In this document: positions 1 through 64,000 of the stretch, in pieces | Layout: every line of letters begins with the position of its first letter | Position numbering within the stretch: position 1 is the stretch's first letter | IMG/VR virus record: IMGVR_UViG_3300017759_003727 | Span: 12,074-76,073 of that record | Direction: 5' to 3' (one strand) | DNA length: 64,000 bases | DNA from: a virus | Position numbers and translations under genes: made by a program | The notes under the pieces: generated by a model | What the model saw: the letters and a program-made list of their open reading frames with translations, nothing else | The model's database searches: none | What the model was told of the DNA's origin: nothing

Positions 1-123
1 TCTGCGTTCTTTTGCAGCTTTAGCTTCTGACATGCCTTGAAAAGATCCACCAACAATTTTAAGCATACTGCCCATGCCAGTCGCCCCCAGTGTGGATAAT
101 AACATCGTGATAAGTCCAAACAT
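1..123 (-). CDS. Small membrane protein, possibly holin-like (partial, runs off the left edge)
   Basis: Manual translation MFGLITMLLSTLGATGMGSMLKIVGGSFQGMSEAKAAKERR...: hydrophobic N-terminus then charged segment; GTGTAA motif 8 nt upstream of the ATG. Confidence 0.55.
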   Translation of the reverse strand, partial: MFGLITMLLSTLGATGMGSMLKIVGGSFQGMSEAKAAKERR

Positions 124-168
124 AATTTCATTTACACTATAATAACTTAAGATAGAAATTTTTCAATT

Positions 169-762
169 TTATACAAAACTATATGGGTTTTCGCCCTTTA
201 AACTAGACAAATCCAGATTTATAGCATTTTGTAAATCTATTATGGTTTTATCCCAATTATCAAAATCCCCTAAATAGTCAAATTTATCGTGGTTAGGTTG
301 CAATTCCTCATACAATTCATAAAAATCACTTTGAAAAATATCTTTTATTTGTTTGTTTTCACATAAGTGAACGAATTCGTCTTTTGTAAACTTAGTTAAT
401 GGTTCATACGATTTATAAAGATGTCTGACGTATTCTGAATTTGGGTTAGTTTTTAGGTAATTAATAGACCCAAAGTATTTTACGGCACAATAAAACTCTT
501 CAAATAGTTTATTTTGAGGTATTTTTATACCAAACCAAAAATCTCCAACTTGTTTATTGACTTTATGTGTTTGAAAAATTCCATATAAAAAAGAACTTCT
601 TCTAAAAACCGAATTATTTTGCGATATTTTTAATGGATTATCCTTAATTCCTCTTTTAAGAGAAAAAACTTCATGTATATGACTTGAATCTTTGAATTGT
701 TTCTGTATTAAGTCTAAAATTTTAGGATATAACCTACAAGGAGTCGCTTGGAATATTATCAT
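169..762 (-). CDS. Hypothetical protein
   Basis: 197-aa ORF co-directional with and overlapping the upstream gene; no motif recognised. Confidence 0.6.
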   Translation of the reverse strand: MIIFQATPCRLYPKILDLIQKQFKDSSHIHEVFSLKRGIKDNPLKISQNNSVFRRSSFLYGIFQTHKVNKQVGDFWFGIKIPQNKLFEEFYCAVKYFGSINYLKTNPNSEYVRHLYKSYEPLTKFTKDEFVHLCENKQIKDIFQSDFYELYEELQPNHDKFDYLGDFDNWDKTIIDLQNAINLDLSSLKGENPYSFV

Positions 763-1012
763 CTCTACTTATTTTCGGCTCAAATTGAAAAGCGATCCTG
801 CCAAAATTCTTATCTTTGTCCCCTATCCAAGCAGAGAACTCTATAAAATCGTCTCCCACTATAAAATCCAATATTTCAAGAAAAAAAGTTTCGTTCTGAA
901 ACTCTAATACATAGTTTTTATGGTATTTATAAGTTAAGACAGCTTCTCCATTAGCATCTTTTAGTCTATCGACTCCGTTATTTGTTCCTACTATTTTTAA
1001 ATTGCCCTTCAT
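734..1012 (-). CDS. Hypothetical protein (late-promoter class)
   Basis: 92-aa ORF; GTGTAA 8 nt upstream of the ATG. Confidence 0.65.
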   Translation of the reverse strand: MKGNLKIVGTNNGVDRLKDANGEAVLTYKYHKNYVLEFQNETFFLEILDFIVGDDFIEFSAWIGDKDKNFGRIAFQFEPKISRDDNIPSDSL

Positions 1013-1020
1013 AATTTAAT

Positions 1021-1593
1021 TTACACATATTTATATACAGCCCAACATTCCTTTTTTGATTGTGATTGAAAATATTTAGGAGTAGCAATAAATTTTTCTG
1101 ATACTAATCTATTTAAATGTTTCATTATGTTTTGTTGATATCCAAAATGATGACCACAATCATCAAGCATAACTATAGTATCTCTGTGGGATAAGCCTCT
1201 ACAATTAATCATATCATGATATGGCACATCTCCTAAATGACCACCATCAATAAAGATAAAATCATACGGAGCACTACTCATTGAGAATAAAACTTTTTTA
1301 GAGTCTCCAATAATAATTTTAAATCTATTTGGGTATTTGTTTTTTACAAAGTCGTAACAAGTAGTAACATAATGATGTTCTCCTATATCCACTGATGTGA
1401 CTTTGATGTCATCTCTTAAAGAAAGCATAAAATCAGAAGAGTGACCCGCGTTAAACCCTACCTCTAAAACATTTTTAATTGTTGGATCATTTTTAAATAA
1501 TTTTTTTAAAAAAGGTTTTTGGCCATTTATTCGACCCTCTTTTAATTGAATATTATTTCGAGATAAAAATAAGTTTAATGAGTTTTCTTCCAT
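1021..1593 (-). CDS. Class I SAM-dependent methyltransferase (Methyltransf_24-like)
   Basis: VLEVGFNAGHSS motif I, SVDIGEH, YDFIFIDGGH, VMLDD. Confidence 0.85.
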   Translation of the reverse strand: MEENSLNLFLSRNNIQLKEGRINGQKPFLKKLFKNDPTIKNVLEVGFNAGHSSDFMLSLRDDIKVTSVDIGEHHYVTTCYDFVKNKYPNRFKIIIGDSKKVLFSMSSAPYDFIFIDGGHLGDVPYHDMINCRGLSHRDTIVMLDDCGHHFGYQQNIMKHLNRLVSEKFIATPKYFQSQSKKECWAVYKYV

Positions 1594-2066
1594 ATTTGGT
1601 GGGGCAAATTTTCTATGTCGCTCATTTTTATGATAGAAATTAAATCTTTACGACCTTCTCTTTGATAACCTTTGTATAAAGCATCTCTGCTGTTTGTTAC
1701 TTTTTTGTTTAAATCACAAAGAGATTGAGCTAAACCTAACAAATAATTACGTTTGACAAGCAGAAAATCAGAAGCCCTTTCGAATGCTATGATGTCTACA
1801 GCAGACCTAAGCCAACCATCACGACCTTGGACATTTAAAAACTCAACCCAAACTAATTCATTTTGTTCGTTAGAATCAGACCGATTAATTTTTTTCTTTG
1901 CCTTAACATCTATAGTACCAAAAGATGTGTGATAATCAATGTGACGAAATTGATCCTCTCTGTTGGCTTTGCGGAAATTGGGGTCTCTGCGTTTAAGAAG
2001 AGGTGCGAAATTCTTCTCAACGCGTTGACCACGATTCCAACTAGAAGTGTTTTTCCAATTACTCAT
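1575..2066 (-). CDS. PD-(D/E)XK-fold endonuclease (resolvase/restriction-like)
   Basis: GQRVEKNF...HIDY...TIDVKAKK pattern; start MSNWK at 2066 preferred because it overlaps the upstream stop. Confidence 0.6.
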   Translation of the reverse strand: MSNWKNTSSWNRGQRVEKNFAPLLKRRDPNFRKANREDQFRHIDYHTSFGTIDVKAKKKINRSDSNEQNELVWVEFLNVQGRDGWLRSAVDIIAFERASDFLLVKRNYLLGLAQSLCDLNKKVTNSRDALYKGYQREGRKDLISIIKMSDIENLPHQIWKKTH

Positions 2067-2376
2067 CTTTAACAAAAAGACCATCAATCATTTTACCTTT
2101 ACGCTCTTTGATTTCATCATAAGCGTCAGCTAAACAATCAACTGAATCTAGACCAACAGTTTTAGCTAACAATATAATTGTTACTAACATATCTCCGATA
2201 CCATCAGCAACCTCTAGGATTGTTTCTTCTCCTTGTTCGAGTCGCTTTAGGGCATCAAGCGTTTCGTCAAGCTCTTCTTGAGTCTTGCTTATTTGCTTAA
2301 TGGCATTTGAATTTTCAAGGATATTTCGATCCTTCGCCCATTCGATAACTTTTGTTTCCAGTTCTTCGTATTTCAT
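2059..2376 (-). CDS. mazG: MazG-like nucleotide pyrophosphohydrolase
   Basis: QISKTQEELDETLDA...VADGIGDMLVTIILLA (EExxE...DxxGD all-alpha NTP-PPase motif). Confidence 0.85.
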   Translation of the reverse strand: MKYEELETKVIEWAKDRNILENSNAIKQISKTQEELDETLDALKRLEQGEETILEVADGIGDMLVTIILLAKTVGLDSVDCLADAYDEIKERKGKMIDGLFVKDE

Positions 2377-2379
2377 AAA

Positions 2380-2541
2380 TTATTTTTTATTTTGTTGATT
2401 TTTCTTGATTGCTGTGTCAATTTTTTGTGTGACTTTGCGACCGACAGTTTCGTTATAAACCAATTCTCCATGAGAGCGTCCATAGATTTTACCTACTGCT
2501 CCTTTAGATTGCGTTCTACCTTTTAATATTTTCTTGCTCAT
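2380..2541 (-). CDS. Small basic hypothetical protein (53 aa, not in ORF track)
   Basis: Manual translation MSKKILKGRTQSKGAVGKIYGRSHGELVYNETVGRKVTQKIDTAIKKNQQNKK*; own TTGACT-16-TAGAGT promoter 7 nt upstream of the ATG. Confidence 0.7.
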   Translation of the reverse strand: MSKKILKGRTQSKGAVGKIYGRSHGELVYNETVGRKVTQKIDTAIKKNQQNKK

Positions 2542-2548
2542 ATAAAAC

Positions 2549-2576
2549 ACTCTAAGAGTAAATGATTAAAAGTCAA
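2549..2576 (-). promoter_or_regulatory. Sigma70-type promoter TTGACT-N16-TAGAGT
   Basis: -10 box ends 7 nt before ATG 2541. Confidence 0.6.
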
Positions 2577-2579
2577 GCG

Positions 2580-2762
2580 TTATTTTGAGAAAGTCTCATA
2601 AATAATAAATTCGGGTTGATTTTCTTTCTCTTTGAATTTATTAGGAAATACTGTGACTGGATATTGTTTGCCATCAATAGTCACATATCCAGCAAGATAT
2701 TTGCCGTTTTTGCCTTCTTTTTTCCAAAAAGCTCCTCTTTGTTTGTCTGTCCATTTACTCAT
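2580..2762 (-). CDS. DUF736-like small protein
   Basis: GAFWKKEGKNGKYLAGYV...VFPNKFKEKENQPEF resembles the DUF736 family. Confidence 0.6.
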   Translation of the reverse strand: MSKWTDKQRGAFWKKEGKNGKYLAGYVTIDGKQYPVTVFPNKFKEKENQPEFIIYETFSK

Positions 2763-2769
2763 TCTTTAC

Positions 2770-2798
2770 AGGTTAAAGCAAAAAACGAAAAATGTCAA
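2770..2798 (-). promoter_or_regulatory. Sigma70-type promoter TTGACA-N17-TAACCT
   Basis: -10 box ends 7 nt before ATG 2762. Confidence 0.7.
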
Positions 2799-3878
2799 CT
2801 ATAAATTTAAATAATTATAAGGAGTTACGCAAGAAACTGAACCATCGCCATTTTCTGGTTTATAAATCCAAGCAAAATAACCAGTAACACCATCAACAAC
2901 TCCAGAAACATTTGCATCTTCTAAAATAGTATATTCTTTGTTTCCATTTTCGTCTGTTTTTATGTTATAGTTATATCTTAAAGATACATCTTCCGCATCT
3001 CCAGTTCCATCAATAAATTCTACACCAGATATACCAAACATACAAAATTTAGAATTTCTTTGTTGCTCTATCTGTCTTGTTGTATGGTCATTAATTGGAT
3101 TTTCGTAGTTGTATGTATAGTGAGAAGCTTTAGAAATTTTAACTCTATCTGCGCCTGCCATATCTTGCATCGGTAAAAAGTAGGCAACATCACTTGCCGC
3201 CTTAATTAAAGCGCCAGTTGGATTATAAAAACTTTGTCCAGTATTAATATTGTCTGATAAAACTTTTTTAAAAGCTCTAAAATGATTTAGTGTCCAACCT
3301 TGGCATCTTATGTGCGTTGGAGTGTGTCCAGGATAAGTGACTCCATCGACAACAAAATCTGGAAAATCACTTTGTGTTAAGGGTTTGTTACTATAAAAGT
3401 CTCTTTCGCTTTCTTTGTCTGCTGATACCCATTTTTGAGTAGAGGCGTACATCAATTTATCTTGACCCATTTCTCTAGTAACCCAATTAGCTGTATTTGA
3501 ATCATGCAGAAAATCATCGCCATCAACAATTCCACAAATACTGCCTGTATTTGATACATATTTATCAACTGCTATTTTTTGGTTTAATGCCGCACAATCT
3601 ATTCTTGTAGCATTTTCAATATAAATAATATCTTTGCCATTGGCTTCACCAGTCCAAATATTTGAAGATCCAGATTGATTTATACTACCAGAAAAATTTG
3701 AAAAACCTGTTATTTGATCAAATAAAATACTTTTAGATTCGTCTGTGGATGCGTCATTTATAAAAATAACACCCAAATCTGAATGACCTTGTTTTAATGT
3801 GCCCTTAATGCTTTTAGCTATATAATCCTCTGAATTATAAAATGCTGTTAAAATTATAAATTTATTTTCTAGACTCAT
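2799..3878 (-). CDS. Family 2 glycosyltransferase co-transcribed with tail-fibre-like genes
   Basis: IILTAFYNSEDYI...VIFINDASTD...GIVDGDDFL (GT-A DxD); 4-nt overlap with upstream structural gene. Confidence 0.8.
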   Translation of the reverse strand: MSLENKFIILTAFYNSEDYIAKSIKGTLKQGHSDLGVIFINDASTDESKSILFDQITGFSNFSGSINQSGSSNIWTGEANGKDIIYIENATRIDCAALNQKIAVDKYVSNTGSICGIVDGDDFLHDSNTANWVTREMGQDKLMYASTQKWVSADKESERDFYSNKPLTQSDFPDFVVDGVTYPGHTPTHIRCQGWTLNHFRAFKKVLSDNINTGQSFYNPTGALIKAASDVAYFLPMQDMAGADRVKISKASHYTYNYENPINDHTTRQIEQQRNSKFCMFGISGVEFIDGTGDAEDVSLRYNYNIKTDENGNKEYTILEDANVSGVVDGVTGYFAWIYKPENGDGSVSCVTPYNYLNL

Positions 3879-5740
3879 ATGCTATAATATTCTCCCATAT
3901 CTCCAGTGTATCTTTTTTGTTCATCGGTTTCTTCACGCAATGAATTTAAAACAAAAAATTCTTGAATTCCTCCGTCCCAAGGTTCTGACATATCGCTCGC
4001 AGCGCCAAGGTTTGTTGGTGCTGAATCATTATTTGCGCCATTTAATGCAAGTGAGTTAGTAACATTGCTACTGCTGATAATTTGAAGTCCACTGCCCTTA
4101 GAGCCAATTTGTAATGCTGATTTAGTACCATATCTTGAATCGCTAGAACCCGCTGTTTTTGAATCATGGAACAGGATAACTTGAGGTAGTGCGCTATTGA
4201 AGCCTTCATGATCTTCGTATGTCCCTTCATTTAGCATCCCAGAGGTAAAGGTAATTGGATTTGGAGGACTTCCCTTAAAGCTCATTTGATATGAATTCAC
4301 TGCAGTTTGAACGCTAATTGCACCATGCACAACAAAAGGACCATTACCTTGACTAATACCACCTCCATGAGCCATAGCTGCTTTTTCCGTAGCGTTTTGG
4401 GGTTCATCTACAGAACAAACAATTCCCAATGTTTTGCCTTCTGAACTTGTATTACCAACACTTTGTAACATGCCAGCATTTCCGTCTTCTTTAAATTTCA
4501 TCGTTGGCAAACCATCAACAGTATGTAAAGTTCCTCCAGTTCCTAGAGTTGGAGCTTTACTAGGGCTTGGTTGCGTCCAAATGGCAGTAACGCTTGTGTC
4601 AAAATTAGAACTAACGCTTCCTCCTTCTTTAATAGACCAACTTGTGTGCCCAGTTGGCCTGTTGTCTTTTGCGTCTGCAAGAGTGTTAGAGTATCCGTAA
4701 ACTAGTGGAGTACTATCACTTAAAGCATTTTGTTGTAAGCTTTGTATTTGATGTAATGGATTTCTCTGACTACCTGCCATTCTAGTTGCATTTGTAAAAA
4801 CCCAGCGTACTCCATAAGGACTATTAGAACCAAAATCATGTGGAAATAAAGCACTATAAGAAAAACCTCCACCCGCTGTCAGAGCGTATACTGGATATTC
4901 CTGGTTGCCTATAGTCACACCACTAAATAAAGCCCAATCATGCAAACCTCCATCATCATCAGTCTTGGCAAATCCAGCATAAGTGTTCGCAGAAGATGAT
5001 GCATCTGAAAAGGATAATCCTATACGTTCGCCGCTAATTGCATTGTTTCCAAATTGAAAAGGTACAACTCCGTCAACAGTAGTGCCATTTGGATTTGAAG
5101 AATATCCTGGATTTCCAGTAAATATTGATGAATCGCCTTGGGAATACCATTTTGTCACCCTCAAATCATTACTGAATTTATTATCAGTTGCGTTGCTACC
5201 TTGATTACTTAAATCCGAAAATTCTCCTAAATTAGTAGCACTTAAAGTTTCGGTATTGGAATTAAATCCTGCAAAAAACTCAACAATTTCAGAATCAGAA
5301 GCTATTTGTCCAGCGCTATTGAATTTAATGTCAACTTCTCTTAAGTCAAATCTTCTTTGGACTCTTATGCCGAAACCAGTATAATCTGGATTTATTTTTC
5401 TTAGTCCAAATAATTTGTCTGTATTTGAGAAAAAATCAAATAAAGCTGGGTTATCTCCACGATCAAGAAATTTAGTAATGTTTAGTGGCAAAAATCCAGC
5501 ATCTACTTCATCTGTTTTAAAAACACCTGTAAATGACTCATTCCCTAGCCTATTACTTATTGTTTTATTGTATTGCTTTATAGCTTTTTCTATAGCATGT
5601 AAATTTTGAGAATTACCAGTTGCATAATCATCCTTTAAAAAAGCTATTTTATCTACAACATTATCTTCGCCTTTGCCTGTTAAAGATAAGGTGGATTGTC
5701 CTCTAATTTTTTTTTCTAATTCATGTGGGTTATCTGCCAT
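3875..5740 (-). CDS. Virion structural / tail fibre-like protein with lectin-like (ConA/AbfB-catalytic-like) domain
   Basis: LFGLRKINPDYTGFGIRVQRRFDLREVDIKF motif seen in phage fibre lectin-like domains; G/S/T/N-rich; GTGTAA 10 nt upstream. Confidence 0.65.
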   Translation of the reverse strand: MADNPHELEKKIRGQSTLSLTGKGEDNVVDKIAFLKDDYATGNSQNLHAIEKAIKQYNKTISNRLGNESFTGVFKTDEVDAGFLPLNITKFLDRGDNPALFDFFSNTDKLFGLRKINPDYTGFGIRVQRRFDLREVDIKFNSAGQIASDSEIVEFFAGFNSNTETLSATNLGEFSDLSNQGSNATDNKFSNDLRVTKWYSQGDSSIFTGNPGYSSNPNGTTVDGVVPFQFGNNAISGERIGLSFSDASSSANTYAGFAKTDDDGGLHDWALFSGVTIGNQEYPVYALTAGGGFSYSALFPHDFGSNSPYGVRWVFTNATRMAGSQRNPLHQIQSLQQNALSDSTPLVYGYSNTLADAKDNRPTGHTSWSIKEGGSVSSNFDTSVTAIWTQPSPSKAPTLGTGGTLHTVDGLPTMKFKEDGNAGMLQSVGNTSSEGKTLGIVCSVDEPQNATEKAAMAHGGGISQGNGPFVVHGAISVQTAVNSYQMSFKGSPPNPITFTSGMLNEGTYEDHEGFNSALPQVILFHDSKTAGSSDSRYGTKSALQIGSKGSGLQIISSSNVTNSLALNGANNDSAPTNLGAASDMSEPWDGGIQEFFVLNSLREETDEQKRYTGDMGEYYSI

Positions 5741-5762
5741 ATTGGTTTATTTACACTATTTA

Positions 5763-6533
5763 TTAGAATTCTATTATTTTAAAGAAGCAGGTAACATTGC
5801 CAGTTTCAACCTCGTGGGGATTTGCTGCTGAATATGTGGCTAAAGAAAAATGTTGTCCTGTGCCCCAAGTATTGTGAGCTGTGGTGCCAGTTGCTAAAAA
5901 AACTTGATTTCGACTAACACTACTGCCGTCTGTGAATTTACAACCAGTGATTTCACCATTTTTACTATTCCCAATTAAAAGCCCGCTCCAACTGAAGTCA
6001 CTATCGGAAGCGATAGTATCAAAGTGCATAGCGGCTCTTAAAAATTGAATCTTTTTAAAGGGCACAGCGGCGCCTTGAAAATCCTGTACAAATCTTTGCC
6101 CAAGATATTGCCAAGTGCTATATGCACCTGTATTCCCCGCCGCGTACGTCGCAGAATTGGGAGGAAGAAGCGTTAAATTCCCCGCATCGTTATTAGGGCT
6201 CATTGAACCAGTATGAAGAAATGAATACTGAAGATCTGGCACTCCAGTAGAAAAGTTAGAAGTGCCTGTGTATGAAGAAAGTGTCCCTGTGGCGGTTTCT
6301 AAAATTTGTGTTTTTACATCAAGAGAGCCTGTAGCAAGAGCTAATACTCCAGTAGCCGCTAATAACTCTCCTGTTCGAGTTTGAATTCCGCCAATATCAT
6401 AATTACCACTTATTGTGTCTTCTATACTTTTAAAGGTTATTTTTTTAGTTATAGAAGCGTCGACAGCTACAAACAGATCTGTTGCAACTGGATCAGTAAA
6501 CGCTGTCAATTCTGTAATTTTTACTTCTGCCAT
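5763..6533 (-). CDS. Tail fibre-like structural protein
   Basis: N-terminal MAEVKITELTAFTDPVATDLFVAVD...TKKITF typical of fibre anchor segments; T/S/G-rich; GTGTAA 8 nt upstream. Confidence 0.65.
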   Translation of the reverse strand: MAEVKITELTAFTDPVATDLFVAVDASITKKITFKSIEDTISGNYDIGGIQTRTGELLAATGVLALATGSLDVKTQILETATGTLSSYTGTSNFSTGVPDLQYSFLHTGSMSPNNDAGNLTLLPPNSATYAAGNTGAYSTWQYLGQRFVQDFQGAAVPFKKIQFLRAAMHFDTIASDSDFSWSGLLIGNSKNGEITGCKFTDGSSVSRNQVFLATGTTAHNTWGTGQHFSLATYSAANPHEVETGNVTCFFKIIEF

Positions 6534-6541
6534 AAATATTA

Positions 6542-7054
6542 TTACACTATTTTTATTAAATTAATTTTAAAAAACTCTAATTCTTCAGTATCCATTGATT
6601 CGTCTCTTTCCATTTCTGGAAAGGCTTTTTTTAATAAATTTTGATAAATTTTTGACCTGTGCCTTTTTTTTAAAACAGGCAAAATAAAAGTATTGACACC
6701 TTTTTTATTTAAATCTTTGAAAGCTTCTATCGAAAGCGCTCTAAAAACTTTTTTAGAGTATTTCCCATACATGTGATTCCAGGAAAAAATTTCACATTTA
6801 AATGTTTCGTCTTTTATTACTCCATAAATTAAACATACTAATCCACCGTTATTGTGCGCGCTTAATTGATAAAGGTTTGGATCAAAGCGAATAGCATCAA
6901 AACCATTCAAACAATACATTAATTCTTTGTCGTCCATTAATTTAGAAAAATTGATTTTTATGCAATTTTTTAAGCTTTGTTTATTATATGTCTTGGACAG
7001 CTGATATATTTGATTATCTACTTTTATTTTAGTGTAATACATATTATGGCTCAA
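6542..7054 (-). CDS. Hypothetical protein, possible GNAT-like fold (start uncertain: 7054, 7042 or 6937)
   Basis: GLVCLIYGVIKDETFKCEIFSW...AFKDLNKKGVNTFILP pattern; 5' end overlaps the divergent gpL promoter. Confidence 0.45.
   Translation of the reverse strand: MSHNMYYTKIKVDNQIYQLSKTYNKQSLKNCIKINFSKLMDDKELMYCLNGFDAIRFDPNLYQLSAHNNGGLVCLIYGVIKDETFKCEIFSWNHMYGKYSKKVFRALSIEAFKDLNKKGVNTFILPVLKKRHRSKIYQNLLKKAFPEMERDESMDTEELEFFKINLIKIV
7032..7038 (+). promoter_or_regulatory. Putative late promoter GTGTAAT driving the gpL-K-I-J operon
   Basis: GTGTAA 8 nt upstream of ATG 7046; same geometry at 7 other genes. Confidence 0.7.
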
Positions 7055-8032
7055 GGTTTGAACAGAAAAAATGTAGGATCTGTAATGGATTTAAATCCCG
7101 ATGATTTATTGGAATTTTATTTAATTTATTATAATTTTCCTAGAGACAATTTCAACTATTTAGCCATATGCCCATCATTTAACCGAACCGACTTGAGTAA
7201 GGGGACAACAGATGGGAACGCCATAACATCTGCGCCCCATGTTCAGCAACTAATATGGCAAAAACAACAATACATATCCGTGGCTATGGAGGGCAATGGT
7301 TTTACTGTACAGGGGGATGAAGAATTACCTAGGCCTAATATAAAATTATCTAATAAAGATTTCTTTATGTCCAAATATCTTGCTACCTATGGTGATATGG
7401 TAGGGGCCAAGATCGTAAGAAAGAGAGTTTTTTCTAAATTTTTGGATGATGTTAATTTTTTACCCCACGCAAATCCTTATGGAACAGCTGATGAAGATGC
7501 TGGTTTTCCAGATGAGGTTTACTATATAAATAGAAAATTAACAGAAAATAAATCCTTTATTGAATTTGAACTAGCGACATCTTTAGAGTTAGAAAATATA
7601 AAAATTCCAAATAGAGTGGGTTTGTGTAGATATTGTTATTGGAATTATAGAGGTTATGGGTGTCAGTATAAAGGAGAACCTAAAACAGACTCAACTGGAG
7701 GAGCTTTGAATCCAACAGGAAATAAAGATTTGTGGCAAGGTACTGGTGTCGCATACAACACTGGAGATTACGTATTTTTATCAAATGAAACATATTCCAT
7801 AAGAGATGAAGATGAAATAGATATAATTAACGGCCCATCTATACAGCCATTAAAAACTTATTATGTTTGCACCGATTACCACATATCAACAGAAAACGAT
7901 AGACCATCTGAATCTAGCAAATGGACAGAAGATGTTTGTCAAAAATCACTTAAAGGGTGTAACATAAGATACGGAAATGATTTGCCGTTTGGAGGATTCC
8001 CAGGAACTTATGAATACAATGCACAAATCTAA
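7046..8032 (+). CDS. Phage minor tail protein L (lambda gpL-like)
   Basis: LPRPNIKLSN...GAKIVRKRVFSKFLD...EVYYINRK...EFELAT...CYWNYRGYGCQYKG...CQKSLKGCNIRY...LPFGGFPG with Fe-S cysteines; start moved from 6977 to 7046 on promoter geometry. Confidence 0.92.
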   Translation: MAQGLNRKNVGSVMDLNPDDLLEFYLIYYNFPRDNFNYLAICPSFNRTDLSKGTTDGNAITSAPHVQQLIWQKQQYISVAMEGNGFTVQGDEELPRPNIKLSNKDFFMSKYLATYGDMVGAKIVRKRVFSKFLDDVNFLPHANPYGTADEDAGFPDEVYYINRKLTENKSFIEFELATSLELENIKIPNRVGLCRYCYWNYRGYGCQYKGEPKTDSTGGALNPTGNKDLWQGTGVAYNTGDYVFLSNETYSIRDEDEIDIINGPSIQPLKTYYVCTDYHISTENDRPSESSKWTEDVCQKSLKGCNIRYGNDLPFGGFPGTYEYNAQI

Positions 8033-8399
8033 ATTTTTAAAAAATTTAAAAAACTTTTCAGAATCCTCTCCAGTAAAAGAGGTTTGTGGATTTGTCGTAT
8101 ATGATGAAGAATTTGATATTTTGCAAAGTAAAAACTATTCTCCACTTCCAGAAATGTTTGAAATACACCCAGCAGATTTTTTAAAGATAAAAAAAACTGG
8201 CAAACTGGTTGCTATATTTCATACACATGTGAGTGGTGATGCCAAATTATCTGAATTTGATTTTAAAAACGCAAGACAAGCTAGAATTCCATATTTAATA
8301 TATTCATTAGACACAAATAAGTTTGAATTATTTTATGAATCTAATTTTGAAATAAAAGAAGATGTAATAGAAAAATTGAAAGGAATAATAAATGGTTAA
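8010..8399 (+). CDS. JAB/MPN metalloprotease-domain tail tip protein (gpK N-terminal-like, no NlpC/P60)
   Basis: KEVCGFVV...AIFHTHVSGDAKLSEFD (E, HxH, SxxD JAMM motif); lies between gpL and gpI. Confidence 0.85.
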   Translation: MNTMHKSKFLKNLKNFSESSPVKEVCGFVVYDEEFDILQSKNYSPLPEMFEIHPADFLKIKKTGKLVAIFHTHVSGDAKLSEFDFKNARQARIPYLIYSLDTNKFELFYESNFEIKEDVIEKLKGIING

Positions 8400-8973
8400 A
8401 GTTATTCTACACGGTGATCTGTGTGAAGATTTTGGTTACTCCGAACTTCAACTCAAGGTAAAAACAAAAAAAGAAGTAATGAAAGCTTTGTGCGCAAACT
8501 TTCCAGGTTTTAGAACTAAATTACAGAGAAAAGCTCAAGACGGTTTATTTTACAGGATGGTTGATGAAGAAGGAAATATTTGCGAAGAAATTAAAGACTA
8601 CGATACAAAGTGCCCCGAAGAAATTCATTTAGTACCAAGTATAATTGGTAGTGGGCCAGTTGGTTTGATTTTAGCGGGTGGTGGCCTAAGTTATTTTGGC
8701 GGTTATACCGCTCTTGCTGGAAGTTTTTTGGGTAAAATGTTATTCAACATTGGTGTGTCTTTATTGATTCAAGGTATACAGCTTTTGTTAGCTGGAGAAC
8801 AACAAGGTCCCACACAAGAAGTAGCCGTAGAAACACAGAGTTTTATATTTCAAAATACTAACAATACAGTGGTTCAAGGTTTTGGTATACCAATTATCTA
8901 TGGACAAATAAGACTTGGAAGCAAAGTGATTTCCACAAACCTAGAATCAGTAGACATAAGTGTAGAAGCATGA
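8392..8973 (+). CDS. Tail assembly protein I (lambda gpI-like)
   Basis: VILHGDLCEDFG...EVMKALCANFPGF...IHLVPSIIGSG, hydrophobic segment, QGFGIPIIYGQIRLGSKVIS. Confidence 0.9.
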   Translation: MVKVILHGDLCEDFGYSELQLKVKTKKEVMKALCANFPGFRTKLQRKAQDGLFYRMVDEEGNICEEIKDYDTKCPEEIHLVPSIIGSGPVGLILAGGGLSYFGGYTALAGSFLGKMLFNIGVSLLIQGIQLLLAGEQQGPTQEVAVETQSFIFQNTNNTVVQGFGIPIIYGQIRLGSKVISTNLESVDISVEA

Positions 8974-11900
8974 GTAATTATAAAAAATATTTTTCAAAAA
9001 CTAATCAGAAATTAAAAATTGCTGGTGCTGGTAGTAAAGCTGAACCTAGTAATTTAATACCTAATAAACGTGCTTTCGTAAAAGAAAGTTATAGTCTGTC
9101 AAGTACAGTTGATTTGGTTTCTGAAGGGCCAATAGGTGGTTTAGTTGATGTAGATGGAAGATATTTGGCAGGAGATGAAAACGATATAATAGAAACAGTT
9201 CCATCTGAAGATAATGTTTTAAGTTCTAAGGAAGGTTTTATATTAAAAGGTTTTCCAGATAAATTTTTAAATCAAACTTACTTACCAAAGGTTTCAAATA
9301 TCCCAGGAAGTTATAAAAAGCTTAGGTCTAAAAAATCCTACAGAACTATAATTATAGTTGATTTAAGTTCGAACTCTGAAAGACATTTAGATGCGATAAA
9401 AGAAAAAGTACAAACAGTAATTGAGTCAACCAACTTAATGAAAGCGGCTGGATATCAAATAGACTTTACATTAGTTGGGTTAGGAGATCAAGGGCAAGTA
9501 ATACGGCAAGAATTGGTTGGTTTTGGTCATTATACGTCACTTATTCCAGTATTTGGAAGCTTCCAATATTTAGATGATATATCTAGAACAACTAATCCAG
9601 AAAAGATTTATAACTCAATAAGTAACGCTACAACCCTAGTAGAAGGAGATGGCAAAAGTAGAACGTCATATACTGAAGCGATAGCGAATATATTAGATGA
9701 ACAAGGAGACAGAGGGTATTATCCAAATGCCTTTATTGTTATTGGGGCTAATCCAGATACTACTACCAACAAATCGGTTGCACTAGAAAGAATAGAAGAA
9801 TTAGCGCAAACAGCAGCGGTTAAGAATGCGACTAATCGAGGCATAGTAAATGTGTCAGATCCGACGCAGGGGAACACAATTCTTACATTTGGATTTAGGC
9901 TTCATGTTTTGACAATTGACATTGGTAATGGAGAGATGGAAAGATCTCTAAGGGCTGTAAAAAATGCTTCGCTTAATATTGAAACAAAAGAATTTCAGTC
10001 AGATAAGACTGTATTAGATGTTTTTAAATATATACAACCAAACTTATTAGGCACTTCGTCATCTAAAGTATATAGAGGTTTTGAGGGAGCTAAAAATCAG
10101 TTACATCCAAAAGATGTTCCACAACTAGCTTTTGACGGATCAAATTGGGCTATAACAAATCTTGAGGGTAGTGTTATATATTATACTTGTCCAGAGGACC
10201 GTTTTTCATATAATCTTTTTTATGGGTTCGACATACCTTGGACAGCATCTGAACAAGCTGCTGGACCAGCTGGGGAAACATATTTGTTAAATGGTTTAAC
10301 GCTCGACAAAGGTGTTTATTTTGACGAATTACAATTAAAAACTGATAGAGGCAAACAATTCGCAAAATACAAAATAGAACAAAAGCTAGGAAGCGAAAAC
10401 CAAACCGCATCAAAAATAGTGCCTAAAGCTGTAAGATTACACACTAAGAATTTTAAATTATTGGGGCCTTACGATAGGGACATTAATGGAGCTAGAGCGG
10501 GAACGGGAAGCGCTGATATAAGAAAATTTAATAGTGATACTGCAGGAGGTAGCAGAAACTTCACCGATTGGCAATCATTTGATCCAGCGCAAACAGATCC
10601 AAGTATTTTTTATCATGAAGTGACAGATGAAGACGTAGATTCTTTGGATCTTGAAATACAAATATCTCAATTATCAGATACTCAAAGTTTTTCTTCAAAG
10701 GGTGATAATAAAAGTGGAAGAGCAACAATGGGTAGAAATCTAGCTACCACAATAAAATACTCTATTACTTTAGAACTTGTTTTTAGAGATGGAACAACTG
10801 AAAATAGATTATTAAATTTAAAAATACCACTTAGCGATAAAAAAGGTTTTCAAACCGTTAATACCGAATCAGCTAGTATAATTTCCGTAAAGGGAATTAT
10901 AACAGCACCTTATTCTTTCACCATAAAAGATATTGTATTACCAGAAAAAACAGATGATATTGTGAAAAGAGTACTTAAGGTTGAAAAACTAACTTATGAA
11001 ACTAATTCGAACCTTATAAATAGATTGACTCACATAAGTTCTGTTGCAGAAAGAAGTAAATATAGTTTTAATTACCCTTATTCAGCTAGTATTGTAACAT
11101 CTTTAGACGCAAGAGCTTTTGACGATATGCCCAATAGAACTTTTAAACTTAAGGGCAAAAAAATATTAATACCTTCAAATTATTTTCCAACTGATGAAGC
11201 TGGATTGGATAGAAGATTTTCTGAAGATTCGTCTACTGCTGGAAATCTTATATATGATGGGTTATGGGATGGAACTTTCAGATATGATTGGTCAGACAAT
11301 CCAGCTTGGATTTTATTTGATTTATTAAATAACTTTAGATATGGAACCGCTTTATACAATAGAGATTTAGAAAATATAGATATATGGTCTTTGTATGAAA
11401 TAGGAAGATACTGCGACGCTGTGGACGATTATGGGAAGTTTGAGGGCTTGACTGATGGTTTCGGAGGTTTGGAACCAAGGTTTTCATACAACCATAAAAT
11501 AGATGGAGATAATGAAGCATTTACGATTATAAAAGACATCGCTAAATTCATGCGTTGCTTAGTATACTATAAAGATTCTCAAGTACAATTCAAAATAGAT
11601 AAGCCAGAACAAGCATCTATGCTATTCAATAATTTAAATGTAGTAGATGGATTGTTTAATTATGCAGACGTTGTAAAAAACTCTAGAACAAGCTCTGTAG
11701 ATGTAAGTTTTTTAGATAAGAAAAATAATTATAGACCAAGAACAGAATATGCAGAAGATCGAGACGCCATAGAAAGATATGGTTACTTAAAGCAATATAT
11801 TGATGGCTTTGGACATACTTCAAGAGCTTCAGCTCAAAGGAGTGCAAGAAATATAATTTTTGACTCAACTCATGCAACTGAGACTGTTTCTTTTGCTGCT

Positions 11901-14900
11901 GGATTTGAAGCTGCTTTATTAGCTCCAGGAGATATAATAAAAATTGATGATGAGATGAAATCTTTGGAAAAGAATTACGGTATGTTTTTAACACAAACAG
12001 GAGCTAATTCTGAAACTCATAAATACCCCAATGGAGCTTATGGGCCAACTGGACTTATAGTCGATCATCAAATAGGCAGTCAAACTGGATTAATTCCAAC
12101 TGGAGAAAACAATGAAAGCTATATATATCTTTATAACGCGTCGAACTCTACAAGTTTAAGAGAACTTTATGCCAAAAAAGATAATGCAAGGGTCACTTAT
12201 ACCGATGAAGAAATTTCTGGATTAAAAAAACCTAAAATAAGTAAATTACAAATTGATACTGGCGCGCATCCTTTCCAAAATTTAGGAGACGATAGTATAT
12301 TAATTAAATTAAACCCTAATCAAAACTTTCCACAAGATGCTGGGTATTTTCCATCAATGACCCCATATTCGGTTGACATAACTGGAAGAGCGGAAAAACA
12401 ATATAGGGTATTAAGTGTTAAAGAAAATGAGGACTCTACATATGCAGTTGGGGCCATCATTTATCATAGCGGTAAATATGATGTAATTGAAAAAAATGTA
12501 AACTTTGACCCCACTCAAGACAATTTTGATGTATCATTGCAAAGCAATGTATCTACTTTACCCCAAATACCCGCTTCAATAACCGCCAGAACAGATCTTA
12601 GTGGAGTGAATAAATTTGGAGCGATTGATCATTTTTTTGATATTGTAAATAGCGACCCAGTTCAAGCAGATCAATATAAAATATTTTTAACTTATCCAAG
12701 CAATAGAAGTATAGTTTTACCTAGATTACTAAGAACTGGCTTAGGAACTAATGAAGGAAATACATCAGATAATGGAAAAACACAACTTGCTATTACTGGA
12801 GAACTTATTAATCAATTTGGAACTTATGAATTAGAAATTTTCTCTGAGTTTACTAAATACTACACCAAGAGATCTACTAATTCTAGATCTGTAGAATTTA
12901 CTGTTACAGCGGACGATCTAGGATTAGGAAATTTTGGTAAGGTTGTAACTTTCGATGGCATTACCAGCAAAAATCAAGATGATGTCTTTACTGAAAATTT
13001 CGCCAAACAATTAACGGGGACTTCTTTAGTTGGAGAATCAGATAGCCAAGGTTCAAGATTAACGAGAAATGATAATGATGATAGTTTTTTAGATTTGTCA
13101 CTGCAATACGTAGATTTTGTTGGAAATAATGCATTAGACCAAGGATACAACTTGGCTTCTGAATTTCATTTTTATGACAGTAATCCTGGATCTGGCATGT
13201 TCAACGCAGTAGAATTAGCTTTTACTGGAAAAATTGGTATGGATAAATTTGTTGTTAATAAAAGCAACAATCATGAAAGCCTTCAAGTTTCTGTTACTGG
13301 ATTAAAGAGTGGTTTTGATTTTGAAGAAGCAAATTCTACATGTCTGAATAATAAATTTGGCATACAGACAAGTGGTTTCAGTGGTGCAAGAGGTGCGGAT
13401 CGCTATGGTACTGGATACCATGTTAAATTTGCAGAACAATTTAAAGGTTCACCAGTTGTGTTTATACAACAGGTGATGAAAAGCGGTATATCTTTTACTG
13501 ATTATGATAATTTAGATACTTATAATATAACACCTTCTGTTGTCCGCGCAAATACCACGGGATTTATTCATAATACTATGTCAAATGACGTGTCATTTTT
13601 TAATTATTTTGCTTTTGAAACTGGAGATTTTAGAATAAACAATCAAAGATTTAAGGTAAGGAGGGTAGAAAAATCAGATTACGCTGATTTACAAGTGGAT
13701 TTTGCGGATTCATTTACAGGTCAAAGAAATGAAAATGTTGTAAACAAAAAAAATCCAATAGTATTCGTACAAAAACAAGCAAATCAAAATGAAATTAGTT
13801 TTGTTGGAGGGACAATTGCACAAGTTTTGAATGGGACTAACAGCGGCTTTAGTCTTAGGGCAACAAATATTTATGGTTGTTCAGATACTGGTGATTATGG
13901 ATACTTAGCTATAGAACAAACAAATGATAATGTAAACGAATTCAATTTCCAAGTAATTGATGATGACAAAACACAGTTCACTGGAGGAGACATATTTTTA
14001 ACTGATGGATTGCTTTCTCCTTATAACTCTGGCATAGAAAATATAAATTATACAGATTTTGGAAGTGGAACATTCAATTATAGGGCATCGCATTTTTATC
14101 AAGATGGTTCTCAAAAAATATCTCAACCTGGAGATAAATTTGATTACTATCAAGTTGATTTTTTAGCCCAAAATGATGGTTTTGTTGGTGACACTTCTAC
14201 ACACACTCGATTTGAAACTCAAGCTGCTGTTGTAGATGGCGGAAACAAAACATCTGGTAATTGGGTAAGATATAGTGATGTTGGGGCATATAATAATACT
14301 GGAATTTTTGCAACTGGTTTGGATGCTGAGGGAGATAATGTTAAAATTCACTTTAATCAAAACACCTTACATAGTAGCGGAAATTTAAATATAGGGAAAA
14401 AAGGATTTTCTGTTTTAGGCTGGTTCCAATTTAAAGAAGATTCAGATCAATGGGCTACTTTAATAGATAATTGGCATGGCACTGGATTTGTTTGGAGACA
14501 AAGTGGTGGATACAACCAAATATTTGCAGGTACAGGAAACAGTCAATCTAATGTTGTTAATGTAGCAGAAAATTTAAATGACGGGAAAACCCACTCAATT
14601 TTTGTAAGCGTTGGTAATAATGGAGCTGTCACTTCTTGGGTAGATGGTGAGAGAACGACAGGTACTAGTGTTGACCCTTGGTCAGAGACACCAAGTGGAT
14701 TAAATAATTTAGGTGTTTGTAGCTTTTTGGGGTCTCAAGGTAATGGAGGAAACGCTGGATGCCCGTTAACTGGACAAAGCTTGAGTAGTGGATTTGCCCA
14801 AAATTTCATGTTCATAAAAGATGGAATAATGGACGATAACTCTGCGAAGCTTTATTCTGTAAATCCATATAAGGCATATATTGCAACTGACAATTGGGCA

Positions 14901-16397
14901 ATTCTAGACTTTCACTTTGGCACAGGTGCGCTTGCTACCGATAAAGGAGGTCTGAATGTTGTACCGACCTATGGTTATAGTATTTCTGGAGGAATAACAG
15001 GCAACGTGATTAAAACTTTACCCATCAACGATGGAAACACAGTAAATCAAAATATAAACTACACAACAGGCGTTAGGGATTATAATGTATTTATGATCGG
15101 AGGAGTTTCTGGAGATGTCAATTTCTCAACTAATCATAACGGCATAAGTGGAAACAAATATACGGAAGATTTAATTTTAAATATGAGTCCTTTTAGAGAT
15201 GGTATTGGGTTTGATGCTTTTGTATCAGATATTGATAACTTTGCTGATTTTGAAAGTGGAGAACATAGAGAGGAGATAATCATACCAGAAGGAAAAATTA
15301 GTGGTGTTCCTCTTTATAGTGGATTCAATGCGGGACTTGAGTTTGGTGAAGAATTTGAAAACGAATCTGTCGTAACAATAGATTTTCAACATTCTAATCC
15401 TTTAATTTATAGATATCCAACGGGAATAATCTTTACAGGGTTCAGTCATTACACAGGTGTAGATAGTAACGGTAACTTTATTGATGGAGAAACTGGTTGG
15501 TACCTTACTAATTCTGGAGGAAATGTAGATGACCCAACGGATTATGGAAATGTAGCGATTACTACTTTGGGAGAAACCACAGCAACTACTAGCTCTACTA
15601 CAATGGAAGGATTTTTTAGTGGACACCAAAATATAGTCTCAGTAAAATTCTTTACTGGTAGTCAAAGTGGTTTTACTTTTAATCCTTATTCTGATGATTT
15701 CGCATTTGAAAGAGATGTTAATTTAAGAATTGAAACTGGTTTTTCTGGAGGAAATGGCGGGCTTGGAATATATCAAAGAGAATTTATATTTACTAACAAC
15801 GATATTGATTCGAACACTGGAATGATTTTTTATTCAGCTATACCATATTCACAATTAGGGCCGATTCTTAATATGCAAACTGGACAACTAGCTTCTCATA
15901 AAAATTTAAATAATCCATTTGGAAGCTTTAGGTTGGACGAACATGTATTTAGTGGTAGAATGTTTACTGGATTTCCAGATTTTAATGATGACCACCCAAA
16001 TGTAGAACCAACTAATTCAAAAACATCTGCATTAGTTAGTCAAGGTAATTTAAAACTTACTGGAGAATGTCATATTTATATTTCAAGAGAATCTGGATTA
16101 TCTGATTTGCAATTTAATGATGAAACATTTGTTGTCTCACATACTGCTGGTGAAGTAGAATTCAGAATAGATACTGGAATAGCAGATGGAATAGGTATGG
16201 ATGACGAATGGTCAATGACAATTGATCAAAGAACAAGTAGCTCTGTAAGGGTAAGAGACGCTCAAAATAATGCTACAGTAGCTACTGCTGCAACATCAGC
16301 AGGTGCGGTTAGTAAAAGTAATAGCAATGAAGCTATGATAACTGTAACTTACGACAAGACTTCGAACAAAATTTTATTTAGAGAATTTAGTTCTTAA
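8970..16397 (+). CDS. Central tail fibre / tail tip protein J with vWA-like insertion and C-terminal lectin-like (H-type-like, LamG-like) domains
   Basis: VDLVSEGPIGGLV; YSFNYPYSASIVTSLDARAFDDMPNRTFKLKGKKILIP; WDGTFRYDWSDNPAWILFDLL; EPRFSYN; FAAGFEAALLAPGDIIKIDD; QYRVLSVKEN - gpJ hallmarks. Confidence 0.92.
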   Translation: MSNYKKYFSKTNQKLKIAGAGSKAEPSNLIPNKRAFVKESYSLSSTVDLVSEGPIGGLVDVDGRYLAGDENDIIETVPSEDNVLSSKEGFILKGFPDKFLNQTYLPKVSNIPGSYKKLRSKKSYRTIIIVDLSSNSERHLDAIKEKVQTVIESTNLMKAAGYQIDFTLVGLGDQGQVIRQELVGFGHYTSLIPVFGSFQYLDDISRTTNPEKIYNSISNATTLVEGDGKSRTSYTEAIANILDEQGDRGYYPNAFIVIGANPDTTTNKSVALERIEELAQTAAVKNATNRGIVNVSDPTQGNTILTFGFRLHVLTIDIGNGEMERSLRAVKNASLNIETKEFQSDKTVLDVFKYIQPNLLGTSSSKVYRGFEGAKNQLHPKDVPQLAFDGSNWAITNLEGSVIYYTCPEDRFSYNLFYGFDIPWTASEQAAGPAGETYLLNGLTLDKGVYFDELQLKTDRGKQFAKYKIEQKLGSENQTASKIVPKAVRLHTKNFKLLGPYDRDINGARAGTGSADIRKFNSDTAGGSRNFTDWQSFDPAQTDPSIFYHEVTDEDVDSLDLEIQISQLSDTQSFSSKGDNKSGRATMGRNLATTIKYSITLELVFRDGTTENRLLNLKIPLSDKKGFQTVNTESASIISVKGIITAPYSFTIKDIVLPEKTDDIVKRVLKVEKLTYETNSNLINRLTHISSVAERSKYSFNYPYSASIVTSLDARAFDDMPNRTFKLKGKKILIPSNYFPTDEAGLDRRFSEDSSTAGNLIYDGLWDGTFRYDWSDNPAWILFDLLNNFRYGTALYNRDLENIDIWSLYEIGRYCDAVDDYGKFEGLTDGFGGLEPRFSYNHKIDGDNEAFTIIKDIAKFMRCLVYYKDSQVQFKIDKPEQASMLFNNLNVVDGLFNYADVVKNSRTSSVDVSFLDKKNNYRPRTEYAEDRDAIERYGYLKQYIDGFGHTSRASAQRSARNIIFDSTHATETVSFAAGFEAALLAPGDIIKIDDEMKSLEKNYGMFLTQTGANSETHKYPNGAYGPTGLIVDHQIGSQTGLIPTGENNESYIYLYNASNSTSLRELYAKKDNARVTYTDEEISGLKKPKISKLQIDTGAHPFQNLGDDSILIKLNPNQNFPQDAGYFPSMTPYSVDITGRAEKQYRVLSVKENEDSTYAVGAIIYHSGKYDVIEKNVNFDPTQDNFDVSLQSNVSTLPQIPASITARTDLSGVNKFGAIDHFFDIVNSDPVQADQYKIFLTYPSNRSIVLPRLLRTGLGTNEGNTSDNGKTQLAITGELINQFGTYELEIFSEFTKYYTKRSTNSRSVEFTVTADDLGLGNFGKVVTFDGITSKNQDDVFTENFAKQLTGTSLVGESDSQGSRLTRNDNDDSFLDLSLQYVDFVGNNALDQGYNLASEFHFYDSNPGSGMFNAVELAFTGKIGMDKFVVNKSNNHESLQVSVTGLKSGFDFEEANSTCLNNKFGIQTSGFSGARGADRYGTGYHVKFAEQFKGSPVVFIQQVMKSGISFTDYDNLDTYNITPSVVRANTTGFIHNTMSNDVSFFNYFAFETGDFRINNQRFKVRRVEKSDYADLQVDFADSFTGQRNENVVNKKNPIVFVQKQANQNEISFVGGTIAQVLNGTNSGFSLRATNIYGCSDTGDYGYLAIEQTNDNVNEFNFQVIDDDKTQFTGGDIFLTDGLLSPYNSGIENINYTDFGSGTFNYRASHFYQDGSQKISQPGDKFDYYQVDFLAQNDGFVGDTSTHTRFETQAAVVDGGNKTSGNWVRYSDVGAYNNTGIFATGLDAEGDNVKIHFNQNTLHSSGNLNIGKKGFSVLGWFQFKEDSDQWATLIDNWHGTGFVWRQSGGYNQIFAGTGNSQSNVVNVAENLNDGKTHSIFVSVGNNGAVTSWVDGERTTGTSVDPWSETPSGLNNLGVCSFLGSQGNGGNAGCPLTGQSLSSGFAQNFMFIKDGIMDDNSAKLYSVNPYKAYIATDNWAILDFHFGTGALATDKGGLNVVPTYGYSISGGITGNVIKTLPINDGNTVNQNINYTTGVRDYNVFMIGGVSGDVNFSTNHNGISGNKYTEDLILNMSPFRDGIGFDAFVSDIDNFADFESGEHREEIIIPEGKISGVPLYSGFNAGLEFGEEFENESVVTIDFQHSNPLIYRYPTGIIFTGFSHYTGVDSNGNFIDGETGWYLTNSGGNVDDPTDYGNVAITTLGETTATTSSTTMEGFFSGHQNIVSVKFFTGSQSGFTFNPYSDDFAFERDVNLRIETGFSGGNGGLGIYQREFIFTNNDIDSNTGMIFYSAIPYSQLGPILNMQTGQLASHKNLNNPFGSFRLDEHVFSGRMFTGFPDFNDDHPNVEPTNSKTSALVSQGNLKLTGECHIYISRESGLSDLQFNDETFVVSHTAGEVEFRIDTGIADGIGMDDEWSMTIDQRTSSSVRVRDAQNNATVATAATSAGAVSKSNSNEAMITVTYDKTSNKILFREFSS

Positions 16398-16887
16398 GGA
16401 TTTTATATCTATATTCCGTAGCTAAATTAAACCCATTTTTTTTATAAAATTTTTTTAATTTTGGATCGTCGTTAATATTTCCTACATTAATAATATCAAA
16501 ATTATTAGCTTTTGCATATTTAATGCTTTCTTTAAATAATTTTATAGATATTTTTGGATTATTTGAAAACCAAACATACTCCGTAAATGTTCTTTTGTTT
16601 ATTTTTTCATCTAACCCCATAATCCACCAAATAAAACCATCTAAAACATCATCTGTTTTATGTATCAAGGCATAACAAGAGTTCCAATGATATTGATTAG
16701 ACCAAAAAGACTGCAAACAATTCACATCAAAAGGTAGTCCAAATTTAGAAAACTTATTTTCAGAATGAAATTTATCGTTCCATTCTTTTTGATTGATTGC
16801 CCAATTATCAAAGCACTCTTGTACTTCTGAAATATGCTGTACTCTTTTTATCATTTTACCAAAAACCACAGGCTCTACCAAATCCAA
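16387..16887 (-). CDS. GNAT-like acetyltransferase
   Basis: DGFIWW...EYVWFS...KLFKESIKYAKANNFDIINVG...LKKFYKKNGF (C-terminal FYxKxGF GNAT motif). Confidence 0.65.
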   Translation of the reverse strand: MDLVEPVVFGKMIKRVQHISEVQECFDNWAINQKEWNDKFHSENKFSKFGLPFDVNCLQSFWSNQYHWNSCYALIHKTDDVLDGFIWWIMGLDEKINKRTFTEYVWFSNNPKISIKLFKESIKYAKANNFDIINVGNINDDPKLKKFYKKNGFNLATEYRYKILKN

Positions 16888-17140
16888 ACATATTTACAAA
16901 ACAAAAATAAATAGTAAGCAACATTGGGAAAGCTACTTTACGTTCATAATGAGCCAAGGTTGACGCTAGAGCTGCTATAAAAAATATTGGATACACAAGC
17001 TCCATTGTTGGATTGTCCGCAGTTATAGCTAAGTATAAAGAAGCAGAAACAGCAAACACAAAACTAACAACTTCTAGGTAAAAAGCCTTCCGATTTGACA
17101 GAAAGCTTTCTACCCAAAAACCCTTTACTTTAGAAATCAT
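16856..17140 (-). CDS. Small three-TM membrane protein (conserved aquatic-phage family)
   Basis: KAFYLEVVSFVFAVSASLYLA...LVYPIFFIAALA...FPMLLTIYFCFVNMFG. Confidence 0.7.
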   Translation of the reverse strand: MISKVKGFWVESFLSNRKAFYLEVVSFVFAVSASLYLAITADNPTMELVYPIFFIAALASTLAHYERKVAFPMLLTIYFCFVNMFGFGRACGFW

Positions 17141-17859
17141 AATAACTTCAATAGTTTACGACACTCTTTGGCAGGAATATCTTTATATTCTTCCCAAGAT
17201 TTAATAATTTCTGGATCGTTTGTATAATCTTCACTCTTATAAAGCTCTCTAAGTTTGTTTTTGAAGTCTACAAAGGTAAGACCTGCTTTTTCTCTTAAAA
17301 TGCCTTGTGGGCTAATATCTTTAGCTGTAGAAGGCGAATTTGTTTGAATTGGAGCTTTGTCTTTAGAAGAATCTATCTCATCAGCGCCAACAATGTGAAT
17401 ATTTAAAAAATTACGGACACAACGTACAAAAGCACGATTTTCAGCAATACATTCTAAGAATTTTGCAGCGAAACCGTTTGTGTTATTTGTTGTAGCATTT
17501 GCAATAGAAGCAAAAGTTTGTGTGCCATTGCTTTCGTAATTTTCAATCCAACTAATCATACACTGAGTAACAACACGTTCATCTGAGGATTCTGCAATAT
17601 CATATGTAACATTGTGGAAACCACGTAGTCTAGCTAACTCTTTGATACCGCTTAACTTAATAAGTAATTGGCTATCGTCTAAACCATCTACTGATTTGGG
17701 AACAGGCATCTTACGAAATTCGAAATAATCCTTATTAGGATATAAATGATCTGATTTAATCATAGCTCTCCAATTGACAGAGCCGTCTTCATTAAAAACA
17801 TAATCAACTGATTCTAGTAGACCATGTTCGTTTCTTTTGTATTTTTCTGGATTACTCAT
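17137..17859 (-). CDS. Putative Rad52/Sak-like ssDNA-annealing protein
   Basis: LLIKLSGIKELA...VVTQCMISW...CIAENRAFVRCVRNFLNI resembles the AEtRA.gRAlr motif of Rad52-like recombinases. Confidence 0.45.
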   Translation of the reverse strand: MSNPEKYKRNEHGLLESVDYVFNEDGSVNWRAMIKSDHLYPNKDYFEFRKMPVPKSVDGLDDSQLLIKLSGIKELARLRGFHNVTYDIAESSDERVVTQCMISWIENYESNGTQTFASIANATTNNTNGFAAKFLECIAENRAFVRCVRNFLNIHIVGADEIDSSKDKAPIQTNSPSTAKDISPQGILREKAGLTFVDFKNKLRELYKSEDYTNDPEIIKSWEEYKDIPAKECRKLLKLL

Positions 17860-18988
17860 ATAAATATAAACTTTCTAATTCTTGTTTTGAAGTATCATTT
17901 AATACAAACTTTTCACTATTGTCAAGCGAATTCGCAGATAAACGAGAATTAAACACCTTTCCTTGAGAAATAAAACGTTTTTTGCAGAAAAATTTTGTTT
18001 TATCAGATATTTCTGACACTTCTTGACCTTGAATTTCTAAATCAACAAGATAATCAAAGTATTTTAGTCTTAAATCTTTGAGGTCTTCTTCTTTTTTAGC
18101 TAAAACTACAAGTTCTATTTTGTTTTTTTTAATTTTTTTAAAAAAATCAGAGTAATCTTTATTCAAATCTTTTATTTTAAAAGTTATTCTTTTTGTGGTT
18201 TGTTTGATAGCATTTAAATGTTCATCCATTAGTTCTTCGTCAATAACTAAATGAGATAAACACATTCTGCACCAGTTAATAATATTGTTTAAATCAAAAT
18301 GTAGGTCACCTCTAATATTTACTGGACGATTATGCAGTTCTTTTGAATAAGCAAAAAAGTTTGGGACAATCTCTACAAGAGGAGCGTTATATAAAGCACC
18401 CGCTCTTACTGTTTTGAATGGAATTTTAAAATCAATATTTAGTTTATCTAAAACCGCTTGGGCTAAAGATTCTGGTTTCACCTCATTAATTCTTTTTACT
18501 GGCTCTTGGTCAGCAAAAGATGGTTTAATTTCTTCAAAATTTGGAGATAGTAATGAAACCTTTTCTGGATCACTCCAATATGGATAACAGGTTTCTTTGT
18601 ATGTGTGAGAATAAAGAGAAACGATAGGTATACCAAAAGCACTTGCAATATGAACTGGTAAACTATCTATGCCTAAATGTAATTTTGATTTACTAATAAT
18701 ATAATTTGTTTGTCTGTAGGTGCATCGATTAAATAACTCGTCAACACCTTGAATAGGTTCAGCCTTGGGGCCTCCTACTTGAATTATCTTATAACCTAAC
18801 TCTTTTAATTTAGGGCCTAATAGACCAAGACAAACATCCCAATAATCATATTGTTTGGGTTGAACATCTGTATCCATGTGGAAAGTAATATATTTTTCAT
18901 GTATTACTGGATAATAATGTTTTTGAATTTTTGGTTTGCCAACCTTAACTCCTAAATCTTTTGCGTAAACTTCTACTAAGTGACTCAT
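17852..18988 (-). CDS. GT9 (heptosyltransferase-like) C-terminal domain protein plus unknown C-terminal domain
   Basis: KIIQVGG...IISKSKLHLGIDSLPVHIASAFGIPIVSLYS is the GT9 signature; GT9 N-terminal Rossmann domain absent. Confidence 0.8.
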   Translation of the reverse strand: MSHLVEVYAKDLGVKVGKPKIQKHYYPVIHEKYITFHMDTDVQPKQYDYWDVCLGLLGPKLKELGYKIIQVGGPKAEPIQGVDELFNRCTYRQTNYIISKSKLHLGIDSLPVHIASAFGIPIVSLYSHTYKETCYPYWSDPEKVSLLSPNFEEIKPSFADQEPVKRINEVKPESLAQAVLDKLNIDFKIPFKTVRAGALYNAPLVEIVPNFFAYSKELHNRPVNIRGDLHFDLNNIINWCRMCLSHLVIDEELMDEHLNAIKQTTKRITFKIKDLNKDYSDFFKKIKKNKIELVVLAKKEEDLKDLRLKYFDYLVDLEIQGQEVSEISDKTKFFCKKRFISQGKVFNSRLSANSLDNSEKFVLNDTSKQELESLYLYE

Positions 18989-20667
18989 AATTTAAATTGT
19001 AATCTATCTTTCCCGTTGTGGTGATAATTGTGTTCTTTTTGTGTCCCAATATGGGGCAAAAAAGCTATATCAAAAAAACCTTTGTGACTACCTCTGCCTT
19101 CCAAAAAATGCAAGTTATCTATTTCTGAGGAAAAGGGTAAAACTTTATGCACTGCTGGATGATCCTCTAAATAAGAAAAATACTGAGGCATTGTAAATGT
19201 ATAAATATCATATTCTGGATATAATTCTTTCAAGTTGTCTAAAAGGCTATTTAAGAGTAGCACATCTCCAGCAGACTGTGGCAGTACGATAGCTATCCTT
19301 TTACCCTCATCTAACAAGTCTTCAAATTTAATTTTACCTTTATTAGATTCTTCTTCCCAATTAAAATCATAGTCTATATCTGGCATATTATCTATAATTG
19401 ATTCTAGCTTTTTGCCCACAGCTTCTATGGAATAATTTTTAATTGTAAAATCTCTGCCCTTACGACCAATTTCTAATCTTTTGCTAGGTTTCATTTGCCA
19501 AACTTTTTTCAATTGTTTTGCAATACTAGAAGCGTATGTAGAAGCTTTAATAAACTGAGTTCCTGGTTCTCTATACTCAGCCCAATCAAGAGGCATGCCA
19601 CCGCTTTCTGACGTACAAGAATCCTCGCCACAAGAATAACTAGTAACCAATGTTATTAATTCTGTTAGTTTAGCTTCAAAAATTGGAATTTCCATACCGC
19701 CACTTGTAAAAGGATGGCAGTACACATCTAGTAAATTATATATTTCGTTTAATTGTTCTTCATCAACCCCTGCACCTACATTAGTTGTATTTACTGATTT
19801 CTCAGAGCCACAGTATTTGCAATTTTGCTCTTGACCACAAAAAGGTTTTATCTCATACTCTCCGCAAGATTTACAAAAGTAAGTTGTAAGAATATCTTGT
19901 GGATCAATATTTTTTTCTTTTAAAAGCCTAGGAATATCCCAACCTTCAGACCAATGAGTATGTAAAAGAAGTTTTGCTTTAGCACAATCTTTTTTAAATA
20001 TCTTAAATCCATCCAACATATTTGGCACACTTTTTCTTAGTTGATTTCTGAAAACAAATCCAATAATGAATTCATCAGTGAGGCCAAACTTTTGTCTTAA
20101 ATTTTTTCTTTCTGTATTTGAAAGTCTATGAAAATCATCCGTGTTTACAGTTCCATGCAATGTACCAACATGTTCTTCACCCATGTTTTTTAAATCTCTT
20201 TCAGCAAAGGAAGACCATACATAAAAGTTTTTTGTTTTAGGTGCGGCCTCTAATGCTTGAGGTAAAATTGGTTGGCTGTCTAAAGTAGTCCAAATCATAT
20301 GATTTATTTTATTCCACCAAGGCTTGTCCCAAAATTTATCGAAAGCCCAAATATCTTCTACTCCAATATAAACATCTGGTTTGTATTCTTTGATTGCTGA
20401 GTCAATCATCATGCCTCCGTATCCAGCAACTCTTCCTTTATGTGGGTCAGAATTAGCTTGTTGAATTAAAGCTGGGTTATTTGGTAAAGAACCTTGGCAA
20501 ATCCAAGGTTTTGTTTTAACTGATGGGTGACCCCATTGAGAGCCATTACAAAACTCAACAATTTTATACTTGCCAGTTTTTTGCAAGTATTTTAAAATGT
20601 TTTTACAATTTTTACCAAAACCAGTAAAAGCTTTGGAGTTATTAGAGTGGAATAAAACTGTTTTCAT
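18985..20667 (-). CDS. GT4 (GT-B) glycosyltransferase with Cys4 insertion, fused to a C-terminal GT9 N-domain
   Basis: GFVFRNQLRKSVP...YNLLDVYCHPFTSGGMEIPIFEAK; CKSC...CKYC; C-terminal RIAIVLPQSAGDVLLLNSLLDNLKELYPEYDI...HPAVHKV. Confidence 0.8.
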   Translation of the reverse strand: MKTVLFHSNNSKAFTGFGKNCKNILKYLQKTGKYKIVEFCNGSQWGHPSVKTKPWICQGSLPNNPALIQQANSDPHKGRVAGYGGMMIDSAIKEYKPDVYIGVEDIWAFDKFWDKPWWNKINHMIWTTLDSQPILPQALEAAPKTKNFYVWSSFAERDLKNMGEEHVGTLHGTVNTDDFHRLSNTERKNLRQKFGLTDEFIIGFVFRNQLRKSVPNMLDGFKIFKKDCAKAKLLLHTHWSEGWDIPRLLKEKNIDPQDILTTYFCKSCGEYEIKPFCGQEQNCKYCGSEKSVNTTNVGAGVDEEQLNEIYNLLDVYCHPFTSGGMEIPIFEAKLTELITLVTSYSCGEDSCTSESGGMPLDWAEYREPGTQFIKASTYASSIAKQLKKVWQMKPSKRLEIGRKGRDFTIKNYSIEAVGKKLESIIDNMPDIDYDFNWEEESNKGKIKFEDLLDEGKRIAIVLPQSAGDVLLLNSLLDNLKELYPEYDIYTFTMPQYFSYLEDHPAVHKVLPFSSEIDNLHFLEGRGSHKGFFDIAFLPHIGTQKEHNYHHNGKDRLQFKL

Positions 20668-21125
20668 TAAAACTCAAACAACTTTCTTAGGTACATTTCT
20701 AATAAAACTTTTAAAGCTCTCGCTTCGCCAAGCTCGATGCCAATGCCAAATTTTAAAGTAGAGTTTTTAATTACTCCAAGAGAAAAAGCTTTTGTGCCAT
20801 TAGTTTTTTCGTAAGGCTTAAATGAAATGGTTGTTTTGTCTTCGTTATATGTGTGAAAAGCTGAAAATTCTGTATATCTTTCAATTGAATTTATGATAGC
20901 TCCTACTTCATTCTCATTGATTTTGCAGTAAATGTTTTTTTCTGGATTTTTAGCATTATCACTAAATGATCCTGTTCTTTTTTGAGCATTCCATCCTGCT
21001 TGCTTAATAGATTGAATTAAGAATGTAGGTTTAACTGAATTACCTTCTTTGTCTTGATCGATTATCTTGAAAGAGAAAGCACATCCAGTGTTTTTTGAAT
21101 TAGGTTTGTAAAGATTATATTGCAT
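20667..21125 (-). CDS. Hypothetical protein, possible PC4/Whirly-like ssDNA-binding fold
   Basis: Two beta4-alpha repeats ending ...CKINENEVGAII and ...GIELGEARALKVLLE; TATAAT 8 nt upstream of the ATG. Confidence 0.4.
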   Translation of the reverse strand: MQYNLYKPNSKNTGCAFSFKIIDQDKEGNSVKPTFLIQSIKQAGWNAQKRTGSFSDNAKNPEKNIYCKINENEVGAIINSIERYTEFSAFHTYNEDKTTISFKPYEKTNGTKAFSLGVIKNSTLKFGIGIELGEARALKVLLEMYLRKLFEF

Positions 21126-21162
21126 ATTGGATGATTATAAGATAAAAAGTGTAAAATTCTAT

Positions 21163-21798
21163 ATGCCAAGGAATATTAATTTACCCAAAACTAGGGTTTT
21201 TATAAGGAAAGATATGTGGGGTGGTTCTGAGAAAGAATTTGAACCAGCATGGTTAGTTTCAGTTAGGGCATTAAGAGGTAGACCTTTTTGTTTTCAAGTA
21301 TGGGTTGATGGCTTTTGCGCTTGTTACGATAAGGTTAGATTAGACTGCTTATACTGGAAAACACCAGAAAAAGATCACGAAAAACTAGATTTAGTTGACG
21401 TGCAAATGTGGGAATGTTTATCAAATGATATAGAATTATTTCACAAAGCACAATTAGCAGACGTTCCTATGTTGGTCAACATGGGAGATGGTGATTTTCA
21501 AGAAGGGAATTACTGGTTTACTATAGACTGCATACCAGAAAAACAATCTTTGGGGTACTTAGATGTTGGCGATTCTGATTTGCTTGATGAACACAAAGAA
21601 ATGAATGTAATTAAGTTGAAGAATGGTCAAGTAGCTATTTATCCAAATAATAGATTAAAATGGATTCCAGAATCATTGAGTAGTATTGAAGCTATCAAAA
21701 ATATCCCGAAATGGGAAGTTGCAGAAAACGCAATATGGGATAAAGAATGGTTGGAGCAACCTTATGAATTATTTGGAGATTCAGATTGGAGCTATTAA
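21163..21798 (+). CDS. Conserved phage hypothetical protein
   Basis: NINLPKTRVFIRKD...AWLVSVRALRGRPFCFQV...QVAIYPNNRLKW resembles a family of T4-like aquatic phages; start reassigned to 21163 (GTGTAA 8 nt upstream). Confidence 0.7.
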   Translation: MPRNINLPKTRVFIRKDMWGGSEKEFEPAWLVSVRALRGRPFCFQVWVDGFCACYDKVRLDCLYWKTPEKDHEKLDLVDVQMWECLSNDIELFHKAQLADVPMLVNMGDGDFQEGNYWFTIDCIPEKQSLGYLDVGDSDLLDEHKEMNVIKLKNGQVAIYPNNRLKWIPESLSSIEAIKNIPKWEVAENAIWDKEWLEQPYELFGDSDWSY

Positions 21799-22937
21799 GC
21801 CTCTTCTATTTCTTCATATTGTCGTTCCTTTTCAACATAATTTGGGAACATATACATAAACATCTGCTGAAAAGATTCAGTATGTTCTGGATGCATTTCT
21901 AACAGAAATGGCTTTACTTGTTTGTATATTTCGTAATTTTGATAAAATTTTTCTAAATCCGAAAGCCCCTCTGTTGCAATTAAAAACAAATGCCTACTAA
22001 TTAAATCATTGGCTATAATTAGTGCGTTTACTTTTTCTTTTTCAAAATACTTAGCTATAAAAGTTTTTTCATTAAAAGAAGAAACAATGTCAGAAGATTT
22101 AAAATATTTTTTTAAAAAATTTATTAAATAGTTTTTTGCGTAATTAAAATTAAGATTATATGCCGTTTTTTGTAAACTAGTAAATAAATCCAAGCAATAA
22201 GAATTTTCAAAGTTAATAATTTTTATCATATCGTCTCTATATAGAATAGAAGATTTTTTAATATCAAAATGACTAAAAACATTAGTGCTTACTGTATAGT
22301 TCTGATCTATAAATTCTTTGTTTTTCTTAAGTATATTCTCTATATCAAAAGCGCTAAATCCAAAATATGTAACCATATTCGATTCAATATCAATATCTTC
22401 TTCGATAAAGCCAACAACTGATGCATGAATATCATGCATATCTGATAAAGTTGGCAAATTATCAACACTTGATTCATGTATTGTATCTAAGGTATTACAA
22501 AAAGTGCCTAGGTTATAATTTAAATCATCACTATCAAAATCTTCAAAAGAATAACCATTTTCAAATGTTGTACAAAGATAATGAGGTAATTCTCCTGTGT
22601 TTGATGATATAACTGTTGGGGAAACCAATGAAAGACCACTAACTCCTGTTGGCAAATTGCTTATTGCAATTTTTTCCATTCCAATGCTATCGGTACCAGT
22701 AATATAGCTAATTTTGATCATTTTTCTGCTATTTTCAAAATCTAAAGCGAAGGTATCATAAAAAAAGCTTTGATGAACTTGTTTCATATTTAATATTTCA
22801 CCAAAACCACTTATTAAAGGATCTTCTGTATGTATTGTTTGAAGAAGTCCAGATTCTATAGAATCAACAGCCACAAAGTCTTTTTTCACTCCTGCTGATA
22901 TTAGAGGCGAGTTGTACGCAATTTCCTTAAAGTCCAT
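21795..22937 (-). CDS. Hypothetical late protein, possibly virion-associated
   Basis: GTGTAA 8 nt upstream; six S/T-G dipeptides in the first ~120 aa. Confidence 0.6.
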   Translation of the reverse strand: MDFKEIAYNSPLISAGVKKDFVAVDSIESGLLQTIHTEDPLISGFGEILNMKQVHQSFFYDTFALDFENSRKMIKISYITGTDSIGMEKIAISNLPTGVSGLSLVSPTVISSNTGELPHYLCTTFENGYSFEDFDSDDLNYNLGTFCNTLDTIHESSVDNLPTLSDMHDIHASVVGFIEEDIDIESNMVTYFGFSAFDIENILKKNKEFIDQNYTVSTNVFSHFDIKKSSILYRDDMIKIINFENSYCLDLFTSLQKTAYNLNFNYAKNYLINFLKKYFKSSDIVSSFNEKTFIAKYFEKEKVNALIIANDLISRHLFLIATEGLSDLEKFYQNYEIYKQVKPFLLEMHPEHTESFQQMFMYMFPNYVEKERQYEEIEEA

Positions 22938-22950
22938 AGAATATATTACA

Positions 22951-22977
22951 CAAAAAAGGCGGTATTTCTACCGCCTT
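22951..22977 (-). terminator. Rho-independent terminator
   Basis: Minus strand AAGGCGGTA-GAAA-TACCGCCTT then TTTT; 9-bp stem, GNRA loop. Confidence 0.85.
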
Positions 22978-22982
22978 GATAT

Positions 22983-23192
22983 TTAGATACGAATTTCACC
23001 CATATTCAAACCAGAAAGACTGGTTTTAGCAAATTTTCGTTGCTGTTGGGCGTTTCGATCATGGATAACCACATAATTGGGAGTCTCCTTAACGAATTGA
23101 GCATTATAGCTGTTTCCGCTTTTGGTCCGAAGGCCGAAGAATCGACCCCCGCTTTTTTTCATTGTATTTACTATACGGTTTACTTTTCTCAT
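22983..23192 (-). CDS. Small basic hypothetical protein
   Basis: 69 aa, downstream of the Clp gene and followed by a terminator. Confidence 0.7.
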   Translation of the reverse strand: MRKVNRIVNTMKKSGGRFFGLRTKSGNSYNAQFVKETPNYVVIHDRNAQQQRKFAKTSLSGLNMGEIRI

Positions 23193-23194
23193 AA

Positions 23195-24571
23195 TTAAAA
23201 TCCTATTTTTCCAGGGATGTGTATATCTTTGCTTTTGATCTTTTCTATTGTTGTGTTGAATTTAGATGCAAATATATCATATATAATCGATTTGTCAATA
23301 CTTAAAGCTGATTTGTTTTCATCATTTTCCATTTTCCCTTTAACTCCAGCTTCATCAATTATATCAAAAGCTTTGTCTGGAAACTTTTTGTCAGTTTGGA
23401 ATTCAGAGCATAGGTCTACTATAATTTTTAAAATTTCTTTTTTAAATTTTACATTGTGAAATTTTTCATAAGACACTTTAGCTTTCTGTAAAAGCTCTAA
23501 TGTTTGTTCTTTTGTTGGTTCTAGTATTTCTATTTTCTCAAAACGGCGATTTAAAGCAGAATCTCCTTTAAAGTATTTGTTGTATTCATCGTTTGTTGTA
23601 GCTCCTATACAGGAAACATCTCCACGAGAAAGGGCAGGCTTAAGTATATTTGCTAAATCCAAGCTACCTTCAGAACTGCCTGCTCCAATGATGGTATGAA
23701 TCTCATCAATAAAGAGAATACAATGCTCGTCTTCAGAAGCTGTTTCAATAATAGCTTTAACTTTTTCCTCCATCTGACCTCTGTACATTGTGCCAGCTAA
23801 TAGGGAAGTCATATCTAAGGAATAAACTTTTTTATTTTTCAATGACTTTGGACATTTTGACTGCAAAATTCTTTCTACAAGACCCTCAACAATCGCTGTT
23901 TTACCAACTCCAGCTTCTCCAACTAAAACGACATTTGATTTATTCTTTTTTAACAAGATTTCAAAGGCTCTTTGAGTTTCTGAATCTCTGCCAAAAATTT
24001 CAAAAGTGCCTCTATCTTTTATTCTTTCATTTATGTTTTCGCAGGACTCTTCCAAGGTCTTAGATATTGATTTTTTATTAGATATTGATTGAGCTGGTTG
24101 AGTAGGAATTGGCTCTATAAAAGAAACTCCTTCTTTCATTGACAATGAAAGCATTGCAATAAATGCAGCTAAATCAACTCCAAGAGCAGATATAAAAGTT
24201 GATATCTCATCTCTAGTTTCGAGTATAGATAAAAGGATATGATCTATACCAATATACTCATCCTTACTTTTTTTAGAAATTTTTTGAGCATAATCTAAAA
24301 TTTCATAAATTTCTGGAGCAAAGATTCTATGTTTTCTTTTGGGCTCTGTGTATTCAGAGATAATCAAATCCATGGCTTTACAGAAGCCCTCTTTGATTAA
24401 TGCACTTGAATCAAAACAATAATCAATTGTTTTGTGTTCTACTTGTAGAATCGCCCAAAGTAGATGGAAGTCTACGACTTTTAATTGACGGCTATCGTCC
24501 GCTTTTTTTCTAGCTTTTTTTAAAGCGTTTTTCGCTGATGGTGTTAGGTTATATTTTTTAAAATTGCTCAT
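23195..24571 (-). CDS. ClpA/ClpB-like Hsp100 ATPase, N-domain plus D1 only, C-terminal KIGF
   Basis: Clp-N repeats; GEAGVGKT Walker A; LFIDEIH Walker B; ALNRRF arginine finger; FPDKAFDIIDEA; ends ...HIPGKIGF with no D2. Confidence 0.88.
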   Translation of the reverse strand: MSNFKKYNLTPSAKNALKKARKKADDSRQLKVVDFHLLWAILQVEHKTIDYCFDSSALIKEGFCKAMDLIISEYTEPKRKHRIFAPEIYEILDYAQKISKKSKDEYIGIDHILLSILETRDEISTFISALGVDLAAFIAMLSLSMKEGVSFIEPIPTQPAQSISNKKSISKTLEESCENINERIKDRGTFEIFGRDSETQRAFEILLKKNKSNVVLVGEAGVGKTAIVEGLVERILQSKCPKSLKNKKVYSLDMTSLLAGTMYRGQMEEKVKAIIETASEDEHCILFIDEIHTIIGAGSSEGSLDLANILKPALSRGDVSCIGATTNDEYNKYFKGDSALNRRFEKIEILEPTKEQTLELLQKAKVSYEKFHNVKFKKEILKIIVDLCSEFQTDKKFPDKAFDIIDEAGVKGKMENDENKSALSIDKSIIYDIFASKFNTTIEKIKSKDIHIPGKIGF

Positions 24572-27144
24572 TTAATTTCTGATAATCTTGTGTAAATTTT
24601 TTCGTCAAGAATTGTAATTTTATCACCAAAGATTATGTCTTCACCTTTAGCTCCGTAAACAAAGACAATTTGTTCTTCTTTGGGTTTTTTGCCTCCATTG
24701 TTTAAATACTCTGAAAGAGTCGCTGATCTACGATTATCCATAAGCATAAAATTAACCGTGCCGTAATCATCTTGTATTTCAATTCTCATGTATTTATTGC
24801 CAGCACGACTTGTTCTAGATACACAGTCTTTAACTACTCCTACGAATTTAACTTTGTCATTTTGTGGTATTGATTTTAATTCTAAACTGTCAACTAGATT
24901 GTCTGTGTCTTGAAACACATCTTTGATATCGCTAGAATGACTATACCCTAAATATTTTCTTTCAAAGAACCAGTTGGCAAAAACTAAATGATTTTTATTT
25001 TTGTCATAAATAGATTTGTATCCGTCATACTTTTTCTTAAAAGTTTGGAATCTAGATTCCTTCATTAAAGGCTTCCCGTCATCAGCAGGTAAAGACTCTT
25101 TTTTAACATAAGCGATAGAATTTAAAATATCATAATTAAACTTCTCACCTAATGCTATAAAGTTGCGTTTTTCTCTTTCTGTAAGAATGTTGAATGCTTG
25201 AGCTTCTAAAACTAATCGACAGCGATTTGGTATTCTGTTTTGTGAATCACAAAATGTATCAACCATTCCACCTTGAATCAAACCAGACAAAACGCCAATG
25301 TTGATCCCAGACTGTTTAGCTGATATAAAGATGTCGTATTTGGTTTGCTCAATCAATTCTGATTTTCTAAAATCTACTACATTCTCTAATGTTTTTTCAG
25401 AAACACCTTTGATACTATTGATGCCGTAACGGATGTTTTTACCTTCGATTGAAAACTCTACATCTGATTTTGAGAGGTCGGGTGGCAAAAGCTTCATATC
25501 AAAAAGACATAACTCTTGATTTATTAGAGCAATTTCTGAGTGAGAATCTGGCTCATGCTTAGTCATCTTTAATAAACTTAAAAAGAACTCTTTAGGGTGA
25601 TTAAATTTAAGGTAAGTCGTAATTGCAGCTAGTGTGGCATAACTAATTGAGTGCGACTTATTAAATGAATAGTTGGCTGAATCTTCAGCGACCTTCCAAA
25701 GAACATCTCCGACTTGTTTACTTAAATTATTTTCTTCAATCTTTTTCTCAATCTTAGCTTTCCATATAGGCATTTGATCTACTTTTTTCTTACCGACAAT
25801 ACGCCTAAGTTGTTCCGCTTCATCAAGAGTGAAACCAACCTTAACAGCCATTTTCATTAACTGTTCTTGATAGAGAGGGATACCGCCAGTATAACTGAGG
25901 ATATCATCATAATACTCATTAACGGACTGAAAGACACTAGTTTTAATATAAGATGCATAGGTATCCAGATAATCCAAAGCTCCAGGCCTAGCAATAGCCA
26001 CAACAGAAGAAAGCTCGTCCAGATTTCTTGGAGAGACTTTTTTGCAGACTTTAAAATTTGTGTCCGCTTCAATTTGGAAGAGACCTTTCGGTGCCTCAAT
26101 GAATTTGAAGTTTTCATATATGCTTGGTGATTCAACATCTATATCATTCATATCCAAACCTAACTGTTGGCAAGTATCATGCACAACAGAAAGTGTTCTT
26201 AGACCTAAGATGTCAAATTTTACCATCAACGAAGCGACGTCATTCATATCATAACCCGATACATAATTTCCGTCATTTGTTTTTTGCATTGGCATAACCT
26301 CTTCAATATTGTAGAAGCTAATAGCAATGCCCGATGGGTGAACGCCAGTGTTCTTATTTAATCCTTCTAGTTTTCTGGCAATTTCAAAAATCCTTGGATT
26401 GTCGTCACAAAACTTTTTTAGTTTTTCGCTTTCGTCATAAGCTTTATCAAGCTTAAACACCTTTCCGAACTGTTTAGGTATTGAGGCGCTAATATCATTA
26501 ACTTCTTCCTCTGACATTGAACCGACAATTTTACCGCACTCTTTTACACATAATTTACTACTTAATGTATTTAAAGTTAAAATTTTACAAGTTCTACCTT
26601 TATGCTGATCCTCAATATATTTAATAACTTCTTGTCTACGATCATAGCTAATATCGTTATCGACATCAGCAAGTAATGAACCATCTAGGTATGTAATACC
26701 GTCAACAATAGTTTTCTTAGCACGACTTTTGGATACGAATCTCTCAAAGAATAAATCATATTTAATTGGATCGATATTGGTGACTTTAAGTAAATAAAGA
26801 ACTAAAGAGCCAGCAGCCGAACCACGACCTGGGCCAGTAGGTATTTCGTTTTCATGGCAATAATTAAGAATATCCCAATTTAAAAGAATATAGTCAATAA
26901 ACCCCAGTTCTTTCAAAATAGAAAGCTCCATTTTGACTCGATCGTAATATTCTTTTTTATTTTCTAATTTATCAATACCTCTTTGCTCGACGCCACGAAG
27001 GCATAATGCCCTCAGAAGGTCGAAGTTGGAAGATTGAGGGTCGAGGTCTAATTCAGAATAAACTCGTCTTTTAACCTCAATTTCGGGCAATCTAACACCA
27101 ACAGGCATTGGTTGTTTAAATGATTCTAAATTTCTAATTCCCAT
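24568..27144 (-). CDS. dnaE: DNA polymerase III alpha subunit core (no PHP domain)
   Basis: GPGRGSAAGSLV; LADVDND catalytic DxD; GVHPSGI; VKFDILGLRTL; LYQEQLM; YSFNKSHSISY; C-terminal OB fold. Confidence 0.95.
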   Translation of the reverse strand: MGIRNLESFKQPMPVGVRLPEIEVKRRVYSELDLDPQSSNFDLLRALCLRGVEQRGIDKLENKKEYYDRVKMELSILKELGFIDYILLNWDILNYCHENEIPTGPGRGSAAGSLVLYLLKVTNIDPIKYDLFFERFVSKSRAKKTIVDGITYLDGSLLADVDNDISYDRRQEVIKYIEDQHKGRTCKILTLNTLSSKLCVKECGKIVGSMSEEEVNDISASIPKQFGKVFKLDKAYDESEKLKKFCDDNPRIFEIARKLEGLNKNTGVHPSGIAISFYNIEEVMPMQKTNDGNYVSGYDMNDVASLMVKFDILGLRTLSVVHDTCQQLGLDMNDIDVESPSIYENFKFIEAPKGLFQIEADTNFKVCKKVSPRNLDELSSVVAIARPGALDYLDTYASYIKTSVFQSVNEYYDDILSYTGGIPLYQEQLMKMAVKVGFTLDEAEQLRRIVGKKKVDQMPIWKAKIEKKIEENNLSKQVGDVLWKVAEDSANYSFNKSHSISYATLAAITTYLKFNHPKEFFLSLLKMTKHEPDSHSEIALINQELCLFDMKLLPPDLSKSDVEFSIEGKNIRYGINSIKGVSEKTLENVVDFRKSELIEQTKYDIFISAKQSGINIGVLSGLIQGGMVDTFCDSQNRIPNRCRLVLEAQAFNILTEREKRNFIALGEKFNYDILNSIAYVKKESLPADDGKPLMKESRFQTFKKKYDGYKSIYDKNKNHLVFANWFFERKYLGYSHSSDIKDVFQDTDNLVDSLELKSIPQNDKVKFVGVVKDCVSRTSRAGNKYMRIEIQDDYGTVNFMLMDNRRSATLSEYLNNGGKKPKEEQIVFVYGAKGEDIIFGDKITILDEKIYTRLSEIK

Positions 27145-27761
27145 AATTGTTTTTGAAATATTTCAAAGTTCTTTTCTATATCGTATAAAGCATCATGCAG
27201 TTTCTTTTCATCAAAGTCAATATTATAATGCTCTAATAAATATTTTTGATTAGTTTTTAATCCTCGCTCTCTGTAATTTAAATATTTTAACTGCCAAGCA
27301 ATCAAATCTTCTTTATCTGGATTTTTATTGCCTTTAGCAATTGCCATAGCCATAGCTTTTGTATCAAAGCAACGATTGATGTAATTTTCATGGCTTATTT
27401 TTATGCCTATTTTTTTAAGCCAAACATTTAATATATAAATGTCATAACCAAGAATATTTTGACCAACTATGATAGTATCATCATCATAAAGAACTTTTTC
27501 AAAATCTTTCCAAACATCTGATGGATCTTCGGCAACTGATTCATAATGCTCACGATTAAATCCAGTGACTCGTGCTGCCTCTGGAGAAACATTTAGATTA
27601 TCCCATTTGATAAAGCGATTATGTTTTTTGATAATTTTATTACCTTCACATTCAATCCAAGCTATCTGCCAAGGCTTAGAGGTAATTAAGTTTAAACCTT
27701 CTGTTTCTGTATCGAATACAACATATTTTTGTTTAAAATTAAATCTTAATAAGTCTTCCAT
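27126..27761 (-). CDS. dnaQ: DEDDh 3'-5' exonuclease (DnaQ-like)
   Basis: VVFDTETEG; VGQNILGYDI; CFDT; LHDALYD. Confidence 0.9.
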   Translation of the reverse strand: MEDLLRFNFKQKYVVFDTETEGLNLITSKPWQIAWIECEGNKIIKKHNRFIKWDNLNVSPEAARVTGFNREHYESVAEDPSDVWKDFEKVLYDDDTIIVGQNILGYDIYILNVWLKKIGIKISHENYINRCFDTKAMAMAIAKGNKNPDKEDLIAWQLKYLNYRERGLKTNQKYLLEHYNIDFDEKKLHDALYDIEKNFEIFQKQLWELEI

Positions 27762-27763
27762 AA

Positions 27764-28441
27764 TTATTTATCCTCCTTCCAAGCTTCCACACAAAAACGA
27801 TTACTACCAAAATGATCTAGTCCTGGATTAGACAAATCAAAACTTCTCCCTGGCCTACGATTACAAATCATTTTGTAGGTTTGAAATGCTTCAACATCCT
27901 CTTTGTTTTCGTAATAAATAGATTTAGCAGTAATAGTGTCATTTTTGTTATTTTGACAATACGATAAAATCTTGTCCTTAATTAGAGAATCAAAAGGAAG
28001 ATTGTTGTCTTCCAATAAGAAATGAATATCAGACGGCAAATCAACAATACAATTAGAAAAGCTTGTTAAATTTTTATGTATAAAAGAATCGTAAAAAGGC
28101 ACAACATACTTTAATTCCTTTGTTGAATCCCAAGGTCTTGTGATTTTTGAATCAAACTGCTGAGTAAACAAAGAATACATTTCTTTGGCGCCTGCATCAC
28201 CGTTAGCGAAAGCAATCATTTTGCTTTCTGATTCTTCGCTGTGATCATTGTTGTATATAGAAAATCTTAAACCAAACCTAAGTTTTGATCCTAGTTTTCT
28301 GAAGGCTTCTGGGAAGCATGTCATTGAATCTTCTACAATAAAAACTTGTTCAAGTTTTTCATTCTCTGAGATTCTTAATATGTCATCAATACGCAGTATG
28401 CTTTTTCCGATTGATGAATGAGTTTTAAATAATGGAATCAT
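27764..28441 (-). CDS. Stand-alone PHP-like domain (DnaE N-terminus)
   Basis: MIPLFKTHSSIGKSIL...VFIVEDSM...KLRFGLRF...MIAFANGDAG parallels the DnaE PHP domain with degenerate metal ligands; next to dnaQ/dnaE. Confidence 0.75.
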   Translation of the reverse strand: MIPLFKTHSSIGKSILRIDDILRISENEKLEQVFIVEDSMTCFPEAFRKLGSKLRFGLRFSIYNNDHSEESESKMIAFANGDAGAKEMYSLFTQQFDSKITRPWDSTKELKYVVPFYDSFIHKNLTSFSNCIVDLPSDIHFLLEDNNLPFDSLIKDKILSYCQNNKNDTITAKSIYYENKEDVEAFQTYKMICNRRPGRSFDLSNPGLDHFGSNRFCVEAWKEDK

Positions 28442-28448
28442 ACACATA

Positions 28449-28476
28449 AATATAGACCGTGTATGAGATTTGTCAA
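28449..28476 (-). promoter_or_regulatory. Sigma70-type promoter TTGACA-N16-TATATT
   Basis: -10 box ends 7 nt before ATG 28441. Confidence 0.7.
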
Positions 28477-28479
28477 GCT

Positions 28480-28956
28480 CTATATTAACAAATCTTTAAT
28501 TAAAATGTTATAACAGTCGGATTTAAATTTCCATTTGCCGTTCCCCTTAGGATCTATCTGACCTTTCTTGCCGAAAGTAGCTTTATCATAGAAGTCTTTC
28601 TTTTTCATAAAGCCATAAACGTACACTATAGTGTTTGATTCATTAACACCAACAAAGCAATAAGCATCACATTTTTGTTTTGTATTGTAGTCGGAAACAT
28701 TTAAATTCCAATTTTCATTGGGGGCAAATTGATCGGAGAATTTTTTTGTTTTTATATCTATTTTATAATCTTTAATTATTGTGTCATAATCATAAGTATT
28801 TTCTCCGCTTCCTTTGTATGCGTCTTTTACTATGATCTCACCAACAGCGCCTGCTAAATTACCTTCTCCTTTGGTAATGCTGTTATTCAACTCTTTAAAA
28901 TCAAAAAGCTTTTTAGCTCTTTCTAGTTGCGATTCTGTAACTAAGAATTTTTTCAT
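28480..28956 (-). CDS. PD-(D/E)XK restriction-like endonuclease
   Basis: AGAVGEIIV...YDYD...KIDIKTK. Confidence 0.6.
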   Translation of the reverse strand: MKKFLVTESQLERAKKLFDFKELNNSITKGEGNLAGAVGEIIVKDAYKGSGENTYDYDTIIKDYKIDIKTKKFSDQFAPNENWNLNVSDYNTKQKCDAYCFVGVNESNTIVYVYGFMKKKDFYDKATFGKKGQIDPKGNGKWKFKSDCYNILIKDLLI

Positions 28957-29942
28957 TTATGTTTGGGGCATCCTCCGTAATGTTTGATTGAATGACTACC
29001 TCCTTCGGGAACCATATTTTTTTCAAATTCGTCTTGGAAGCATGATGAATGAAACTCCCCTTCTTCGTTTAAAATTGTCACATACCAAAAATCAAATTTA
29101 TATGGACAGTGCCACATTAGTGAACCATCTTTTTTAAGTTGACCTTTTTCTTTGGCAAATCCACATTGTAACTTACCCCCAAAAGAACCGTCATCTGGAA
29201 AACCTTTATCCGCTGCGAAATTAGATTTAGCATCTCGTTCATTAAAATTTTCTAAATATTCTTGTATTGAAGCTAACTGCATTTCAAAACCTTCTAAGTC
29301 ATCATCGTCAATTGGCTTCATTTTCATTAATCCGTTTTTCTTTAAATCAAATTTTAAAAACATAAACTCTGATGTTCGATTAACATATTCTGGAAATAAA
29401 TGACTAACAGCTAAACAATACATATAATCTTGAAGATTGTCTTCTTTCTCTTTCCCTTCAAACATTTTTTTACTAGTTTTATAGTCTCGTATAATTGCAA
29501 TCTTTTTATCTTTATACAAAAACAACTGGTCTATAAATCCTCTTATATGATAACCATTTTTTTCTATATCAAAATCTAACTCTGCGTGAGCTTCATCTGG
29601 TATACCTAAATCTTCTCCATGAAAGTTGCAACTCAAACCATTGAGAATCATTTGTTTGATAAGTGTCATATTATCTTCATCTGTAACACCAAGCTCTGTG
29701 GCGTCAGACATAATTAATTCTTCTACTGATTTAGAGGCAAAAGGGTCTTTGGCTTTTACTATCTTATTGAACTGAGTTTTGGTTTTTTGTTTTGACAAAA
29801 ATTCAAAAACATTATGACAAACAGTACCACGACGAGCGCCATCATTATTAGTATCTGGTAATTTTTGTTTGTATTTGTTCCAGTATATCCAACTGCAGGA
29901 TTGCGCTGTCTTAATACGACTTGCTGATAGTTTAACTTCCAT
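28953..29942 (-). CDS. PD-(D/E)XK exonuclease (RecB/Cas4-like)
   Basis: LSASRIKTAQSC; GTVCHNVFE; IRGFIDQL...IRDYKTSK; LQDYMY; C-terminal cysteines. Confidence 0.85.
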   Translation of the reverse strand: MEVKLSASRIKTAQSCSWIYWNKYKQKLPDTNNDGARRGTVCHNVFEFLSKQKTKTQFNKIVKAKDPFASKSVEELIMSDATELGVTDEDNMTLIKQMILNGLSCNFHGEDLGIPDEAHAELDFDIEKNGYHIRGFIDQLFLYKDKKIAIIRDYKTSKKMFEGKEKEDNLQDYMYCLAVSHLFPEYVNRTSEFMFLKFDLKKNGLMKMKPIDDDDLEGFEMQLASIQEYLENFNERDAKSNFAADKGFPDDGSFGGKLQCGFAKEKGQLKKDGSLMWHCPYKFDFWYVTILNEEGEFHSSCFQDEFEKNMVPEGGSHSIKHYGGCPKHK

Positions 29943-30978
29943 TTTTTAAAATTTTTATTAATTTTTTGCAGTGTGTATTTTTTTTGAGTTGGTCATTTTG
30001 GTTTATTTGTTTGAGTATATATTCTTGAAATTTTTGATCGCCCATGCACCACTTATCTTTTCGTTCATACCACTGACCAAACGAATTATTTAATCCTGTA
30101 TCATGTTGAAGCATATCTCCAAAATCATTATCCAATGGTGGATTAATTTTAATTAAAGAAAGATCAAAAACCGTAGCGAGTTTAGCTGCATTTTTTATTG
30201 AAGCCATAGCACCAGAGTTTAACTCTTTGCTATTATCGTTGTTTGTGGCGATAATAATTCTTTCTAAATTAAAAGAATTCAAATAAGAAATTAATTTTGT
30301 TGAGGCATCCAATCCCGCCAACATCAAAACATTTTTAAAACCAGCTTCGTGCAAAGCCATACAATCACCAATACTCTCTACCAATATAACTTCGCTAGTT
30401 TCGTCTATAGTTTTGTAGGCAAGATGGTGTGGGTATACCCAATTATTTTTACGACCCATGTGTTTCCATTTAGGAATATTATCTGCTTCAACAACTGTTC
30501 TGCCAGAAAACCCGTGTTTCTGATTGTCTAAATTGTAAATAGGAAAAACTACCCTCCGATACATTTTGCCTCCACCAGCATAACCACATTTAAACAACTT
30601 TTGTGTTTCTTGTGAGATGCCTTTTTTCTCATAGAAATTATACATTGGTAAAAGCTTACTTAGTTGTGATTCGGGGTATACTTTTTCCATTTCTATTTTT
30701 TCTTGCTTTGGTTCGTTTGGTTTGTATTCTGTAGGGCTGTCTACCAAATACTCTTTAAGAATATTAAAGTCTTCTGTCTTGAGAGTTTCCTTAACTAAAG
30801 CGTTGAATGGCTTGGCTTGATTGTCGCCACCAAAGTCTTTCCATACTCCAGTATCTTTATATATAATAACAGAAGTTTGAGTTTTTCCATTTCTATATAT
30901 AGCACGAGTTCTCCAATGATTTCCGCAGTCTTGAAGATTATACCCAAGTTTTTCTAATTTATCTCTATAGGTCATCAA
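29932..30978 (-). CDS. dnaG: DNA primase (Toprim)
   Basis: RVVFPIYN...GFSGRT...KWK; VILVESIGD; IIATNND; adjacent to dnaB. Confidence 0.8.
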   Translation of the reverse strand: MMTYRDKLEKLGYNLQDCGNHWRTRAIYRNGKTQTSVIIYKDTGVWKDFGGDNQAKPFNALVKETLKTEDFNILKEYLVDSPTEYKPNEPKQEKIEMEKVYPESQLSKLLPMYNFYEKKGISQETQKLFKCGYAGGGKMYRRVVFPIYNLDNQKHGFSGRTVVEADNIPKWKHMGRKNNWVYPHHLAYKTIDETSEVILVESIGDCMALHEAGFKNVLMLAGLDASTKLISYLNSFNLERIIIATNNDNSKELNSGAMASIKNAAKLATVFDLSLIKINPPLDNDFGDMLQHDTGLNNSFGQWYERKDKWCMGDQKFQEYILKQINQNDQLKKNTHCKKLIKILKNGS

Positions 30979-32485
30979 ATGAAGGTAGGTCGTTTTGTTC
31001 TGTACTAATTAACTCTCCACCGCTATCTCGGAAAGCAACAATATCCCTAAGATCTCCGCACTCAGTTATATTAAAATTCTTAAACTCTAAATTTAAAAAA
31101 TTCTTTCTTAAGTTGTCTCCAACTTGTACGGGTTCACAAGCACCTGCAATATCTTTACCTAAGTGTCGAGCTTTTACGTTTACTAACTTATGAGTCCCAA
31201 AGTGCGAACCTTCATCAGCCATCTCGTCATGGGTTTTTTGACGCAAAATAAACATATGGGAACAAAATTGTGTGATTCGGTCTGATAGAGAAACAATAGA
31301 TTCATCGTCTACAATATTTTGAGCATTACGATTTGTGGTAATACCACTACGATTAGATTGAACCGAAGTAATCATTGGGATAACAGGAGCGCCATCTTCT
31401 AGTATTTCTTTTTGAATACATTTTTTAAATTTGTCTACCATTTCACCAACGAGTTGCCATTCATTTTTGTTTCCGCTGATTCCGTCTGATGACGTCTTAA
31501 TATAATCAAAAGAGAAAACCATATTGTTGCCACGACCTACTTGAGAATAATAAAATCTTTTTAAGGTATTTATCATAGAATCAACATCCATTCCACCGAC
31601 ATTATAGTAATAAAATTTAAGCTTTTTGATTTTATTCCATACAGAGCGAACTTTATTCACGGTATCTTCTCCCGCTTGTCGCCACTTACCACTCTCTAAT
31701 AAATGAGATGGAACTCCAGACATCGCGGCACATTGACGGATAATAAGTTCCTCTTTACTCATCTCTCCGTTATCAAAATGCAAAACAGGAACATCATATT
31801 TTTCCGCTACTCTGGTTGCATAGTGCATACAGAACTGTGTTTTACCAACGCCAGAGCGAGCCACAATAACTGTAATATTTCCTGGACGTAATAAGGAGCC
31901 ATATATCTCGTTTGTCTTTGGGTGTGGACCCATCATGCCAAACTCTTCAATAGGATTGTTACCACGCTCCTCGATAAAATCCTCCATCTCTTCGTAAATA
32001 TTTAGTGGTACATCATCACCCACTTCAAATAAGTTTATCTTCTCATTGTAAATTTCATCTGCTGTTTCAATAATTTTCAGATAGGGTACGTCCGTATTAA
32101 TAGACTTCATCTGTTCTGATAACTTTTCTGCCGTGCTGGATATTTCTCTACGGACAGTAAGTTTTTTAAGTTCTTGTACTGAGGATTTTAATTTAGCCTC
32201 AGAATGTATCTTTCGCATTGATAGCGACTTGACGTAATCAAGAATATTTATATCTTCTTCAAACTTAATTCCTAAGTCTTTGATTCTCTGCACTAAAACA
32301 ACCTCATCAATGCTTTCGTTTTTTTCAGAAGCATTCCGTAGAATAATAAATAATGTTTTGTGCAATAGGGATCTTTTGTCGTAAAAGTCTTTTTCGTTAA
32401 TCACCGAAAGGAAATCTACAAAAGCTTGAGGCTTTTGTATAAATGCGGCTAAGACTTGTTTTTCAATTTCGTAGCTATAAATCAT
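30965..32485 (-). CDS. dnaB: Replicative DNA helicase
   Basis: EKQVLAAF N-terminus; ARSGVGKT; FDNGEMSKEEL; FDYIK; SVQSNRSG. Confidence 0.92.
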   Translation of the reverse strand: MIYSYEIEKQVLAAFIQKPQAFVDFLSVINEKDFYDKRSLLHKTLFIILRNASEKNESIDEVVLVQRIKDLGIKFEEDINILDYVKSLSMRKIHSEAKLKSSVQELKKLTVRREISSTAEKLSEQMKSINTDVPYLKIIETADEIYNEKINLFEVGDDVPLNIYEEMEDFIEERGNNPIEEFGMMGPHPKTNEIYGSLLRPGNITVIVARSGVGKTQFCMHYATRVAEKYDVPVLHFDNGEMSKEELIIRQCAAMSGVPSHLLESGKWRQAGEDTVNKVRSVWNKIKKLKFYYYNVGGMDVDSMINTLKRFYYSQVGRGNNMVFSFDYIKTSSDGISGNKNEWQLVGEMVDKFKKCIQKEILEDGAPVIPMITSVQSNRSGITTNRNAQNIVDDESIVSLSDRITQFCSHMFILRQKTHDEMADEGSHFGTHKLVNVKARHLGKDIAGACEPVQVGDNLRKNFLNLEFKNFNITECGDLRDIVAFRDSGGELISTEQNDLPSFDDL

Positions 32486-32492
32486 ATGACCT

Positions 32493-32520
32493 ATAGTGCA
32501 TAAAATATTTAAAATGTCAA
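32493..32520 (-). promoter_or_regulatory. Sigma70-type promoter TTGACA-N16-CACTAT
   Basis: -10-like hexamer ends 7 nt before the dnaB ATG. Confidence 0.5.
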
Positions 32521-32780
32521 CCGTTTTCTTCTAAATCTTCGTTTATTTCGTAGGGTTCGCCTTCTGCTTCTGTTAAATAAGTCTCTAACGCTTTAGCTAA
32601 AGCATATTCTGTGACCTGTGTGTCGCATTTTGTGTATACAATAGGGTCTCCATTTTCTGTAGAATAAGCTATTATAAAACCCTTATACGCTTCTGATGCT
32701 CCAGATAGCTCATATAATTTATCCAAAACTTTTTTAGGTAATTCAAAATCTTTGAATCTCGGATCGTTCTTCATACTCAT
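32517..32780 (-). CDS. Hypothetical protein (late-promoter class)
   Basis: 87 aa; GTGTAA 8 nt upstream. Confidence 0.7.
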   Translation of the reverse strand: MSMKNDPRFKDFELPKKVLDKLYELSGASEAYKGFIIAYSTENGDPIVYTKCDTQVTEYALAKALETYLTEAEGEPYEINEDLEENG

Positions 32781-32795
32781 ATCTATATTTACACT

Positions 32796-33197
32796 TTAGC
32801 CTAAAAGCTTTGAAAAATATTCTTCAGATAGTTCATCATCTGGGTATATAAGCAGGAGTTCTATGTTATTTAGCTCACAAAAGTCCATTTTTTTATCATC
32901 TCTGCGTAATTGTCTAACAAAATTAGCCCTAGTTTTGTGAAAATGCTTAACAAACTTTAAATGTTGAGCTCCTTGTACTTCTATAGCTATTTTTCTACTA
33001 TGATTATAAAAATCTAAAGAAAGTTGTGTGCCAGCTACTTTAAACTCTTCATATACAGCATCATATCTCCAATGTTTATATAAGTATTTTCTTACTTCTG
33101 CTTGAAATTTGCTACGACATTTACCGTTCCACTTGATTTTGTACCTATGTGGATTTCTAATTGGTTTTTCTTTGCCGTATAGAGTAATAAATTTCAT
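32796..33197 (-). CDS. Vsr/DUF559-like endonuclease
   Basis: LSLDFYNHSRKIAIEVQGAQH...RRDDKKMDFCELNNIELL. Confidence 0.75.
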   Translation of the reverse strand: MKFITLYGKEKPIRNPHRYKIKWNGKCRSKFQAEVRKYLYKHWRYDAVYEEFKVAGTQLSLDFYNHSRKIAIEVQGAQHLKFVKHFHKTRANFVRQLRRDDKKMDFCELNNIELLLIYPDDELSEEYFSKLLG

Positions 33198-33240
33198 AAT
33201 AAAAAAGCCCTCACTTATAATAGAGAGGGCTTTGTTTTTT
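33198..33240. terminator. Rho-independent terminator (possibly bidirectional) downstream of the porin gene
   Basis: AAAGCCCTC...GAGGGCTTT stem flanked by an A-tract and a T-tract. Confidence 0.8.
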
Positions 33241-33254
33241 TCAAGTTAATTAAC

Positions 33255-33965
33255 TTAAAAGTTGAGGGCTACGCCAAAATCAGCTGTTTCTTCCCAATCA
33301 CCATTAGTGCCTTGAGCTGTATTTAAATCATTATTAAGATAATTTAAATTAGCAAATACAGTCAAATGGTCTATTGTTGTTTGCACGCCAATTGTAGCTA
33401 ATGTATAAGTATAATCTACATCATATTGAAATGATTGACCATACTCTAAGCTAACTGCAACTAAAAAGTGCTCAGTAATGTCTAGGTCTGTTCCTACTGC
33501 GATATCTGCTGTATATTGACCTTCTTCTTCTGTTGTGACAGAAAGAATAGAATCAATACCAAACAAATCAACAGCATAAGAACTTACTAGCTCGTAAGCA
33601 TTTTCTCCATCAATAGAAGTAATTAACAGTTCCGTGCCGATATCACCAATGAAAGTAGAAAAAACAGTACCAACAGTACCATATAACTCTTCTTCATCAG
33701 CTTTTACTTGCTCGATTGAACTAACAAGCGATAAGCCACCAATTACTCCTAATTCTGAAGACGCTTTAACATAATCAGCGTCTGCAGATCCGTAAAGCCC
33801 GCCATCAATACGTTTTTCGTAGTTACCTACTTCAACGTCGATATCCCATGACTTTACCGTTTCAGTGATTTCTTGCGCTTCAGCTTTTCCTCCGAAAAGG
33901 AAGAAAGCCGCGATAGCCGCGACAACAAGTCCCACTTTAATTTTATTTTTCTTTAGTATTTCCAT
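33255..33965 (-). CDS. Outer-membrane beta-barrel protein (TorF/Gcw_chp-like putative porin)
   Basis: Signal peptide KKNKIKVGLVVAAIAAFFLFGGKAEA; alternating beta-strand pattern; ends FGVALNF; AGGAGG at 33978-33983. Confidence 0.75.
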   Translation of the reverse strand: MEILKKNKIKVGLVVAAIAAFFLFGGKAEAQEITETVKSWDIDVEVGNYEKRIDGGLYGSADADYVKASSELGVIGGLSLVSSIEQVKADEEELYGTVGTVFSTFIGDIGTELLITSIDGENAYELVSSYAVDLFGIDSILSVTTEEEGQYTADIAVGTDLDITEHFLVAVSLEYGQSFQYDVDYTYTLATIGVQTTIDHLTVFANLNYLNNDLNTAQGTNGDWEETADFGVALNF

Positions 33966-34002
33966 AACTTTTATTAACCTCCTACTGAGAGATTGAATAT
34001 AA

Positions 34003-35115
34003 TTACACAAGTTCTCCAATATTGGATTTAAAATAATTTATTAAAAATTTAGAAAGCTCTTCATTTTCTTCTACCATTTTAAACAAATTAGCTTCTCCTT
34101 GAACTTTCTCTGGTAGCTCTGAAGCTACTTCCGCTACAAGTTCTTTAAATTCTTCTCCAATAGTAATCCAAGCACCTTTTTTGGTGACAAATTCCCACAT
34201 ATACAATAAGTCAACAAGCTCTTTCTCTACCCAAATAGACTTACCGCCAACTCTACCATATCTGATTGGATACATAATAGTGTTATTAGTTTTTTCGTTT
34301 GGAGATTTTTTAATAGTAACTTTAGCCCAATGACCAATAATTGGATTGGTTTTGGGGTCTGGTTGTTTTTTGGTTGGATCTTGTAGAATCATATCTGACT
34401 TAAATCTAGGCTCAAACTCCATAATGTAATTAGCAAAGTGTAATAATGCATTACCGCCTGTTGCTGACGTTTGACGTATCGGAGCTTTGGAGTATGGGTC
34501 TAGTTTGATGTCTGCCCTCACTTGACTGATGAAAATGGCCATATGGCCCCTTTTTGCAAGAGATATTGACATTCTCTTCATAAAATTAGCTGCAATAACT
34601 GCTCCACCAGCTACTTTATTTGAATCATAGAAGGATTTATCTATATCTACTTGCGATATTAAGCCATCAACAGAGTCTAAAACAAAACAGTATTTAAATT
34701 TATCTTCATTTTGCTCTACTAGAGTCTTAATGCCGTCAACAACCACTTCATAAATATTACTTTCAAATACGAAACAAGTACCAGCAACCCATTGTTTTGC
34801 GTCATATACAAACTTAATGCCAGATCTAGCTACCATTTCATTGGATAAACGACCTTCAGCTTTGATATAAAAGCCTTTTGCATCTTTTTGTGTATTTAGC
34901 ATGTTCTTCATGACCTCTAATGCTGCTGATGTTTTACCACCTTCATTCATTCCGACAAACCTGTGTAACCCTGGCCCGAATCCGCCATTTAGGTTTAAAT
35001 CAAGCTGAAGCGATCCGCTTGATGCTTTATAATCAACTGATTCCTCAAAGTTGTAATGTTGTCCCTTTTTATCTTTTAGGAACTTGTCTAGTATTTCTGA
35101 ATCTTTATCACTCAT
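34003..35115 (-). CDS. recA: RecA/UvsX-like recombinase
   Basis: SSGSLQLDLNLNGG; GMNEGGKT; YIKAEGRL; VLDSVDGL; ISQVR; TGGNALLHFA. Confidence 0.9.
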   Translation of the reverse strand: MSDKDSEILDKFLKDKKGQHYNFEESVDYKASSGSLQLDLNLNGGFGPGLHRFVGMNEGGKTSAALEVMKNMLNTQKDAKGFYIKAEGRLSNEMVARSGIKFVYDAKQWVAGTCFVFESNIYEVVVDGIKTLVEQNEDKFKYCFVLDSVDGLISQVDIDKSFYDSNKVAGGAVIAANFMKRMSISLAKRGHMAIFISQVRADIKLDPYSKAPIRQTSATGGNALLHFANYIMEFEPRFKSDMILQDPTKKQPDPKTNPIIGHWAKVTIKKSPNEKTNNTIMYPIRYGRVGGKSIWVEKELVDLLYMWEFVTKKGAWITIGEEFKELVAEVASELPEKVQGEANLFKMVEENEELSKFLINYFKSNIGELV

Positions 35116-35459
35116 TTAAATAAATCTTTTGTATTTTTGGGTTTATTATCACTGGAAACATAATCTTTTCCACTTTTATTTCCTATATCATAGGTGTCAT
35201 ATTTAGAAAAGTCAACTTTAAAGTTAAAATTTCTCCACTTTTTATCCATTGTTTCTTTAAGGGCGTCTGATACTAAGTAAGCAAGGCTATCATATTTCTT
35301 CGGAAAAGTCACAATTTGTAAGAATTCTAAAGAATACCTTTCTTCTAGTTTTTTTAAGAACATCATTTCTCTAGACCAAAAAGCTCTTTTGCCATTTTGA
35401 GGTATTTCTACTAATCTGCCTAGTATTTCTTTTTTAGACGTCTGACTTCCTATTTTCAT
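35112..35459 (-). CDS. Hypothetical protein
   Basis: Start MKIGSQ at 35459 lies 7 nt after TTGACA-17-CATAAT. Confidence 0.7.
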   Translation of the reverse strand: MKIGSQTSKKEILGRLVEIPQNGKRAFWSREMMFLKKLEERYSLEFLQIVTFPKKYDSLAYLVSDALKETMDKKWRNFNFKVDFSKYDTYDIGNKSGKDYVSSDNKPKNTKDLFK

Positions 35460-36384
35460 AATCCCAATTATGGTATACATTCAAATTTTTGTCAAGCCTG
35501 TTTTGTAAATAATTTTTACGAAAATCGTCTTTTATTTCCCATTTACCGTGATTTCTATCATGATTGTATTTCAAGGAAGCTTTTGAGTGATTTTGCAATC
35601 TATGCATTAATAAAGATTGTGTATACAAACGAACATTATATTTTTCAGATAAAGCTCTGTGCAAAAGCTCAAAATCTTCTCCTATAATAATATCCTCTCT
35701 GAACTTGCAGTTAACAAATCTATTTACATCAACAACAATTTGACCATAACAAACATTAACACCTGCTTCTTTAAAATATCTATAAATACAGTCGTTTTTA
35801 CCTATTAGGGCTCCTTTTACTCTATTATCCTTTTCTTCAAAGCGTAGGGTTTCTATTTCTAGGCAAGAGGGTTGAGAGGTTCTATTATTACTACATAGCA
35901 ACGAAAATTTGGCAAAGTTAGTAAAAGCTAAACCAGCGTTTCGCCAAGTGTTTTGTTTTTTCACTTCATAAAGGTGTCCGTTTGGCAAAGCAACGTGTTG
36001 TCCATGACAAAAAATATCTAAGTTGTATTTTTTAATACATTTTTTAGCAACCTCCAGTCTTGTGGGATAAGATGCGTCGTCAATATCGCAAAACATAATA
36101 TATTTTGTGTTACAATGTCTGGCAGCATAATTTCTAGAGAAACCAGGATTTTTTCTGTCTTTTACAGATATATATTTTATAGGTATTTCTTTTGCCCGAA
36201 CTCTTATTTTTTTTGGTTTATCATCAAAATAATTTTTAGGTAAACCATTGGCAGAAACTATTAAATGATCAAAAGTTTCAGTTTGAAACGATAAAACATC
36301 TAAAGCCCAATTAAGATAATGAACATCTCTATCGCAACAAGTTATCGCTACCGTATAAGATTCATTATAGTTGTTCAATGTCAT
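35434..36384 (-). CDS. Family 2 glycosyltransferase
   Basis: TVAITCCDRD; GFSRNYAARHCNTKYIMFCDIDD; IGEDFELL. Confidence 0.85.
   Translation of the reverse strand: MTLNNYNESYTVAITCCDRDVHYLNWALDVLSFQTETFDHLIVSANGLPKNYFDDKPKKIRVRAKEIPIKYISVKDRKNPGFSRNYAARHCNTKYIMFCDIDDASYPTRLEVAKKCIKKYNLDIFCHGQHVALPNGHLYEVKKQNTWRNAGLAFTNFAKFSLLCSNNRTSQPSCLEIETLRFEEKDNRVKGALIGKNDCIYRYFKEAGVNVCYGQIVVDVNRFVNCKFREDIIIGEDFELLHRALSEKYNVRLYTQSLLMHRLQNHSKASLKYNHDRNHGKWEIKDDFRKNYLQNRLDKNLNVYHNWDYENRKSDV
35467..35495 (-). promoter_or_regulatory. Sigma70-type promoter TTGACA-N17-CATAAT (recA operon)
   Basis: Near-consensus boxes; embedded in the 3' end of the GT2 gene. Confidence 0.7.
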
Positions 36385-37396
36385 TTGTGATCATCCTGCG
36401 CACTAAAGAATCAAAGGACACAGATTTTTCCCAATTTAAATCTTTTTGAGCTTCCGATGGATCGCCTAATAAAAGCTCTACCTCTGCTGGTCTATAAAAC
36501 TTAGGATTTACTTTAACAACTGGTTTGTCTTTAAAATACAAAACTTCTTCTTCTCCAGAACCAGTCCAGTGATATTCTGCTTCTTTAATTTCTGCATACT
36601 TAAAAGCGAGGTCGACAAATTCTTTTACGGAATGTGTTTCACCAGAAGCGAGAAGATAGTCTTTAGGTTTATCTTCTTTAAGCATTAACCAAACAGCTCT
36701 AACAAAATCTTCTGCATGACTCCAATCTCTTTGTGCTTCTAGGTTACCTAACTCAATTGGCTCAAAACCATTTCCAGATTCTATCGCTTGTTTAATTTTA
36801 GCAATGCCTTTTGTAATTTTTCTTGTTACGAATTCTTCTCCACGACGCTCTGATTCGTGATTAAAAAGATAACCTTGAACGGCAAACAAATCATATGAAT
36901 CTCTCCATACTTTCACAATCTGTCTTGCGGCCACCTTAGATGCACCATAAGGACTACGTGGTCTAGATGGATGTTCCAGATCTTGTGGGCTATAAATTAC
37001 ATCACCAAACTCTTCTGAAGATCCAGCGTTATAATAACGACATTTGGGGCAGTGTTTTCTAATAGATTCTAATTGATGCAAAACTCCCATTGTGTTATTT
37101 TGAAAATGATTGACTGGCATCTTCCAACTCAAACCAACAAAAGAATTAGCTGCAAAGTTAATAAAGTAATCTGGTTTAATTTCTTCGATGCAAGCGTTAA
37201 TACTGTGTTCATCACCTAAATCCATTTCAACTAAATGAAATTTAGGATTAGATTTTAAATGTTCTATATGTTGGTGATTTGGGACACTTAATCTTCGAAT
37301 AGCTCCATAAACTTCTACGTTTGTAAATTTAAGTAAAAACTCGACCATATAAGAGCCGACTTGACCAGTAACACCTGTAACTATAGCTTTTTTCAT
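36365..37396 (-). CDS. gmd: GDP-mannose 4,6-dehydratase
   Basis: VTGVTGQVGSY; NFAANSFV; AGSSEEFG; SPYGASK; LFNHESERRGEEFVTRKIT; RDWSHAED; FYRPAEVELLLGD. Confidence 0.95.
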   Translation of the reverse strand: MKKAIVTGVTGQVGSYMVEFLLKFTNVEVYGAIRRLSVPNHQHIEHLKSNPKFHLVEMDLGDEHSINACIEEIKPDYFINFAANSFVGLSWKMPVNHFQNNTMGVLHQLESIRKHCPKCRYYNAGSSEEFGDVIYSPQDLEHPSRPRSPYGASKVAARQIVKVWRDSYDLFAVQGYLFNHESERRGEEFVTRKITKGIAKIKQAIESGNGFEPIELGNLEAQRDWSHAEDFVRAVWLMLKEDKPKDYLLASGETHSVKEFVDLAFKYAEIKEAEYHWTGSGEEEVLYFKDKPVVKVNPKFYRPAEVELLLGDPSEAQKDLNWEKSVSFDSLVRRMITNDIEQL

Positions 37397-38247
37397 TTTT
37401 TTATAAATTTTTTAATATAATTATCTAAATTTTCTTTAGGAGACCAATCTAAAATTTCTTTTGCTTTAGGGTCAGAACATAAAGTTGAATCATATTCACC
37501 GTCTCTCTGTGGTATATTAATCTTTGGGTAACTTTTTCCAAATAAATTTGCAATTTCATTAATAGAAAAATTATTGCCCCTACCCAATTCAAATATCTCT
37601 GCTTTAAAATTGTGCCCAATACATCTAACTAAACCATCTACTATATCGTTTATGTGAGTAAAGTCTCTTTTCTGTTCTCCTGTGCCTACAATAGTCAAAG
37701 GTTTATTATTCGTGAACTGGTCTTCAAAAATCCCTATTACTGTTGCATATTCTCCAGTTTTCAAGTGATGTGGCCCGTACACATTATAAAATCTACAAAT
37801 AGTGGTATTTAAATTATATACAGAACTATAAAGTTTGCACAACTCTTCTCCTCCATATTTAGACCAAGCATAAGGACTTCCGTATAACCCGTGATGTTTT
37901 GAACTAGAACCAGAGTAAATTACTTGAATATTGTGTTTTCTAGCGTATTCTAAAACGCTCAAAGTACCCATAAAATTATTTTTAATAAAAAGTTCTGGTT
38001 GGGTTAATGATGGTTGTATTCTTGCTAAAGCGGCCAAATGATATATCAAATCTACCTTACCGAAAGTTTTATCAAAATCTATTTGATTTATTTCTCCTTC
38101 GATATATTCGCATCCAGGTTGATGATTTGCTTTGTAACCAGTTGAATAATTATCTAAAGATATAACTTCGTGGTTTTCTTTTAATAGTCGTTTTATTAAA
38201 TTTGTGCCCACAAAACCTGCACCACCTGTAACTAAAATTCTTTTCAT
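37393..38247 (-). CDS. NAD-dependent nucleotide-sugar epimerase/dehydratase
   Basis: TGGAGFVG; YHLAA; SPYAWSK; RFYNVYGP; RDFTHIND. Confidence 0.92.
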   Translation of the reverse strand: MKRILVTGGAGFVGTNLIKRLLKENHEVISLDNYSTGYKANHQPGCEYIEGEINQIDFDKTFGKVDLIYHLAALARIQPSLTQPELFIKNNFMGTLSVLEYARKHNIQVIYSGSSSKHHGLYGSPYAWSKYGGEELCKLYSSVYNLNTTICRFYNVYGPHHLKTGEYATVIGIFEDQFTNNKPLTIVGTGEQKRDFTHINDIVDGLVRCIGHNFKAEIFELGRGNNFSINEIANLFGKSYPKINIPQRDGEYDSTLCSDPKAKEILDWSPKENLDNYIKKFIKK

Positions 38248-38897
38248 GAATTATTATATAAGAATTCAGCAAATTTAAACTCTAAAGGTGTATCTATATC
38301 TACAGACTCTTTTTCATCCAGTTTAACAAAATATGGATTCTTTCCAATGGCGTTTTTGTTTTCAATCATTAATTTTTTACTAATGATAGACACTCCATAG
38401 TGTACGCCTAGTATATCTGGTAAATCTTGGCTATTAGGAGCGTTTTGTGGATCATAATTAATTGGTTGCCCGTCTAACCACATGTGATGTTTCACATCAA
38501 ACGCTGTCATTACGCTATCTTTTTCTTCTAAATTTTGATATATTTTAATACATTTTTCAAAAGTCTCTTTACTTACGAAAGGACAAGTAACAGGTGCATA
38601 CATAATATGCTCTGACGGTGTGATTTCAGCTATATGTTTAAAGTATTCACTGTTGTTAATTATGGAGCTGGCGAAATACTCATCTCTTTTATATGTTTCT
38701 ACTCCACGCTGAGAAGCTATATAAAGCATTGTATCGCAATCGCTATTCACAATTATTTTATCAATACCTTTTGCTTGTTTTAAGGTATCTATTTTTAATT
38801 GTAATAGATTTGTATTTCCAAAAGGTTTTATGTTTTTGTTTTTAACCCTTTCCGAACCTTTTCTTACAGGAATTACTGCTGTAATTTTTTTATCCAT
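38244..38897 (-). CDS. neuA: CMP-nonulosonate (acylneuraminate) cytidylyltransferase
   Basis: VIPVRKGSERVKNKNI; VNSDCD; VDIDTPLEFKFAE. Confidence 0.88.
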   Translation of the reverse strand: MDKKITAVIPVRKGSERVKNKNIKPFGNTNLLQLKIDTLKQAKGIDKIIVNSDCDTMLYIASQRGVETYKRDEYFASSIINNSEYFKHIAEITPSEHIMYAPVTCPFVSKETFEKCIKIYQNLEEKDSVMTAFDVKHHMWLDGQPINYDPQNAPNSQDLPDILGVHYGVSIISKKLMIENKNAIGKNPYFVKLDEKESVDIDTPLEFKFAEFLYNNS

Positions 38898-39279
38898 TTA
38901 TTTTTTCTAGAGTTTTGTCCCAAGATTTAAATTCTATAGCCTTATCATCTATATAGTAACAAGCTCTAGGTTTTTCACAAGTAATTTCTGATATAAATTT
39001 TTTCAAATCATGCTTTTTTAACCAATCTTCCACTAACTCAAGACCAGTTTTGCCATTTACCAAAGGTCTATCTTTTTTAATCTTTGCAGTGAAAATAATC
39101 AAATTATAACTTTTAGACAAAGACTCTAGTGCTGAATAAACACCTTTGATTGGCTCTCCATAACAAGTGCCGTCATGAAAGCCTTTATCAAAAGTATGTA
39201 TAACGCCATCAAAATCTATAGCCAAGTTATTATCTTGGCTTTCTAGACCTGGTGGCACATGTTTTATTTCACCTTGCAT
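38890..39279 (-). CDS. Small HAD-family phosphatase
   Basis: AIDFDGVIH; IIFTAK; KPRACYYIDDKA. Confidence 0.8.
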   Translation of the reverse strand: MQGEIKHVPPGLESQDNNLAIDFDGVIHTFDKGFHDGTCYGEPIKGVYSALESLSKSYNLIIFTAKIKKDRPLVNGKTGLELVEDWLKKHDLKKFISEITCEKPRACYYIDDKAIEFKSWDKTLEKING

Positions 39280-39836
39280 TTTTTTAGGATAGATGGGCAG
39301 TCAAACCCAGCACCATGTACAAGTTGATAAGTGAGCATTAGTGACAAAATTTCAGACGTATGATAAAACTCAACATCTTGAACAACTTTAATAATATTTG
39401 GATTGCCACATGGATTGTATTGGGCTGAAATCATTGCTGTGTCAATATTATTTTCGTCAGCCCAATTTAAAGCATTTACAATACAATTTGCTGATGCATT
39501 ATTAAGAGAGCAAGAAAAGCCGACGGCTAAACATTTTGACGGATCTAAGCCAATGCTTCTTGTTTCCATCCAATTTGTCATCCAGCTATCGAAATCCGTA
39601 TCTGCTATGAGAGAAGTAGCTGTAATGGCACTACCTGGAGCTATAATATTTTTATTTGTTAATCTTGAAGAATCTATAGCCCCGTGATCTGCGACAGCCA
39701 TATTTCCTCCGTGACCAAAAAAGAAAATGTTTGTTGCATTATTGTATGCAGTTTGTAGTTTGTCCCACTCTTTGCTTTTAATAATTTTATTAAACTTTTC
39801 TTCGATATTTTCTAATTGTATTTTATTTTCCTTCAT
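39264..39836 (-). CDS. SIS-domain sugar-phosphate isomerase (GmhA-like)
   Basis: IFFFGHGGNMAVADH parallels GmhA GNGGSAADAQH; TSLIADTDFDSW; AVGFSCS; EILSLMLTYQL. Confidence 0.65.
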   Translation of the reverse strand: MKENKIQLENIEEKFNKIIKSKEWDKLQTAYNNATNIFFFGHGGNMAVADHGAIDSSRLTNKNIIAPGSAITATSLIADTDFDSWMTNWMETRSIGLDPSKCLAVGFSCSLNNASANCIVNALNWADENNIDTAMISAQYNPCGNPNIIKVVQDVEFYHTSEILSLMLTYQLVHGAGFDCPSILKKCKVK

Positions 39837-40620
39837 GAATTGTAATTTTAAATAGTAAAAAGATTCCACATTGATTATCAAATATTTCAACTGGATTCCA
39901 CGCTGAATCAGTTTTCTGAGTTACTGCGGTTTGTTGTGTTATTGGGAATTGAATTGGTTTATGATCTTCGTCTTCGTCGTATTTTTTTTGATAGTTAAAA
40001 CTTTCATCCCACAAAATTGGAACATAATCTATTTTAGAATCAGTGTCATCTGCAAATATTTTTAAATTATTTAAAAAATGAGATAGCTTATCTGCTTGCT
40101 GAGGAACTCCTAAATATATATTAGTTTCCTTATTGATGTTTTCATACAAATGTTTAAGTATAAAAATATCTTCGTCGTAAAAAGTCCAAGAATGAATTAA
40201 ATCTATATTTGAAAAATCTGTTATCTCCTTAACATCGCCATAAACAGAATTTCTTTTGCATTTAAAGTCTCTTTTTAATTCAGATGTATATGTTGGTTCA
40301 TGGCGCTCTACAGATGTTAATTCTTTAGCGTAGTAAGAAATACCTTGGCAAATTTCTCCAAATCTTGAACCTACATGCATTACATGTTTATCCTTTAAGT
40401 CTTCTTTTATATAGTATGGAGTCATGATAGGATAACGAAAATTAACATGCTCTTCTGAATCTATTTCTTTCTGGAGAATAAATTTATCGCTTTCGTCATA
40501 AATCTCTTTTAACTTAGAATGAGTTTGTTTTCTAAATTCATCAAAAGAAATATCTTGACTTTCCAAAAGAGGAAAAAATTGAAATAACAAATGTGAGTTT
40601 GGTAATTTTATTTTTTTCAT
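39823..40620 (-). CDS. Hypothetical protein, degenerate SAM-methyltransferase-like
   Basis: VMHVGSRFGEI...LTSVE...GDV...DLIHSW. Confidence 0.5.
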   Translation of the reverse strand: MKKIKLPNSHLLFQFFPLLESQDISFDEFRKQTHSKLKEIYDESDKFILQKEIDSEEHVNFRYPIMTPYYIKEDLKDKHVMHVGSRFGEICQGISYYAKELTSVERHEPTYTSELKRDFKCKRNSVYGDVKEITDFSNIDLIHSWTFYDEDIFILKHLYENINKETNIYLGVPQQADKLSHFLNNLKIFADDTDSKIDYVPILWDESFNYQKKYDEDEDHKPIQFPITQQTAVTQKTDSAWNPVEIFDNQCGIFLLFKITIHEGK

Positions 40621-40622
40621 AA

Positions 40623-41267
40623 TTAAATTTCTTCGAACATTCCCTTTAAACCTATCGGATTCACTGAAATTATCTTAGTGTTTAAGTTGTTTTTTTCTAT
40701 AAAATTTTTGGCACTTATCCATCCAGCTTTATATGCATCATAAGTACCATTACCGCTATTAATAATTTCTCTACCGTCAAAACACTGTCTTTGACTACAG
40801 TCACAACCTACGATATATATTTTACAAACACCAACCCAAAACAAAAAGTTTAAAGCATGAAAGATGACTGATTGCCCATGCGTGGGGTTTTCGGAAATAT
40901 CTAAACTAAATGCAGGGTTGTCATTATTAACGGACATTGGTGAGGCTCCCAAGGAAATAACTTCTTCGTCCGAATAGTGTAATGGATGAGGTTGGCCATT
41001 AACTTCTGAAGCTCCGAATTTTTCCTCTTTAACTTTAAAGAATTTATTCATTGACCTGCCTCTATCTCCAAAAAAATAATAATCTAACATTTCATAAGAA
41101 GGCTGTCTTTGGTTAAAGAGAGGTAAATCGCCAATAAAATTGCATCCTACGTTTATGTCAACACCTTCTATTGGCTTATATTCGTTTGCTGTTGGGCCAG
41201 ACCCAAACAACACTGCGGTTTCTCCCTTATGTTTATTTTTGAACCTTTTGAATATAAAATTTTTCAT
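40623..41267 (-). CDS. DUF115/Maf (MptE-like) family putative glycosyltransferase
   Basis: FKNKHKGETAVLFGSGPT; DYYFFGD; ALNFLFWVGVCKIYIVGCD. Confidence 0.75.
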   Translation of the reverse strand: MKNFIFKRFKNKHKGETAVLFGSGPTANEYKPIEGVDINVGCNFIGDLPLFNQRQPSYEMLDYYFFGDRGRSMNKFFKVKEEKFGASEVNGQPHPLHYSDEEVISLGASPMSVNNDNPAFSLDISENPTHGQSVIFHALNFLFWVGVCKIYIVGCDCSQRQCFDGREIINSGNGTYDAYKAGWISAKNFIEKNNLNTKIISVNPIGLKGMFEEI

Positions 41268-41986
41268 TGTAAATCTCTAAAGTTTATTGTTTCTATACTA
41301 CTGTTTTTAGATAAGAAGTCAACTATTTTTTTAAAATCTTCTTTAAGTCTTGTTTCTTTTAATCCATGAAAAACAAAAACTGCAGATTCATCGTCTTCCA
41401 TATTTTCTACATCTTGTTTAAATTCTTCAAATCGATAAACATGGTTTAGTATTCCTTTAGGTTTGATTAAAAATTTTGACTCAGAATCTTGCGGGTATTT
41501 TATTTTAGGTCTAGGTTGATCTGGTTTTTTATCTATCTCCCATTGAGTCCAACCCACATCTTGATAAGTATAGCCTGTTCTTGCATGAGTAAAGCCTAAG
41601 TTTTCAATAACTTTAGCTACTCTTGAATCAGTCCAGTAACCTGGGTAGCAAAAAGTATTAATATTCTTAACTCCCATAGCTAAAAGCATTTTGGAGGCAG
41701 CGCTTATTTCTTGTACGATTTGTTCATCGCTTAAAGTAGTTAAATTAATGTGGCTAAAAGTATGATTACCTATTTCAAAACCATCTTCTTCGAACTCTTT
41801 AAGGTGTTTAAAATCAAAAGCTCGCTCTGCCATATTTTTAGAAAACATTAACATGTTAGATGTCCAAAGACTTTTTTCACAAGTTATAAAAAATGTGCCT
41901 TTAAGGTTGTGTTTTTTTAATAAAGGTTTTGCTACTGTGTAGTGACTTTCTAAGCCATCGTCAAATGTTAGGCATATTTTTTTCAT
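41264..41986 (-). CDS. Polysaccharide deacetylase (NodB-like)
   Basis: CLTFDDG; GTFFI; EIGNHTFSH; FCYPG. Confidence 0.92.
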   Translation of the reverse strand: MKKICLTFDDGLESHYTVAKPLLKKHNLKGTFFITCEKSLWTSNMLMFSKNMAERAFDFKHLKEFEEDGFEIGNHTFSHINLTTLSDEQIVQEISAASKMLLAMGVKNINTFCYPGYWTDSRVAKVIENLGFTHARTGYTYQDVGWTQWEIDKKPDQPRPKIKYPQDSESKFLIKPKGILNHVYRFEEFKQDVENMEDDESAVFVFHGLKETRLKEDFKKIVDFLSKNSSIETINFRDLQ

Positions 41987-42939
41987 TTACTATTAAAAGC
42001 TGTGTTGTATGCATTCAAAATGTGCACCAAGTAAACTAAATGGCAATTTTCTGTGCACAATTCTCTGCCTATGATTTTTTGTTTCTCATTTAATTCGTTG
42101 GCATAACCAGGATTCATGTTTAAATAATTAATGAATGGCTCCCAGTTATTTTCATCTACAGTAACAAGTGGATTGGAAGTATCAAAAAACTGATAATACC
42201 AAGACATTTGTTCTGTTTGATTTGGTTTTGGTCTTACGCTAATAGCTAAAGAGTTTGAAGCTAAAATCCACAACAACCTATCCCAGCAAGTCGTGTTACC
42301 GCTAATGTTAAAAATGTATTTATATTTTAGTTGTTCTTCTGGTGTGATAAAACCTTTTTCTACGGATTTGTAATCATACCCTTCTAATGTCTCTTTCTTG
42401 ATTTGAAGGAAGTTTGTTATTGAAAAATTACCTAGACTGGAATTTCTATTATTGTAGCAGAATTGGAATCTTTGATTTTTGTCCGCGACATTGTATAAGC
42501 CCGTATCTGTTCCCGCAAAAACTCCTTTGTTTTTCTTTGAAAGAAATATAGTATCAATTGAAGAGTTATTTTGGGCTATAGAGGAAGCATTTGGAAAATG
42601 AGCATCGGGTATTAGAATATTGTTATGAGACAACCTTCTAGACATAGCTAACCTAGGAGCATTTTCATTAAAATCCTCTACTTCGTCACAAAGATTAACT
42701 ATACATTCAAAGTTCCAATTAAATTGACCAATAGCTTTTAAGCAATTTACAAAAAAACCAAACCTAGATTTAGCGCCATTATCTAGTTTTTCTGACTCTC
42801 TTACCACTTCTACTTTGCCAGGAGTAAATTTTAGGTGATACTCTGACTGTTTTAATTCGCAAGTTTGTATTTCTGAGAAATTTACATATTTAAAATTTTC
42901 AGATTCTTTAAGAGCTGATATTTCTATTAATTTACTCAT
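41983..42939 (-). CDS. GT90 (CAP10/POGLUT-like) glycosyltransferase
   Basis: KKNKGVFAGTDTG; EEQLKYKYIFNISGNTTCWDRLLWILASNS; SWYY. Confidence 0.8.
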   Translation of the reverse strand: MSKLIEISALKESENFKYVNFSEIQTCELKQSEYHLKFTPGKVEVVRESEKLDNGAKSRFGFFVNCLKAIGQFNWNFECIVNLCDEVEDFNENAPRLAMSRRLSHNNILIPDAHFPNASSIAQNNSSIDTIFLSKKNKGVFAGTDTGLYNVADKNQRFQFCYNNRNSSLGNFSITNFLQIKKETLEGYDYKSVEKGFITPEEQLKYKYIFNISGNTTCWDRLLWILASNSLAISVRPKPNQTEQMSWYYQFFDTSNPLVTVDENNWEPFINYLNMNPGYANELNEKQKIIGRELCTENCHLVYLVHILNAYNTAFNSK

Positions 42940-44020
42940 AATTGTTTACTACTTTTACTATGTGATTTACTTCTTCTTTTGTAAGCCACCATCCTACTGG
43001 TATGTTGACCAATTGATTGTCAAAAATTGTTAAGTTGGTGTCTTGTTTTTTAAAATTTTTAAAAACAGAGTAGGTGTCATTTCTGACATGAACTCTGTCT
43101 GCGCTTATTCCGTTTTTGTTCATATACTTTATGAATTTTTTTCTATCCTTAACTAACATAGAGTAAATCCAACTAGCAGAAAAGGTTTCAAAGGGTTTGT
43201 CCATTTTTTTAACATATTGATTATTAATGTTACTATCGTAGTAATCTGAGTTGACTACATGTTGATGGATTATATGATTTATTACTTCTAGATTTTTTAG
43301 GCCTATAGAAGCGTTTATATTATTCATGTGGTATTTATATCCAGACTCTTTAATATCTTGATCCCATCTGCTCTTTCCTTTAAATTTTCTATCTAAGCCA
43401 AACCATCTAATCTTTTTAATTCTATCTACGTCTTTTTTTCTTTTGCAGGCTATAGCGCCTCCGTCTCCACATGTTAGATGTTTAATAGCTTGAAAAGAAA
43501 AGCATACAAAATCAGAATGGTTTCCTATTTTTTTACCTTTATACACAGAGCCTAAGGCATGTGCGGCATCTTCAATTACTTTTAATTTATGTTTTTTTGC
43601 AATTTTATTAATAGTTTTAATATCACAAGGTTGTCCAGCCCAATGAACGATTACTATGGCTTTTGTTTTAGGTGTAATTAAATTTTCTATTGATTTTGGA
43701 CATATGTTACCCGTTTCTAATTCAACGTCCGCAAAAACTAAATTAAGACCCATATTATAGAAAGGCTCGTTTGTGGCCATACAGGTCATTGCAGTAGTGA
43801 TTACTTCGTCACCTGGTTTTAGGTCGCAAGCAATTGCTGCTAAATGTAAAGCTGAAGTGCAACTATTTGTAAGAGATATATTTTTATTACCAATAAATTT
43901 TGAAAACTTTTTTTCAAATAAATCTGAATAATATCCTTCTGTAAGTTGCCCACTTTCTAATACTTCTTGCACTAATTGACCACAACTTTTATGTATGTAG
44001 GGTTTAAATAATGGTATCAT
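42932..44020 (-). CDS. DegT/DnrJ/EryC1/StrS sugar aminotransferase
   Basis: NSCTSALH; VIEDAAHA; FSFQAIKHLTCGDGG (PLP lysine); YHMNNINA. Confidence 0.93.
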   Translation of the reverse strand: MIPLFKPYIHKSCGQLVQEVLESGQLTEGYYSDLFEKKFSKFIGNKNISLTNSCTSALHLAAIACDLKPGDEVITTAMTCMATNEPFYNMGLNLVFADVELETGNICPKSIENLITPKTKAIVIVHWAGQPCDIKTINKIAKKHKLKVIEDAAHALGSVYKGKKIGNHSDFVCFSFQAIKHLTCGDGGAIACKRKKDVDRIKKIRWFGLDRKFKGKSRWDQDIKESGYKYHMNNINASIGLKNLEVINHIIHQHVVNSDYYDSNINNQYVKKMDKPFETFSASWIYSMLVKDRKKFIKYMNKNGISADRVHVRNDTYSVFKNFKKQDTNLTIFDNQLVNIPVGWWLTKEEVNHIVKVVNNYE

Positions 44021-45033
44021 AATTCTTCTAACCAATGTTTGTTTTTTAGGTTCCATAAAACAGTCTTTTTTAAACTGTTTGCAAAATCAATTGGGGGTTT
44101 CCAACCTAATTTTTCTAATTTACTTCCATCTAAGGAATATCTTAAATCATGGCCAGGCCTATCTGAATGAAAATCTACCATTTCATATTTTGGTTTAATA
44201 TTCATAGAGTCTCCGATCATTTTTACTATATCTAAATTTGAAACTTCTTTTGTCCCTACAATGTTGTATTTACCTAAAGAAGCGTCCTTCCCGTCTAAAA
44301 ACTCAGTTGCGTTTTCTAGTATAAATATAAAAGCATCTGAAACATTTCTTGCGTGAATATAATAACGACTGCCAGATTTTTTCTTATCTGGATAACTGTG
44401 AACCATAATTGTTTCTTCTTTTAAAATAGAACCTATAACTTTAGGTACAAATTTTTCAGAGTGTTGCCTTTCTCCAATAATATTCATTGTATTCGTGATT
44501 ATAATCGGAAGCCTATATGTATTTGCGTAAGATTGACATATGCACTCTGCTGCAGCTTTACTCGCAGAGTATGGATTGCCACAATTGTACCTATCTCCTT
44601 CTTTGTAAGCTACCCCTTCTGGCGCATAACCGAAAACCTCATCAGTTGAAAAATAAATAAACTTTTTTAAATTTTTAGCATGAGTTCTGCAAAATTCTAA
44701 AAGATTTACTGTAGATGAGACATTGTTTTGAATAAAAGTTGATGGGTCGGAAATAGAATTATCAACATGTGACTCTGCCGCTATGTGAAGTATGTAGTCA
44801 ACATCTTTAATTTCTTCTGCTAAACCTAATGGAATTTTTGAACATAAATCGAAAGAAAAGAAATTTACTCTTGGATTTGTTATAGCCGCGGTTTCCCTCA
44901 ATCTTTTTAAACCAAAACTAGAATAACTTAATTGATCTATACAGTATATTTCCCAATCTGTATTTCTTAATATATGGTCTAAGACGTGATGCCCCACGAA
45001 ACCGTTTGAACCTGTTAAAATAACTTTTTTCAT
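44017..45033 (-). CDS. rmlB: dTDP-glucose 4,6-dehydratase-like SDR
   Basis: TGSNGFVG; HIAAESHVDNSI; FSTDEVFG; NPYSASK; DRPGHDLRY. Confidence 0.85.
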   Translation of the reverse strand: MKKVILTGSNGFVGHHVLDHILRNTDWEIYCIDQLSYSSFGLKRLRETAAITNPRVNFFSFDLCSKIPLGLAEEIKDVDYILHIAAESHVDNSISDPSTFIQNNVSSTVNLLEFCRTHAKNLKKFIYFSTDEVFGYAPEGVAYKEGDRYNCGNPYSASKAAAECICQSYANTYRLPIIITNTMNIIGERQHSEKFVPKVIGSILKEETIMVHSYPDKKKSGSRYYIHARNVSDAFIFILENATEFLDGKDASLGKYNIVGTKEVSNLDIVKMIGDSMNIKPKYEMVDFHSDRPGHDLRYSLDGSKLEKLGWKPPIDFANSLKKTVLWNLKNKHWLEEL

Positions 45034-46145
45034 TTTAATTTTTTATGCATTAGAAAGCTTTCTGTATCTATAGTAAAACCTTCTATCTCCTTTTCAATAA
45101 AGCCTATATCTTTATATAGATTGATTGCTGTTTTGTTTTGTTTTTTTACTAGAAGGTATATATCATCTTCCTCAATCATTTCAAAAAAATCATAGTATAG
45201 TTGTTTTGCTAGTCCTAAACCTCTTTTGCTTTTATGTAAATCCATACCAACGAAGAATAAATTATTTTCATTTGAAGTTCTAAAATAACCTATTTTTTCA
45301 TCATTCATCTTTATAGTATAAAAATTTGGATTTGTTTCTTTAAACCATTTTATTGATTCTTCTTTTGTATACTTAGATGTATTGTGTAGCATTTGCCTGC
45401 AATCATTTCTTACCTCATTATAGAAAGGGACATCTTCTAGAATCATTTTTTTTATAGAGAAATCATTAAATATATAATTGTAATACTTTCTCCTGTGGTT
45501 TTTTTGTTTTTCATTAAACAACTTTTCGATTTCATGCATGCCGAAACTTGTGTATAATTTAGATTGATCTGGAGAATGATGCTCTGTTGAAAAATTTGAA
45601 CAAGTATTTATATCTGCGTATTTAAAGCCTTCAAATACTAAAGCTTGATTAAAGGAAAAAGATGTTATTAAGTCTTCAGCCTCTTCAGAAAAAAGAGATT
45701 CGTGTTTTTCGTATAATTGAGAAACTCTTTTGCAAAAATTATAAGACCTAAGGGAAAATCCCCCATTCCCGCAGTATAAAAAACCTTGATGATGCATTGG
45801 TGCTCCGATATAATCAAAATTTAAAAAACTGTCATCCCAAGCAGAGGGGTTTCTTATAAAGCCATCGGTATGAAAATTTATCATATACTTTGTGGCAAAT
45901 AATTTAAAATAATTTTTTAATACATACTTGGTGAAGTTTTCGTATGGTATTTCTTTGATTATTTCTATTTCAAAATCACCGACATCTATAGTTGGTTCTT
46001 CTATTGTGTATATAATTTTCTTACCGAAGTTTATATGTCTAGAAGTCTTTTGACCTATTTTTAGAATAGAATCTATGTCAGAATACGGTTTATCTGTCTT
46101 ATTGCCTACTATTGATAGATAAGTAATTTCTGGAAGATTTAACAT
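45030..46145 (-). CDS. DUF5672-like domain fused to a C-terminal GNAT acetyltransferase
   Basis: DGFIRNPSAWDDSFLNFDYIGAP...GNGGFSLRS; C-terminal KIGYFR...SKRGLGLAK...AINLYKDIGF. Confidence 0.75.
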   Translation of the reverse strand: MLNLPEITYLSIVGNKTDKPYSDIDSILKIGQKTSRHINFGKKIIYTIEEPTIDVGDFEIEIIKEIPYENFTKYVLKNYFKLFATKYMINFHTDGFIRNPSAWDDSFLNFDYIGAPMHHQGFLYCGNGGFSLRSYNFCKRVSQLYEKHESLFSEEAEDLITSFSFNQALVFEGFKYADINTCSNFSTEHHSPDQSKLYTSFGMHEIEKLFNEKQKNHRRKYYNYIFNDFSIKKMILEDVPFYNEVRNDCRQMLHNTSKYTKEESIKWFKETNPNFYTIKMNDEKIGYFRTSNENNLFFVGMDLHKSKRGLGLAKQLYYDFFEMIEEDDIYLLVKKQNKTAINLYKDIGFIEKEIEGFTIDTESFLMHKKLK

Positions 46146-46504
46146 TAATCTCCTTTCGTTACTCTATAACTATCTTCATCAAAATGTTGCGTAGAAAACT
46201 CGAACATTTCTGTGTCCTCTAAGGCTTGCATTTGATGTACTAAGCCAGTGTGTACCCAAAAATTATCTCCAGGTTCTAGTATAACTTCTTTTGCTTTTTC
46301 GATTTCGTGATGGTATCCATATCTAACTAAAAGTTTACCTGTTCTAATATAGAACACTTCATCTTTTAATTCGTGATAATGCCAAGAGCATTTTTTGCCT
46401 TTAGCAAACCATAAAATTTTTCCACAGTATTCGTGTTTGTTTACGATCCATTTTTCGTAACCCCAACCTTTGGGAACAAACTTAATCTCTGAAAAATTCT
46501 TCAT
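46145..46504 (-). CDS. Cupin (sugar isomerase/epimerase-like)
   Basis: VPKGWGYEKWI; CSWHYHELKDEVFY; VHQM; EFSTQHFDEDSYR. Confidence 0.85.
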   Translation of the reverse strand: MKNFSEIKFVPKGWGYEKWIVNKHEYCGKILWFAKGKKCSWHYHELKDEVFYIRTGKLLVRYGYHHEIEKAKEVILEPGDNFWVHTGLVHQMQALEDTEMFEFSTQHFDEDSYRVTKGD

Positions 46505-46796
46505 CTTTTATTGCTTTATCGTCTATATAAAAATCACCAGCTGGCTTACCCATGAATAACTTATGATACTTTGCTCCCCAATTTTTCAACTGTTTTTCTG
46601 TTAATTTTTTGAAAAGGTTTGGATTGTTATTATTTGAACGACCCATACCTCTGGCTGTTAGAAAATGGATTGTATGTCCTTCGTCGTATAGTTTGTTTAT
46701 TTTTTTTATTCTATCTTTTTTGGGTATTGAGTTTTTGTAATCACCACCCTGTATTTGATAACAAATAGTTCCGTCTATATCAATTACGTACGTCAT
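46482..46796 (-). CDS. Small HAD-like phosphatase (capsule-biosynthesis type)
   Basis: VIDIDGTIC; FLTARGM; LFMGKPAGDFYIDDKA. Confidence 0.82.
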   Translation of the reverse strand: MTYVIDIDGTICYQIQGGDYKNSIPKKDRIKKINKLYDEGHTIHFLTARGMGRSNNNNPNLFKKLTEKQLKNWGAKYHKLFMGKPAGDFYIDDKAIKDEEFFRD

Positions 46797-47571
46797 CTAA
46801 ATATTTTTTATATTCTACTAACCCTTTATCTATGGTATACTTAGGTTTCCAATTTGGCATCCATTTTTCAGAATTAGACCTTGTATAAAATTGATACCAT
46901 TTTGGTATCTCCCTAAGGTGATGATATTTACGGCGAACACCCATTATGCTTAAAACATCTTCAAATGTTCTGGCTTCTCCGCTTCCAACTTCATAAACTC
47001 CTTTTGGGGCTTCTATAGCATGGATATTTGCGTCAACAACATCTTGTATATAAACAAAATCTCTTTTGGGTTCTTTTTGAAAAATTCTAAATTGACCTTT
47101 TTTATGAGCTTGGTTAGCAACTGATGCCATTTTACCTTTGTGGCATTCCCCAGGACCGTAAACATTAAAATATCTTAAAGCTACAAAATTATCGCATTTT
47201 GCCATACCGTAATCTTCTGCAACAAGTTTAGACCAGCCATAAATATTTAAAGGAGTTTGATCATCGACTCCATCTCCATAGCAAGCAGCAGAAGACGAGT
47301 ATACGACTTTCTTATTCATGGATTGACATAGATTAAATAAAGTTTTACTAAATGTATAATTAAAAGTCATCATCTCCGCTTCGTCTTGAAGGGATGTATC
47401 TGATATAGCTCCAACATGAAACACTATGTCTGACTCTGTCAAAGCAGCTACAAGTTCTGGAGACCAACAGTCTTCGATATCAAAACAATATACCACATCG
47501 TATATTTCTTGAAGTTTTTTTTCTAAGGCTTTTCCTATAAATCCTTTATATCCTGTCAATAATGCTTTCAT
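46780..47571 (-). CDS. hldD: ADP-L-glycero-D-manno-heptose 6-epimerase-like
   Basis: FHVGAISDT; YSSSAACYG; PLNIYGWSK; LRYFNVYGPGECHKGKMASV; RDFVYIQDV. Confidence 0.8.
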   Translation of the reverse strand: MKALLTGYKGFIGKALEKKLQEIYDVVYCFDIEDCWSPELVAALTESDIVFHVGAISDTSLQDEAEMMTFNYTFSKTLFNLCQSMNKKVVYSSSAACYGDGVDDQTPLNIYGWSKLVAEDYGMAKCDNFVALRYFNVYGPGECHKGKMASVANQAHKKGQFRIFQKEPKRDFVYIQDVVDANIHAIEAPKGVYEVGSGEARTFEDVLSIMGVRRKYHHLREIPKWYQFYTRSNSEKWMPNWKPKYTIDKGLVEYKKYLDDVRN

Positions 47572-48319
47572 AATCTTCTTTTTCTAAAACGTATGTTCCT
47601 GTTTTTGAGACCGACAGACTTGCTAATTTATTACCTAGCTTAATTGCCTTCTCAATATTATTGTAATACAAGTAACCGAAAATTAAAGAGGAAAGAAAAA
47701 CATCTCCTGCCCCACATACATCAAATACTTCAGTTTTGTCCGTTGGATATATTTTGTTTTTATATAAAGCCCCCTTTGAGCCTAACGTAACAATTGTTTC
47801 TGCGCTAGGGTCTATTGATTTTGATTCATTAAATTCTTTTTCATTTATTTTTAAATAACAATTAGTAAAGCACGATAAATCTTTCTTTTTGGAATCTACA
47901 AAAATTGTTTTATTTTTAAATGTTTTGCAAAGTCTTCTAGCGAATTCGGGATCTATCAACCCTTTATTATAATCACTTATAACAAGTATATCAAAATCAT
48001 GAAAATGATCAGCTAATTGTTTAACTTTATCAGATTCACCCACATCGTATCTAGCAACGTGGCAATTAAACCTTGTGTCTATTAACCTATGTTTTTCAAG
48101 TTTTTCTTCATTTGTTAAATGTCGAACATCTAAACAAAATGAATCTAAGTTTAGTTTTACATTTGCAGCCATACCTTTTTTTATTTCGGTATGGGTTTCT
48201 TTTAGTACTGGTACTGGTGCCTCTGGATTTAATCTGTCACAAGTTCCATAGTGATAGATATCATCGCAAGATTCACCTATCAGTAAGATTCTGTAAGGTT
48301 GAGGTTGTGGAGTATCCAT
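47546..48319 (-). CDS. PfkB-family heptose-7-phosphate kinase (RfaE1/HldA-like)
   Basis: IGESCDD...RLNPEAPVPV...GMAANV; ISDYNKG; VDSK; VFDVCGAGDVF. Confidence 0.85.
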   Translation of the reverse strand: MDTPQPQPYRILLIGESCDDIYHYGTCDRLNPEAPVPVLKETHTEIKKGMAANVKLNLDSFCLDVRHLTNEEKLEKHRLIDTRFNCHVARYDVGESDKVKQLADHFHDFDILVISDYNKGLIDPEFARRLCKTFKNKTIFVDSKKKDLSCFTNCYLKINEKEFNESKSIDPSAETIVTLGSKGALYKNKIYPTDKTEVFDVCGAGDVFLSSLIFGYLYYNNIEKAIKLGNKLASLSVSKTGTYVLEKEDYESIIDRI

Positions 48320-48773
48320 TTACTTTTTTAAAAAATTTTAATTCTTTAGTGTGCTCTGAGCCGATTACTTTTTTATTTTTGTATTCTTCACCAACTACCA
48401 TAGTTTCTGGATTACATTGGTATACAAGTTCTTCTAATTCATCGTCGTTATCAAAAACAACAACTGTATCTACGTATTTTAGAGATAGTAACATTTCTTT
48501 TCTGTCCTCTTCTGTGTTGATAGGTCTAGATTCTCCTTTGAGTTTTTTAACTCGAGAATCTGAATCTATACCAACAACTAGGTGTGGTGCAAAGCTTTTA
48601 GCATATTTAAAAAGTCTAATATGACCAATATGCAATACATCAAAACATCCGTTTACAAAAACTTTACTTTGATCATAATAGTTAACAGGGATTCGCGGAT
48701 TACCCCCATATTTGGTTTTTTCCGCTTCGACAAAAGCTTTTTCTGTATGCGAAAACTGTCTTTTCTTTCTCAT
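48273..48773 (-). CDS. Nucleotidyltransferase (RfaE2/HldC- or TagD-like)
   Basis: VFVNGCFDVLHIGH (HxGH); VGIDSDSRVKKLKGESRPIN; GYSTT. Confidence 0.88.
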   Translation of the reverse strand: MRKKRQFSHTEKAFVEAEKTKYGGNPRIPVNYYDQSKVFVNGCFDVLHIGHIRLFKYAKSFAPHLVVGIDSDSRVKKLKGESRPINTEEDRKEMLLSLKYVDTVVVFDNDDELEELVYQCNPETMVVGEEYKNKKVIGSEHTKELKFFKKVNGYSTTSTLQNLTDR

Positions 48774-48782
48774 TTATACGCA

Positions 48783-48810
48783 ATACTAATGCATATAACT
48801 AAAAAGTCAA
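48783..48810 (-). promoter_or_regulatory. Sigma70-type promoter TTGACT-N16-TAGTAT at the head of the glycosylation island
   Basis: Lies in the 44-nt gap upstream of the first island gene; ATG 9 nt downstream. Confidence 0.6.
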
Positions 48811-48817
48811 TCTATTT

Positions 48818-49003
48818 TTAAGTCTTTCTGTGCTCTCTCCAGTCTTTTCTATGTAATCTGACCCATGTTAATAAAGCTTTTTCAAAACCTATATCTTCTT
48901 GGGCTTTTTGTGATTCTATCCACTTAAGTTTTAATATTTCTTCTCTTTCCGCTAAGAACTCTTGATAAAGAGTAGATCCTGTGGCGAAATGACTAGACAT
49001 CAA
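48818..49003 (-). CDS. DUF4032-like small protein
   Basis: STLYQEFLAEREEILKLKWIESQKAQEDIGFEKALLTW matches my recollection of a Verrucomicrobia-typical family. Confidence 0.7.
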   Translation of the reverse strand: MMSSHFATGSTLYQEFLAEREEILKLKWIESQKAQEDIGFEKALLTWVRLHRKDWREHRKT

Positions 49004-49989
49004 TAACCTTCTTCTTCGATAACTTGAGCTTCGGAAAGTTGGGGATAAATATCAAGAAGTGAAGCATCTGATGATAATTCTGCTTCTACTTTTTTGCCAG
49101 CTCTCCATTGTTTGCAAGACCAATATCTGGCTTTGTATTTGGGGCCAGGATTTGTATCGCATTTGTGTCTAGCTCTAAATGATTTACGACGTTCTGGATC
49201 ATCTCTTTTGATTTCCATATTTGGGTCACCAAAAGTAACTTTAACTACATTACCTTTATCGTTTTTTACATAAACACCAAATTTTTTCTTAGACCCCTTA
49301 GGTAATCTAAATGGTTTATTTAAAGTTTTAGCTTCAGCGCTATCTATATCAAATATTGATATACCTTCTTCTTCTAAAATTTCAGAAACAGTTGAGCCTA
49401 TGGAAAGTAAATCTATTTTTGCTAGTGCAAATTCTATTTTTGAAATATCTTTATTTTCTTGAAAATCTCCAGGACTCCATGTTTCTGCCTGTAATTCAAT
49501 GAAAGGAAGTTCTTCTTCTGAAGCTCTAGCAACATCTTGGTCAGCTTTACGATATGATTCCTTAACTTTGCCGCCTCTCATCATTTTGAGAAACATATTA
49601 ACTCTAGCCATGGCCCAGGCAGCTCTAGACTGACCTGGCCTATGTGATGAAGAAAATGCACCAAGACCCCTTCTGTAGACCTTCTTAAGCATACCTAGAG
49701 TCACTTTTCTAGAATGTTTTTCATTGTGCTCTTTAACCTTGTTTTTAAGGGAGGTGGTGACTTTTTCACTGAAAGTTATTTTACCCTTGGCTTCTTTAAC
49801 CAAGTCTTTTTCGTCCTGTCTCTTTAGGATTTTTTTTGATTTTTGTTTGGAGTCTGGAGAAGTGCCAGCGGAGCCAGGCTCATTCTTAGAAGAGCCTTTC
49901 TTTTTTTCTTCTGGTTTTGCTGGTGTTTGTGCAGAACTTTTCGGTCCTGGTCTACCTGCTACAATCTCATTTGTAAAATCTAACTCCAT
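49000..49989 (-). CDS. Late protein with DUF5824-like and DUF5754-like domains
   Basis: LKKVYRRGLGAFSSSHRPGQSRAAWAMARVN; KVTFGD...RRKSFRARHKC...ARYWSC; GTGTAA 8 nt upstream. Confidence 0.6.
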   Translation of the reverse strand: MELDFTNEIVAGRPGPKSSAQTPAKPEEKKKGSSKNEPGSAGTSPDSKQKSKKILKRQDEKDLVKEAKGKITFSEKVTTSLKNKVKEHNEKHSRKVTLGMLKKVYRRGLGAFSSSHRPGQSRAAWAMARVNMFLKMMRGGKVKESYRKADQDVARASEEELPFIELQAETWSPGDFQENKDISKIEFALAKIDLLSIGSTVSEILEEEGISIFDIDSAEAKTLNKPFRLPKGSKKKFGVYVKNDKGNVVKVTFGDPNMEIKRDDPERRKSFRARHKCDTNPGPKYKARYWSCKQWRAGKKVEAELSSDASLLDIYPQLSEAQVIEEEGY

Positions 49990-49997
49990 GGTATTAT

Positions 49998-50588
49998 TTA
50001 CACATTTTTAAGTTTAAATATATATTTTAATTGATTATTTGGTGAAATTTCTTCTGCAAAGAGAAAATATGGAGACAGAATACTAAAAAGAACCTCAAAT
50101 TCTATTTTTTTACTTATTCCTAATTTATTGAATTGAGCTTTTATTTCTATTTCTTTTATTTTAGTTTTATTAAAATTTATACCTTTTATAACCTCAGATT
50201 CATAACCTTCAACATTTAAATACAGTTTTTCTATTTCTAGTATGTTTATTTCTTCTAGTATTGCTTGCAGTGTAGATGCTGAACATTTATGTTTTTTAGC
50301 AGAATGTATTTCTATTTGTTCGCTTACAAAATCTTCTTTTACATCTAAAACGCTACATTGCTCTAGGGAATGTTTTTCGTTTAAAATTATATAATTATCT
50401 TTATACTCTGAAGAAACTAACGCTTTGTTGATTAAAATATTTTTCTCTGTTCTGTTTTGTTTTAATCTATCAAATGAATATGGGTGGGGTTCGATCAGTA
50501 TACAACATATGTCTTCATAACTATCACACCAAGAAGTGACGCCTTGAAACAAGCCATCCTGGGCACCAGCTTCTATTACATAATGCAT
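49998..50588 (-). CDS. FkbM-family methyltransferase
   Basis: VIEAGAQDG; ILIEPH; INKALVS; LYLNVEGYESEVIKG. Confidence 0.8.
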   Translation of the reverse strand: MHYVIEAGAQDGLFQGVTSWCDSYEDICCILIEPHPYSFDRLKQNRTEKNILINKALVSSEYKDNYIILNEKHSLEQCSVLDVKEDFVSEQIEIHSAKKHKCSASTLQAILEEINILEIEKLYLNVEGYESEVIKGINFNKTKIKEIEIKAQFNKLGISKKIEFEVLFSILSPYFLFAEEISPNNQLKYIFKLKNV

Positions 50589-50875
50589 TAGCCCCAAAGA
50601 TTATAAGCTATAATACCTGCAATTGCAGTAAGCAAACCGCTAATAAAAATCCAAGATAGTTTATTAAATGTAGTCATGAAAGCCTTTGTTTCTCCAACAG
50701 TTCTTTCCATTTCCATCATTCTTGAATTCATATCATCTATTTTTTTGAACAATACATCTGTAAGTGTGCCTAATTGAATTAGTTTTTCTTCAGCTCTAGC
50801 GATTGAAATAACAGCATCAGATAGTTTGTCTATCTTCTCCTCCATTCTCGTTAATCTATCTTCATTTTCGGACAT
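50588..50875 (-). CDS. Coiled coil plus C-terminal TM protein (XhlA/holin-like)
   Basis: RLTRMEEKIDKL...WIFISGLLTAIAGIIAYNLWG; GTGTAA 9 nt upstream. Confidence 0.6.
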   Translation of the reverse strand: MSENEDRLTRMEEKIDKLSDAVISIARAEEKLIQLGTLTDVLFKKIDDMNSRMMEMERTVGETKAFMTTFNKLSWIFISGLLTAIAGIIAYNLWG

Positions 50876-50893
50876 TAAAATGTTTTACACTTA

Positions 50894-52564
50894 TTAACCC
50901 TCGCATGATGAACATTCTAATAAATTTCTACTTAATTCTTGAGATGGATTTGTTCCTCTTTGATAGTACAAAGTTTTAACACCCTGTTCCCATGCAAAGA
51001 TCATAAGTTGACTCACGTCTTTAGGGGAAGATTTTGGATGCACCATGATATTCAAGCTCTGAGATTGGTCAATAAACTTTTGACGTTGTGCGGCTTGAAT
51101 TATAACTTCTTTTTGGCTAATTTCACCAAAAGTTTTATATACAGCTTTTTCTTCATCCGTTAAAAAATCTAAATGTTGTACTGATCCACCTTTTACTAGA
51201 ATTGATTTCCATATTTGTGGAGTATTTTTTTCTTTTTCTTCTAATAAAGACTCCAAATAAGGGTTCTTATATGTGAATTTTCCTTTAGCTAAGTCTTTAA
51301 CAAAGTAATTAGAATTTAAGGGCTCGATACTTGGAGAAACTTGACCTAAAATAAAAGAGCTTGAAGTTGTTGGAGCAATAGCCATTGTGGTTACATTTCT
51401 AACACCATATCCTTTTAATAAAGAAGGTTCGCCATAAACTTTAGCGAGTTCTTTTGTCGCATATTGAGTTTTTTCTTGAATTGTTTTATGAATTTCTGAA
51501 TTTAATAATTTAGCTTCAAAAGATTCAAAGGCAATTGATTTTGATTGTAATAAAGAATGCCAACCTAGCACGCCTATTCCTAAAGCTCTTTGATTTTTAG
51601 CAAAGTTTCTAGGGGCTTCCATAAATGGTAAATTTTTACATTTATCTATAAATTCTGTCATAACTGCATCTAGAAAATATGTTAATATTTCTGGTGCGTC
51701 TGTATCTTTCCAGTCGTCATAATGAAGTAAATTCATTGAAGATAGATTACAAACAAAAGACTCATCCTTGTTTGAATGCAAAGCTATTTCAGAACAAAGA
51801 TTACTAGCATATATTTCTAAGCCTTTATCTTGATATACTGGAGGCGCATTTCTGTTCATGGCATTTTTAAAGAAGACGTAAGGATAACCGCTTTCAAATC
51901 TTTTTTTGATTATCGATCCCCAAATTTTTCTTTTATCTTTATCTCCAGCAAGCATTTCTTTCATCCATGTATCGCTAATGGTTACCCCGATAGAAAGATT
52001 TTGAATAGCGTTACCGTCACTTCTTATCTGTAAAAATTCTAATATATCTGGATGTTCTACTGGTAAATAAGCAGCGAAACTACCTCTGCGGACATTGCTT
52101 TGAGAGACGACATTTGCCACCGTTTCAAAAATTTCCAGAAAATGAACTGGGCCATTTGATTTACCACCACTACTTATTTCGGCACCTCTTTCTCGAAGCT
52201 CTCCAAAATATCCAGAAGTGCCTCCACCGTTTTTAGTCATCATACCTACTTCAGTGCTTTTCTTTAATATTTCTTCCATTTTATCTTCCACAAAGGAACC
52301 AAAGCAAGAAATAGGGAGACCTCTGTCTTTACCAAAATTAGCCCAAATTGGAGATGATAAAGAATACCACCCCTTGGCCATATAGCTTTGAAACTTTTCA
52401 GAAAACCCAGGAATAGATAAAAGGCTTTGTGCTTTGTCAGCAATAACTTTTATTCTTTCTTCTGGAGTCTCTCCTTCTTCTAGGTAACCTCTTTTTAGGA
52501 AAGTTCTAGAATCTTTGTTTAACCAATAAAAATCTTTCATATTAAAATAAATCGTCTTCGTCAA
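50894..52564 (-). CDS. nrdA: Class I ribonucleotide reductase alpha subunit, short form without ATP cone (NrdAi-like)
   Basis: LPISCF; GGGTSG; ASNLCSE; FVCNLSS; MAIAPTTSSS; KTLYYQR. Confidence 0.93.
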   Translation of the reverse strand: MTKTIYFNMKDFYWLNKDSRTFLKRGYLEEGETPEERIKVIADKAQSLLSIPGFSEKFQSYMAKGWYSLSSPIWANFGKDRGLPISCFGSFVEDKMEEILKKSTEVGMMTKNGGGTSGYFGELRERGAEISSGGKSNGPVHFLEIFETVANVVSQSNVRRGSFAAYLPVEHPDILEFLQIRSDGNAIQNLSIGVTISDTWMKEMLAGDKDKRKIWGSIIKKRFESGYPYVFFKNAMNRNAPPVYQDKGLEIYASNLCSEIALHSNKDESFVCNLSSMNLLHYDDWKDTDAPEILTYFLDAVMTEFIDKCKNLPFMEAPRNFAKNQRALGIGVLGWHSLLQSKSIAFESFEAKLLNSEIHKTIQEKTQYATKELAKVYGEPSLLKGYGVRNVTTMAIAPTTSSSFILGQVSPSIEPLNSNYFVKDLAKGKFTYKNPYLESLLEEKEKNTPQIWKSILVKGGSVQHLDFLTDEEKAVYKTFGEISQKEVIIQAAQRQKFIDQSQSLNIMVHPKSSPKDVSQLMIFAWEQGVKTLYYQRGTNPSQELSRNLLECSSCEG

Positions 52565-53513
52565 ATGATTTGTCTTTTTTAGAATATTCGACAGGACGCT
52601 TGAAGAAAAAGTCAGTGGCGGAATTGCCTAAAACATCTTCATCAAACCACATAGTAAGGTTTATTTTATCTTTGTCAACATCAAAAACCTTATCAAAGCC
52701 AATTTGTTCTAAAGATTCATTTAATCTATTTTTTATAAATTCTTTTAATATATCAGCATTTAATCCCTCTCTATCGTAATCGCCAATAATCCAATCGATA
52801 ATATTAGACTCTGCCTCAAATGCACATTGAGCTTCTTCCTTAAGTCTATCTGGTAAGTCGGCGTTGAATAATTCTGGATATTCTTCTCTTAATGTATTGA
52901 GAATTTTTGTCCCAACCAGACCGTGAATATTTTCCTCGCGACTTGTATAAGCTACTTGTTGAGCTGTATCTTTTAGCACATTATCGAATCTGTTAAACCA
53001 ATTAATGATATAGAACTGGCTAAATAGCGATACATTTTCTACAAAAAGAGTAAACAAAATCATAGAATATATATATTGTTTTTTGTCATCCTTGTAGCAT
53101 TTTTCTAGGTATTTTTTTAAGTAGTCAATACGACCCTTAATAATTGGTAATTTTAGGTTTTCCTCAAAAACATCCTCTAGCTCTAGAACACTCAAAAGGC
53201 GCTCATAAGCATTATTATGTATAACCTCAATATTGGCCATTACATAGCCAAGGTCAGTAATACCTGGATGGGGTAAATGATTCCCGAGATTTGCCCAAAA
53301 TTTCTTTACAGAAACCTCTACTTGACCAATAGCAGATAGAGTCCTTTTGACTATTTCTCTCTCTTGATCATTGAGATTTACCTTAAAATCCTGCACGTCA
53401 GATTGGAAATTAAATTCCTTGTCAGTCCAGAAGCCATTATGCATGGCGTTTACAAATTCATCCGTCCACGGGTAGAGATTTGGTTTTCTTGATACTTGTT
53501 CCTCGAATAGCAT
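52542..53513 (-). CDS. nrdB: Class I ribonucleotide reductase beta subunit (class Id-like)
   Basis: IGQVEVSVKKFW; EVIHNNAY; FVENVSLFSQF; SREENIH; FFFKRPVEY. Confidence 0.93.
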   Translation of the reverse strand: MLFEEQVSRKPNLYPWTDEFVNAMHNGFWTDKEFNFQSDVQDFKVNLNDQEREIVKRTLSAIGQVEVSVKKFWANLGNHLPHPGITDLGYVMANIEVIHNNAYERLLSVLELEDVFEENLKLPIIKGRIDYLKKYLEKCYKDDKKQYIYSMILFTLFVENVSLFSQFYIINWFNRFDNVLKDTAQQVAYTSREENIHGLVGTKILNTLREEYPELFNADLPDRLKEEAQCAFEAESNIIDWIIGDYDREGLNADILKEFIKNRLNESLEQIGFDKVFDVDKDKINLTMWFDEDVLGNSATDFFFKRPVEYSKKDKSFDEDDLF

Positions 53514-53741
53514 ATGTAATAAGAATTTACACCGTGATTTGAATTAGTCAAGCTTTTTAGGTAAAAAATAAAAAATATTTTTTTTACTTGATTTTTGTAA
53601 GTTTCGATGTATAATAAGTTCTATATTGAGCGAGACCGAAGGGGGAGCGAAATATATATTAGTATTTATATATATATAAATTATATAAAATATATAAAAA
53701 AAGTATTGACATTCTTTCAGAAGTGTCATACATTAATTTTT
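53514..53741. promoter_or_regulatory. Divergent control region with three sigma70-like promoters and a 50-nt AT tract
   Basis: Minus TTGACT-16-TAAATT (53551-53524); plus TTGATT-16-TATAAT (53588-53615); plus TTGACA-17-TACATT (53706-53734); 53651-53700 has a single G. Confidence 0.75.
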
Positions 53742-54035
53742 ATGTTAATTAAATTAGATGGAGAAGACTTAAATTTCTACTTATGCAGCAGTTCCGATTG
53801 GAGTATAGTTGTCTTAGCAGAAGATGAGAGAACTGCAGCTTCAGTATCTTTAAAGAAGATTATATCTGAACTGGAATTAGATGCAAATGTTTCAGCAGCT
53901 ATTAGAGTAAAGAAAATAGATGAAAGACTTGAAAATTCAGATTTTCTAATTAGAATGGATGAAACGCTTTCCGACATAGGAATGCATAAGGAATCAAAAG
54001 CATTAAGAGAGATATTAGATAATGATAGGTATTAG
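53742..54035 (+). CDS. Hypothetical protein
   Basis: Start MLIKLDG 7 nt after TACATT; the in-frame extension to 53607 is low-complexity and overlaps promoters. Confidence 0.7.
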   Translation: MLIKLDGEDLNFYLCSSSDWSIVVLAEDERTAASVSLKKIISELELDANVSAAIRVKKIDERLENSDFLIRMDETLSDIGMHKESKALREILDNDRY

Positions 54036-54588
54036 TGGAATAGCCAGGTCTGGAAAAGACACATTAGCAAAAAGCTTTAAAAGAATAATTGAGCAAAAAT
54101 TAGAACTTGATGTAGAAATCATATCACTAGCTAATCAGCTCAAAGAAGACTTAGATGATTTAATTATTAAAAATTTTGGATTTTCTGCTTTTTCGGATAA
54201 TACGAAAGAAAAGAATCTAATAAGGCCTATTCTTGTTTCTTATGGAGAGTGTATGAAAGAAAAATTCGGAAACCATGTTTGGGTTGAAAAATTAATGGAC
54301 AAAAGAGATAAAGATAAGTTTACAATTGTACCAGATATTAGATTTGATTTTGAAGCTATATTTTTTGCAGAAAAATTAAACGCAGAAATAATTCATATTT
54401 CTTTAGAGGGCAATGATTATGTTAACGATATAGAGAAGGTGAATGATCCACTTGTTCAAGAATTATCAAATATAAAACATACTTGGCCAGTCTTACACCC
54501 AGATCAAGTTGAATTATGTGATGCTCATGCAGATATATTATTACAAATGATGCCAGATTATAAAATAGAAAAATGGAAGACGATATAA
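54022..54588 (+). CDS. Deoxynucleoside monophosphate kinase
   Basis: MIGISGIARSGKDT; LANQLKE; RPILVSYG; IVPDIRF. Confidence 0.85.
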   Translation: MIGISGIARSGKDTLAKSFKRIIEQKLELDVEIISLANQLKEDLDDLIIKNFGFSAFSDNTKEKNLIRPILVSYGECMKEKFGNHVWVEKLMDKRDKDKFTIVPDIRFDFEAIFFAEKLNAEIIHISLEGNDYVNDIEKVNDPLVQELSNIKHTWPVLHPDQVELCDAHADILLQMMPDYKIEKWKTI

Positions 54589-55154
54589 ATTTAATAAATC
54601 AAGTAAAATCTAAAAAAGATAACGATTCCCTAAGGGAATTAATCAATAGACATTCTGGTATATATGTTGATATGGTCAACAAGTACATGCCAGAATCTAT
54701 TGAAGGTAATCATAGGCAAGATATATTAGATGAAAAAAATTATTCAATATACGATGCTGTTATAAAATTTGATGAATCAAAAAACGCTAAACTAAGTACA
54801 TATGTAGGCAACATAGCAAAATGGAAGTGTTTAAATATTTATAATAAAAATAAAAAATTTCCACATAACTCTTTATTTAATGATGATAAACCTTCTGATA
54901 GAATTGATCACGAAAACTTCATCGTTCAACCAGACATAAGTAAAATAGAAAACACAGAAAATTTAAACAAAATATATAAATTTGTAAGTAAAGCAAAAGA
55001 CCCAAGAGTTAAAAAGATATTTAAAATGCGTTATTCTAAAGGCAATAAAACAACACCTTGGAAAAAAATTGCGAAAAAGCTTGACTTATCAATTCAAGGA
55101 TGTATAAATATACACAATAACTATTTAAAGGAGATCAAAAAATATGTTCAATAA
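54573..55154 (+). CDS. Phage RNA polymerase sigma factor (sigma70 family, regions 2 and 4)
   Basis: DSLRELINRHSGIY...IYDAVIKFDESKNAKLSTYV (region 2); IFKMRY...WKKIAKKLDLSIQGCINI (region 4 HTH). Confidence 0.85.
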   Translation: MEDDINLINQVKSKKDNDSLRELINRHSGIYVDMVNKYMPESIEGNHRQDILDEKNYSIYDAVIKFDESKNAKLSTYVGNIAKWKCLNIYNKNKKFPHNSLFNDDKPSDRIDHENFIVQPDISKIENTENLNKIYKFVSKAKDPRVKKIFKMRYSKGNKTTPWKKIAKKLDLSIQGCINIHNNYLKEIKKYVQ

Positions 55155-55506
55155 ATCAATAATCATGGGTAATCTCGCAAGAGATCCAGACAATAAGAAG
55201 GTTGGAGACAACCAAGTGACACGGTTAGTAGTAGCCGTTAATGATGTAGTGAAGAAAGATAAAGCTCATTACATTGATGTAGAAACGTGGAACAAGACCG
55301 CTGAAAACTGCGCTAAATACTTAGCGAAGGGGCGTAAGGTTCTAGTAGAGGGTCGTTTATTCCAAGATATTTGGGAAAAAGACGGTAAGAAAAATTCTAA
55401 AATTTACATTAAGGCTGACAATGTTCAGTTTCTTGGTGGAAAACAAGATGGTGAGGCAAAGCAGCAAGCTGCGCCAGTTGGAGCGGATGAAGATATTCCA
55501 TTCTAA
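55144..55506 (+). CDS. ssb: Single-stranded DNA-binding protein
   Basis: NKSIIMGNLARDP; IDVETWNKTAE; GRKVLVEGRL; acidic tail DEDIPF. Confidence 0.95.
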   Translation: MFNKSIIMGNLARDPDNKKVGDNQVTRLVVAVNDVVKKDKAHYIDVETWNKTAENCAKYLAKGRKVLVEGRLFQDIWEKDGKKNSKIYIKADNVQFLGGKQDGEAKQQAAPVGADEDIPF

Positions 55507-56589
55507 ATGAATTTAGAAGCTCCAATTAATTCACTTTCCTTCGGGAATGTTACCTATAACATCCTCCGCCAATTCTGGCGGAAGGGTGTTAACCTTTCTT
55601 TATTTCCTATAGGTGGAAATTTAGACATTACTGCCTATAAAGATACTATTGATTTAGAATTTGGCAAATGGATCAGCGAAAGCGCGAACAACGCTAATAT
55701 AAATTTAGATCCAGATGCACCTGCCTTTAAACTATGGCATTTAAATGGTTCTCAATCAAGAATCGGAAAAAAACAATTATTGTATACATTTTATGAATTA
55801 GATGAACCTACAGAATCTGAAGTAAATCTAGCAAAATTCCAAACAAAAACTATTTTTTCATCAAAATATGCATCCGATCAATTTAAAAAATTTGGAGTTG
55901 ATTGTGACCATATTCCAATTGGATTTGATGAAGATTTCCATAAAACAGATAAAAAATATCTTGACCCAGAAATTATACATTTTGGTTTAATGGGCAAATT
56001 TGAAAAACGTAAACACACAGAACGAATCATAAAGCTTTGGTTATCAAAGTATGGCAATAATAGAAAATACCAATTAAGTATTTGTGTTACTAATCCATTT
56101 ATAAACAATGAAGAAATGAACAATATACTTTCAAATATTTTCCAAGGTAAAGGTTATTGTAATGTTAATGTACTGCCTTATCTTAAGACAAATTCAGAGG
56201 TTAATGATTTTTTAAATGCAATTGATATTGATTTAACTGGACTTAGCGGTGCAGAAGGTTGGAATCTTCCAGCTTTTAATGCTACATGTCTTGGTAAATG
56301 GAGTCTTGTTTTAAATGAAACATCCCACAAAGATTGGGCTAACGAAGATAATTCAATTTTAATTAATTCATCTGGGAAAGAACCTTGTTATGATGGTCAT
56401 TTTTTTACTCAAGGTTCCGCCTATAATCAAGGAAATATATATACATGGAACAGCGACATTGTGTCTCAAGCTATGGACAAAGCTGTCTCTAAAAAGGGAC
56501 AAATTAACACAGCTGGAGAGTCCTTAAAGGACAAATTTTCTTACGAAAAAACCGCAACCCGCTTACTTACTGAGCTAGAAGCTATTTAG
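55507..56589 (+). CDS. GT4-like glycosyltransferase
   Basis: FGLMGKFEKRKHTE; LTGLSGAEGWNLPAFNA. Confidence 0.75.
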   Translation: MNLEAPINSLSFGNVTYNILRQFWRKGVNLSLFPIGGNLDITAYKDTIDLEFGKWISESANNANINLDPDAPAFKLWHLNGSQSRIGKKQLLYTFYELDEPTESEVNLAKFQTKTIFSSKYASDQFKKFGVDCDHIPIGFDEDFHKTDKKYLDPEIIHFGLMGKFEKRKHTERIIKLWLSKYGNNRKYQLSICVTNPFINNEEMNNILSNIFQGKGYCNVNVLPYLKTNSEVNDFLNAIDIDLTGLSGAEGWNLPAFNATCLGKWSLVLNETSHKDWANEDNSILINSSGKEPCYDGHFFTQGSAYNQGNIYTWNSDIVSQAMDKAVSKKGQINTAGESLKDKFSYEKTATRLLTELEAI

Positions 56590-56624
56590 CATTATTGGCA
56601 CAGCAATTGCAAATAAATAAGCCT

Positions 56625-56957
56625 ATGTATAATTCATTATTTAACACTATATTTAACGACTCGTATGATTCATTTGGAAGTTTTAAAACTGACAGTGTAA
56701 AGTCTGCGGGTGATGTGTATCAAGTTAATCTAATTTTACCAGGTATTAAAAGAAAAGACTTGTCCTTAAAAGCTACCGAAAAACATTTATCTATCTTCCT
56801 TAAACAAGAAGATGATAAAGAGCAGTTATATAGGAAAGTAACACTTGGTGGTTTAGTTGATACAAAAACAATCTCCTCAAAGCTTGAAGATGGGATACTT
56901 GAAATTACTCTTCCAAAAAAAGAAGTTCAAGACTCTATTCAAATTGAGGTCAAATAA
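56625..56957 (+). CDS. Small heat-shock protein (Hsp20)
   Basis: YQVNLILPGIKRKDLSL; VDTKTISSKLEDGILEITLPKK. Confidence 0.88.
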   Translation: MYNSLFNTIFNDSYDSFGSFKTDSVKSAGDVYQVNLILPGIKRKDLSLKATEKHLSIFLKQEDDKEQLYRKVTLGGLVDTKTISSKLEDGILEITLPKKEVQDSIQIEVK

Positions 56958-56964
56958 ACGGCTT

Positions 56965-57005
56965 GGCCCTCTGTATGTGTAAAAACATATAGGGGGTCAT
57001 TTTTT
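56965..57005 (+). terminator. Hairpin terminator after hsp20, with GTGTAA in the loop
   Basis: 14-bp stem GGCCCTCTGTATGT / ACATATAGGGGGTC (3 G-U pairs) followed by ATTTTTT. Confidence 0.7.
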
Positions 57006-57025
57006 AAAAAAATTAAAATAAATTT

Positions 57026-57439
57026 ATGCCATTATACTTATACGAAAACAAAGAAACCGAAGAGGTTGTAGAGATCCTACAGAGCATGTCTGAGGTTCAC
57101 GAGTATCATGGCATAGATGGAACAGAGAAAGGCCTCTGGAGGCGTGTTTTTGTCAATCCTAACGTATCTGTAGATACAAAAGTTGATCCGTTTAACAAAC
57201 AATCCTTTATTCAATCAACTGTTGGAAAAAATGACACTTATGGGGATTTACAAAATAGAGCAGCAGAAGCATCGCAAGCTAGAGCTCAAAGATATGATGG
57301 TAAAGACCCAGTAAAAGAATCGTATTACAAAGATTACCACAAGAAAACAAATGGTAAATTACACCCACATCAACAAAAAGAGCGATTCAATAAAGCTAAA
57401 GAAAAAGCAAATAAAGCTGGTATAAATATAGAGTTATAA
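57026..57439 (+). CDS. FmdB-like protein
   Basis: MPLYLYENKETEEVVEILQSM...WRRVF matches the FmdB-like N-terminus, but the Zn-ribbon cysteines are absent. Confidence 0.65.
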   Translation: MPLYLYENKETEEVVEILQSMSEVHEYHGIDGTEKGLWRRVFVNPNVSVDTKVDPFNKQSFIQSTVGKNDTYGDLQNRAAEASQARAQRYDGKDPVKESYYKDYHKKTNGKLHPHQQKERFNKAKEKANKAGINIEL

Positions 57440-57446
57440 AAAAACT

Positions 57447-60400
57447 CTATTGAATACCTCCATTCCAATAATTTAAGGTATTTGCATATATGCTATATGC
57501 TTCGGTAAGATCTGTATTACCCAAGTCGGCTATATTTTGATTGTCTTCTTTTTCTGTAAAAAAATTACCAGAACTCATCAATAGTTCTGATATCGCAAAC
57601 CTGCCAAAATATCTTTGGGAATTATTTATCTTTGCCGCACCTAATGCATCGAAACCCTGTACACTGTCTTGTTTATAAGAGTTAAGGTGCATTTGTAGAG
57701 TTCCTGTTGAAAAAAAGAAATTAGCATCATAATGCCCACTATTTGTTCCGTCTTGCGAGCATTCCAGCCCATTTATGTAATAACGCCCAGTTTCTCTTTT
57801 TCCCACATTTCCATCTGCTGATATTTGATAAGCACTTCTGTCGTGAGAGAAAAATATATAAGAAGAAGATTCTTGATTTAACTGCCCTAAAATTGTATTG
57901 ACATCATTAGTTGATTGACTTTGGTTAATAATTCTAATAGCATAGTTCTGTTCTTTTGTTTGTATATTTTCCGAAAACTTCATATATGTGCCAGTTGAAT
58001 CTGGTTGTCCGCCGTGTCTTGCTGTATCAAAACTTATACCACTTTGCATAAATGAACCTCCGCTATGTAATATTGGGAAATAAAGTGGATCTATTCCTGT
58101 TGTTATTAAATTAACACCACCAAATTGATCATACCACGTTTCAACTTGTATTGCTGTCGAAACAGGATATAACTGACTAAATTTATTTATTTCAGAACGT
58201 GGCTCTTGTTCAATTCTAGAATCATCACTAATTTTACCACTTACATCATAGAACACATTAGCTTCTATACCTAAATCTGTTCTTACTTTCATTGCTGGCC
58301 CATTATAAAAAGGATTTACCTTCCTAAGTGAGTATCCATGAGAAATACCACTTGTGCTAATTGGATTTAATCCAGAAGGTATAGAGACGTCTGTAATATC
58401 AAAAGAAAACTGCATTTCAGACCCTGCTTGATTTCCTATTGATGAACTCAAATTAACAGACTCTAAAACAGCATTGGAAATAACCTTGTTCCAGTCATTG
58501 TTAAAAGTTATATTTAAATCATAATTTTCTCCCTGTGTGACATATTGATTAGTGGAGCTATTAACCCCTTCATTATGTATATCCGAAACCTTTGTATTTA
58601 CCGTTAAATTACCTCTTGTTGGTAAAATGCTTTTTCTATCTACAGGGTACGTTTTTCCTATTCCTCCTATCTTCTGTCTTCCCACAGGTATATTTATGTC
58701 AAAACTTTGAATTAAATCTGGCTTTACAAAAAATACTCCCGTATCATTACCTCTACCTCTGATTGTTAAGGAAGTATTTCTAGCCGTGTAAATTTCACCA
58801 GAGTTGTAAACTTCGTAATTTGTTGGATATTTATCAAATATTCCAGTTGTGTTTTTTAGCTGATTACTTCCTGTAATATCTATAGCTGGTGTGTCAAATC
58901 TAATATCAGACATTTTCTTCACAGATAAGTCATGAATAAAAACAGACCCACGAGTTTTTGAACTATTTGGAATTTCATTGGAAACTGCGTTATTTCCAAC
59001 AGTTATACTTGCCGAACTAGATCTGTGAAAAAGTATTCTTTCATCATCGCCAACAAAACCACTACCACTAAATGGCAACACTCCAGTTTGAGCACCACTA
59101 TAAAACATAGGTGTATAATTAAATCTTGTACCACTTTCATTAATATCTCGACGAGGCGATGATGTCATAATGGTATTTATATTGAAATTAATAGGAGATT
59201 GACTGCAAAAATGCGAATGAGCGAAGCTACCAATGTCTCCAGTAAATCCAGTAAAAGCAAAGCCACTTATATTAGCAACTAAATTAGGAAAACTTTCATT
59301 TGTTGGAGCATTTGTACTTCCCCATCGACACAACCAAGGGTGAGTAGCCCTGTCTAAAGAATATTGAGTAGGGTCGAAATCACTGTCTGCAAAATACCAA
59401 TAAGATTGAAATCCAGTTTTTAATTGGGCTGAAGTTGGAGTTACTCCATCAGTAGTAAATACAGCGAATTGTAAATCATGAGTAGGGGCATCAAAAGCCA
59501 TACTTTGATATTTAACACTATGAGTCTCTCCAGGAGTTCCAGAATATTTTCCAGATAAATTTTGATCAGTATCTCCACCTCCACCTACTGGATTATTTCC
59601 ATCAATAAAAATATTATCACTACCACCACCATAAGGCGTGATACTAAATCCAGTTACTTTTTCAGCTAAGTTTTGTGTGCCCGTAATCGAATATGTTCCA
59701 CTAACCATATAAACTCCGCCACCACTAAATCCACTCAAACCTATCGAAAAAAGATCTCCCGCATCATTTATTTCAAGTGCTTTATCACCATCTACATCGC
59801 TTATAAAAAGTTTACCGCCTGCAAATTCCGAGGCTAGTAAATAACCAGTTCCTTCTGTTCCGTTAATGACTCCATTAACATTGTCGTTATTATGTATAGT
59901 ACTAGCACTAACAGTAAGATCTTCAAAGTCATGAAAATATACTAAATTCTCACTATCGGTTATATCAGTATTAACCTGTATGGGATTTTGAGCTTCAAGA
60001 TTAGAGCCAACAAAACTATATTGTGAGGTTAGTAAACCATTAACAGATTGAGACATTGAAATATTTGTTAAAAACATATTTCCAAAACCTATCATATCTA
60101 AGCCTGTTATGTCTTTGAATTTGTTAAAAGCAATTTTATTAGTATAAGCTGATACGCTTGGCGTTAATTCGGTTCCCAATTTATTATTTAACAAAACATA
60201 AAAATTACAATCTGCATCAATGTGTTTTTTTTCAAACATTCTAGCGTCTAAAAAGGTTTTCCACATATCGCCAAAATCTTCAATCGTATTTACTGTTAAA
60301 TTAACATCTGGCGATTTTATTTTTTGATTCAAAATAGATCTTTGACTTGAAATAGACTGAGTTGTTTCAGACCCTACATCTATTGAAAAATTTATACCTT

Positions 60401-60518
60401 GAACTTTTTGTATAAACTTTAAATTATCTCCAGCATTAGAACCAGACACATAAGCGCCTGTATTGCTTTTAAACAAAGCTACATCTTGATATTGTACTGT
60501 TGGTCTATTTTGTCTCAT
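57447..60518 (-). CDS. Large virion protein: tail-tube-like N/C halves with inserted domain and C-terminal lectin-like domain
   Basis: FIQKVQGINFSIDV...SPDVNLTVN and IQSFDINIPVGRQKIGGIG...LPTRGNLTV tube-like segments; GYSLRKVNPFYNGPAMKVRTD lectin-like motif; downstream of TMP and gpM-like genes. Confidence 0.55.
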   Translation of the reverse strand: MRQNRPTVQYQDVALFKSNTGAYVSGSNAGDNLKFIQKVQGINFSIDVGSETTQSISSQRSILNQKIKSPDVNLTVNTIEDFGDMWKTFLDARMFEKKHIDADCNFYVLLNNKLGTELTPSVSAYTNKIAFNKFKDITGLDMIGFGNMFLTNISMSQSVNGLLTSQYSFVGSNLEAQNPIQVNTDITDSENLVYFHDFEDLTVSASTIHNNDNVNGVINGTEGTGYLLASEFAGGKLFISDVDGDKALEINDAGDLFSIGLSGFSGGGVYMVSGTYSITGTQNLAEKVTGFSITPYGGGSDNIFIDGNNPVGGGGDTDQNLSGKYSGTPGETHSVKYQSMAFDAPTHDLQFAVFTTDGVTPTSAQLKTGFQSYWYFADSDFDPTQYSLDRATHPWLCRWGSTNAPTNESFPNLVANISGFAFTGFTGDIGSFAHSHFCSQSPINFNINTIMTSSPRRDINESGTRFNYTPMFYSGAQTGVLPFSGSGFVGDDERILFHRSSSASITVGNNAVSNEIPNSSKTRGSVFIHDLSVKKMSDIRFDTPAIDITGSNQLKNTTGIFDKYPTNYEVYNSGEIYTARNTSLTIRGRGNDTGVFFVKPDLIQSFDINIPVGRQKIGGIGKTYPVDRKSILPTRGNLTVNTKVSDIHNEGVNSSTNQYVTQGENYDLNITFNNDWNKVISNAVLESVNLSSSIGNQAGSEMQFSFDITDVSIPSGLNPISTSGISHGYSLRKVNPFYNGPAMKVRTDLGIEANVFYDVSGKISDDSRIEQEPRSEINKFSQLYPVSTAIQVETWYDQFGGVNLITTGIDPLYFPILHSGGSFMQSGISFDTARHGGQPDSTGTYMKFSENIQTKEQNYAIRIINQSQSTNDVNTILGQLNQESSSYIFFSHDRSAYQISADGNVGKRETGRYYINGLECSQDGTNSGHYDANFFFSTGTLQMHLNSYKQDSVQGFDALGAAKINNSQRYFGRFAISELLMSSGNFFTEKEDNQNIADLGNTDLTEAYSIYANTLNYWNGGIQ

Positions 60519-60519
60519 T

Positions 60520-62511
60520 TTAATAAGTGTAATAAAAAATCTTTCCAGTTGTGTCTACATCTGCGTATTGTGGAAATATATCTGCGTCTCTTTGGAAATT
60601 GGACGTATTTCCCCAGAGATCAAAATAACCAGTATGACTGCTTACTAAAAAATTTCCAGTTTTTACGCTTAAAACATATTCGACTCCACTATATCTACTA
60701 ATAATGTTTGTGTTACCTAGAAATGAATCCGTTCCCACAGCAAAGGTAGACCAATATTGATAAGTTTGATTACTGCCGTCTTGCCCTACTTCAAGTTGTT
60801 TTTCATCAAAAACATTTTCCCACCCAATTTTATTCCATAAAACAGGATAAAAAGTATAAGTTCCACTAGGTGGTTGATTTTGATAAAACAAAGTTTCAGT
60901 TCCTCTTTGAAATGTGCCCGAAGCTACACCAGATTGATACAAACCAATATCATCAAAACCTCTACCAGGGTGAAAATCAAAAGTTGATAAAGTATTAACA
61001 TTATGATAGTTCCCAGAGGGATCAATAACATATAAATCAAGATCTGGCCCTCCATCGGTCTGAAAAGGGAATCTTCTACCGTCTTCTCCAGTTTTACTAA
61101 GATTAGTCCACTTTAATTCAAAAGCCAAATTTCCAGTCGTTGTTTTTTCAAAATTTTCATTAAACTGAATACCAGAAGGCTCTCTAACAGGTAAATCTCT
61201 TTCTAAACTTATTTTATCAGACTTATGAATAATATCTATTGTTCCTGGGTTTCCCTCTGGCAAGGTATATTGCCCAGTCCAACGTTCTGTTATTAACACA
61301 TTACCGTCTTCCGTAATTAATCTTAACTCAGACCTATCGTGTATAAAATTTCTATACTGTACAACTTCTTTTAAGTTAACAGATATTCTGTTGTTGTTTT
61401 TGTATACAAATTCATGAATGAAAGAGTTTACTACAAAATATTTATCCTTCTTATATAGTTGCGGTAAATTTATTTTAAAAGGTTGTTTGTTCCCCTTTTT
61501 TTCTAAAAAATGTATCAATGCTATAGTTTCTTTGTCTGATCTATTTGAGAAATTTAAATTAAAATCTTCTAAAATATTTTTATTACTGTCTAAGTTTTGA
61601 CTCTCTAAAATAGAATTGGCAAATTTAAGATTATTCATCTTGTCACTTTGTGAAAAAGTCACTTGATCGTCTGGAGTAAATATAGTAGAAAAATCCTGGC
61701 TCCAAAGTAATCCAGACATAGTTTCTGGATTAGTGTCAGTAGCAAAGGGATGTGCAGTTGGACTATCATCAATGTCATTTTGAGCAAAAGAAGTTCCTGC
61801 TGCATAATCTCTACGAGCATACCAAAAATTATTAAATTCATTTTCGTCTTCTAAATCTTCATTATACAATTTTCCTGTCCAATGTACGATATCAAACCTT
61901 TTAGGAAATTTGACCTGCAATCCAAAAGCACTAAATAACCAAGTTGGAGCTAACTGAGATGGTACTACTGAATTTCCTACCTCAGATAATATAGAAGACC
62001 CAGACCAATTAGTAAAAGGAACTTCCCTGTTGCTTTTTAAATTTAAATTAAAATCAAACAAGCCTTCGTGCTCTCTTATATCATAGTTCATAACAGAAAG
62101 ACCAGAAAATTGTTTATATATTCCAGTTGGAAATTTTATAGATGCAGTTCCAGGTGGCCCTAAACCATCACCCGAAGGCCTGTATCCATCTGTGAAATTT
62201 AAAAGGTATTTTTGCTCTCCACTAAATAGAGGACCTTCATTAAGGCCAGTACTGATGCCCGTACTTATTGATTCAATTATCCCTAAAAAAGCGTTTGCCT
62301 CTCTTTCGCTTCTATTTGTGAAATTTAAACTAAAATCTATGTTAAAATTGTTTAAGTTTTTATTAACTCTTCTCCTATAATAGTCCGCAGTATATACATC
62401 ATTCCCTTCAAAATTAAAAGTCACCATTGTCCCATATTCTGGAATCAGAGTATCAGTAAATATTACTGGACTGTGGCTTGCATCTCTATTATATAAAGCT
62501 AAATCCTTCAT
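60520..62511 (-). CDS. Minor tail protein with two gpM-like domains and a C-terminal YfaP/DUF2135-like domain
   Basis: FSLNFTNRSEREANAFL and FNLNFSNRSDKETIALIHFLEKKG (gpM-like twice); LAFELKW...DLDLYVIDPSG...PPSGTYTF; follows the TMP gene. Confidence 0.65.
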   Translation of the reverse strand: MKDLALYNRDASHSPVIFTDTLIPEYGTMVTFNFEGNDVYTADYYRRRVNKNLNNFNIDFSLNFTNRSEREANAFLGIIESISTGISTGLNEGPLFSGEQKYLLNFTDGYRPSGDGLGPPGTASIKFPTGIYKQFSGLSVMNYDIREHEGLFDFNLNLKSNREVPFTNWSGSSILSEVGNSVVPSQLAPTWLFSAFGLQVKFPKRFDIVHWTGKLYNEDLEDENEFNNFWYARRDYAAGTSFAQNDIDDSPTAHPFATDTNPETMSGLLWSQDFSTIFTPDDQVTFSQSDKMNNLKFANSILESQNLDSNKNILEDFNLNFSNRSDKETIALIHFLEKKGNKQPFKINLPQLYKKDKYFVVNSFIHEFVYKNNNRISVNLKEVVQYRNFIHDRSELRLITEDGNVLITERWTGQYTLPEGNPGTIDIIHKSDKISLERDLPVREPSGIQFNENFEKTTTGNLAFELKWTNLSKTGEDGRRFPFQTDGGPDLDLYVIDPSGNYHNVNTLSTFDFHPGRGFDDIGLYQSGVASGTFQRGTETLFYQNQPPSGTYTFYPVLWNKIGWENVFDEKQLEVGQDGSNQTYQYWSTFAVGTDSFLGNTNIISRYSGVEYVLSVKTGNFLVSSHTGYFDLWGNTSNFQRDADIFPQYADVDTTGKIFYYTY

Positions 62512-64000
62512 CGAGTATACAATCCTCCACCTGGTCTAGATTCTTCACCAACAATAGTTACAACAGCTTGCCTTATTCTTTTTGTGAAATTAGTTTCTGA
62601 ATCTCCTTTACCAGATGTTCTAGTAGATGATTCGCCACCATCTCCTCCACCACTTGATGATATATTAAATGAAAGATTTATATTGTTTTGAACTCCGCCA
62701 CTAGAACTACTTGAACTTACTGAAGAACCAGAACTTACAGACCCACTATTTATTTTTTCCATTGTGCCTCTTCCATATTTTTCGACAGCAGATCTTCTCA
62801 TGACAAACTCACCTCCTGTTAGAAGTGCTGGGACATCATCTATCATACCTCCACCTCCAGAAACCGCACCACCTACTGAATATCTTCTTGGAATAAATCC
62901 GCCTAAATTTGCTGTGTTTACGCCTCCATCACCTCCACCAAGCGCGCCAAAGGCAGAATTTAATATAGTATCTGTAAGATTATTTGCGGCTCTTTGAATA
63001 AATGCTTTTTGAATTGTTTGCAAGAAATCATTTGCTATACTTTTAAGGGAATCCCCCAAGTCTTTACTCCCATCTAGCGCCTGCATGAATGCATCTGTTA
63101 ATCCATCAGAAAGTTGAGCTGGTAACGATTTTCCTAAATTTTCCATTATTAATTCAGAGTCTTTTCTCATCTCTTTCATAGACTCTCTTGCGCCTGCCAT
63201 TATTTGTTGTAAATCACTTTGTTTACCCATAACAGGTACTGAAGCTATTGAACCTGGACTACCTATATCTTTAGCAAACGTATTGATGCCCTTAAGCATG
63301 TTTGATTGTATTTTTGTTTTTTCTTCTTTAGTAATACCATCTGTTGCAAAAGCCTTCGCTGCAGCAGATAAACCATCTGTTAACACCTGGTTTATCTCGT
63401 TAGTTATTTTTGTTTTAAATTCGGTAGATTTGTTTTCGTCTGATCTAATATTTTGTGTAGCATATTGTTCAAAAATTTGTTGAACAGAAGGTAAAGCTTC
63501 AATTATTTTAAGAAATGGTTCTAAATCCTTTTCTGTTATTGATATTACTTCTTCTTTTGTTCTTGTAACATTAGATTTAACTAACGACGATGGCATCATA
63601 CCAGGCCCACCTGCAGATCCGAACATTATTTGTTGCGCAACCTTGTTATCGTCTATTGTCCCAACAGCAAGTGTTCTTGTTATATTTTTTTGCAATTCAG
63701 CGAAAGAAGGTATATCAAATCCTTTTGTTCTTCCTAATGCTATTTGACCTCCAGTTTTTGCTGATACATTCTCGGCAGATGAAATTTGCTCACCCAACAT
63801 CTGTAATTCATATTGTTGCGAGAACTGAGCTAAATCACCTCCTCTTAATGATTCAGTTAAACTTGTGTTTATTTTTATTTGTTTATTTAAATCACTTACG
63901 TTTCCAAATAAAGTAGCCACAATTCCCTTACCGTTGTTAAATGTCTTCATTAACCCATCTGCGGCACCAGTTAAACCTACTAATACACCAACCGCTATAC
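62508..64000 (-). CDS. Tail tape measure protein, C-terminal part (frame open to the window edge)
   Basis: LTDAFMQALDGSKDLGDSLKSIANDFL...GGFIPRRYSVGGAV...DDVPALLTGGEFVMRRSAVEKYG; no stop in frame between 63950 and 64000. Confidence 0.88.
   Translation of the reverse strand, partial: IAVGVLVGLTGAADGLMKTFNNGKGIVATLFGNVSDLNKQIKINTSLTESLRGGDLAQFSQQYELQMLGEQISSAENVSAKTGGQIALGRTKGFDIPSFAELQKNITRTLAVGTIDDNKVAQQIMFGSAGGPGMMPSSLVKSNVTRTKEEVISITEKDLEPFLKIIEALPSVQQIFEQYATQNIRSDENKSTEFKTKITNEINQVLTDGLSAAAKAFATDGITKEEKTKIQSNMLKGINTFAKDIGSPGSIASVPVMGKQSDLQQIMAGARESMKEMRKDSELIMENLGKSLPAQLSDGLTDAFMQALDGSKDLGDSLKSIANDFLQTIQKAFIQRAANNLTDTILNSAFGALGGGDGGVNTANLGGFIPRRYSVGGAVSGGGGMIDDVPALLTGGEFVMRRSAVEKYGRGTMEKINSGSVSSGSSVSSSSSSGGVQNNINLSFNISSSGGGDGGESSTRTSGKGDSETNFTKRIRQAVVTIVGEESRPGGGLYTR

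Follow-up and report, generated by a model that had tools for sequence, protein, structure and literature searches.

GTGTAA next to start codons as a probable single-element promoter for a phage sigma factor in uncultured aquatic phages

The hexamer GTGTAA, which stands a few nucleotides before start codons in this phage, is probably a single-element promoter of middle and late genes that is read by a phage sigma factor and yields leaderless or nearly leaderless mRNAs. In the proposed model, which covers this phage together with a large clade of aquatic phages, (W)WWWA-GTGTAA-WW would be a -10-type promoter in which TGTAAW stands in for the -10 hexamer. RNA synthesis would begin 8-9 nt beyond GTGTAA, at the A of the ATG or immediately upstream; the mRNA would have no leader or one of 1-5 nt, and its translation would not involve a Shine-Dalgarno (SD) sequence. 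Early and replication genes would be served by host-type TTGACA-N16-18-TAnnnT promoters of the same geometry, one of which would drive the operon with the sigma gene at 54573-55154 of the window (the whole 64,000-nt stretch analysed here), and the phage sigma would then take over the host core polymerase from sigma70 and direct it to the GTGTAA sites. These should be poorly recognised by host sigma70 because G replaces the key A(-11) and a -35 box is lacking. Start points, timing and this sigma as the reader are the parts of the model that we infer, and the ability of the host to translate leaderless mRNA is assumed. The term "middle/late" is drawn from gene content, and nrdB and PhoH are also among the targets.

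GTGTAA shows no overall excess in the window (27 copies vs 30.2 +/- 5.6 expected). Nevertheless, when all hexamers were scanned by position across the entire 82,910-bp contig, without prior choice of a motif, it ranked first before start codons, with copies 5-13 nt 5' of the ATG in 12 genes vs 0.18 expected (p ~1e-18), which bears out genome-wide the positional preference that an earlier note had described. One-mismatch variants were not enriched (2 vs 2.8 expected), and the SD-like words AAAGGA and GAGGAT were separately enriched ahead of other genes of the contig. The comparison set consisted of 80 IMG/VR contigs, each with a homologous sigma factor. GTGTAA was the top position-enriched hexamer both in the 18 close loci (47 vs 0.57 expected) and in the 62 more distant ones (78 vs 1.5 expected), all of these contigs having been found via the sigma gene, so that the co-occurrence of motif and sigma has no negative control within the clade. 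The pattern GTGTAA-N8-11-ATG occurs 20 times in one relative (G001) and 17 times in another (G002), as against two copies of the reversed control pattern in each. Near the starts of two control phages that lack this sigma, HTVC008M (34% GC) and phiEco32 (a 30-kb stretch scanned, 15-45 kb), no GTGTAA was found; SD words were recovered in both, and the same method recovered pieces of TATAAATA in HTVC008M. The scans of the contig and of the related loci yielded no other position-enriched word that could be a second promoter class, and a literature search for GTGTAA as a phage promoter returned nothing relevant.

All 13 sites listed in the earlier note exist on the strands given there (Table 1). 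Eight end exactly 8 nt before an ATG, the distances of 9 nt at 50885, 10 nt at 5751 and 13 nt at 53527 (nrdB) also hold, and a TTGAC box accompanies the motif at nrdB only, as that note had stated.

Table 1. Motif copies, promoters and associated features of the window, with distances measured from the end of the element.
Feature	Position	Strand	Context
GTGTAA	132..137	-	8 nt to ATG at 123; 161-aa membrane-like ORF running off the window start
GTGTAA	1021..1026	-	8 nt to ATG of gene 734-1012; motif TAA doubles as stop codon of the preceding gene
GTGTAA	5751..5756	-	10 nt to ATG of 621-aa gene 3875-5740
GTGTAA	6542..6547	-	8 nt to ATG of 256-aa gene 5763-6533
GTGTAA	7032..7037	+	8 nt to ATG of minor tail gene 7046-8032
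GTGTAA	21149..21154	+	8 nt to ATG of gene 21163-21798
GTGTAA	22946..22951	-	8 nt to ATG of gene 21795-22937
Early-class promoter (predicted)	32486..32520	-	TTGACA-16-CACTAT, 7 nt, ATG of DnaB-like helicase gene 30965-32485
GTGTAA	32789..32794	-	8 nt to ATG of 87-aa gene 32517-32780
GTGTAA (uncertain as promoter)	34003..34008	-	37 nt before ATG of porin-like gene; overlaps recA stop codon
GTGTAA	49998..50003	-	8 nt to ATG of DUF5824 gene 49000-49989
GTGTAA	50885..50890	-	9 nt to ATG of 95-aa gene 50588-50875; motif before orthologue retained in relatives
nrdB composite promoter (predicted)	53524..53551	-	TTGACT-16-TAAATT (host type) overlapped by GTGTAA 53527-53532
Host-type promoter (predicted)	53706..53744	+	TTGACA-17-TACATT, 7 nt, ATG at 53742; heads operon with sigma gene
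Phage sigma factor P0001 (predicted)	54573..55154	+	193 aa, two-domain sigma70-family protein
Terminator hairpin	56964..56999	+	15-bp stem; loop contains GTGTAA 56977-56982

Several of these sites are informative in their surroundings. The 161-aa ORF is conserved in G001, so a start 8 nt after the motif is preferred over an overlapping spurious frame. The minor tail gene opens a + strand operon of tail genes where the coding strand switches, and the site at 21149 occupies a divergent gap of 37 nt together with a TATAAT that points the opposite way and has its end 8 nt from the ATG of the - strand gene 20667-21125. A terminator hairpin at 22956-22977 with its T run is followed directly by the GTGTAA at 22946, an arrangement also found in G001. 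The motif precedes the DUF5824 orthologue in L001, L002, L004, L005, L009, L010, L011 and G001 as well, and a weak DUF7201 match was obtained for the orthologues of the 95-aa gene in L001, L002, L005 and L006. At nrdB (ATG at 53513, 13 nt beyond the motif), the composite arrangement is common to L001, L003-L005, L009, L010, L012 and G001. The earlier note had also placed the motif further upstream of the porin and FmdB-like genes; the copies are present, but a promoter role is doubtful for both. The first, 37 nt from a porin-like gene with an AGGAGG of its own, is uncertain, and the second, in the loop of a terminator, is probably not a promoter; L003 and L005 carry a different terminator without GTGTAA at this position. 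We rejected coupled re-initiation at the TAA of the motif, which is the stop codon of an upstream ORF only at 1021, 6542, 34003 and 49998 and not at the other listed sites.

The distance between motif and ATG has a hard floor: 8 nt occurs in 42 cases, 9 nt in 36, 10 nt in 18 and 11 nt in 23, and 7 nt in none. A fixed transcription start would explain this, since no ATG could then be placed upstream of it. As gaps of 10-14 nt are frequent, some GTGTAA mRNAs would not be strictly leaderless. Host-type -10 hexamers (8 genes in this genome, 27 family-wide) most often end 7 nt before the ATG, and TGTAAW, whose modal distance is likewise 7 nt, stands in the same register as the host-type TAnnnT; a -10 element ending ~6-8 nt before the start codon is the geometry of leaderless-mRNA promoters. 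The starts lying 8-11 nt after GTGTAA comprise 85 ATG, 2 GTG and no TTG, as compared with 60 ATG, 6 GTG and 22 TTG after SD-like words. The A/T-rich gap of 8 nt has no room for an SD sequence, and this absence, together with the near-exclusive use of ATG, is what leaderless initiation would entail.

In the logo of 108 non-redundant sites, conservation is limited to WWWWA-GTGTAA-WW. A/T-only positions are phased at ~10 bp (-5 to -1, -16/-15 and -26/-25 from the first G) in 109 functional sites, and this phasing is absent around 305 intragenic copies of GTGTAA. No -35 word is enriched or conserved upstream of the motif in these 108-109 sites, and a single conserved element at -10 without a -35 is the arrangement of promoters of the phiEco32 gp36 type. 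Some other assignments of the element were discarded. A TAAWWT -10 with an adjacent TG fits the nrdB composite promoter alone, T(-7) not being conserved in the TAAWWN register (43 T vs 40 A in 108 sites). For an extended -10 promoter of sigma70 (TGnTAnnnT), the -11 base is G in the TGTAAW register, and in the TAAWWN register the TG is one base too near. A promoter of a single-subunit phage RNA polymerase was rejected because the conserved stretch is only ~7 bp long and a polymerase gene was not found.

The motif precedes 22% of the first genes after a strand switch vs 8% of co-directional genes (odds ratio 3.1, p = 2e-7), and canonical promoters likewise favour the former (17% vs 3%). It is retained ahead of orthologous genes in relatives despite diverged flanking sequence, and, unchanged, it continues to adjoin ATGs where the sigma of the contig shares as little as 32% identity with P0001. 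Its targets are tail genes and nrdB in the contig itself, and tail genes, tape measure, nrdB and the operons PhoH-terminase-(putative portal)-scaffold in G001, where a block of small early ORFs has TTGACW promoters and not GTGTAA. A near-DNA search of phages with 49000-57500 gave no match, and searches for related loci with the 621-aa protein and with P0250 found nothing. A seawater metatranscriptome contained 6% of the sampled words of 49000-50900, in five pieces of 32-142 nt that are uninformative on starts or strand.

The product of 54573-55154 is, judging from profile matches and a structural model, a diverged two-domain protein of the sigma70 family, which agrees with its designation as a sigma factor in the earlier note. 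P0001 matched the PHROG 351 sigma factor family (E = 3.8e-8); Pfam Sigma70_r2 was matched by 22/24 homologues (best E = 1.5e-6), with P0001 itself below threshold (E = 0.019). The profile of the family matched sigma factors only among PDB sequences, aligned over regions 2-3, and a region 2 domain is thus found in the P0001 family. Foldseek with the AF2 model likewise returned sigma factors as all top matches, with full-length alignments to sigmaH, sigma32, SigI, sigmaB and sigmaE at TM scores of only 0.3-0.43. The model predicts a helical C-terminal domain (residues 122-192) after a disordered linker. Pfam region 4 had no match in the family. The putative C-terminal helix-turn-helix of the sigma is strongly conserved, with SIQGCINIHN invariant, yet the motif sites have no conserved -35 word. 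The family comprises 780 clusters at 50% identity. A tblastn search of phages with P0001 gave one weak Staphylococcus phage match only, and one with a 32%-identical homologue gave no match, so no cultured relative and no host could be assigned. That this sigma reads GTGTAA is something we infer purely from the co-occurrence of the two.

The earlier note had likened the motif to the core of T4 late promoters, and this likeness proved superficial. In T4, gp55 acts together with gp33 and the sliding clamp to read the late promoters TATAAATA; the common ground is a -10-only promoter class of late genes with a sigma-like phage reader. The TATAAATA consensus does not fit the present sites, which have an invariant G, not A, at octamer position 2, and the ATA tail is not conserved, GTGTAA being followed by just W W N. 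The present sigma is predicted to have two domains, which argues against a region-2-only sigma of the gp55 type, and no family of that type was returned when it was scanned against Pfam and PHROG. The T4-like pelagiphage HTVC008M, as described above, has the TATAAATA pieces and no GTGTAA.

The closest analogue is the gp36 promoter class of phiEco32, whose middle and late promoters are read by the phage sigma gp36 from a single element, tAATGTAtA, at -10 without a -35, with transcription starting 6-8 bp downstream of the element (PMC8948821). Both phages have a sigma of their own with a host-type promoter (predicted in the present phage), a lone -10 element and a TGTA core, and the phiEco32 start distance agrees with the 8-9 nt that we propose here and is consistent with the 8-nt floor. 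The two sigma families have no detectable homology (hhalign probability 0.2%, E = 0.35); gp36 has no recognisable region 4 (PMC8948821), whereas the present sigma has a conserved, putative C-terminal helix-turn-helix domain. The phiEco32 promoters are not described as abutting start codons (PMC8948821), the phiEco32 starts at 15-45 kb show SD words, and no co-factor like gp79 of phiEco32 was identified in the present phage. Salmonella phage 7-11 has a sigma with region 4, gp47, as the present phage may, and likewise a promoter word containing GTAA, but its late promoters, GTAAtg-(16)-aCTA, are bipartite with GTAA in the upstream -35-like element (PMC8948821), whereas GTGTAA is the sole element and lies at -10. 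Leaderless expression with the -10 element next to the ORF is known from Deinococcus-Thermus (PMC12340547), and middle and late mRNAs of Thermus phage phiYS40 are leaderless, as summarised in PMC3594737. As far as these accounts go, the likeness lies in a -10 at a fixed few nucleotides before the AUG, in the absence of SD and in a phage with mostly leaderless later mRNAs; the difference is that those systems rely on the primary sigma of the host and on TAnnnT-type elements, and the present one has a host-type class plus a GTGTAA class with a phage sigma. The present clade consists of low-GC marine phages with a probably proteobacterial host, unlike the Deinococcus-Thermus systems.

The -10 register, the 8-nt floor, the ATG starts, the placement at strand switches and after a terminator, the phasing and the conservation before orthologues all argue for the promoter reading of the earlier note. 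Alternatively, the promoter could be one for the host RNA polymerase, carrying either sigma70, possibly assisted by a small co-factor from the phage in the manner of T4 AsiA/MotA, or an alternative sigma of the host; the phage sigma would then serve other sites. This appears unlikely to us, even though the motif at nrdB overlaps a good host-type promoter, L012 has a TTGACC 17-18 nt upstream of TGTAAC, TGTAAW matches TATAAT at four or five of six positions, and the sigma gene has a conserved gene for a Zn-ribbon "transcriptional regulator" in its neighbourhood. The invariant G replaces the base that, by established knowledge, sigma70 region 2 needs most; there is neither a -35 box nor a TGn extended -10 in the correct register; and the conserved phage sigma would be left without a visible promoter class, no other word being position-enriched. 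To our knowledge, GTGTAA resembles none of the sigma32, sigma28, sigmaE and sigma54 consensus sequences, which counts against a host alternative sigma.

We consider it improbable that GTGTAA acts in RNA, as an SD substitute, a translation enhancer or an endonuclease processing site near the AUG. Its distance of 8-11 nt to the AUG does resemble SD spacing, and many copies lie in tight co-directional gene junctions, but the word is not complementary to the 3' end of 16S rRNA as generally known, and separate SD-like words are enriched before other genes. In addition, the three-fold enrichment where a new transcript must begin, the copy following a terminator, the register shared with true -10 elements and the ~10-bp phasing, a property of double-stranded DNA, speak against a signal in RNA, and the ATG-only starts fit leaderless initiation. 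Least credible of all is an operator of a DNA-binding phage regulator beside start codons. The core is indeed short and invariant, and two divergent regions hold inverted pairs (TTTACAC-N5-GTGTAAA near genome position 81016-81032); still, the sites are mostly single and oriented with the gene, the logo has no dyad symmetry, the motif genes would be left without a recognisable promoter, and a hard 8-nt floor is not expected of an operator.

If the phage-sigma promoter reading holds, the 193-aa sigma and its 7-bp element would be a candidate compact orthogonal pair, widespread in ocean viromes and directly testable in vitro, and a regulatory programme running from host-type leaderless early promoters through the phage sigma to GTGTAA middle and late promoters could be read from sequence in uncultured phages. 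More tentatively, these phages may belong to a large uncultured aquatic clade of tailed phages, with hundreds of sigma clusters, in which nearly all transcription units, both early and late, are leaderless, a private two-domain sigma switches the promoter class, G stands for the otherwise universal A(-11) and no sequence-specific -35 exists. Were this so, it would imply a new chemistry of -10 recognition, and streamlined marine hosts that either translate leaderless mRNA efficiently or are reprogrammed; it raises the questions of how marine hosts would translate many leaderless messages and how a sigma would melt a -10 without A(-11). The fixed geometry also corrects the start codons at 28441, 35459 and 53742 and that of the gene at 123.

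GTGTAA ranked first in an unbiased hexamer-by-position scan of the 101 gene starts of the contig, being found 5-13 nt before the ATG of 12 genes against 0.18 expected (p ~1e-18). The hexamer itself is not over-represented (27 copies in the window versus 30 expected); 33 copies occur contig-wide, nine of them with an ATG exactly 8 nt downstream, and its one-mismatch variants showed no enrichment before starts in the contig. The occurrence of GTGTAA at a fixed distance before start codons is real. All 13 sites listed in the earlier note exist, those given with a spacing to the ATG having that spacing, and two are doubtful as promoters: the copy at 56977 lies inside the loop of the HSP20 terminator, which is replaced in some relatives, and at 34003 the motif stands 37 nt upstream of the porin gene, which is preceded by an AGGAGG of its own. 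The ATG proposed 8 nt after the motif at 132-137 starts a membrane-like ORF for which a relative has a conserved counterpart, and is preferred to the longer ORF chosen by the ORF caller in another frame, which looks spurious.

The motif is conserved together with the 193-aa sigma encoded at 54573-55154 (+), a protein whose homologues in aquatic metagenomes number in the hundreds. In metagenome contigs syntenic with this one, orthologues of nrdB, the 95-aa gene, the DUF5824 gene, and the tape-measure gene are still preceded by GTGTAA while their flanks have diverged. Among 80 IMG/VR contigs with a sigma 40-63% identical to this one, it likewise outranked every other hexamer before starts (47 versus 0.57 expected and 78 versus 1.5 expected in two sets of these contigs), and it persists before starts in contigs whose sigma is only 32% identical. 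GTGTAA-N8-11-ATG occurs 20 and 17 times in two related virus genomes (G001 and G002), versus twice for a reversed control pattern. The T4-like pelagiphage HTVC008M (34% GC) and phiEco32 served as controls without this sigma; by the same hexamer-by-position method, neither showed any GTGTAA near a start, whereas SD words were recovered from both and, from HTVC008M, TATAAATA pieces as well. Within 1-50 kb of HTVC008M, enrichment of pieces of TATAAATA, the T4-type late promoter, is confined to positions 5-13 nt upstream of ATGs, and the late mRNAs of this phage may also have very short leaders.

A motif this close to the ATG might be a translation signal. SD-like words are enriched in their own right before other genes of the contig, which shows that the host uses Shine-Dalgarno sequences. 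Five results favor GTGTAA as a DNA-level promoter instead. The gap between motif and ATG is never 7 nt but is 8 nt in 42 cases and 9 nt in 36, with a tail to 14 nt; such a hard floor would arise if the transcription start had a fixed distance from the motif, since no ATG could then precede that start. Starts 8-11 nt after GTGTAA comprise 85 ATG, two GTG, and no TTG, and those after SD-like words 60 ATG, six GTG, and 22 TTG; AUG is required for leaderless initiation. A promoter is obligatory at the first gene after a strand switch, and GTGTAA is present at 22% of such genes, compared with 8% of the others (odds ratio 3.1, p = 2e-7); canonical promoters follow the same pattern. Of the four clear + strand units in the contig, GTGTAA opens three and a TTGACA promoter the remaining one. 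The copy at 22946 comes immediately after a terminator hairpin, an arrangement shared with G001. No -35 word emerges upstream of functional sites; A/T-only positions recur at ~10-bp intervals upstream in them and are absent from 305 intragenic copies, helical phasing being a property of double-stranded DNA. We therefore regard GTGTAA as very probably the promoter of leaderless or near-leaderless mRNAs. Family-wide, the GTGTAA-to-ATG gap has a secondary peak at 26 nt.

A second class in the contig, TTGAC(A/T)-N16-18-TAnnnT, also abuts start codons. From the end of its -10 hexamer to the ATG the distance is 7 nt in eight genes and 6 nt in two, which suggests that operon first genes in this phage are built for leaderless mRNAs; a GTGTAA placed 8 nt from the ATG brings TGTAAW into the same register as TAnnnT. 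Genes of this host-type class include those for the DnaB-like helicase, the PHP-domain protein, and rIIA, together with a series of small early ORFs. The nrdB promoter is composite, with TTGACW-16-TAAATT overlapped by GTGTAA, an arrangement conserved across relatives that would permit both early and late expression. A leadered exception was seen upstream of rIIB in the related locus L007 (6517-6591 in genome coordinates), where GTGTAA lies downstream of TTGACA-16-TAGTAT and 24 nt from the ATG, with a AAGGAAAA stretch intervening. The fixed -10-to-ATG distance suggests that several start codons can be re-assigned, as listed below.

Promoter features, suggested start codons, and neighboring genes of the window
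Feature	Position	Detail
Host-type promoter of the first gene of the sigma-gene operon	ATG at 53742	TTGACA-17-TACATT, 7 nt
Back-to-back promoters	21118-21165	37-nt divergent gap; TATAAT ends 8 nt before ATG of 20667-21125 (-); GTGTAA 8 nt before ATG of 21163-21798 (+)
Start, PHP-domain gene	28441	not 28447
Start, gene 35112-35480	35459	
Start, first gene of sigma operon	53742	not 53607
Start, gene after motif at 132	123	frame other than longest ORF
Sigma-54 type promoter	~56590-56612 (+)	before HSP20 gene, 56625-56957
Zn-ribbon protein gene	57026-57439 (+)	137 aa

The sigma matches PHROG 351, and Pfam Sigma70_r2 matches 22 of 24 homologues. Its family profile retrieved only sigma factors from PDB sequences. 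The AF2 model (pLDDT 77) comprises a four-helix domain at the N terminus and a helical domain at the C terminus, joined by a disordered linker, and its top Foldseek matches are all sigma factors as well. In a HMMER alignment to SigA, the sigma does not retain the tryptophan pair of region 2.3, a loss that would be in keeping with an altered -10 specificity. Because the sigma and the motif co-occur, no other position-enriched word appeared that could be its promoter, and GTGTAA fits host sigma70 poorly, we are inclined to consider the sigma the reader of GTGTAA. The Zn-ribbon protein adjoins HSP20 in all relatives, gives an N-terminal match to a "transcriptional regulator" (PHROG 385), and may act as a transcription co-factor. 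A dNMP kinase gene lies next to or near the phage sigma gene both in this clade (54022-55154) and in phiEco32 (genes 34-36).

The nearest analogue is phiEco32, whose sigma gp36 recognizes tAATGTAtA as the only element and starts transcription 6-8 bp past it (PMC8948821), although gp36 has no detectable homology to the sigma described here. T4 late promoters have a consensus unlike that of GTGTAA, and Pfam and PHROG scans gave no sign of a gp55-type sigma in this phage. Middle and late mRNAs of the Thermus phage phiYS40 are known to be leaderless (PMC3594737). An ORF-adjacent -10 element is common in Deinococcus-Thermus (PMC12340547), but is read there by the host sigma, in contrast to the phage sigma proposed here. 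A literature search on GTGTAA, promoter and phage found no description of GTGTAA promoters.

Within the contig, GTGTAA stands at the head of the tail operons and of nrdB, as well as before two fibre-like genes, DUF5824, a ferredoxin-like gene, and genes for small membrane-like proteins; the tape-measure gene, which falls just beyond the window, has it too. Relative G001 (112,801 bp) is more complete; there, GTGTAA heads a PhoH-large terminase-scaffold-like gene operon and stands before a 650-aa gene taken to be the portal, while the block of small early ORFs has TTGACW promoters instead. Judging from these targets, "middle/late" would be a fair label. The single virus contig (82,910 bp, ~32% GC; the window is its bases 12074-76073) also encodes lambda-like tail-tip proteins, among them a 2475-aa central-fibre protein, and rIIA/rIIB, a DnaE-type polymerase, a DnaB-like helicase, a Clp-like ATPase, NrdAB, SSB, dNMP kinase, and HSP20. 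It is probably incomplete, because its syntenic relatives are longer (92-115 kb) and have a head module that it lacks. It ends just short of the PhoH, large terminase, putative portal, scaffold, and capsid region of relatives such as G001, and further GTGTAA sites can be expected past its right end. The same DNA occurs in marine viral and seawater metagenomes; phage DNA searches, and tblastn with the sigma and with a 32%-identical homologue, found no cultured relative.

A perfect sigma-54 type -24/-12 promoter (TTGGCACAGCAATTGCA) precedes the HSP20 gene and is kept in G001 and in four related loci (L001, L003, L005, and L011), pointing to a host that possesses RpoN and an enhancer-binding activator.

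Follow-up and report, generated by a model that had tools for sequence, protein, structure and literature searches.

The window, the whole 64,000-nucleotide stretch analysed here, is part of a viral contig without head genes (CheckV completeness 61%). Its tail, fibre and sugar genes are listed below, in several cases with the number of Ser-Gly plus Thr-Gly pairs (S/T-G) observed against that expected; for each protein the expectation was taken from 1000 composition-preserving shuffles.

2799..3878, minus strand: 359-aa GT2 protein beside the fibre genes (PF00535, E 1e-7)
3875..5740, minus strand: 621-aa Gly/Ser/Thr-rich fibre-like protein, an internal control (12 S/T-G against 13.0)
5763..6533, minus strand: 256-aa fibre (14 against 5.3, z 4.7; 14 of 24 glycines preceded by Ser or Thr)
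6977..8973, plus strand: homologs of the tail tip proteins gpL, gpK (JAB) and gpI (PF05100; PF14464 on homologs)
8970..16397, plus strand: 2475-aa gpJ-type central tail tip protein (PF13550, phrog_31)
11970..16397, plus strand: C-terminal 1475 residues of gpJ, holding 65 of its 67 S/T-G sites
17137..20667, minus strand: conserved trio of a 240-aa protein, a 378-aa protein with a GT9 C-lobe and a 560-aa GT4-like protein
21795..22937, minus strand: 380-aa protein (6 against 2.1 for the whole protein, all six in its first 120 residues)
35434..50597, minus strand: sugar-nucleotide and transferase island (Pfam)
57447..60518, minus strand: 1023-aa distal tail protein of unassigned family (35 against 18.9, z 4.3)
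60520..62511, minus strand: 663-aa gpM/Dit-like distal tail protein with a C-terminal extension (Foldseek)
62508..63950, minus strand: C-terminal part of the tape measure protein (PHROG tape-measure matches)

In this phage and many relatives, a number of outer tail and fibre proteins contain S/T-G pairs at about twice the composition-based expectation. Five proteins of the window, picked because they score high and all rich in Gly, Ser and Thr, were pooled: the 256-aa fibre, the GT2 protein, gpJ, the 1023-aa protein and the 663-aa protein. Among the 400 dipeptides, Thr-Gly ranks first in this pool (83 against 34.5, a ratio of 2.4) and Ser-Gly third (65 against 39.3, a ratio of 1.65), Thr thus being dominant, while the reverse pairs Gly-Thr and Gly-Ser stand at expectation. 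The remaining 65 ORFs hold 47 Thr-Gly against 47.3 and 58 Ser-Gly against 71, and the non-structural proteins of the phage are mildly depleted in S/T-G (72 against 85). Asn-Gly is also depleted in the enriched proteins (21 against 34.7), as it is in the C-terminal part of gpJ in all three relatives (observed/expected 0.48–0.63), and Asp-Gly is only slightly raised (39 against 30.7). DNA words matching S/T-G are enriched in the coding frame only, in genes lying on both strands, and the signal is therefore at the level of protein. BLAST detected no similarity among the five enriched proteins, which are therefore independent proteins that converged on the same dipeptide. The excess in these proteins is real, and independent relatives show it in their counterparts too. 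Pairs of trivial structural origin are counted as well, an example being TGVTGQVG, the Rossmann motif of the Gmd enzyme.

Twelve of the 14 pairs of the 256-aa fibre are Thr-Gly and two Ser-Gly, and the Thr-Gly pairs at residues 54, 61, 68, 82, 89 and 96 keep an exact seven-residue register. Pfam and PHROG searches with this fibre returned no match; its homologs in the relatives L002 (271 aa, 14 against 5.2) and L003 (244 aa, 10 against 5.2) are enriched as well. The nearby GT2 protein (11 against 4.4, z 3.5; 11 of 28 glycines preceded by Ser or Thr) carries its GT2 motif at the N-terminus, in residues 9–54 only, and has no homolog in L002, L003 or a third relative, G078. For gpJ as a whole 67 sites were counted against 37.3 (z 5.6), and these are very unevenly spread: residues 1–1000 are depleted (2 against 10.8), whereas residues 1001–2475 hold 65 against 26.9 (z 8.6), or a site about every 22 residues across this 1475-residue part. 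This protein shares 27–30% identity with lambda J, the conserved J core spanning approximately residues 640–1200, and BLAST found no internal repeats in it. The 663-aa protein (21 against 7.8, z 5.6; 21 of 50 glycines preceded by Ser or Thr) was matched by Foldseek to the JBD30 baseplate (8rk3_D), the Chi tail tip (8vjh_B) and lambda gpM (8iyk_E; TM 0.83 by target), and its homologs give a faint match to PF05939. No Pfam or PHROG match was obtained for the 1023-aa protein, and a predicted lectin-like LamG fold, with Atlas matches scoring below 0.85, is offered as a lead only. The 380-aa protein, likewise without Pfam or PHROG match, is conserved, lies near the GT9/GT4 pair, looks enzyme-like beyond its first 120 residues, and has enriched homologs (8 against 2.3 and 7 against 2.8).

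The excess is restricted to distal tail and fibre proteins. It is absent from gpL, gpK, gpI, the replication proteins and the tape measure (24 against 27.4 over its full 1459 aa, which run beyond the window). A preliminary description of this DNA, made by eye, had counted glycines preceded by Ser or Thr, and its figures for the 256-aa fibre, the 663-aa protein, the GT2 protein and RecA (3 of 28) are exact. It was also right that the 621-aa fibre (12 of 68) is not clearly enriched, that the 1023-aa protein is enriched and that dozens of sites, including the peptides it quoted, lie in the C-terminal half of gpJ. The term "tube-like" for the 1023-aa protein found no support, and the range of 5763–16397 to which the signal had been assigned does take in the fibre and gpJ but leaves out the enriched genes at 2799–3878 and 57447–62511. 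The description further suggested that sugar coats the virion; the putative capsid protein (1 against 3.6), tube candidate (0 against 1.7) and putative portal of G078, identified only by their position next to the terminase, are not enriched and lend such a coat no support.

The sites are kept in place among relatives. In the gpJ C-terminal part, 54 S/T-G sites (83%) are retained in the homolog P0007 and 38 (58%) in P0008, and Gly-Ser/Thr pairs are retained far less (35% and 25%). Ser or Thr preceding Gly stays Ser or Thr in 88% and 65% of cases in the two relatives, against 47% and 36% for other Ser and Thr residues, and Gly following Ser or Thr stays Gly in 88% and 71%, against 60% and 51%. 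The two gpJ proteins closest to each other have about as many lineage-specific sites as chance would give (11 against 13.8 and 16 against 12.4), and Ser and Thr were exchanged at 7 of 54 kept sites compared with 24 of 89 other Ser/Thr positions (p 0.06). Insertions of P0008 that are not homologous to the window's gpJ show an excess too (32 unique sites against 21.6).

A hydrophobic residue (F/I/L/V/W/Y/M) is found at position -1 or +2 of 68% of S/T-G sites against 53% expected, a bias shown neither by Gly-Ser/Thr nor by Asp/Asn-Gly. In fibres the pairs recur in short repeats, 'TGDQxISGxKxF...NGTGVLLSGE' in the fibre of the relative G052 and 'xTGxF' repeats of about 11 residues in that of L013 (67 against 24), and the motif 'K[ST]GD[TS]M[ST]GxL' occurs in fibres of unrelated proviruses without the GT pair. 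The latter resembles the case described here in placing S/T-G at fixed positions of a recurring motif, to which the G052 and L013 repeats are related; unlike it, the proviral motif is found once per fibre with no overall excess, whereas the present phage group spreads the pairs through non-repetitive globular domains of unrelated proteins. The AF2 model of the 663-aa protein was the one usable model (mean pLDDT 68.5; that of gpJ reached 27). In its confident regions sites 136 and 549 are predicted just before a strand, 618 in a hairpin turn, 212, 474 and 499 just after strands and 84 at a helix C-cap, a heterogeneous geometry made up mostly of strand ends and hairpins.

Across phages, no excess was found in lambda J and Stf, T4 gp34–37, the J protein of Rhizobium phage L338C or 16 near-complete proviruses, and the excess is therefore not a generic β-turn bias. 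It is characteristic of a large low-GC group of uncultured siphoviruses in which the split GT9/GT4 pair is also present. Among loci anchored on gpJ, J z-scores of 7.6, 6.7, 6.3, 4.0, 3.95 and 3.7 were obtained in six of nine GT9-positive records, and the 16 near-complete proviruses without GT9 gave values from -2.3 to 1.6 (Mann-Whitney p 1e-4, kinship ignored). Anchoring on the GT9/GT4 pair instead, 36 of 80 loci hold an ORF with z >4, and among the 809 ORFs lying no more than 10 kb from the GT4-like gene 52 exceed this value, against one for the reverse dipeptide. The block with the highest enrichment in G054 (78 against 31.5 and 27 against 7.5) lies directly next to the pair.

Within the phage group, the link between the excess and sugar genes is loose. 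The strongest excess of all, in the G052 fibre (94 against 36, z 11.5), comes from a 74-kb record without GT2, GT1, GT9 or sugar epimerase genes; G034 and G039 possess GT9, GT2, GT1 and epimerase genes and no enriched large protein; and G078 (83% complete) lacks the ADP-heptose genes and keeps the excess, all four records being partial. In L156, L157, L133 and L136 the pair lies next to giant proteins that are not enriched. The co-occurrence of the excess with transferase genes is strong group-wide but has exceptions in both directions within the group, and phages without glycosylation genes are divided: lambda, T4, L338C and the 16 proviruses show no excess, G052 does.

The sugar genes of the window fall into two sets. 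In the conserved trio, the 378-aa protein matches PF01075 (GT9, E 5e-6) over half the domain only, and the 560-aa GT4-like protein matches PF00534 (E 0.004) and phrog_2170. The latter contains a CxxC...CxxC insert that is invariant in five homologs and that resembles, at sequence level, only the ribosomal protein L37a zinc ribbon (E 0.008). The GT4-like gene is present in more than 500 IMG/VR loci, and in many IMG/VR loci homologs of the trio adjoin tail genes. In the window the trio closes the far end of the replication-gene operon, convergent with gpJ; since the pair would converge on any late operon located there, its adjacency to tail genes is weak evidence. The island encodes GT2, GDP-mannose 4,6-dehydratase, epimerases, a CMP-type cytidylyltransferase, a deacetylase, a DegT aminotransferase, DUF5672-GNAT, a PfkB-type kinase, a nucleotidyltransferase and an FkbM methyltransferase, and is mostly missing from G078. 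Candidates for ADP-heptose synthesis in the window are a PfkB kinase domain, a cytidylyltransferase-like domain and an epimerase; a proposed SIS isomerase (39264–39890) has no Pfam match. Of the transferases named in the preliminary description, "GT90" is without Pfam support even at E 0.5 and the "Maf-like" protein is sub-threshold.

We consider it most likely, with a probability of roughly one half, that the S/T-G pairs are conserved structural elements, turns and strand boundaries, of the β-rich outer tail proteins of these low-GC uncultured siphoviruses. The Gly would break or turn the chain and the preceding Ser or Thr would probably cap it; in fibres the pair would mark fixed positions of short shaft repeats, and in the globular distal domains of three proteins (gpJ, the gpM/Dit-like one and the 1023-aa one) it would sit at strand ends and hairpins. 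We infer that the selective force is folding or stability and not enzyme recognition. Consistent with this are the constraint on fixed positions beyond that on other Ser, Thr and Gly residues, the absence of site turnover and rarity of Ser/Thr swaps, the periodic use of the pair in fibres (the heptad register of the 256-aa fibre, G052, L013 and the proviral motif), the hydrophobic flanks, the strand-adjacent sites of the AF2 model, the dissociation from sugar genes in G052, G034, G039 and G078, and the trivial structural pairs of the kind seen in the Gmd motif. A fold-specific cause, however, would not predict that unrelated proteins converge on one dipeptide, nor does it sit easily with the unenriched β-rich tail proteins of lambda, T4 and L338C and three unenriched LamG-bearing proteins of G054. 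The enriched P0008 insertions, the mild depletion in non-structural proteins, the heterogeneous geometry in the usable model and the co-distribution with the GT9/GT4 pair across the wider group argue against it as well. If the role is structural only, the pair would provide a compact, easily scored signature of outer tail proteins in very abundant uncultured phages, useful for annotation and fold modelling, and the question arises what led unrelated proteins within a single lineage to the same turn.

The main competing possibility, which we think unlikely, is that S/T-G or a subset of it is the acceptor of a phage O-glycosyltransferase decorating distal tail and fibre proteins, the candidate enzyme being the GT9/GT4 pair, perhaps with help from the tail-linked GT2. 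Between sugar-attachment sites and structural turns the sequences do not decide. Confinement to outer tail proteins, convergence of unrelated proteins, mild depletion elsewhere, specificity to the phage group bearing the pair, the enriched ORFs around the GT4-like gene, the G054 arrangement and the many sugar-nucleotide enzymes of the window would all suit an acceptor. Against it stand the records G052, G034, G039 and G078, the four loci with unenriched giants, the operon layout that accounts for the adjacency, the hydrophobic flanks and lack of turnover, the unenriched putative head and tube proteins of G078, and a density in gpJ that would be unusual for a modification. That the whole group of more than 500 loci uses these turns as acceptors of a split GT9/GT4 O-glycosyltransferase, sugar-coating its receptor-binding apparatus, accordingly strikes us as doubtful. 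Were it true, phage tails would have a first defined protein-glycosylation sequon, and mycobacteriophages would cease to be the only phages with an example of this kind; dense glycans on receptor-binding proteins could affect host recognition, particle stability and evasion of defences in the environment, and a new two-residue acceptor would be available for protein glycoengineering.

The closest known parallel is the BAHT family (Aah/TibC with AIDA-I/TibA), in which a GT9-related enzyme and an ADP-heptose supply, as may be the case in the phage, accompany a β-rich, Ser-Gly-laden surface protein, and in which a structural turn doubles as acceptor. One TibC-modified Ser of TibA is that of an N-S-G-G sequence (PMC4358343), and by analogy with the β-helix repeats of AIDA-I/TibA the phage motif could be turn and acceptor both. 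The analogy, drawn in the preliminary description, nevertheless turns out weak. TibC and AAH modify Ser, not Thr (PMC4358343), whereas Thr-Gly dominates in the phage; the phage GT9 is split and weakly matched; and a phmmer search of all PDB sequences with the 378-aa and 560-aa proteins (E <=1) returned neither TibC nor WaaC. The Cys4 iron finger of BAHT lies in the catalytic C-lobe, and the Cys4 insert of the phage is zinc-ribbon-like and belongs to the GT4-like protein; the candidate substrates are tail proteins and not autotransporters; and G078 retains the excess without heptose genes. The glycosyltransferases of mycobacteriophages Che8, Corndog and Myrna are proposed to modify the phages' own virion proteins, with glycans on the C-termini of capsid and tail-tube subunits (Freeman et al. 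2023, as cited in PMC12619734). Here, by contrast, the candidate sites are internal, dense and hydrophobic-flanked and occur in distal tail proteins only; in G078 neither the putative capsid protein nor the tube candidate is enriched. Nonulosonate O-glycosylation of the Maf/flagellin type was considered and rejected: the MptE-like match scores 20.5 bits against a cut-off of 34.6, and no NeuB- or PseI-type synthase is among the Pfam matches of any island ORF in this incomplete genome.

It is considerably less probable that the pair serves a reader which is not a glycosyltransferase, for instance a kinase-like enzyme of the phage, an assembly chaperone or a rule for avoiding proteases, or that it replaces deamidation-prone Asn-Gly turns in long-lived particles. 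The conserved, enzyme-like 380-aa protein with its S/T-G-rich N-terminus near the GT pair could suit such a reader, but no candidate reader has a family match. The Asn-Gly depletion speaks for replacement, yet only about 14 such pairs are missing, far fewer than the roughly 74 surplus S/T-G pairs, and Asp-Gly is barely raised.

Post-hoc selection, gene duplication and bias in composition, codons or DNA words could each produce such an excess as an artefact, and the choice of five high-scoring, Gly/Ser/Thr-rich proteins might be cited in favour. This reading is already refuted by the composition-preserving shuffles with the reverse dipeptide at expectation, the frame-0 signal on both strands, the dissimilarity of the enriched proteins, the independent relatives and the unenriched Gly/Ser/Thr-rich 621-aa fibre and tape measure, and deserves almost no weight.

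The structural elements favoured here are set in a tail tip that is recognizably lambda-like, with gpL, JAB-type gpK, gpI, the gpJ core and a gpM-like fold all present. Unlike in lambda, whose J and Stf proteins are free of the excess, gpJ is lengthened at its C-terminus by about 1300 additional residues, gpM has grown to 663 aa and the tail genes are arranged in two distant, oppositely oriented blocks.

Tail proteins of this phage carry a genuine and strong excess of Ser-Gly and Thr-Gly pairs ([ST]G), which is directional, conserved and specific to the lineage. The reading with the best support, to which we assign a probability of about one half, is that these pairs are structural turn or strand-boundary elements of the outer tail proteins of this lineage. 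The preliminary description had instead proposed [ST]G as a candidate acceptor sequon of a phage-encoded O-glycosylation system, likened to Aah/TibC acting on AIDA-I/TibA; for the outer tail proteins, we consider such an acceptor role unlikely.

The window belongs to an 82.9 kb virus contig (G000; GC ~32%, completeness 61% by CheckV), on which, at that level of completeness, no terminase, portal or capsid genes were found. The annotated phage collection contained neither a close relative nor near-identical DNA. The window is rich in sugar genes; among the enzymes previously proposed, the 'GT90' (41983-42939) lacks Pfam support, the 'Maf-like' transferase matches below threshold and the SIS isomerase has no match. 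As for a DNA hypermodification role of the sugar genes, no thymidylate-synthase-like hydroxymethylase was found in 83 kb, 39% of the genome being missing from the contig. The features that matter here are the following.

Features of the window
Lambda-type tail tip: gpL (PF05100), JAB-type gpK, gpI and a 2475-aa gpJ (PF13550, phrog_31)
Second, distant tail block: tape measure, a 663-aa gpM/Dit-like protein and a 1023-aa protein
Fibre genes
Replication operon: Pol III alpha, exonuclease, primase, DnaB, RecA and RNR
17137-20667, minus strand: trio of a 240-aa protein, a 378-aa GT9 C-lobe protein and a 560-aa GT4-like protein with a Cys4 insert

The two tail blocks lie ~40 kb apart in opposite orientation, a split shared with the related loci L089 and L091 and the related genome G078. 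Genes for rIIA-like (phrog_612) and rIIB-like (phrog_609) proteins are present outside the window in this siphovirus-type contig (L093, 5657-9531).

Expected [ST]G counts were obtained by shuffling each protein with its own composition kept. All the hand counts of the preliminary description were reproduced, and five proteins are enriched.

Observed and expected [ST]G pairs in the five enriched proteins
256-aa fibre: observed 14, expected 5.3, z 4.7
GT2 protein (359 aa): observed 11, expected 4.4, z 3.5
gpJ: observed 67, expected 37.3, z 5.6
1023-aa protein: observed 35, expected 18.9, z 4.3
663-aa protein: observed 21, expected 7.8, z 5.6

Two further proteins rich in Gly, Ser and Thr, the 621-aa fibre (12 vs 13) and the tape measure (24 vs 27), show no enrichment. 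When the five proteins are pooled and the 400 dipeptides ranked by over-representation, TG comes first (83 vs 34.5) and SG third (65 vs 39.3); GT and GS are at expectation, and NG falls below it (21 vs 34.7). In the remaining 65 ORFs TG occurs 47 times (47.3 expected) and SG 58 times (71 expected). Within gpJ, all but two of the 67 sites are found beyond residue 1000 (65 vs 26.9, z 8.6), and in the GT2 protein the excess stems from a short low-complexity insert and the C-terminal 80 residues. Some small excesses are trivial, such as that due to the TGxTGxxG Rossmann motif of Gmd. An extended motif, [S/T]-G-x-T, is not a feature of this phage (3 observed, 11.9 expected). DNA words for [ST]G are enriched in the coding frame (frame 0) only, through 25 distinct codon pairs and in genes on both strands, so that the signal lies at the protein level and DNA-word or codon bias is rejected as its cause. 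Since no BLAST similarity was detected among the five proteins, nor internal repeats in gpJ, duplication does not account for the excess, and shared ancestry is likewise rejected at the BLAST level. That unrelated proteins converge on [ST]G is a point in favour of an acceptor role.

Residues 1-1000 of gpJ (8970-11969 of the window) are significantly depleted in [ST]G (2 vs 10.8, z -3.1), a depletion not common to its relatives (14 vs 12.3 and 8 vs 11.4). The 53 non-structural ORFs of at least 100 aa in the window are also mildly low (72 vs 85, observed/expected 0.85; reverse dipeptide G[ST] 92 vs 85), several enzymes having no site where 2-3 are expected; for ORFs of unrelated proviruses the ratio is 1.10.

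The excess is not general to fibres or to gpJ. It was not seen in lambda J (13 vs 14.9) or Stf (16 vs 13.1), in J of Rhizobium phage L338C (25 vs 25.9) or in T4 gp34-37 (z 0.05, -0.4, 0.7 and 0.7), and the J proteins of 16 near-complete proviruses gave z-scores of -2.3 to 1.6. Among 80 IMG/VR loci anchored on gpJ homologs, 12 of 688 ORFs exceeded z 4, against a single one for the reverse dipeptide, and all 12 reside in loci having further tail genes in common with this phage. Distal tail proteins of the relatives L089, L091, G052, G054 and G078 carry the excess. As a single-sequence query against phage records and IMG/VR the 663-aa protein retrieved no relatives; its homologs in a library of 1.8 billion proteins have a mean [ST]G z of 1.3, with 29 of 150 above 3, and a mean of 0 for the reverse dipeptide. 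The trait thus marks a lineage of large low-GC siphoviruses, of 80 kb to more than 110 kb. A lectin-like (LamG) fold is rejected as its cause: PF13385 was not detected in this phage genome, and three tandem paralogs of ~780 aa with LamG_3 in G054 (15609-22638) are all unenriched, whereas four other proteins of that genome are strongly enriched.

Selection acts on the sites. The same excess is seen in two gpJ relatives from metagenomes, P0007 (53% identity; 76 vs 35.6) and P0008 (42%; 78 vs 42), which keep 54 and 38, respectively, of the 65 C-terminal gpJ sites at the same position. The whole [ST]G pair is retained at 83% and 58% of sites, whereas G[ST] is retained at 35% and 25% and [DN]G at 65% and 40%; a Ser or Thr preceding Gly remains Ser or Thr in 88% and 65%, against 47% and 36% for other Ser and Thr residues. 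Exchange between Ser and Thr at kept sites is rare (7 of 54). Site turnover is lacking in the closest gpJ pair, where lineage-specific sites are no commoner than chance (11 vs 13.8; 16 vs 12.4), which argues against an acceptor. Relative to the more distant P0008, unique sites do exceed chance (27 vs 17; 32 vs 22), partly because the extra non-homologous segments of P0008 are themselves [ST]G-enriched.

The hydrophobic context of the sites likewise counts against an acceptor. A hydrophobic neighbour is present at 68% of [ST]G sites (53% expected), a bias not shared by G[ST] or [DN]G; Trp, Pro, Phe and Ile are enriched at -1, and Phe, Val and Leu after the Gly, followed by Tyr, Leu and Ser. In the 256-aa fibre, TG recurs at residues 54, 61, 68, 82, 89 and 96, in exact 7-residue register. 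The 663-aa protein gave an AF2 model (from 40 sequences, mean pLDDT 68.5) that matches the tail-tip proteins of JBD30 and Chi and lambda gpM; sites modelled with confidence are predicted to border strands on either side, to fall in a hairpin turn or to sit at a helix C-cap. Some sites of this protein (136, 627 and 88) are [ST]G in most of 40 distant homologs. The model of gpJ 1700-2300, built from a three-sequence alignment, was unusable (mean pLDDT 27).

An acceptor role also draws on the distribution of the sugar genes. Across the whole group, the excess and the GT pair (the GT9 and GT4-like proteins of the trio) go together (Mann-Whitney p 1e-4 on J z-scores, uncorrected for kinship). The trio is very widespread, the GT4-like protein matching more than 512 IMG/VR loci (50-77% identity in the best 80). 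Within 10 kb of it in those best 80 loci, 52 of 809 ORFs exceed z 4 (one for the reverse dipeptide), with at least one such ORF in 36 loci. In this phage the trio ends the replication operon, convergent with gpJ, as in L002 and L003, and in G054 it adjoins the most enriched block (78 vs 31.5; 27 vs 7.5), J of that genome being unenriched. However, wherever the trio was seen (the window, L002, L003, G034, G054, G078 and L110-L189) it ends the replication operon, and its adjacency to whichever late operon converges is therefore poor evidence that the two are functionally linked.

Inside the group, excess and sugar genes are only loosely linked, and the two dissociate in both directions among the partial records concerned, which lowers the likelihood of an acceptor. 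G052 (74 kb, 50% complete) has a 1765-aa fibre with 94 pairs against 36 expected (z 11.5) and seven more ORFs above z 2.5, J included, yet GT2, GT1, GT9 and sugar epimerase genes are all absent from its 74 kb. G078 (112.8 kb, 83% complete), which shares 62 proteins with this phage, lacks at that completeness the ADP-heptose genes, DegT, GT2, the deacetylase and the MptE-like gene, and keeps the excess in J (51 vs 29), a neighbouring fibre (14 vs 5.5) and a 642-aa protein (38 vs 20.8). Conversely, G034 and G039 possess GT9, GT2, GT1 and epimerases without enrichment of J, the tape measure or other giant proteins; in L156, L157, L133 and L136 the GT pair adjoins unenriched giant proteins.

The sugar coating of the virion envisaged in the preliminary description is not supported by the proteins concerned. 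In G078, the ORFs downstream of the large terminase (phrog_2), putative portal, scaffold/protease and capsid genes by position only, have z-scores of 1.1, -1.0 and -1.5, the tube candidate has no [ST]G where 1.7 would be expected, and the tape measure does not depart from its expected count; the excess thus appears confined to the distal tail, and these unenriched head and tube candidates count against an acceptor. Mycobacteriophages differ in this respect, the whole particle being coated, with glycans on the C-termini of capsid and tube proteins (Freeman et al. 2023, as cited in PMC12619734). TibC and AAH act on Ser but not on Thr, two mapped sites being the Ser of N-S-G-G and of T-S-A-A (PMC4358343), whereas Thr-Gly predominates in the proteins of this phage, a preference that again disfavours an acceptor. 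The analogy is useful in one respect, since a structural turn of a β-rich protein can double as an acceptor. The literature search turned up no account of an S/T-G sequon, or of tails bearing glycans, in tailed phages.

TibC itself has a β-barrel at its N-terminus, together with a hairpin thumb and a Cys4 iron finger (PMC4358343). A sequence search of the PDB with the phage GT9 and GT4 proteins retrieved neither TibC nor WaaC, and a TibC-like sequence in the pair is rejected on that search; the Cys4 insert of the GT4-like protein, with its invariant CxxC...CxxC, looks like a zinc ribbon. No family was found for the 240-aa protein beside GT9, the nearest named leads being single-strand annealing proteins with scores often at chance level. 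In the 378-aa protein (17852-18988) the GT9 C-lobe spans residues 17-144, and residues 260-362 are weakly similar to an adenine DNA methyltransferase (7m6b_B, E 0.001).

A 380-aa protein (21795-22937), conserved in relatives, is [ST]G-rich in its N-terminal 120 residues; it matches no family, and its C-terminal part contains a stretch, HFDIKKSSILY ... NFENS, reminiscent of kinase-type catalytic loops. In other systems Pro/Thr linkers are a classic location of O-glycosylation, and a 701-aa tail protein of the related locus L013 (11480-13585) begins with ~100 residues made up purely of Pro/Thr repeats (PTPTPPP...), after which comes a domain rich in [ST]G (40 vs 12.1, z 10.2).

What the first reader, a model, noticed from the sequence alone, without database searches (positions are those of the whole stretch)
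17852..20667. GT9 heptosyltransferase split over two coupled genes, its N-half fused to a Cys4-containing GT4
Seen: the last ~110 aa of 18985-20667 (RIAIVLPQSAGDVLLLNSLLDNLKELYPEYDI...HPAVHKV) look like the GT9 N-terminal domain. The next gene (ATGA overlap) starts with the GT9 interdomain linker (HLVEVYAKDLG...PKI) and C-terminal domain (LHLGIDSLPVHIASAFG) but has no N-domain. The GT4 half carries CKSC-X15-CKYC. Known: GT-B enzymes need both domains, and TibC-type heptosyltransferases bind iron with four Cys. Inference: a heteromeric two-activity transferase complex that could build a disaccharide on a protein or lipid acceptor.
Basis: partly seen in the sequence, partly recalled or inferred. 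Interest (0 to 1): 0.78.

Follow-up and report, generated by a model that had tools for sequence, protein, structure and literature searches.

The report
Phage glycosyltransferase split across two genes
An uncultured marine phage encodes a family-9 (heptosyltransferase-type) sugar-adding enzyme in two pieces, with its front lobe attached to the end of a second, different glycosyltransferase; the break is kept in every close relative examined, so it is probably a working two-chain, two-enzyme complex, though what it glycosylates is unknown.

Summary
Gene 18985-20667(-) encodes a GT4-type GT-B enzyme (aa 1-430) with an invariant Cys4 ribbon (CKSC-X14-CKYC, not X15), a flexible linker, and a ~100-aa tail. 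Gene 17852-18988(-) starts in an ATGA overlap.

- **Tail is a GT9 N-lobe.** Profile comparison maps it to GT9 positions 2-59, including the catalytic-type G-D (hhalign 94%, E 1.3e-7; GT4 control 0.2%).
- **Second protein is the rest of GT9.** Residues 1-186 match WaaC from residue 138 onward (Z 16-17 for four GT9 structures; next fold 11.4).
- **The two are predicted to bind.** Score 0.87 against a best control of 0.11.
- **Unsplit relatives exist.** One is a single 836-aa GT4+GT9 protein. Another places the gene boundary between GT4 and an intact GT9.
- **The split is conserved.** All 78 related viral loci with enough flank are split, whatever the junction.

Best reading: a natural two-chain bifunctional glycosyltransferase, analogous but not homologous to Alg14/Alg13. 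Donor (ADP-heptose?) and acceptor (virion protein or host envelope) are not settled. The TibC iron-finger parallel is positional only.

This scan noted the same architecture before on other DNA (e1-833550). I rate it a new variant of a known kind, of moderate interest.

The parts
19378..20667 (-). P0001 aa 1-430: GT4-type (retaining-family) GT-B glycosyltransferase module
   Evidence: PHROG 2170 glycosyltransferase, aa 4-428, E 1.5e-20. Weak Pfam Glycos_transf_1. AlphaFold model has pLDDT 84.8. Foldseek top hits are all GT4-type GT-B: 3oy2 chlorovirus GT E 1e-16, then MshA, PimB', BshA. The FRNQLRKS and E326/E331 motifs are invariant.
19810..19875 (-). Cys4 ribbon CKSC-X14-CKYC (aa 265-286) inserted in the C-lobe of the GT4 module; probable structural metal site
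   Evidence: C265, C268, C283 and C286 are invariant in 30 homologues. They are also present in the distant relatives P0345 and P0392. The model shows beta-hairpins at 259-265, 271-275 and 292-294. Metal binding is inferred, not shown.
19300..19377 (-). Flexible linker, aa 431-456, between the GT4 module and the GT9 N-lobe; ~637-aa relatives carry a ~75-aa insert here that is DUF4214-like in distant relatives
   Evidence: Lowest pLDDT of the model (blocks 71 and 57). Least conserved region, 47% mean identity. The insert in ~637-aa homologues is seen. PF13946 DUF4214 was hit on P0117 (precomputed) and on distant relatives, not on the aligned 637-aa variants themselves.
18988..19299 (-). P0001 aa 457-560: GT9 N-lobe (acceptor-side half), four beta-strands
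   Evidence: hhalign A2 vs E. coli WaaC/F/Q/U: tail columns 16-73 map to GT9 positions 2-59, probability 94%, E 1.3e-7. GT4 control gives 0.2%. 19 of 30 tails hit heptosyltransferase II positions 1-~60. Strands lie at 457-461, 487-492, 506-511 and 534-536. In P0345 and P0279 the same domain is followed in one chain by the GT9 C-lobe.
19264..19275 (-). S465-A-G-D468 loop: equivalent of the GT9 'G-D' catalytic-base loop (WaaC Asp13, TibC Asp110)
   Evidence: It aligns with SMGD of WaaC. D468 is at least 90% conserved. Residues 466-468 lie in the predicted inter-chain interface. The catalytic role is inferred from WaaC and TibC (PMC4358343).
18985..18988 (-). ATGA stop/start overlap between the two genes
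   Evidence: The P0002 frame has a TAA two codons upstream of its ATG, so there is no room for a frameshift fusion. 11 of 78 related loci share the -4 overlap.
18923..18988 (-). P0002 aa 1-22: the last N-lobe helix plus interdomain linker of GT9 (H-x-V-E motif), supplied in trans; probable docking element
   Evidence: It aligns with WaaC 139 onward (HAVERTRELFAKSLG). It is the most conserved part of the family, 74% identity against 49% and 41% for the other two regions. pLDDT is low when folded alone (57, 71). Residues 4-22 form most of the predicted interface.
18431..18922 (-). P0002 aa 23-186: GT9 C-lobe (nucleotide-sugar side)
   Evidence: Pfam PF01075, 26.3 bits against a cut-off of 22. 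RfaQ model E 1.6e-8. VIA-align: 3tov Z 17.1, WaaC Z 16.1 (chain 138-320), WaaF Z 16.0, TibC Z 15.3, next fold Z 11.4. hhalign 95.8%, E 7.7e-9.
18650..18667 (-). D108-S-L-P-V-H113: GT9 donor-binding motif D-[ST]-x-x-x-H
   Evidence: It aligns with WaaC D261-T-G-L-S-H266, which is invariant in the E. coli GT9 alignment. Residues 109-110 and 113-114 lie in the predicted interface.
17852..18430 (-). P0002 aa 187-378 (plus stop): extra alpha/beta domain of unknown function ('X')
   Evidence: Confidently modelled (pLDDT above 90). There is no Pfam or PHROG family. The only structural row covering aa 200-365 is PqqE at Z 8.7, at background level. Atlas look-alikes are phage-only clusters. The domain is shared with the unsplit relative P0279. 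Other relatives carry GT2 or radical-SAM domains at this position instead.

Best explanation
The two genes encode a natural two-chain, two-activity glycosyltransferase.

- Chain A (560 aa) is a complete GT4-type GT-B enzyme stiffened by a Cys4 ribbon. A flexible linker follows, then the N-lobe of a GT9 enzyme carrying the catalytic-type Asp468.
- Chain B (378 aa) begins with the last helix and interdomain linker of that same GT9 enzyme. It continues with the GT9 C-lobe, which carries the nucleotide-sugar motif D108-S-x-x-x-H113, and ends in an extra alpha/beta domain of unknown role.

The GT9 active site can form only when the two chains meet. The N-terminal helix of chain B packs onto helix 1 of the N-lobe in chain A, and the two lobes face each other across the usual GT-B cleft. 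The split therefore ties GT9 activity physically and stoichiometrically to the GT4 enzyme, so two sugar-transfer steps would be done by one particle.

What is shown by computation: the domain identities, the complementary coverage of the GT9 fold, a predicted interface, the existence of unsplit homologues, and conservation of the split.

What is inferred:
- That both sites are active.
- That the GT9 donor is ADP-heptose, made by the phage's own HldE/HldD-like genes or by the host.
- That the acceptor is either a phage structural protein (my slight preference, about 45%) or a host envelope glycoconjugate (about 35%).
For: - **Complementary homology.** The tail maps to GT9 positions 2-59 and P0002 residues 3-171 map to WaaC 139-309. 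In structure, P0002 residues 1-186 match WaaC 138-320, WaaF 128-345, TibC 184-391 and 3tov 133-345 at Z 15.3-17.1, well above the next fold at 11.4.
- **Specificity control.** The tail against GT4 WaaG/WaaB scores 0.2%.
- **Consistent weak hits.** 19 of 30 tails hit the N-terminus of the heptosyltransferase II model.
- **Predicted complex.** ipSAE is 0.87 in the median of three runs, against a best control of 0.11. That mark was reached by 58 of 80 solved complexes and 2 of 110 mismatched pairs. The counts are rough here because my own alignments were used. The interface holds the SAGD loop and helix 1 of chain A, and residues 4-22 plus the DSLPVH region of chain B.
- **Rosetta stones.**
  - P0345 (836 aa) is GT4 + N-lobe + C-lobe in one chain, with only three residues between '...HNG' and 'HILKQYA'.
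  - P0279 (553 aa) is N-lobe + C-lobe + X, 31% identical to P0002 over its full length. It sits next to a separate 522-aa GT4 gene.
  - Further fusions carry GT2, radical-SAM or intein modules.
- **Conservation.** 78 of 78 related IMG/VR loci with enough flank are split, with seven or more different junction geometries. Thousands of metagenome homologues keep the 560-aa and ~375-aa forms.
- **Docking element.** The N-terminal 22 residues of chain B are the best-conserved part of its family.
- **Catalytic-type residues.** D468, D108 and H113 are kept.
- **Donor.** HldD-like (2.6e-55), heptose-7-P kinase-like (4.6e-34) and heptose-1-P adenylyltransferase-like (1e-34) genes lie in the same window.
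- **Cellular location.** Neither chain has a transmembrane segment.
Against: - Nothing here is biochemical. Binding rests on a structure predictor, which may partly remember single-chain GT-B folds.
- I could not fold the tail alone and search it, so its GT9 assignment rests on sequence profiles, the fused homologues and the complex model.
- hmmsearch of either family profile against PDB sequences found no GT9, so the family is very divergent.
- Only 3 of 13 related virus records, all incomplete, carry the heptose adenylyltransferase. The ADP-heptose link is therefore weak.
- A subgroup of chain-B homologues has lost the D-S-x-x-x-H motif and part of the C-lobe. In some lineages the GT9 half may therefore be non-catalytic.
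- The GT4 module lacks the first Glu of the classical EX7E motif (by inspection).
- There is no evidence about the acceptor beyond gene neighbourhood.
Confidence: 0.75

Rival explanations
1. Scaffold reading. The two GT9 halves still bind each other, but the reconstituted GT9 is catalytically dead. It serves only as a heterodimerisation module that recruits the unknown C-terminal domain of chain B to the active GT4 enzyme.
For: A subgroup of chain-B homologues (P0175, P0192, P0202, P0230, P0227) has replaced GIDSLPxH by G(V/L)(S/A)NH.. and deleted about 14 residues of the C-lobe. Their chain-A partner still keeps an intact tail. The N-terminal docking helix is more conserved than the C-lobe. 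Most related records lack heptose-activation genes. Relatives put unrelated enzymes (GT2, radical SAM) after the GT9, as if the GT9 were a connector.
Against: In the window's own lineage D468, D108, S109, H113 and the surrounding motifs are kept. The SAGD loop is at least 90% conserved, although it would not be needed for binding alone. Fused relatives pass the Pfam GT9 threshold with 30-46 bits.
Confidence: 0.13
2. Decay reading. The split is a broken gene or an assembly or sequencing error, so one or both pieces are relics without function.
For: Stop/start overlaps at domain boundaries can arise from single-base errors. The window record is a metagenome-derived virus contig.
Against: 78 of 78 related loci from independent samples are split, with junctions ranging from a -13 nt overlap to a +400 nt gap. 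Both families are conserved over their full length down to 35-40% identity. Chain B always starts at M-S-H-x-x-E-x-Y-A-K.
Confidence: 0.03
3. Recoding reading. A programmed -1 frameshift at the ATGA overlap produces a single GT4-GT9 polypeptide like the 836-aa relative.
For: The downstream frame is -1 relative to the upstream one, and an unsplit homologue exists.
Against: In the downstream frame a TAA lies two codons before the ATG. That leaves six bases and no slippery heptamer. In relatives the junction is +1 to +9 nt, or 350-400 nt with another gene in between, which no frameshift could bridge.
Confidence: 0.02

Closest known systems
Alg14/Alg13 (eukaryotes) and EpsE/EpsF (bacteria, archaea): GT-B UDP-sugar transferases of the GT1/GT28 kind split into an N-lobe protein and a C-lobe protein (PMC8993221)
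   Same: [quoted passage not shown] Split and re-fused forms coexist among relatives. The same pattern appears here.
   Different: The CAZy family differs: GT9, with no Pfam hit to Alg14 or Glyco_tran_28_C. The N-lobe is not membrane-anchored but is covalently fused to a second complete glycosyltransferase (GT4). The cut lies before the last N-lobe helix, which travels with the C-lobe chain. The C-lobe chain carries an extra domain. The system is phage-encoded.
LPS core heptosyltransferases WaaC, WaaF and WaaQ (GT9; PDB 2h1f, 1psw)
   Same: They are the best sequence-profile and structural matches for both halves. The G-D loop and the D-[ST]-x-x-x-H motif are conserved.
   Different: They are single polypeptides of about 320-350 aa with a larger N-lobe (about 135 aa before the HxVER helix, against about 100 aa here). 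They are not fused to GT4 and have no extra C-terminal domain. The acceptor here is unknown.
TibC/AAH bacterial autotransporter heptosyltransferases (BAHT; PDB 4rap/4rb4; PMC4358343)
   Same: TibC is a GT9-like fold with Z 15.3 to chain B. Its N-lobe is small (98 aa) and four-stranded, with the catalytic Asp 12 residues after its start. A Cys4 knuckle caps a GT-B C-lobe somewhere in the assembly.
   Different: [quoted passage not shown] Here there is no beta-barrel, the GT9 C-lobe has no Cys4, and the Cys4 ribbon sits in the GT4 module. The oligomeric state is unknown.
Unsplit phage GT4-GT9 fusion proteins and GT9-X proteins from metagenomes (P0345, P0329, P0327, P0362, P0374, P0279; unnamed)
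   Same: They are true homologues of the same modules in the same order: GT4 with Cys4, an optional DUF4214-like linker, GT9 N-lobe, GT9 C-lobe, then a variable last domain.
   Different: The gene boundaries fall elsewhere or are absent. The identities are low: 26% for the GT4 module, 41% for the N-lobe, and 28-31% for chain B.

Membership tests
GT9 (Pfam PF01075, heptosyltransferase-type GT-B) | Match to the family profile above the curated threshold | tested here: met
   P0002 scores 26.3 bits against a cut-off of 22, profile positions 92-227 of 247. The six-frame search of the genome gives 27.8 bits. Only the second half of the profile is covered by this gene.
GT9 (Pfam PF01075, heptosyltransferase-type GT-B) | N-lobe with the N-terminal beta1-G-D-helix1 signature (catalytic Asp) | tested here: met
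   It is present, but on the other polypeptide (P0001 aa 457-514). hhalign gives 94%, E 1.3e-7 to GT9 positions 2-59. 19 of 30 tails hit TIGR02195. D468 is at least 90% conserved.
GT9 (Pfam PF01075, heptosyltransferase-type GT-B) | C-lobe with the D-[ST]-x-x-x-H-[IL]-A donor-binding motif and GT9-like structure | tested here: met
   D108-S-L-P-V-H113-I-A aligns with WaaC D261...H266. The four best structural matches are all GT9, Z 15.3-17.1.
GT9 (Pfam PF01075, heptosyltransferase-type GT-B) | Both lobes on one polypeptide | tested here: not met
   A stop codon lies between the lobes. All 78 related loci with enough flank are split.
GT9 (Pfam PF01075, heptosyltransferase-type GT-B) | Uses ADP-heptose as donor | not testable with these tools
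   HldD-like and HldE-like genes are in the same window. Only 3 of 13 related records carry the adenylyltransferase.
BAHT (TibC/AAH protein O-heptosyltransferases) | N-terminal flattened beta-barrel domain before the catalytic domain | tested here: not met
   The N-lobe is preceded by a GT4 enzyme and a flexible linker, not by a beta-barrel. The feature is defined in PMC4358343.
BAHT (TibC/AAH protein O-heptosyltransferases) | Cys4 iron finger inserted in the GT9 C-lobe | tested here: not met
   The P0002 family has no conserved Cys. The Cys4 ribbon lies in the GT4 module of P0001. TibC uses Cys339, 342, 358 and 370 in its own C-lobe.
BAHT (TibC/AAH protein O-heptosyltransferases) | Reduced, four-stranded N-lobe | tested here: met
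   The model shows four strands within aa 457-536. The TibC N-lobe is four-stranded and 98 aa long. This is a resemblance only.
BAHT (TibC/AAH protein O-heptosyltransferases) | Serine residues of a protein substrate as acceptor; dodecameric ring | not testable with these tools
Alg14/Alg13-EpsE/EpsF type split GT-B | N-lobe and C-lobe on separate chains that must associate to form the active site | tested here: met
   This was tested in silico only: ipSAE 0.87 against a best control of 0.11, with catalytic-type residues divided between the chains.
Alg14/Alg13-EpsE/EpsF type split GT-B | Sequence homology to the Alg14 (PF08660) and Alg13/Glyco_tran_28_C (PF04101) families | tested here: not met
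   Neither family appears in the Pfam scans at E up to 1. The homology found is to GT9.
Alg14/Alg13-EpsE/EpsF type split GT-B | Membrane anchor on the N-lobe subunit | tested here: not met
   The maximum 19-residue Kyte-Doolittle hydropathy is 1.56 for P0001 and 1.48 for P0002, both peaks lying in Rossmann strands.
GT4 (retaining GT-B, Pfam Glycos_transf_1) | GT-B fold closest to GT4 structures; family profile match | tested here: inconclusive
   The fold criterion is met: the top 50 Foldseek hits are GT4-type, led by 3oy2 at E 1e-16. PF00534 scores only 17.3 bits against a cut-off of 26.4 in this protein, although most homologues carry a precomputed PF00534 hit. PHROG 2170 scores E 1.5e-20.

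The most novel reading that the evidence does not exclude
The split is functional design and not an accident. Hanging the GT9 acceptor lobe on the GT4 enzyme, and supplying the donor lobe in trans, would give these marine phages an obligate two-site assembly line. It would lay a heptose-containing disaccharide on their own tail or capsid proteins. That would be a phage-specific protein O-heptosylation system, mechanistically parallel to TibC/AAH but evolved independently. The movable gene boundary (three different partitions of the same modules) would be a way to tune stoichiometry or timing.
Probability: 0.2. Interest if true: 0.72.

Novelty: new variant of a known kind. Interest (0 to 1): 0.55.

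Why it matters
Split GT-B glycosyltransferases are textbook only for Alg13/Alg14 and the EpsE/EpsF group. A second, independent case in family GT9 would show that division of the GT-B fold is a recurrent evolutionary solution. This case is abundant in ocean phages, and its N-lobe is welded to another glycosyltransferase. It also offers natural split, fused and re-partitioned versions of the same modules, which are ready-made material for studying how the two lobes recognise each other and for engineering split or bifunctional glycosyltransferases. For phage biology it flags a conserved, tail-gene-adjacent glycosylation machine in a large uncultured marine phage group. Its target, whether virion proteins or the host envelope, would bear on host recognition and on phage stability in the sea. 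For annotation, chain B alone would be called a truncated heptosyltransferase and the tail of chain A would be missed.

Tried and rejected
- **hmmsearch of the family profiles against PDB sequences.** Neither the tail profile nor the chain-B profile found a GT9 entry; only chance-level hits appeared. HMM-versus-sequence search is too insensitive for this family. Profile-profile and structural comparison were needed.
- **BLAST and tblastn against 50,697 cultured or deposited phage records.** No match for either gene, so there is no cultured relative. DnaE gave only distant hits.
- **Identity of the C-terminal domain of chain B.**
  - No Pfam or PHROG family.
  - No Atlas feature hit.
  - Not similar to the radical-SAM domain that follows GT9 in P0327.
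  - PqqE at Z 8.7 is background.
  - The domain is left unassigned.
- **Structural search of the tail alone.** Not possible for the same reason. The whole-protein search is dominated by the GT4 body.
- **Atlas feature search of the tail.** It gave GT9 and TibC_1st clusters at 0.81. That is below the tool's reliability mark, so I used it as a lead only.
- **Link to the heptose pathway.** I expected the adenylyltransferase in most related records and found it in 3 of 13 incomplete ones. I downgraded the donor inference.
- **Frameshift fusion.** Rejected from the sequence and from junction diversity.
- **Literature.** I found no paper describing a split GT9 or a phage GT4-GT9 complex. The library is incomplete, so this is not proof of absence.
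- **Neighbouring genes.** Only a GNAT-like acetyltransferase and a ferredoxin-PHROG protein could be named. Neither gives a clue to the acceptor.

Full report
**1. What is in the sequence**

The window belongs to an 82.9-kb IMG/VR virus record rated 61% complete. Its GC content is about 32%. P0001 is 18985-20667 (560 aa) and P0002 is 17852-18988 (378 aa).

They overlap in ATGA...AAA TTA TGA read as K L stop, and ATG AGT CAC read as M S H. In the downstream frame a TAA lies two codons before the ATG. The genes belong to a tightly packed minus-strand run, bordered on one side by a 2475-aa J-like central tail fibre gene on the plus strand (PHROG 31, E 1.3e-97). Clp-like and DnaE genes lie on the other side.

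**2. Chain A**

Residues 4-428 match the phage glycosyltransferase PHROG 2170 (E 1.5e-20). The AlphaFold model has a mean pLDDT of 84.8. Its best Foldseek matches are all GT4-type GT-B enzymes: the chlorovirus NY2A glycosyltransferase 3oy2 (E 1e-16, TM 0.75 by target), then MshA, PimB' and BshA.

In an alignment of 30 homologues at 61-78% identity, the FRNQLRKS motif, E326 and E331 are invariant. So are four cysteines, C265, C268, C283 and C286. The motif is CKSC-X14-CKYC, not X15. The model places it on beta-hairpins inserted in the C-lobe of the GT4 module. A fifth Cys (C277) is not conserved.

After a poorly conserved, low-confidence linker (aa 431-456) comes a compact tail. Its elements run strand 457-461, helix 466-482, strand 487-492, helix 494-499, strand 506-511, helix 519-523, strand 534-536.

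**3. Is the tail a GT9 N-lobe?**

As a single sequence it is only suggestive: TIGR02195 positions 1-58, E 0.16. As a family it is clear.
- Scanned one by one, 19 of 30 tails hit LPS heptosyltransferase II, 19 hit heptosyltransferase III and 18 hit heptosyltransferase I. The hits are always at the N-terminus of the model, with a best E of 3.8e-6. No other kind of family recurs.
- hhalign of the tail alignment against E. coli WaaC/WaaF/WaaQ/WaaU aligns tail columns 16-73 with GT9 positions 2-59. Probability is 94% and E is 1.3e-7. SAGD468 aligns with the SMGD13 loop that holds the catalytic Asp of WaaC.
- The same tail profile against the GT4 enzymes WaaG/WaaB scores 0.2%. The signal is therefore GT9-specific and not generic Rossmann similarity.

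An HMM-versus-sequence search of PDB found nothing, which shows how divergent the family is.

**4. Chain B**

P0002 passes the Pfam GT9 gathering score, but only over profile positions 92-227 of 247. It is the only PF01075 match in the whole record.
- hhalign aligns residues 3-171 with WaaC 139-309, beginning at the H-A-V-E-R helix (95.8%, E 7.7e-9).
- The AlphaFold model (pLDDT 90.7) was aligned exhaustively to 48,161 PDB representatives. Four GT9 structures come out on top, all over model residues 1-186: 3tov Z 17.1 (chain 133-345), WaaC Z 16.1 (138-320), WaaF Z 16.0 (128-345) and TibC Z 15.3 (184-391). The next fold scores 11.4.
- D108-S-L-P-V-H113-I-A corresponds to the invariant D261...H266 of E. 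coli GT9.

Residues 187-378 form a confident extra alpha/beta domain. I could not assign it.

**5. The two pieces are complementary and predicted to bind**

The tail covers the start of the GT9 fold. Chain B covers the fold from the last N-lobe helix to the end. Neither overlaps the other.

A complex prediction of the tail (aa 442-560) with chain B (aa 1-200) scored ipSAE 0.87, 0.87 and 0.84 in three runs, against 0.11, 0.00 and 0.00 for three controls. That mark was reached by 58 of 80 solved complexes and 2 of 110 mismatched pairs in the tool's calibration. The counts hold only roughly because my own alignments were used.

The confident interface is what a GT-B cleft would predict.
- On chain A: P0001 residues 460, 462, 466-468 (AGD), 470-479 (helix 1), 482, 498-499, 502-505, 536 and 538.
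- On chain B: residues 4-22 (N-terminal helix and linker), 90-92, 109-110, 113-114, 117 and 137-138.

Two independent observations fit this. The first 22 residues of chain B have low confidence when folded alone (pLDDT 57 and 71). They are also the best-conserved segment of the family, at 74% mean identity against 49% for the C-lobe and 41% for the last domain. A structure predictor can score high from memory of single-chain GT-B folds, so this supports binding but does not show it.

**6. Natural unsplit relatives**

A full HMMER search with the tail profile over 1.84 billion representatives gave 419 hits at E <= 1e-3. Most carry the tail at the C-terminus of proteins of about 560-660 aa, or are fragments ending in it. 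Several continue in the same chain into a GT9 C-lobe that passes the Pfam threshold.

| Protein | Length | Architecture |
|---|---|---|
| P0345 | 836 aa | GT4, N-lobe, C-lobe |
| P0329 | 855 aa | GT4, DUF4214, N-lobe, C-lobe |
| P0327 | 1106 aa | GT4, DUF4214, N-lobe, C-lobe, then radical SAM |
| P0362 | 1171 aa | GT4, N-lobe, C-lobe, then GT2 |
| P0374 | 1564 aa | Intein/Hint region, GT4, DUF4214, N-lobe, C-lobe, then GT2 |
| P0388 | 699 aa | DUF4214, N-lobe, C-lobe, then GT2 |
| P0279 | 553 aa | N-lobe, C-lobe, then the same last domain as P0002 |

- In P0345 the part homologous to chain A ends at ...HNG640. The part homologous to chain B starts at H644-I-L-K-Q-Y-A, only three residues later.
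- In P0279 the junction reads ...HNGLGKSEYQL-TEDPDNENNFNS-SHLLSTYA. That is the C-terminus of a chain-A-like protein, a 12-residue low-complexity linker, and the N-terminus of a chain-B-like protein. Identity to P0002 is 31% over the full length.
- On its contigs, P0279 is preceded by a separate 522-aa GT4 gene that has the same Cys4 ribbon. That gene ends inside the DUF4214-like linker.

The same ordered modules (GT4, optional DUF4214-like linker, GT9 N-lobe, GT9 C-lobe, variable last domain) are thus cut into genes in at least three ways: [GT4-N][C-X] as in the window, [GT4][N-C-X], and [GT4-N-C]. This is classic Rosetta-stone evidence that the parts work together.

**7. Conservation of the split**

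Both proteins have thousands of metagenome homologues with the same lengths and 100% coverage. Every chain-B homologue starts M-S/G/A-H/S-x-x-E-x-Y-A-K.

I fetched 80 related IMG/VR loci (34-66% identity) and located both profiles in stop-to-stop frames. Two loci lacked enough upstream flank. The other 78 were all split, and none was fused.

| Junction | Loci |
|---|---|
| -4 nt overlap (ATGA, as here) | 11 |
| -8 nt overlap | 5 |
| -13 nt overlap | 9 |
| +1 to +9 nt gap | 16 |
| +32 or +73 nt gap | 2 |
| 350-400 nt gap | 35 |

In the locus I inspected (L002), the large gap holds a 136-aa DUF6165-like gene. A protein-level break that survives such variation at the DNA level is a selected state. 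It is not an error, a relic or a frameshift site. The position next to the J-like tail fibre gene is also kept in distant relatives.

**8. How it most likely works**

*Shown by computation:* chain A is a full GT4 plus the acceptor-side lobe of a GT9, carrying the catalytic-type Asp. Chain B is the donor-side lobe, carrying the nucleotide-sugar motif. The N-terminal helix of chain B is predicted to complete and clamp the N-lobe in trans.

*Inferred:*
- The complex has two active sites and carries out two consecutive transfers on one acceptor.
- GT9 enzymes are inverting and typically use ADP-heptose (established knowledge of WaaC, WaaF and TibC; PMC4358343).
- The window encodes HldD-like (E 2.6e-55), heptose-7-phosphate kinase-like (4.6e-34) and heptose-1-phosphate adenylyltransferase-like (1e-34) proteins, plus a small HAD phosphatase. 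All score below the curated equivalog cut-offs.
- Only 3 of 13 related, incomplete records carry the adenylyltransferase. The donor could equally be host-made ADP-heptose or another sugar.

The acceptor is open. For a virion protein:
- The pair keeps its position next to the tail-fibre gene.
- Both chains are soluble, with no transmembrane segment.
- The N-lobe is small and four-stranded, like that of the protein-glycosylating TibC.

For a host envelope glycolipid:
- The best profile hits are LPS heptosyltransferases.
- A small hydrophobic ORF and a GNAT-like gene follow in the operon.

I put these at roughly 45% and 35%.

**9. Comparison with what is known**

*Alg14/Alg13 and EpsE/EpsF.* Functionally, the closest precedent is this pair of split GT-B systems. 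There, N-lobe and C-lobe proteins form the active site between them, and split and re-fused forms coexist (PMC8993221). This case works like that but is not a member. The homology is to GT9, there is no membrane anchor, the N-lobe is fused to another enzyme, and the cut lies one helix earlier.

*GT9.* By homology it is a GT9 enzyme that fails only the single-polypeptide criterion.

*BAHT/TibC.* It is not a BAHT. It has no N-terminal beta-barrel and no iron finger in the GT9 C-lobe. However, the motif sits in the GT4 module, so it is at most an analogous structural metal knuckle.

*Literature and earlier notes.* I found no paper on a split GT9 or a phage GT4-GT9 complex in the held library. Earlier notes of this scan describe the same architecture in another genome (e1-833550) and other split GT9-like modules next to serine-rich fibres. 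Those are unchecked AI notes, and I treat them as leads. My tests here agree with the first independently.

**10. Verdict**

It remains unproven for the chemistry. This is a new variant of a known kind: a naturally split GT-B enzyme. It is robustly conserved and abundant in uncultured marine phages, with an instructive set of alternative gene partitions. Interest is moderate, and it would rise if the complex proves to be a phage protein O-heptosylation machine.

Noticed in passing
L002:5607-6017 (related contig); gap of 350-400 nt in 35 of 78 related loci (L011-L035 etc.): In almost half of the related phage loci a gap of 350-400 nt lies between the two halves of the split enzyme. In L002 that gap holds a small gene (136 aa; Pfam DUF6165 E 1.7e-9, DUF4254 E 4.7e-7). 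The window lacks it. It could be a third subunit, a regulator or a selfish insert.
   Followed up: partly
P0175, P0192, P0202, P0230, P0227 (chain-B homologues; alignment A3 columns 70-125): A subgroup of chain-B proteins has lost the GIDSLPxH donor motif (now G-V/L-S/A-N-H..) and about 14 residues of the C-lobe. Their chain-A partner (for example P0393) keeps an intact SAGD tail. The GT9 may be a pseudo-enzyme in these lineages.
   Followed up: partly
P0374 (1564 aa), P0327 (1106 aa), P0362 (1171 aa), P0388 (699 aa): distant metagenome relatives: These are giant single-chain versions. P0374 has an intein/Hint region (aa 76-450), GT4, DUF4214, GT9 and GT2. P0327 has a radical-SAM-like domain after GT9 (28.2 bits, just under the cut-off of 29.5). 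The position after the GT9 C-lobe looks like a swap site for different enzymes.
   Followed up: partly
window 46482-48773 (-): A run of genes has best NCBIfam matches to ADP-heptose 6-epimerase (46780-47571, E 2.6e-55), heptose-7-P kinase (47546-48319, 4.6e-34), heptose-1-P adenylyltransferase (48273-48773, 1e-34) and a capsule-type small phosphatase (46482-46796, 1.6e-11). All are below the equivalog cut-offs. The proposed GmhA-like ORF 39264-39890 gave no NCBIfam or Pfam hit.
   Followed up: partly
window 38244-38897 (-): A PseF-like CMP-nonulosonate cytidylyltransferase (TIGR03584, E 3.4e-19).
   Followed up: no
L009:1-3585 (contig with the unsplit 836-aa GT4-GT9): In that phage DnaE is itself divided. 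A PHP/DNA_pol3_alpha ORF and a finger/HHH_6 ORF (518 aa) are separated by three small genes, one of them zinc-ribbon-like. Two further full-length GT9 genes (326 and 312 aa) lie downstream of the fused GT4-GT9.
   Followed up: no
window 16856-17140 (-) and 16387-16887 (-): The operon continues after chain B with an unassigned 240-aa protein. A 94-aa very hydrophobic ORF follows, with probably three membrane helices by eye. Then comes a GNAT-like acetyltransferase (PHROG 1249, E 3.6e-6). These are possible accessory functions for glycan modification or membrane targeting.
   Followed up: partly
window 21127-21798 (+): A 223-aa protein matches PHROG 3704, which is annotated 'ferredoxin' (E 4.7e-35), but has no Pfam family. 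It lies divergently upstream of the operon.
   Followed up: no
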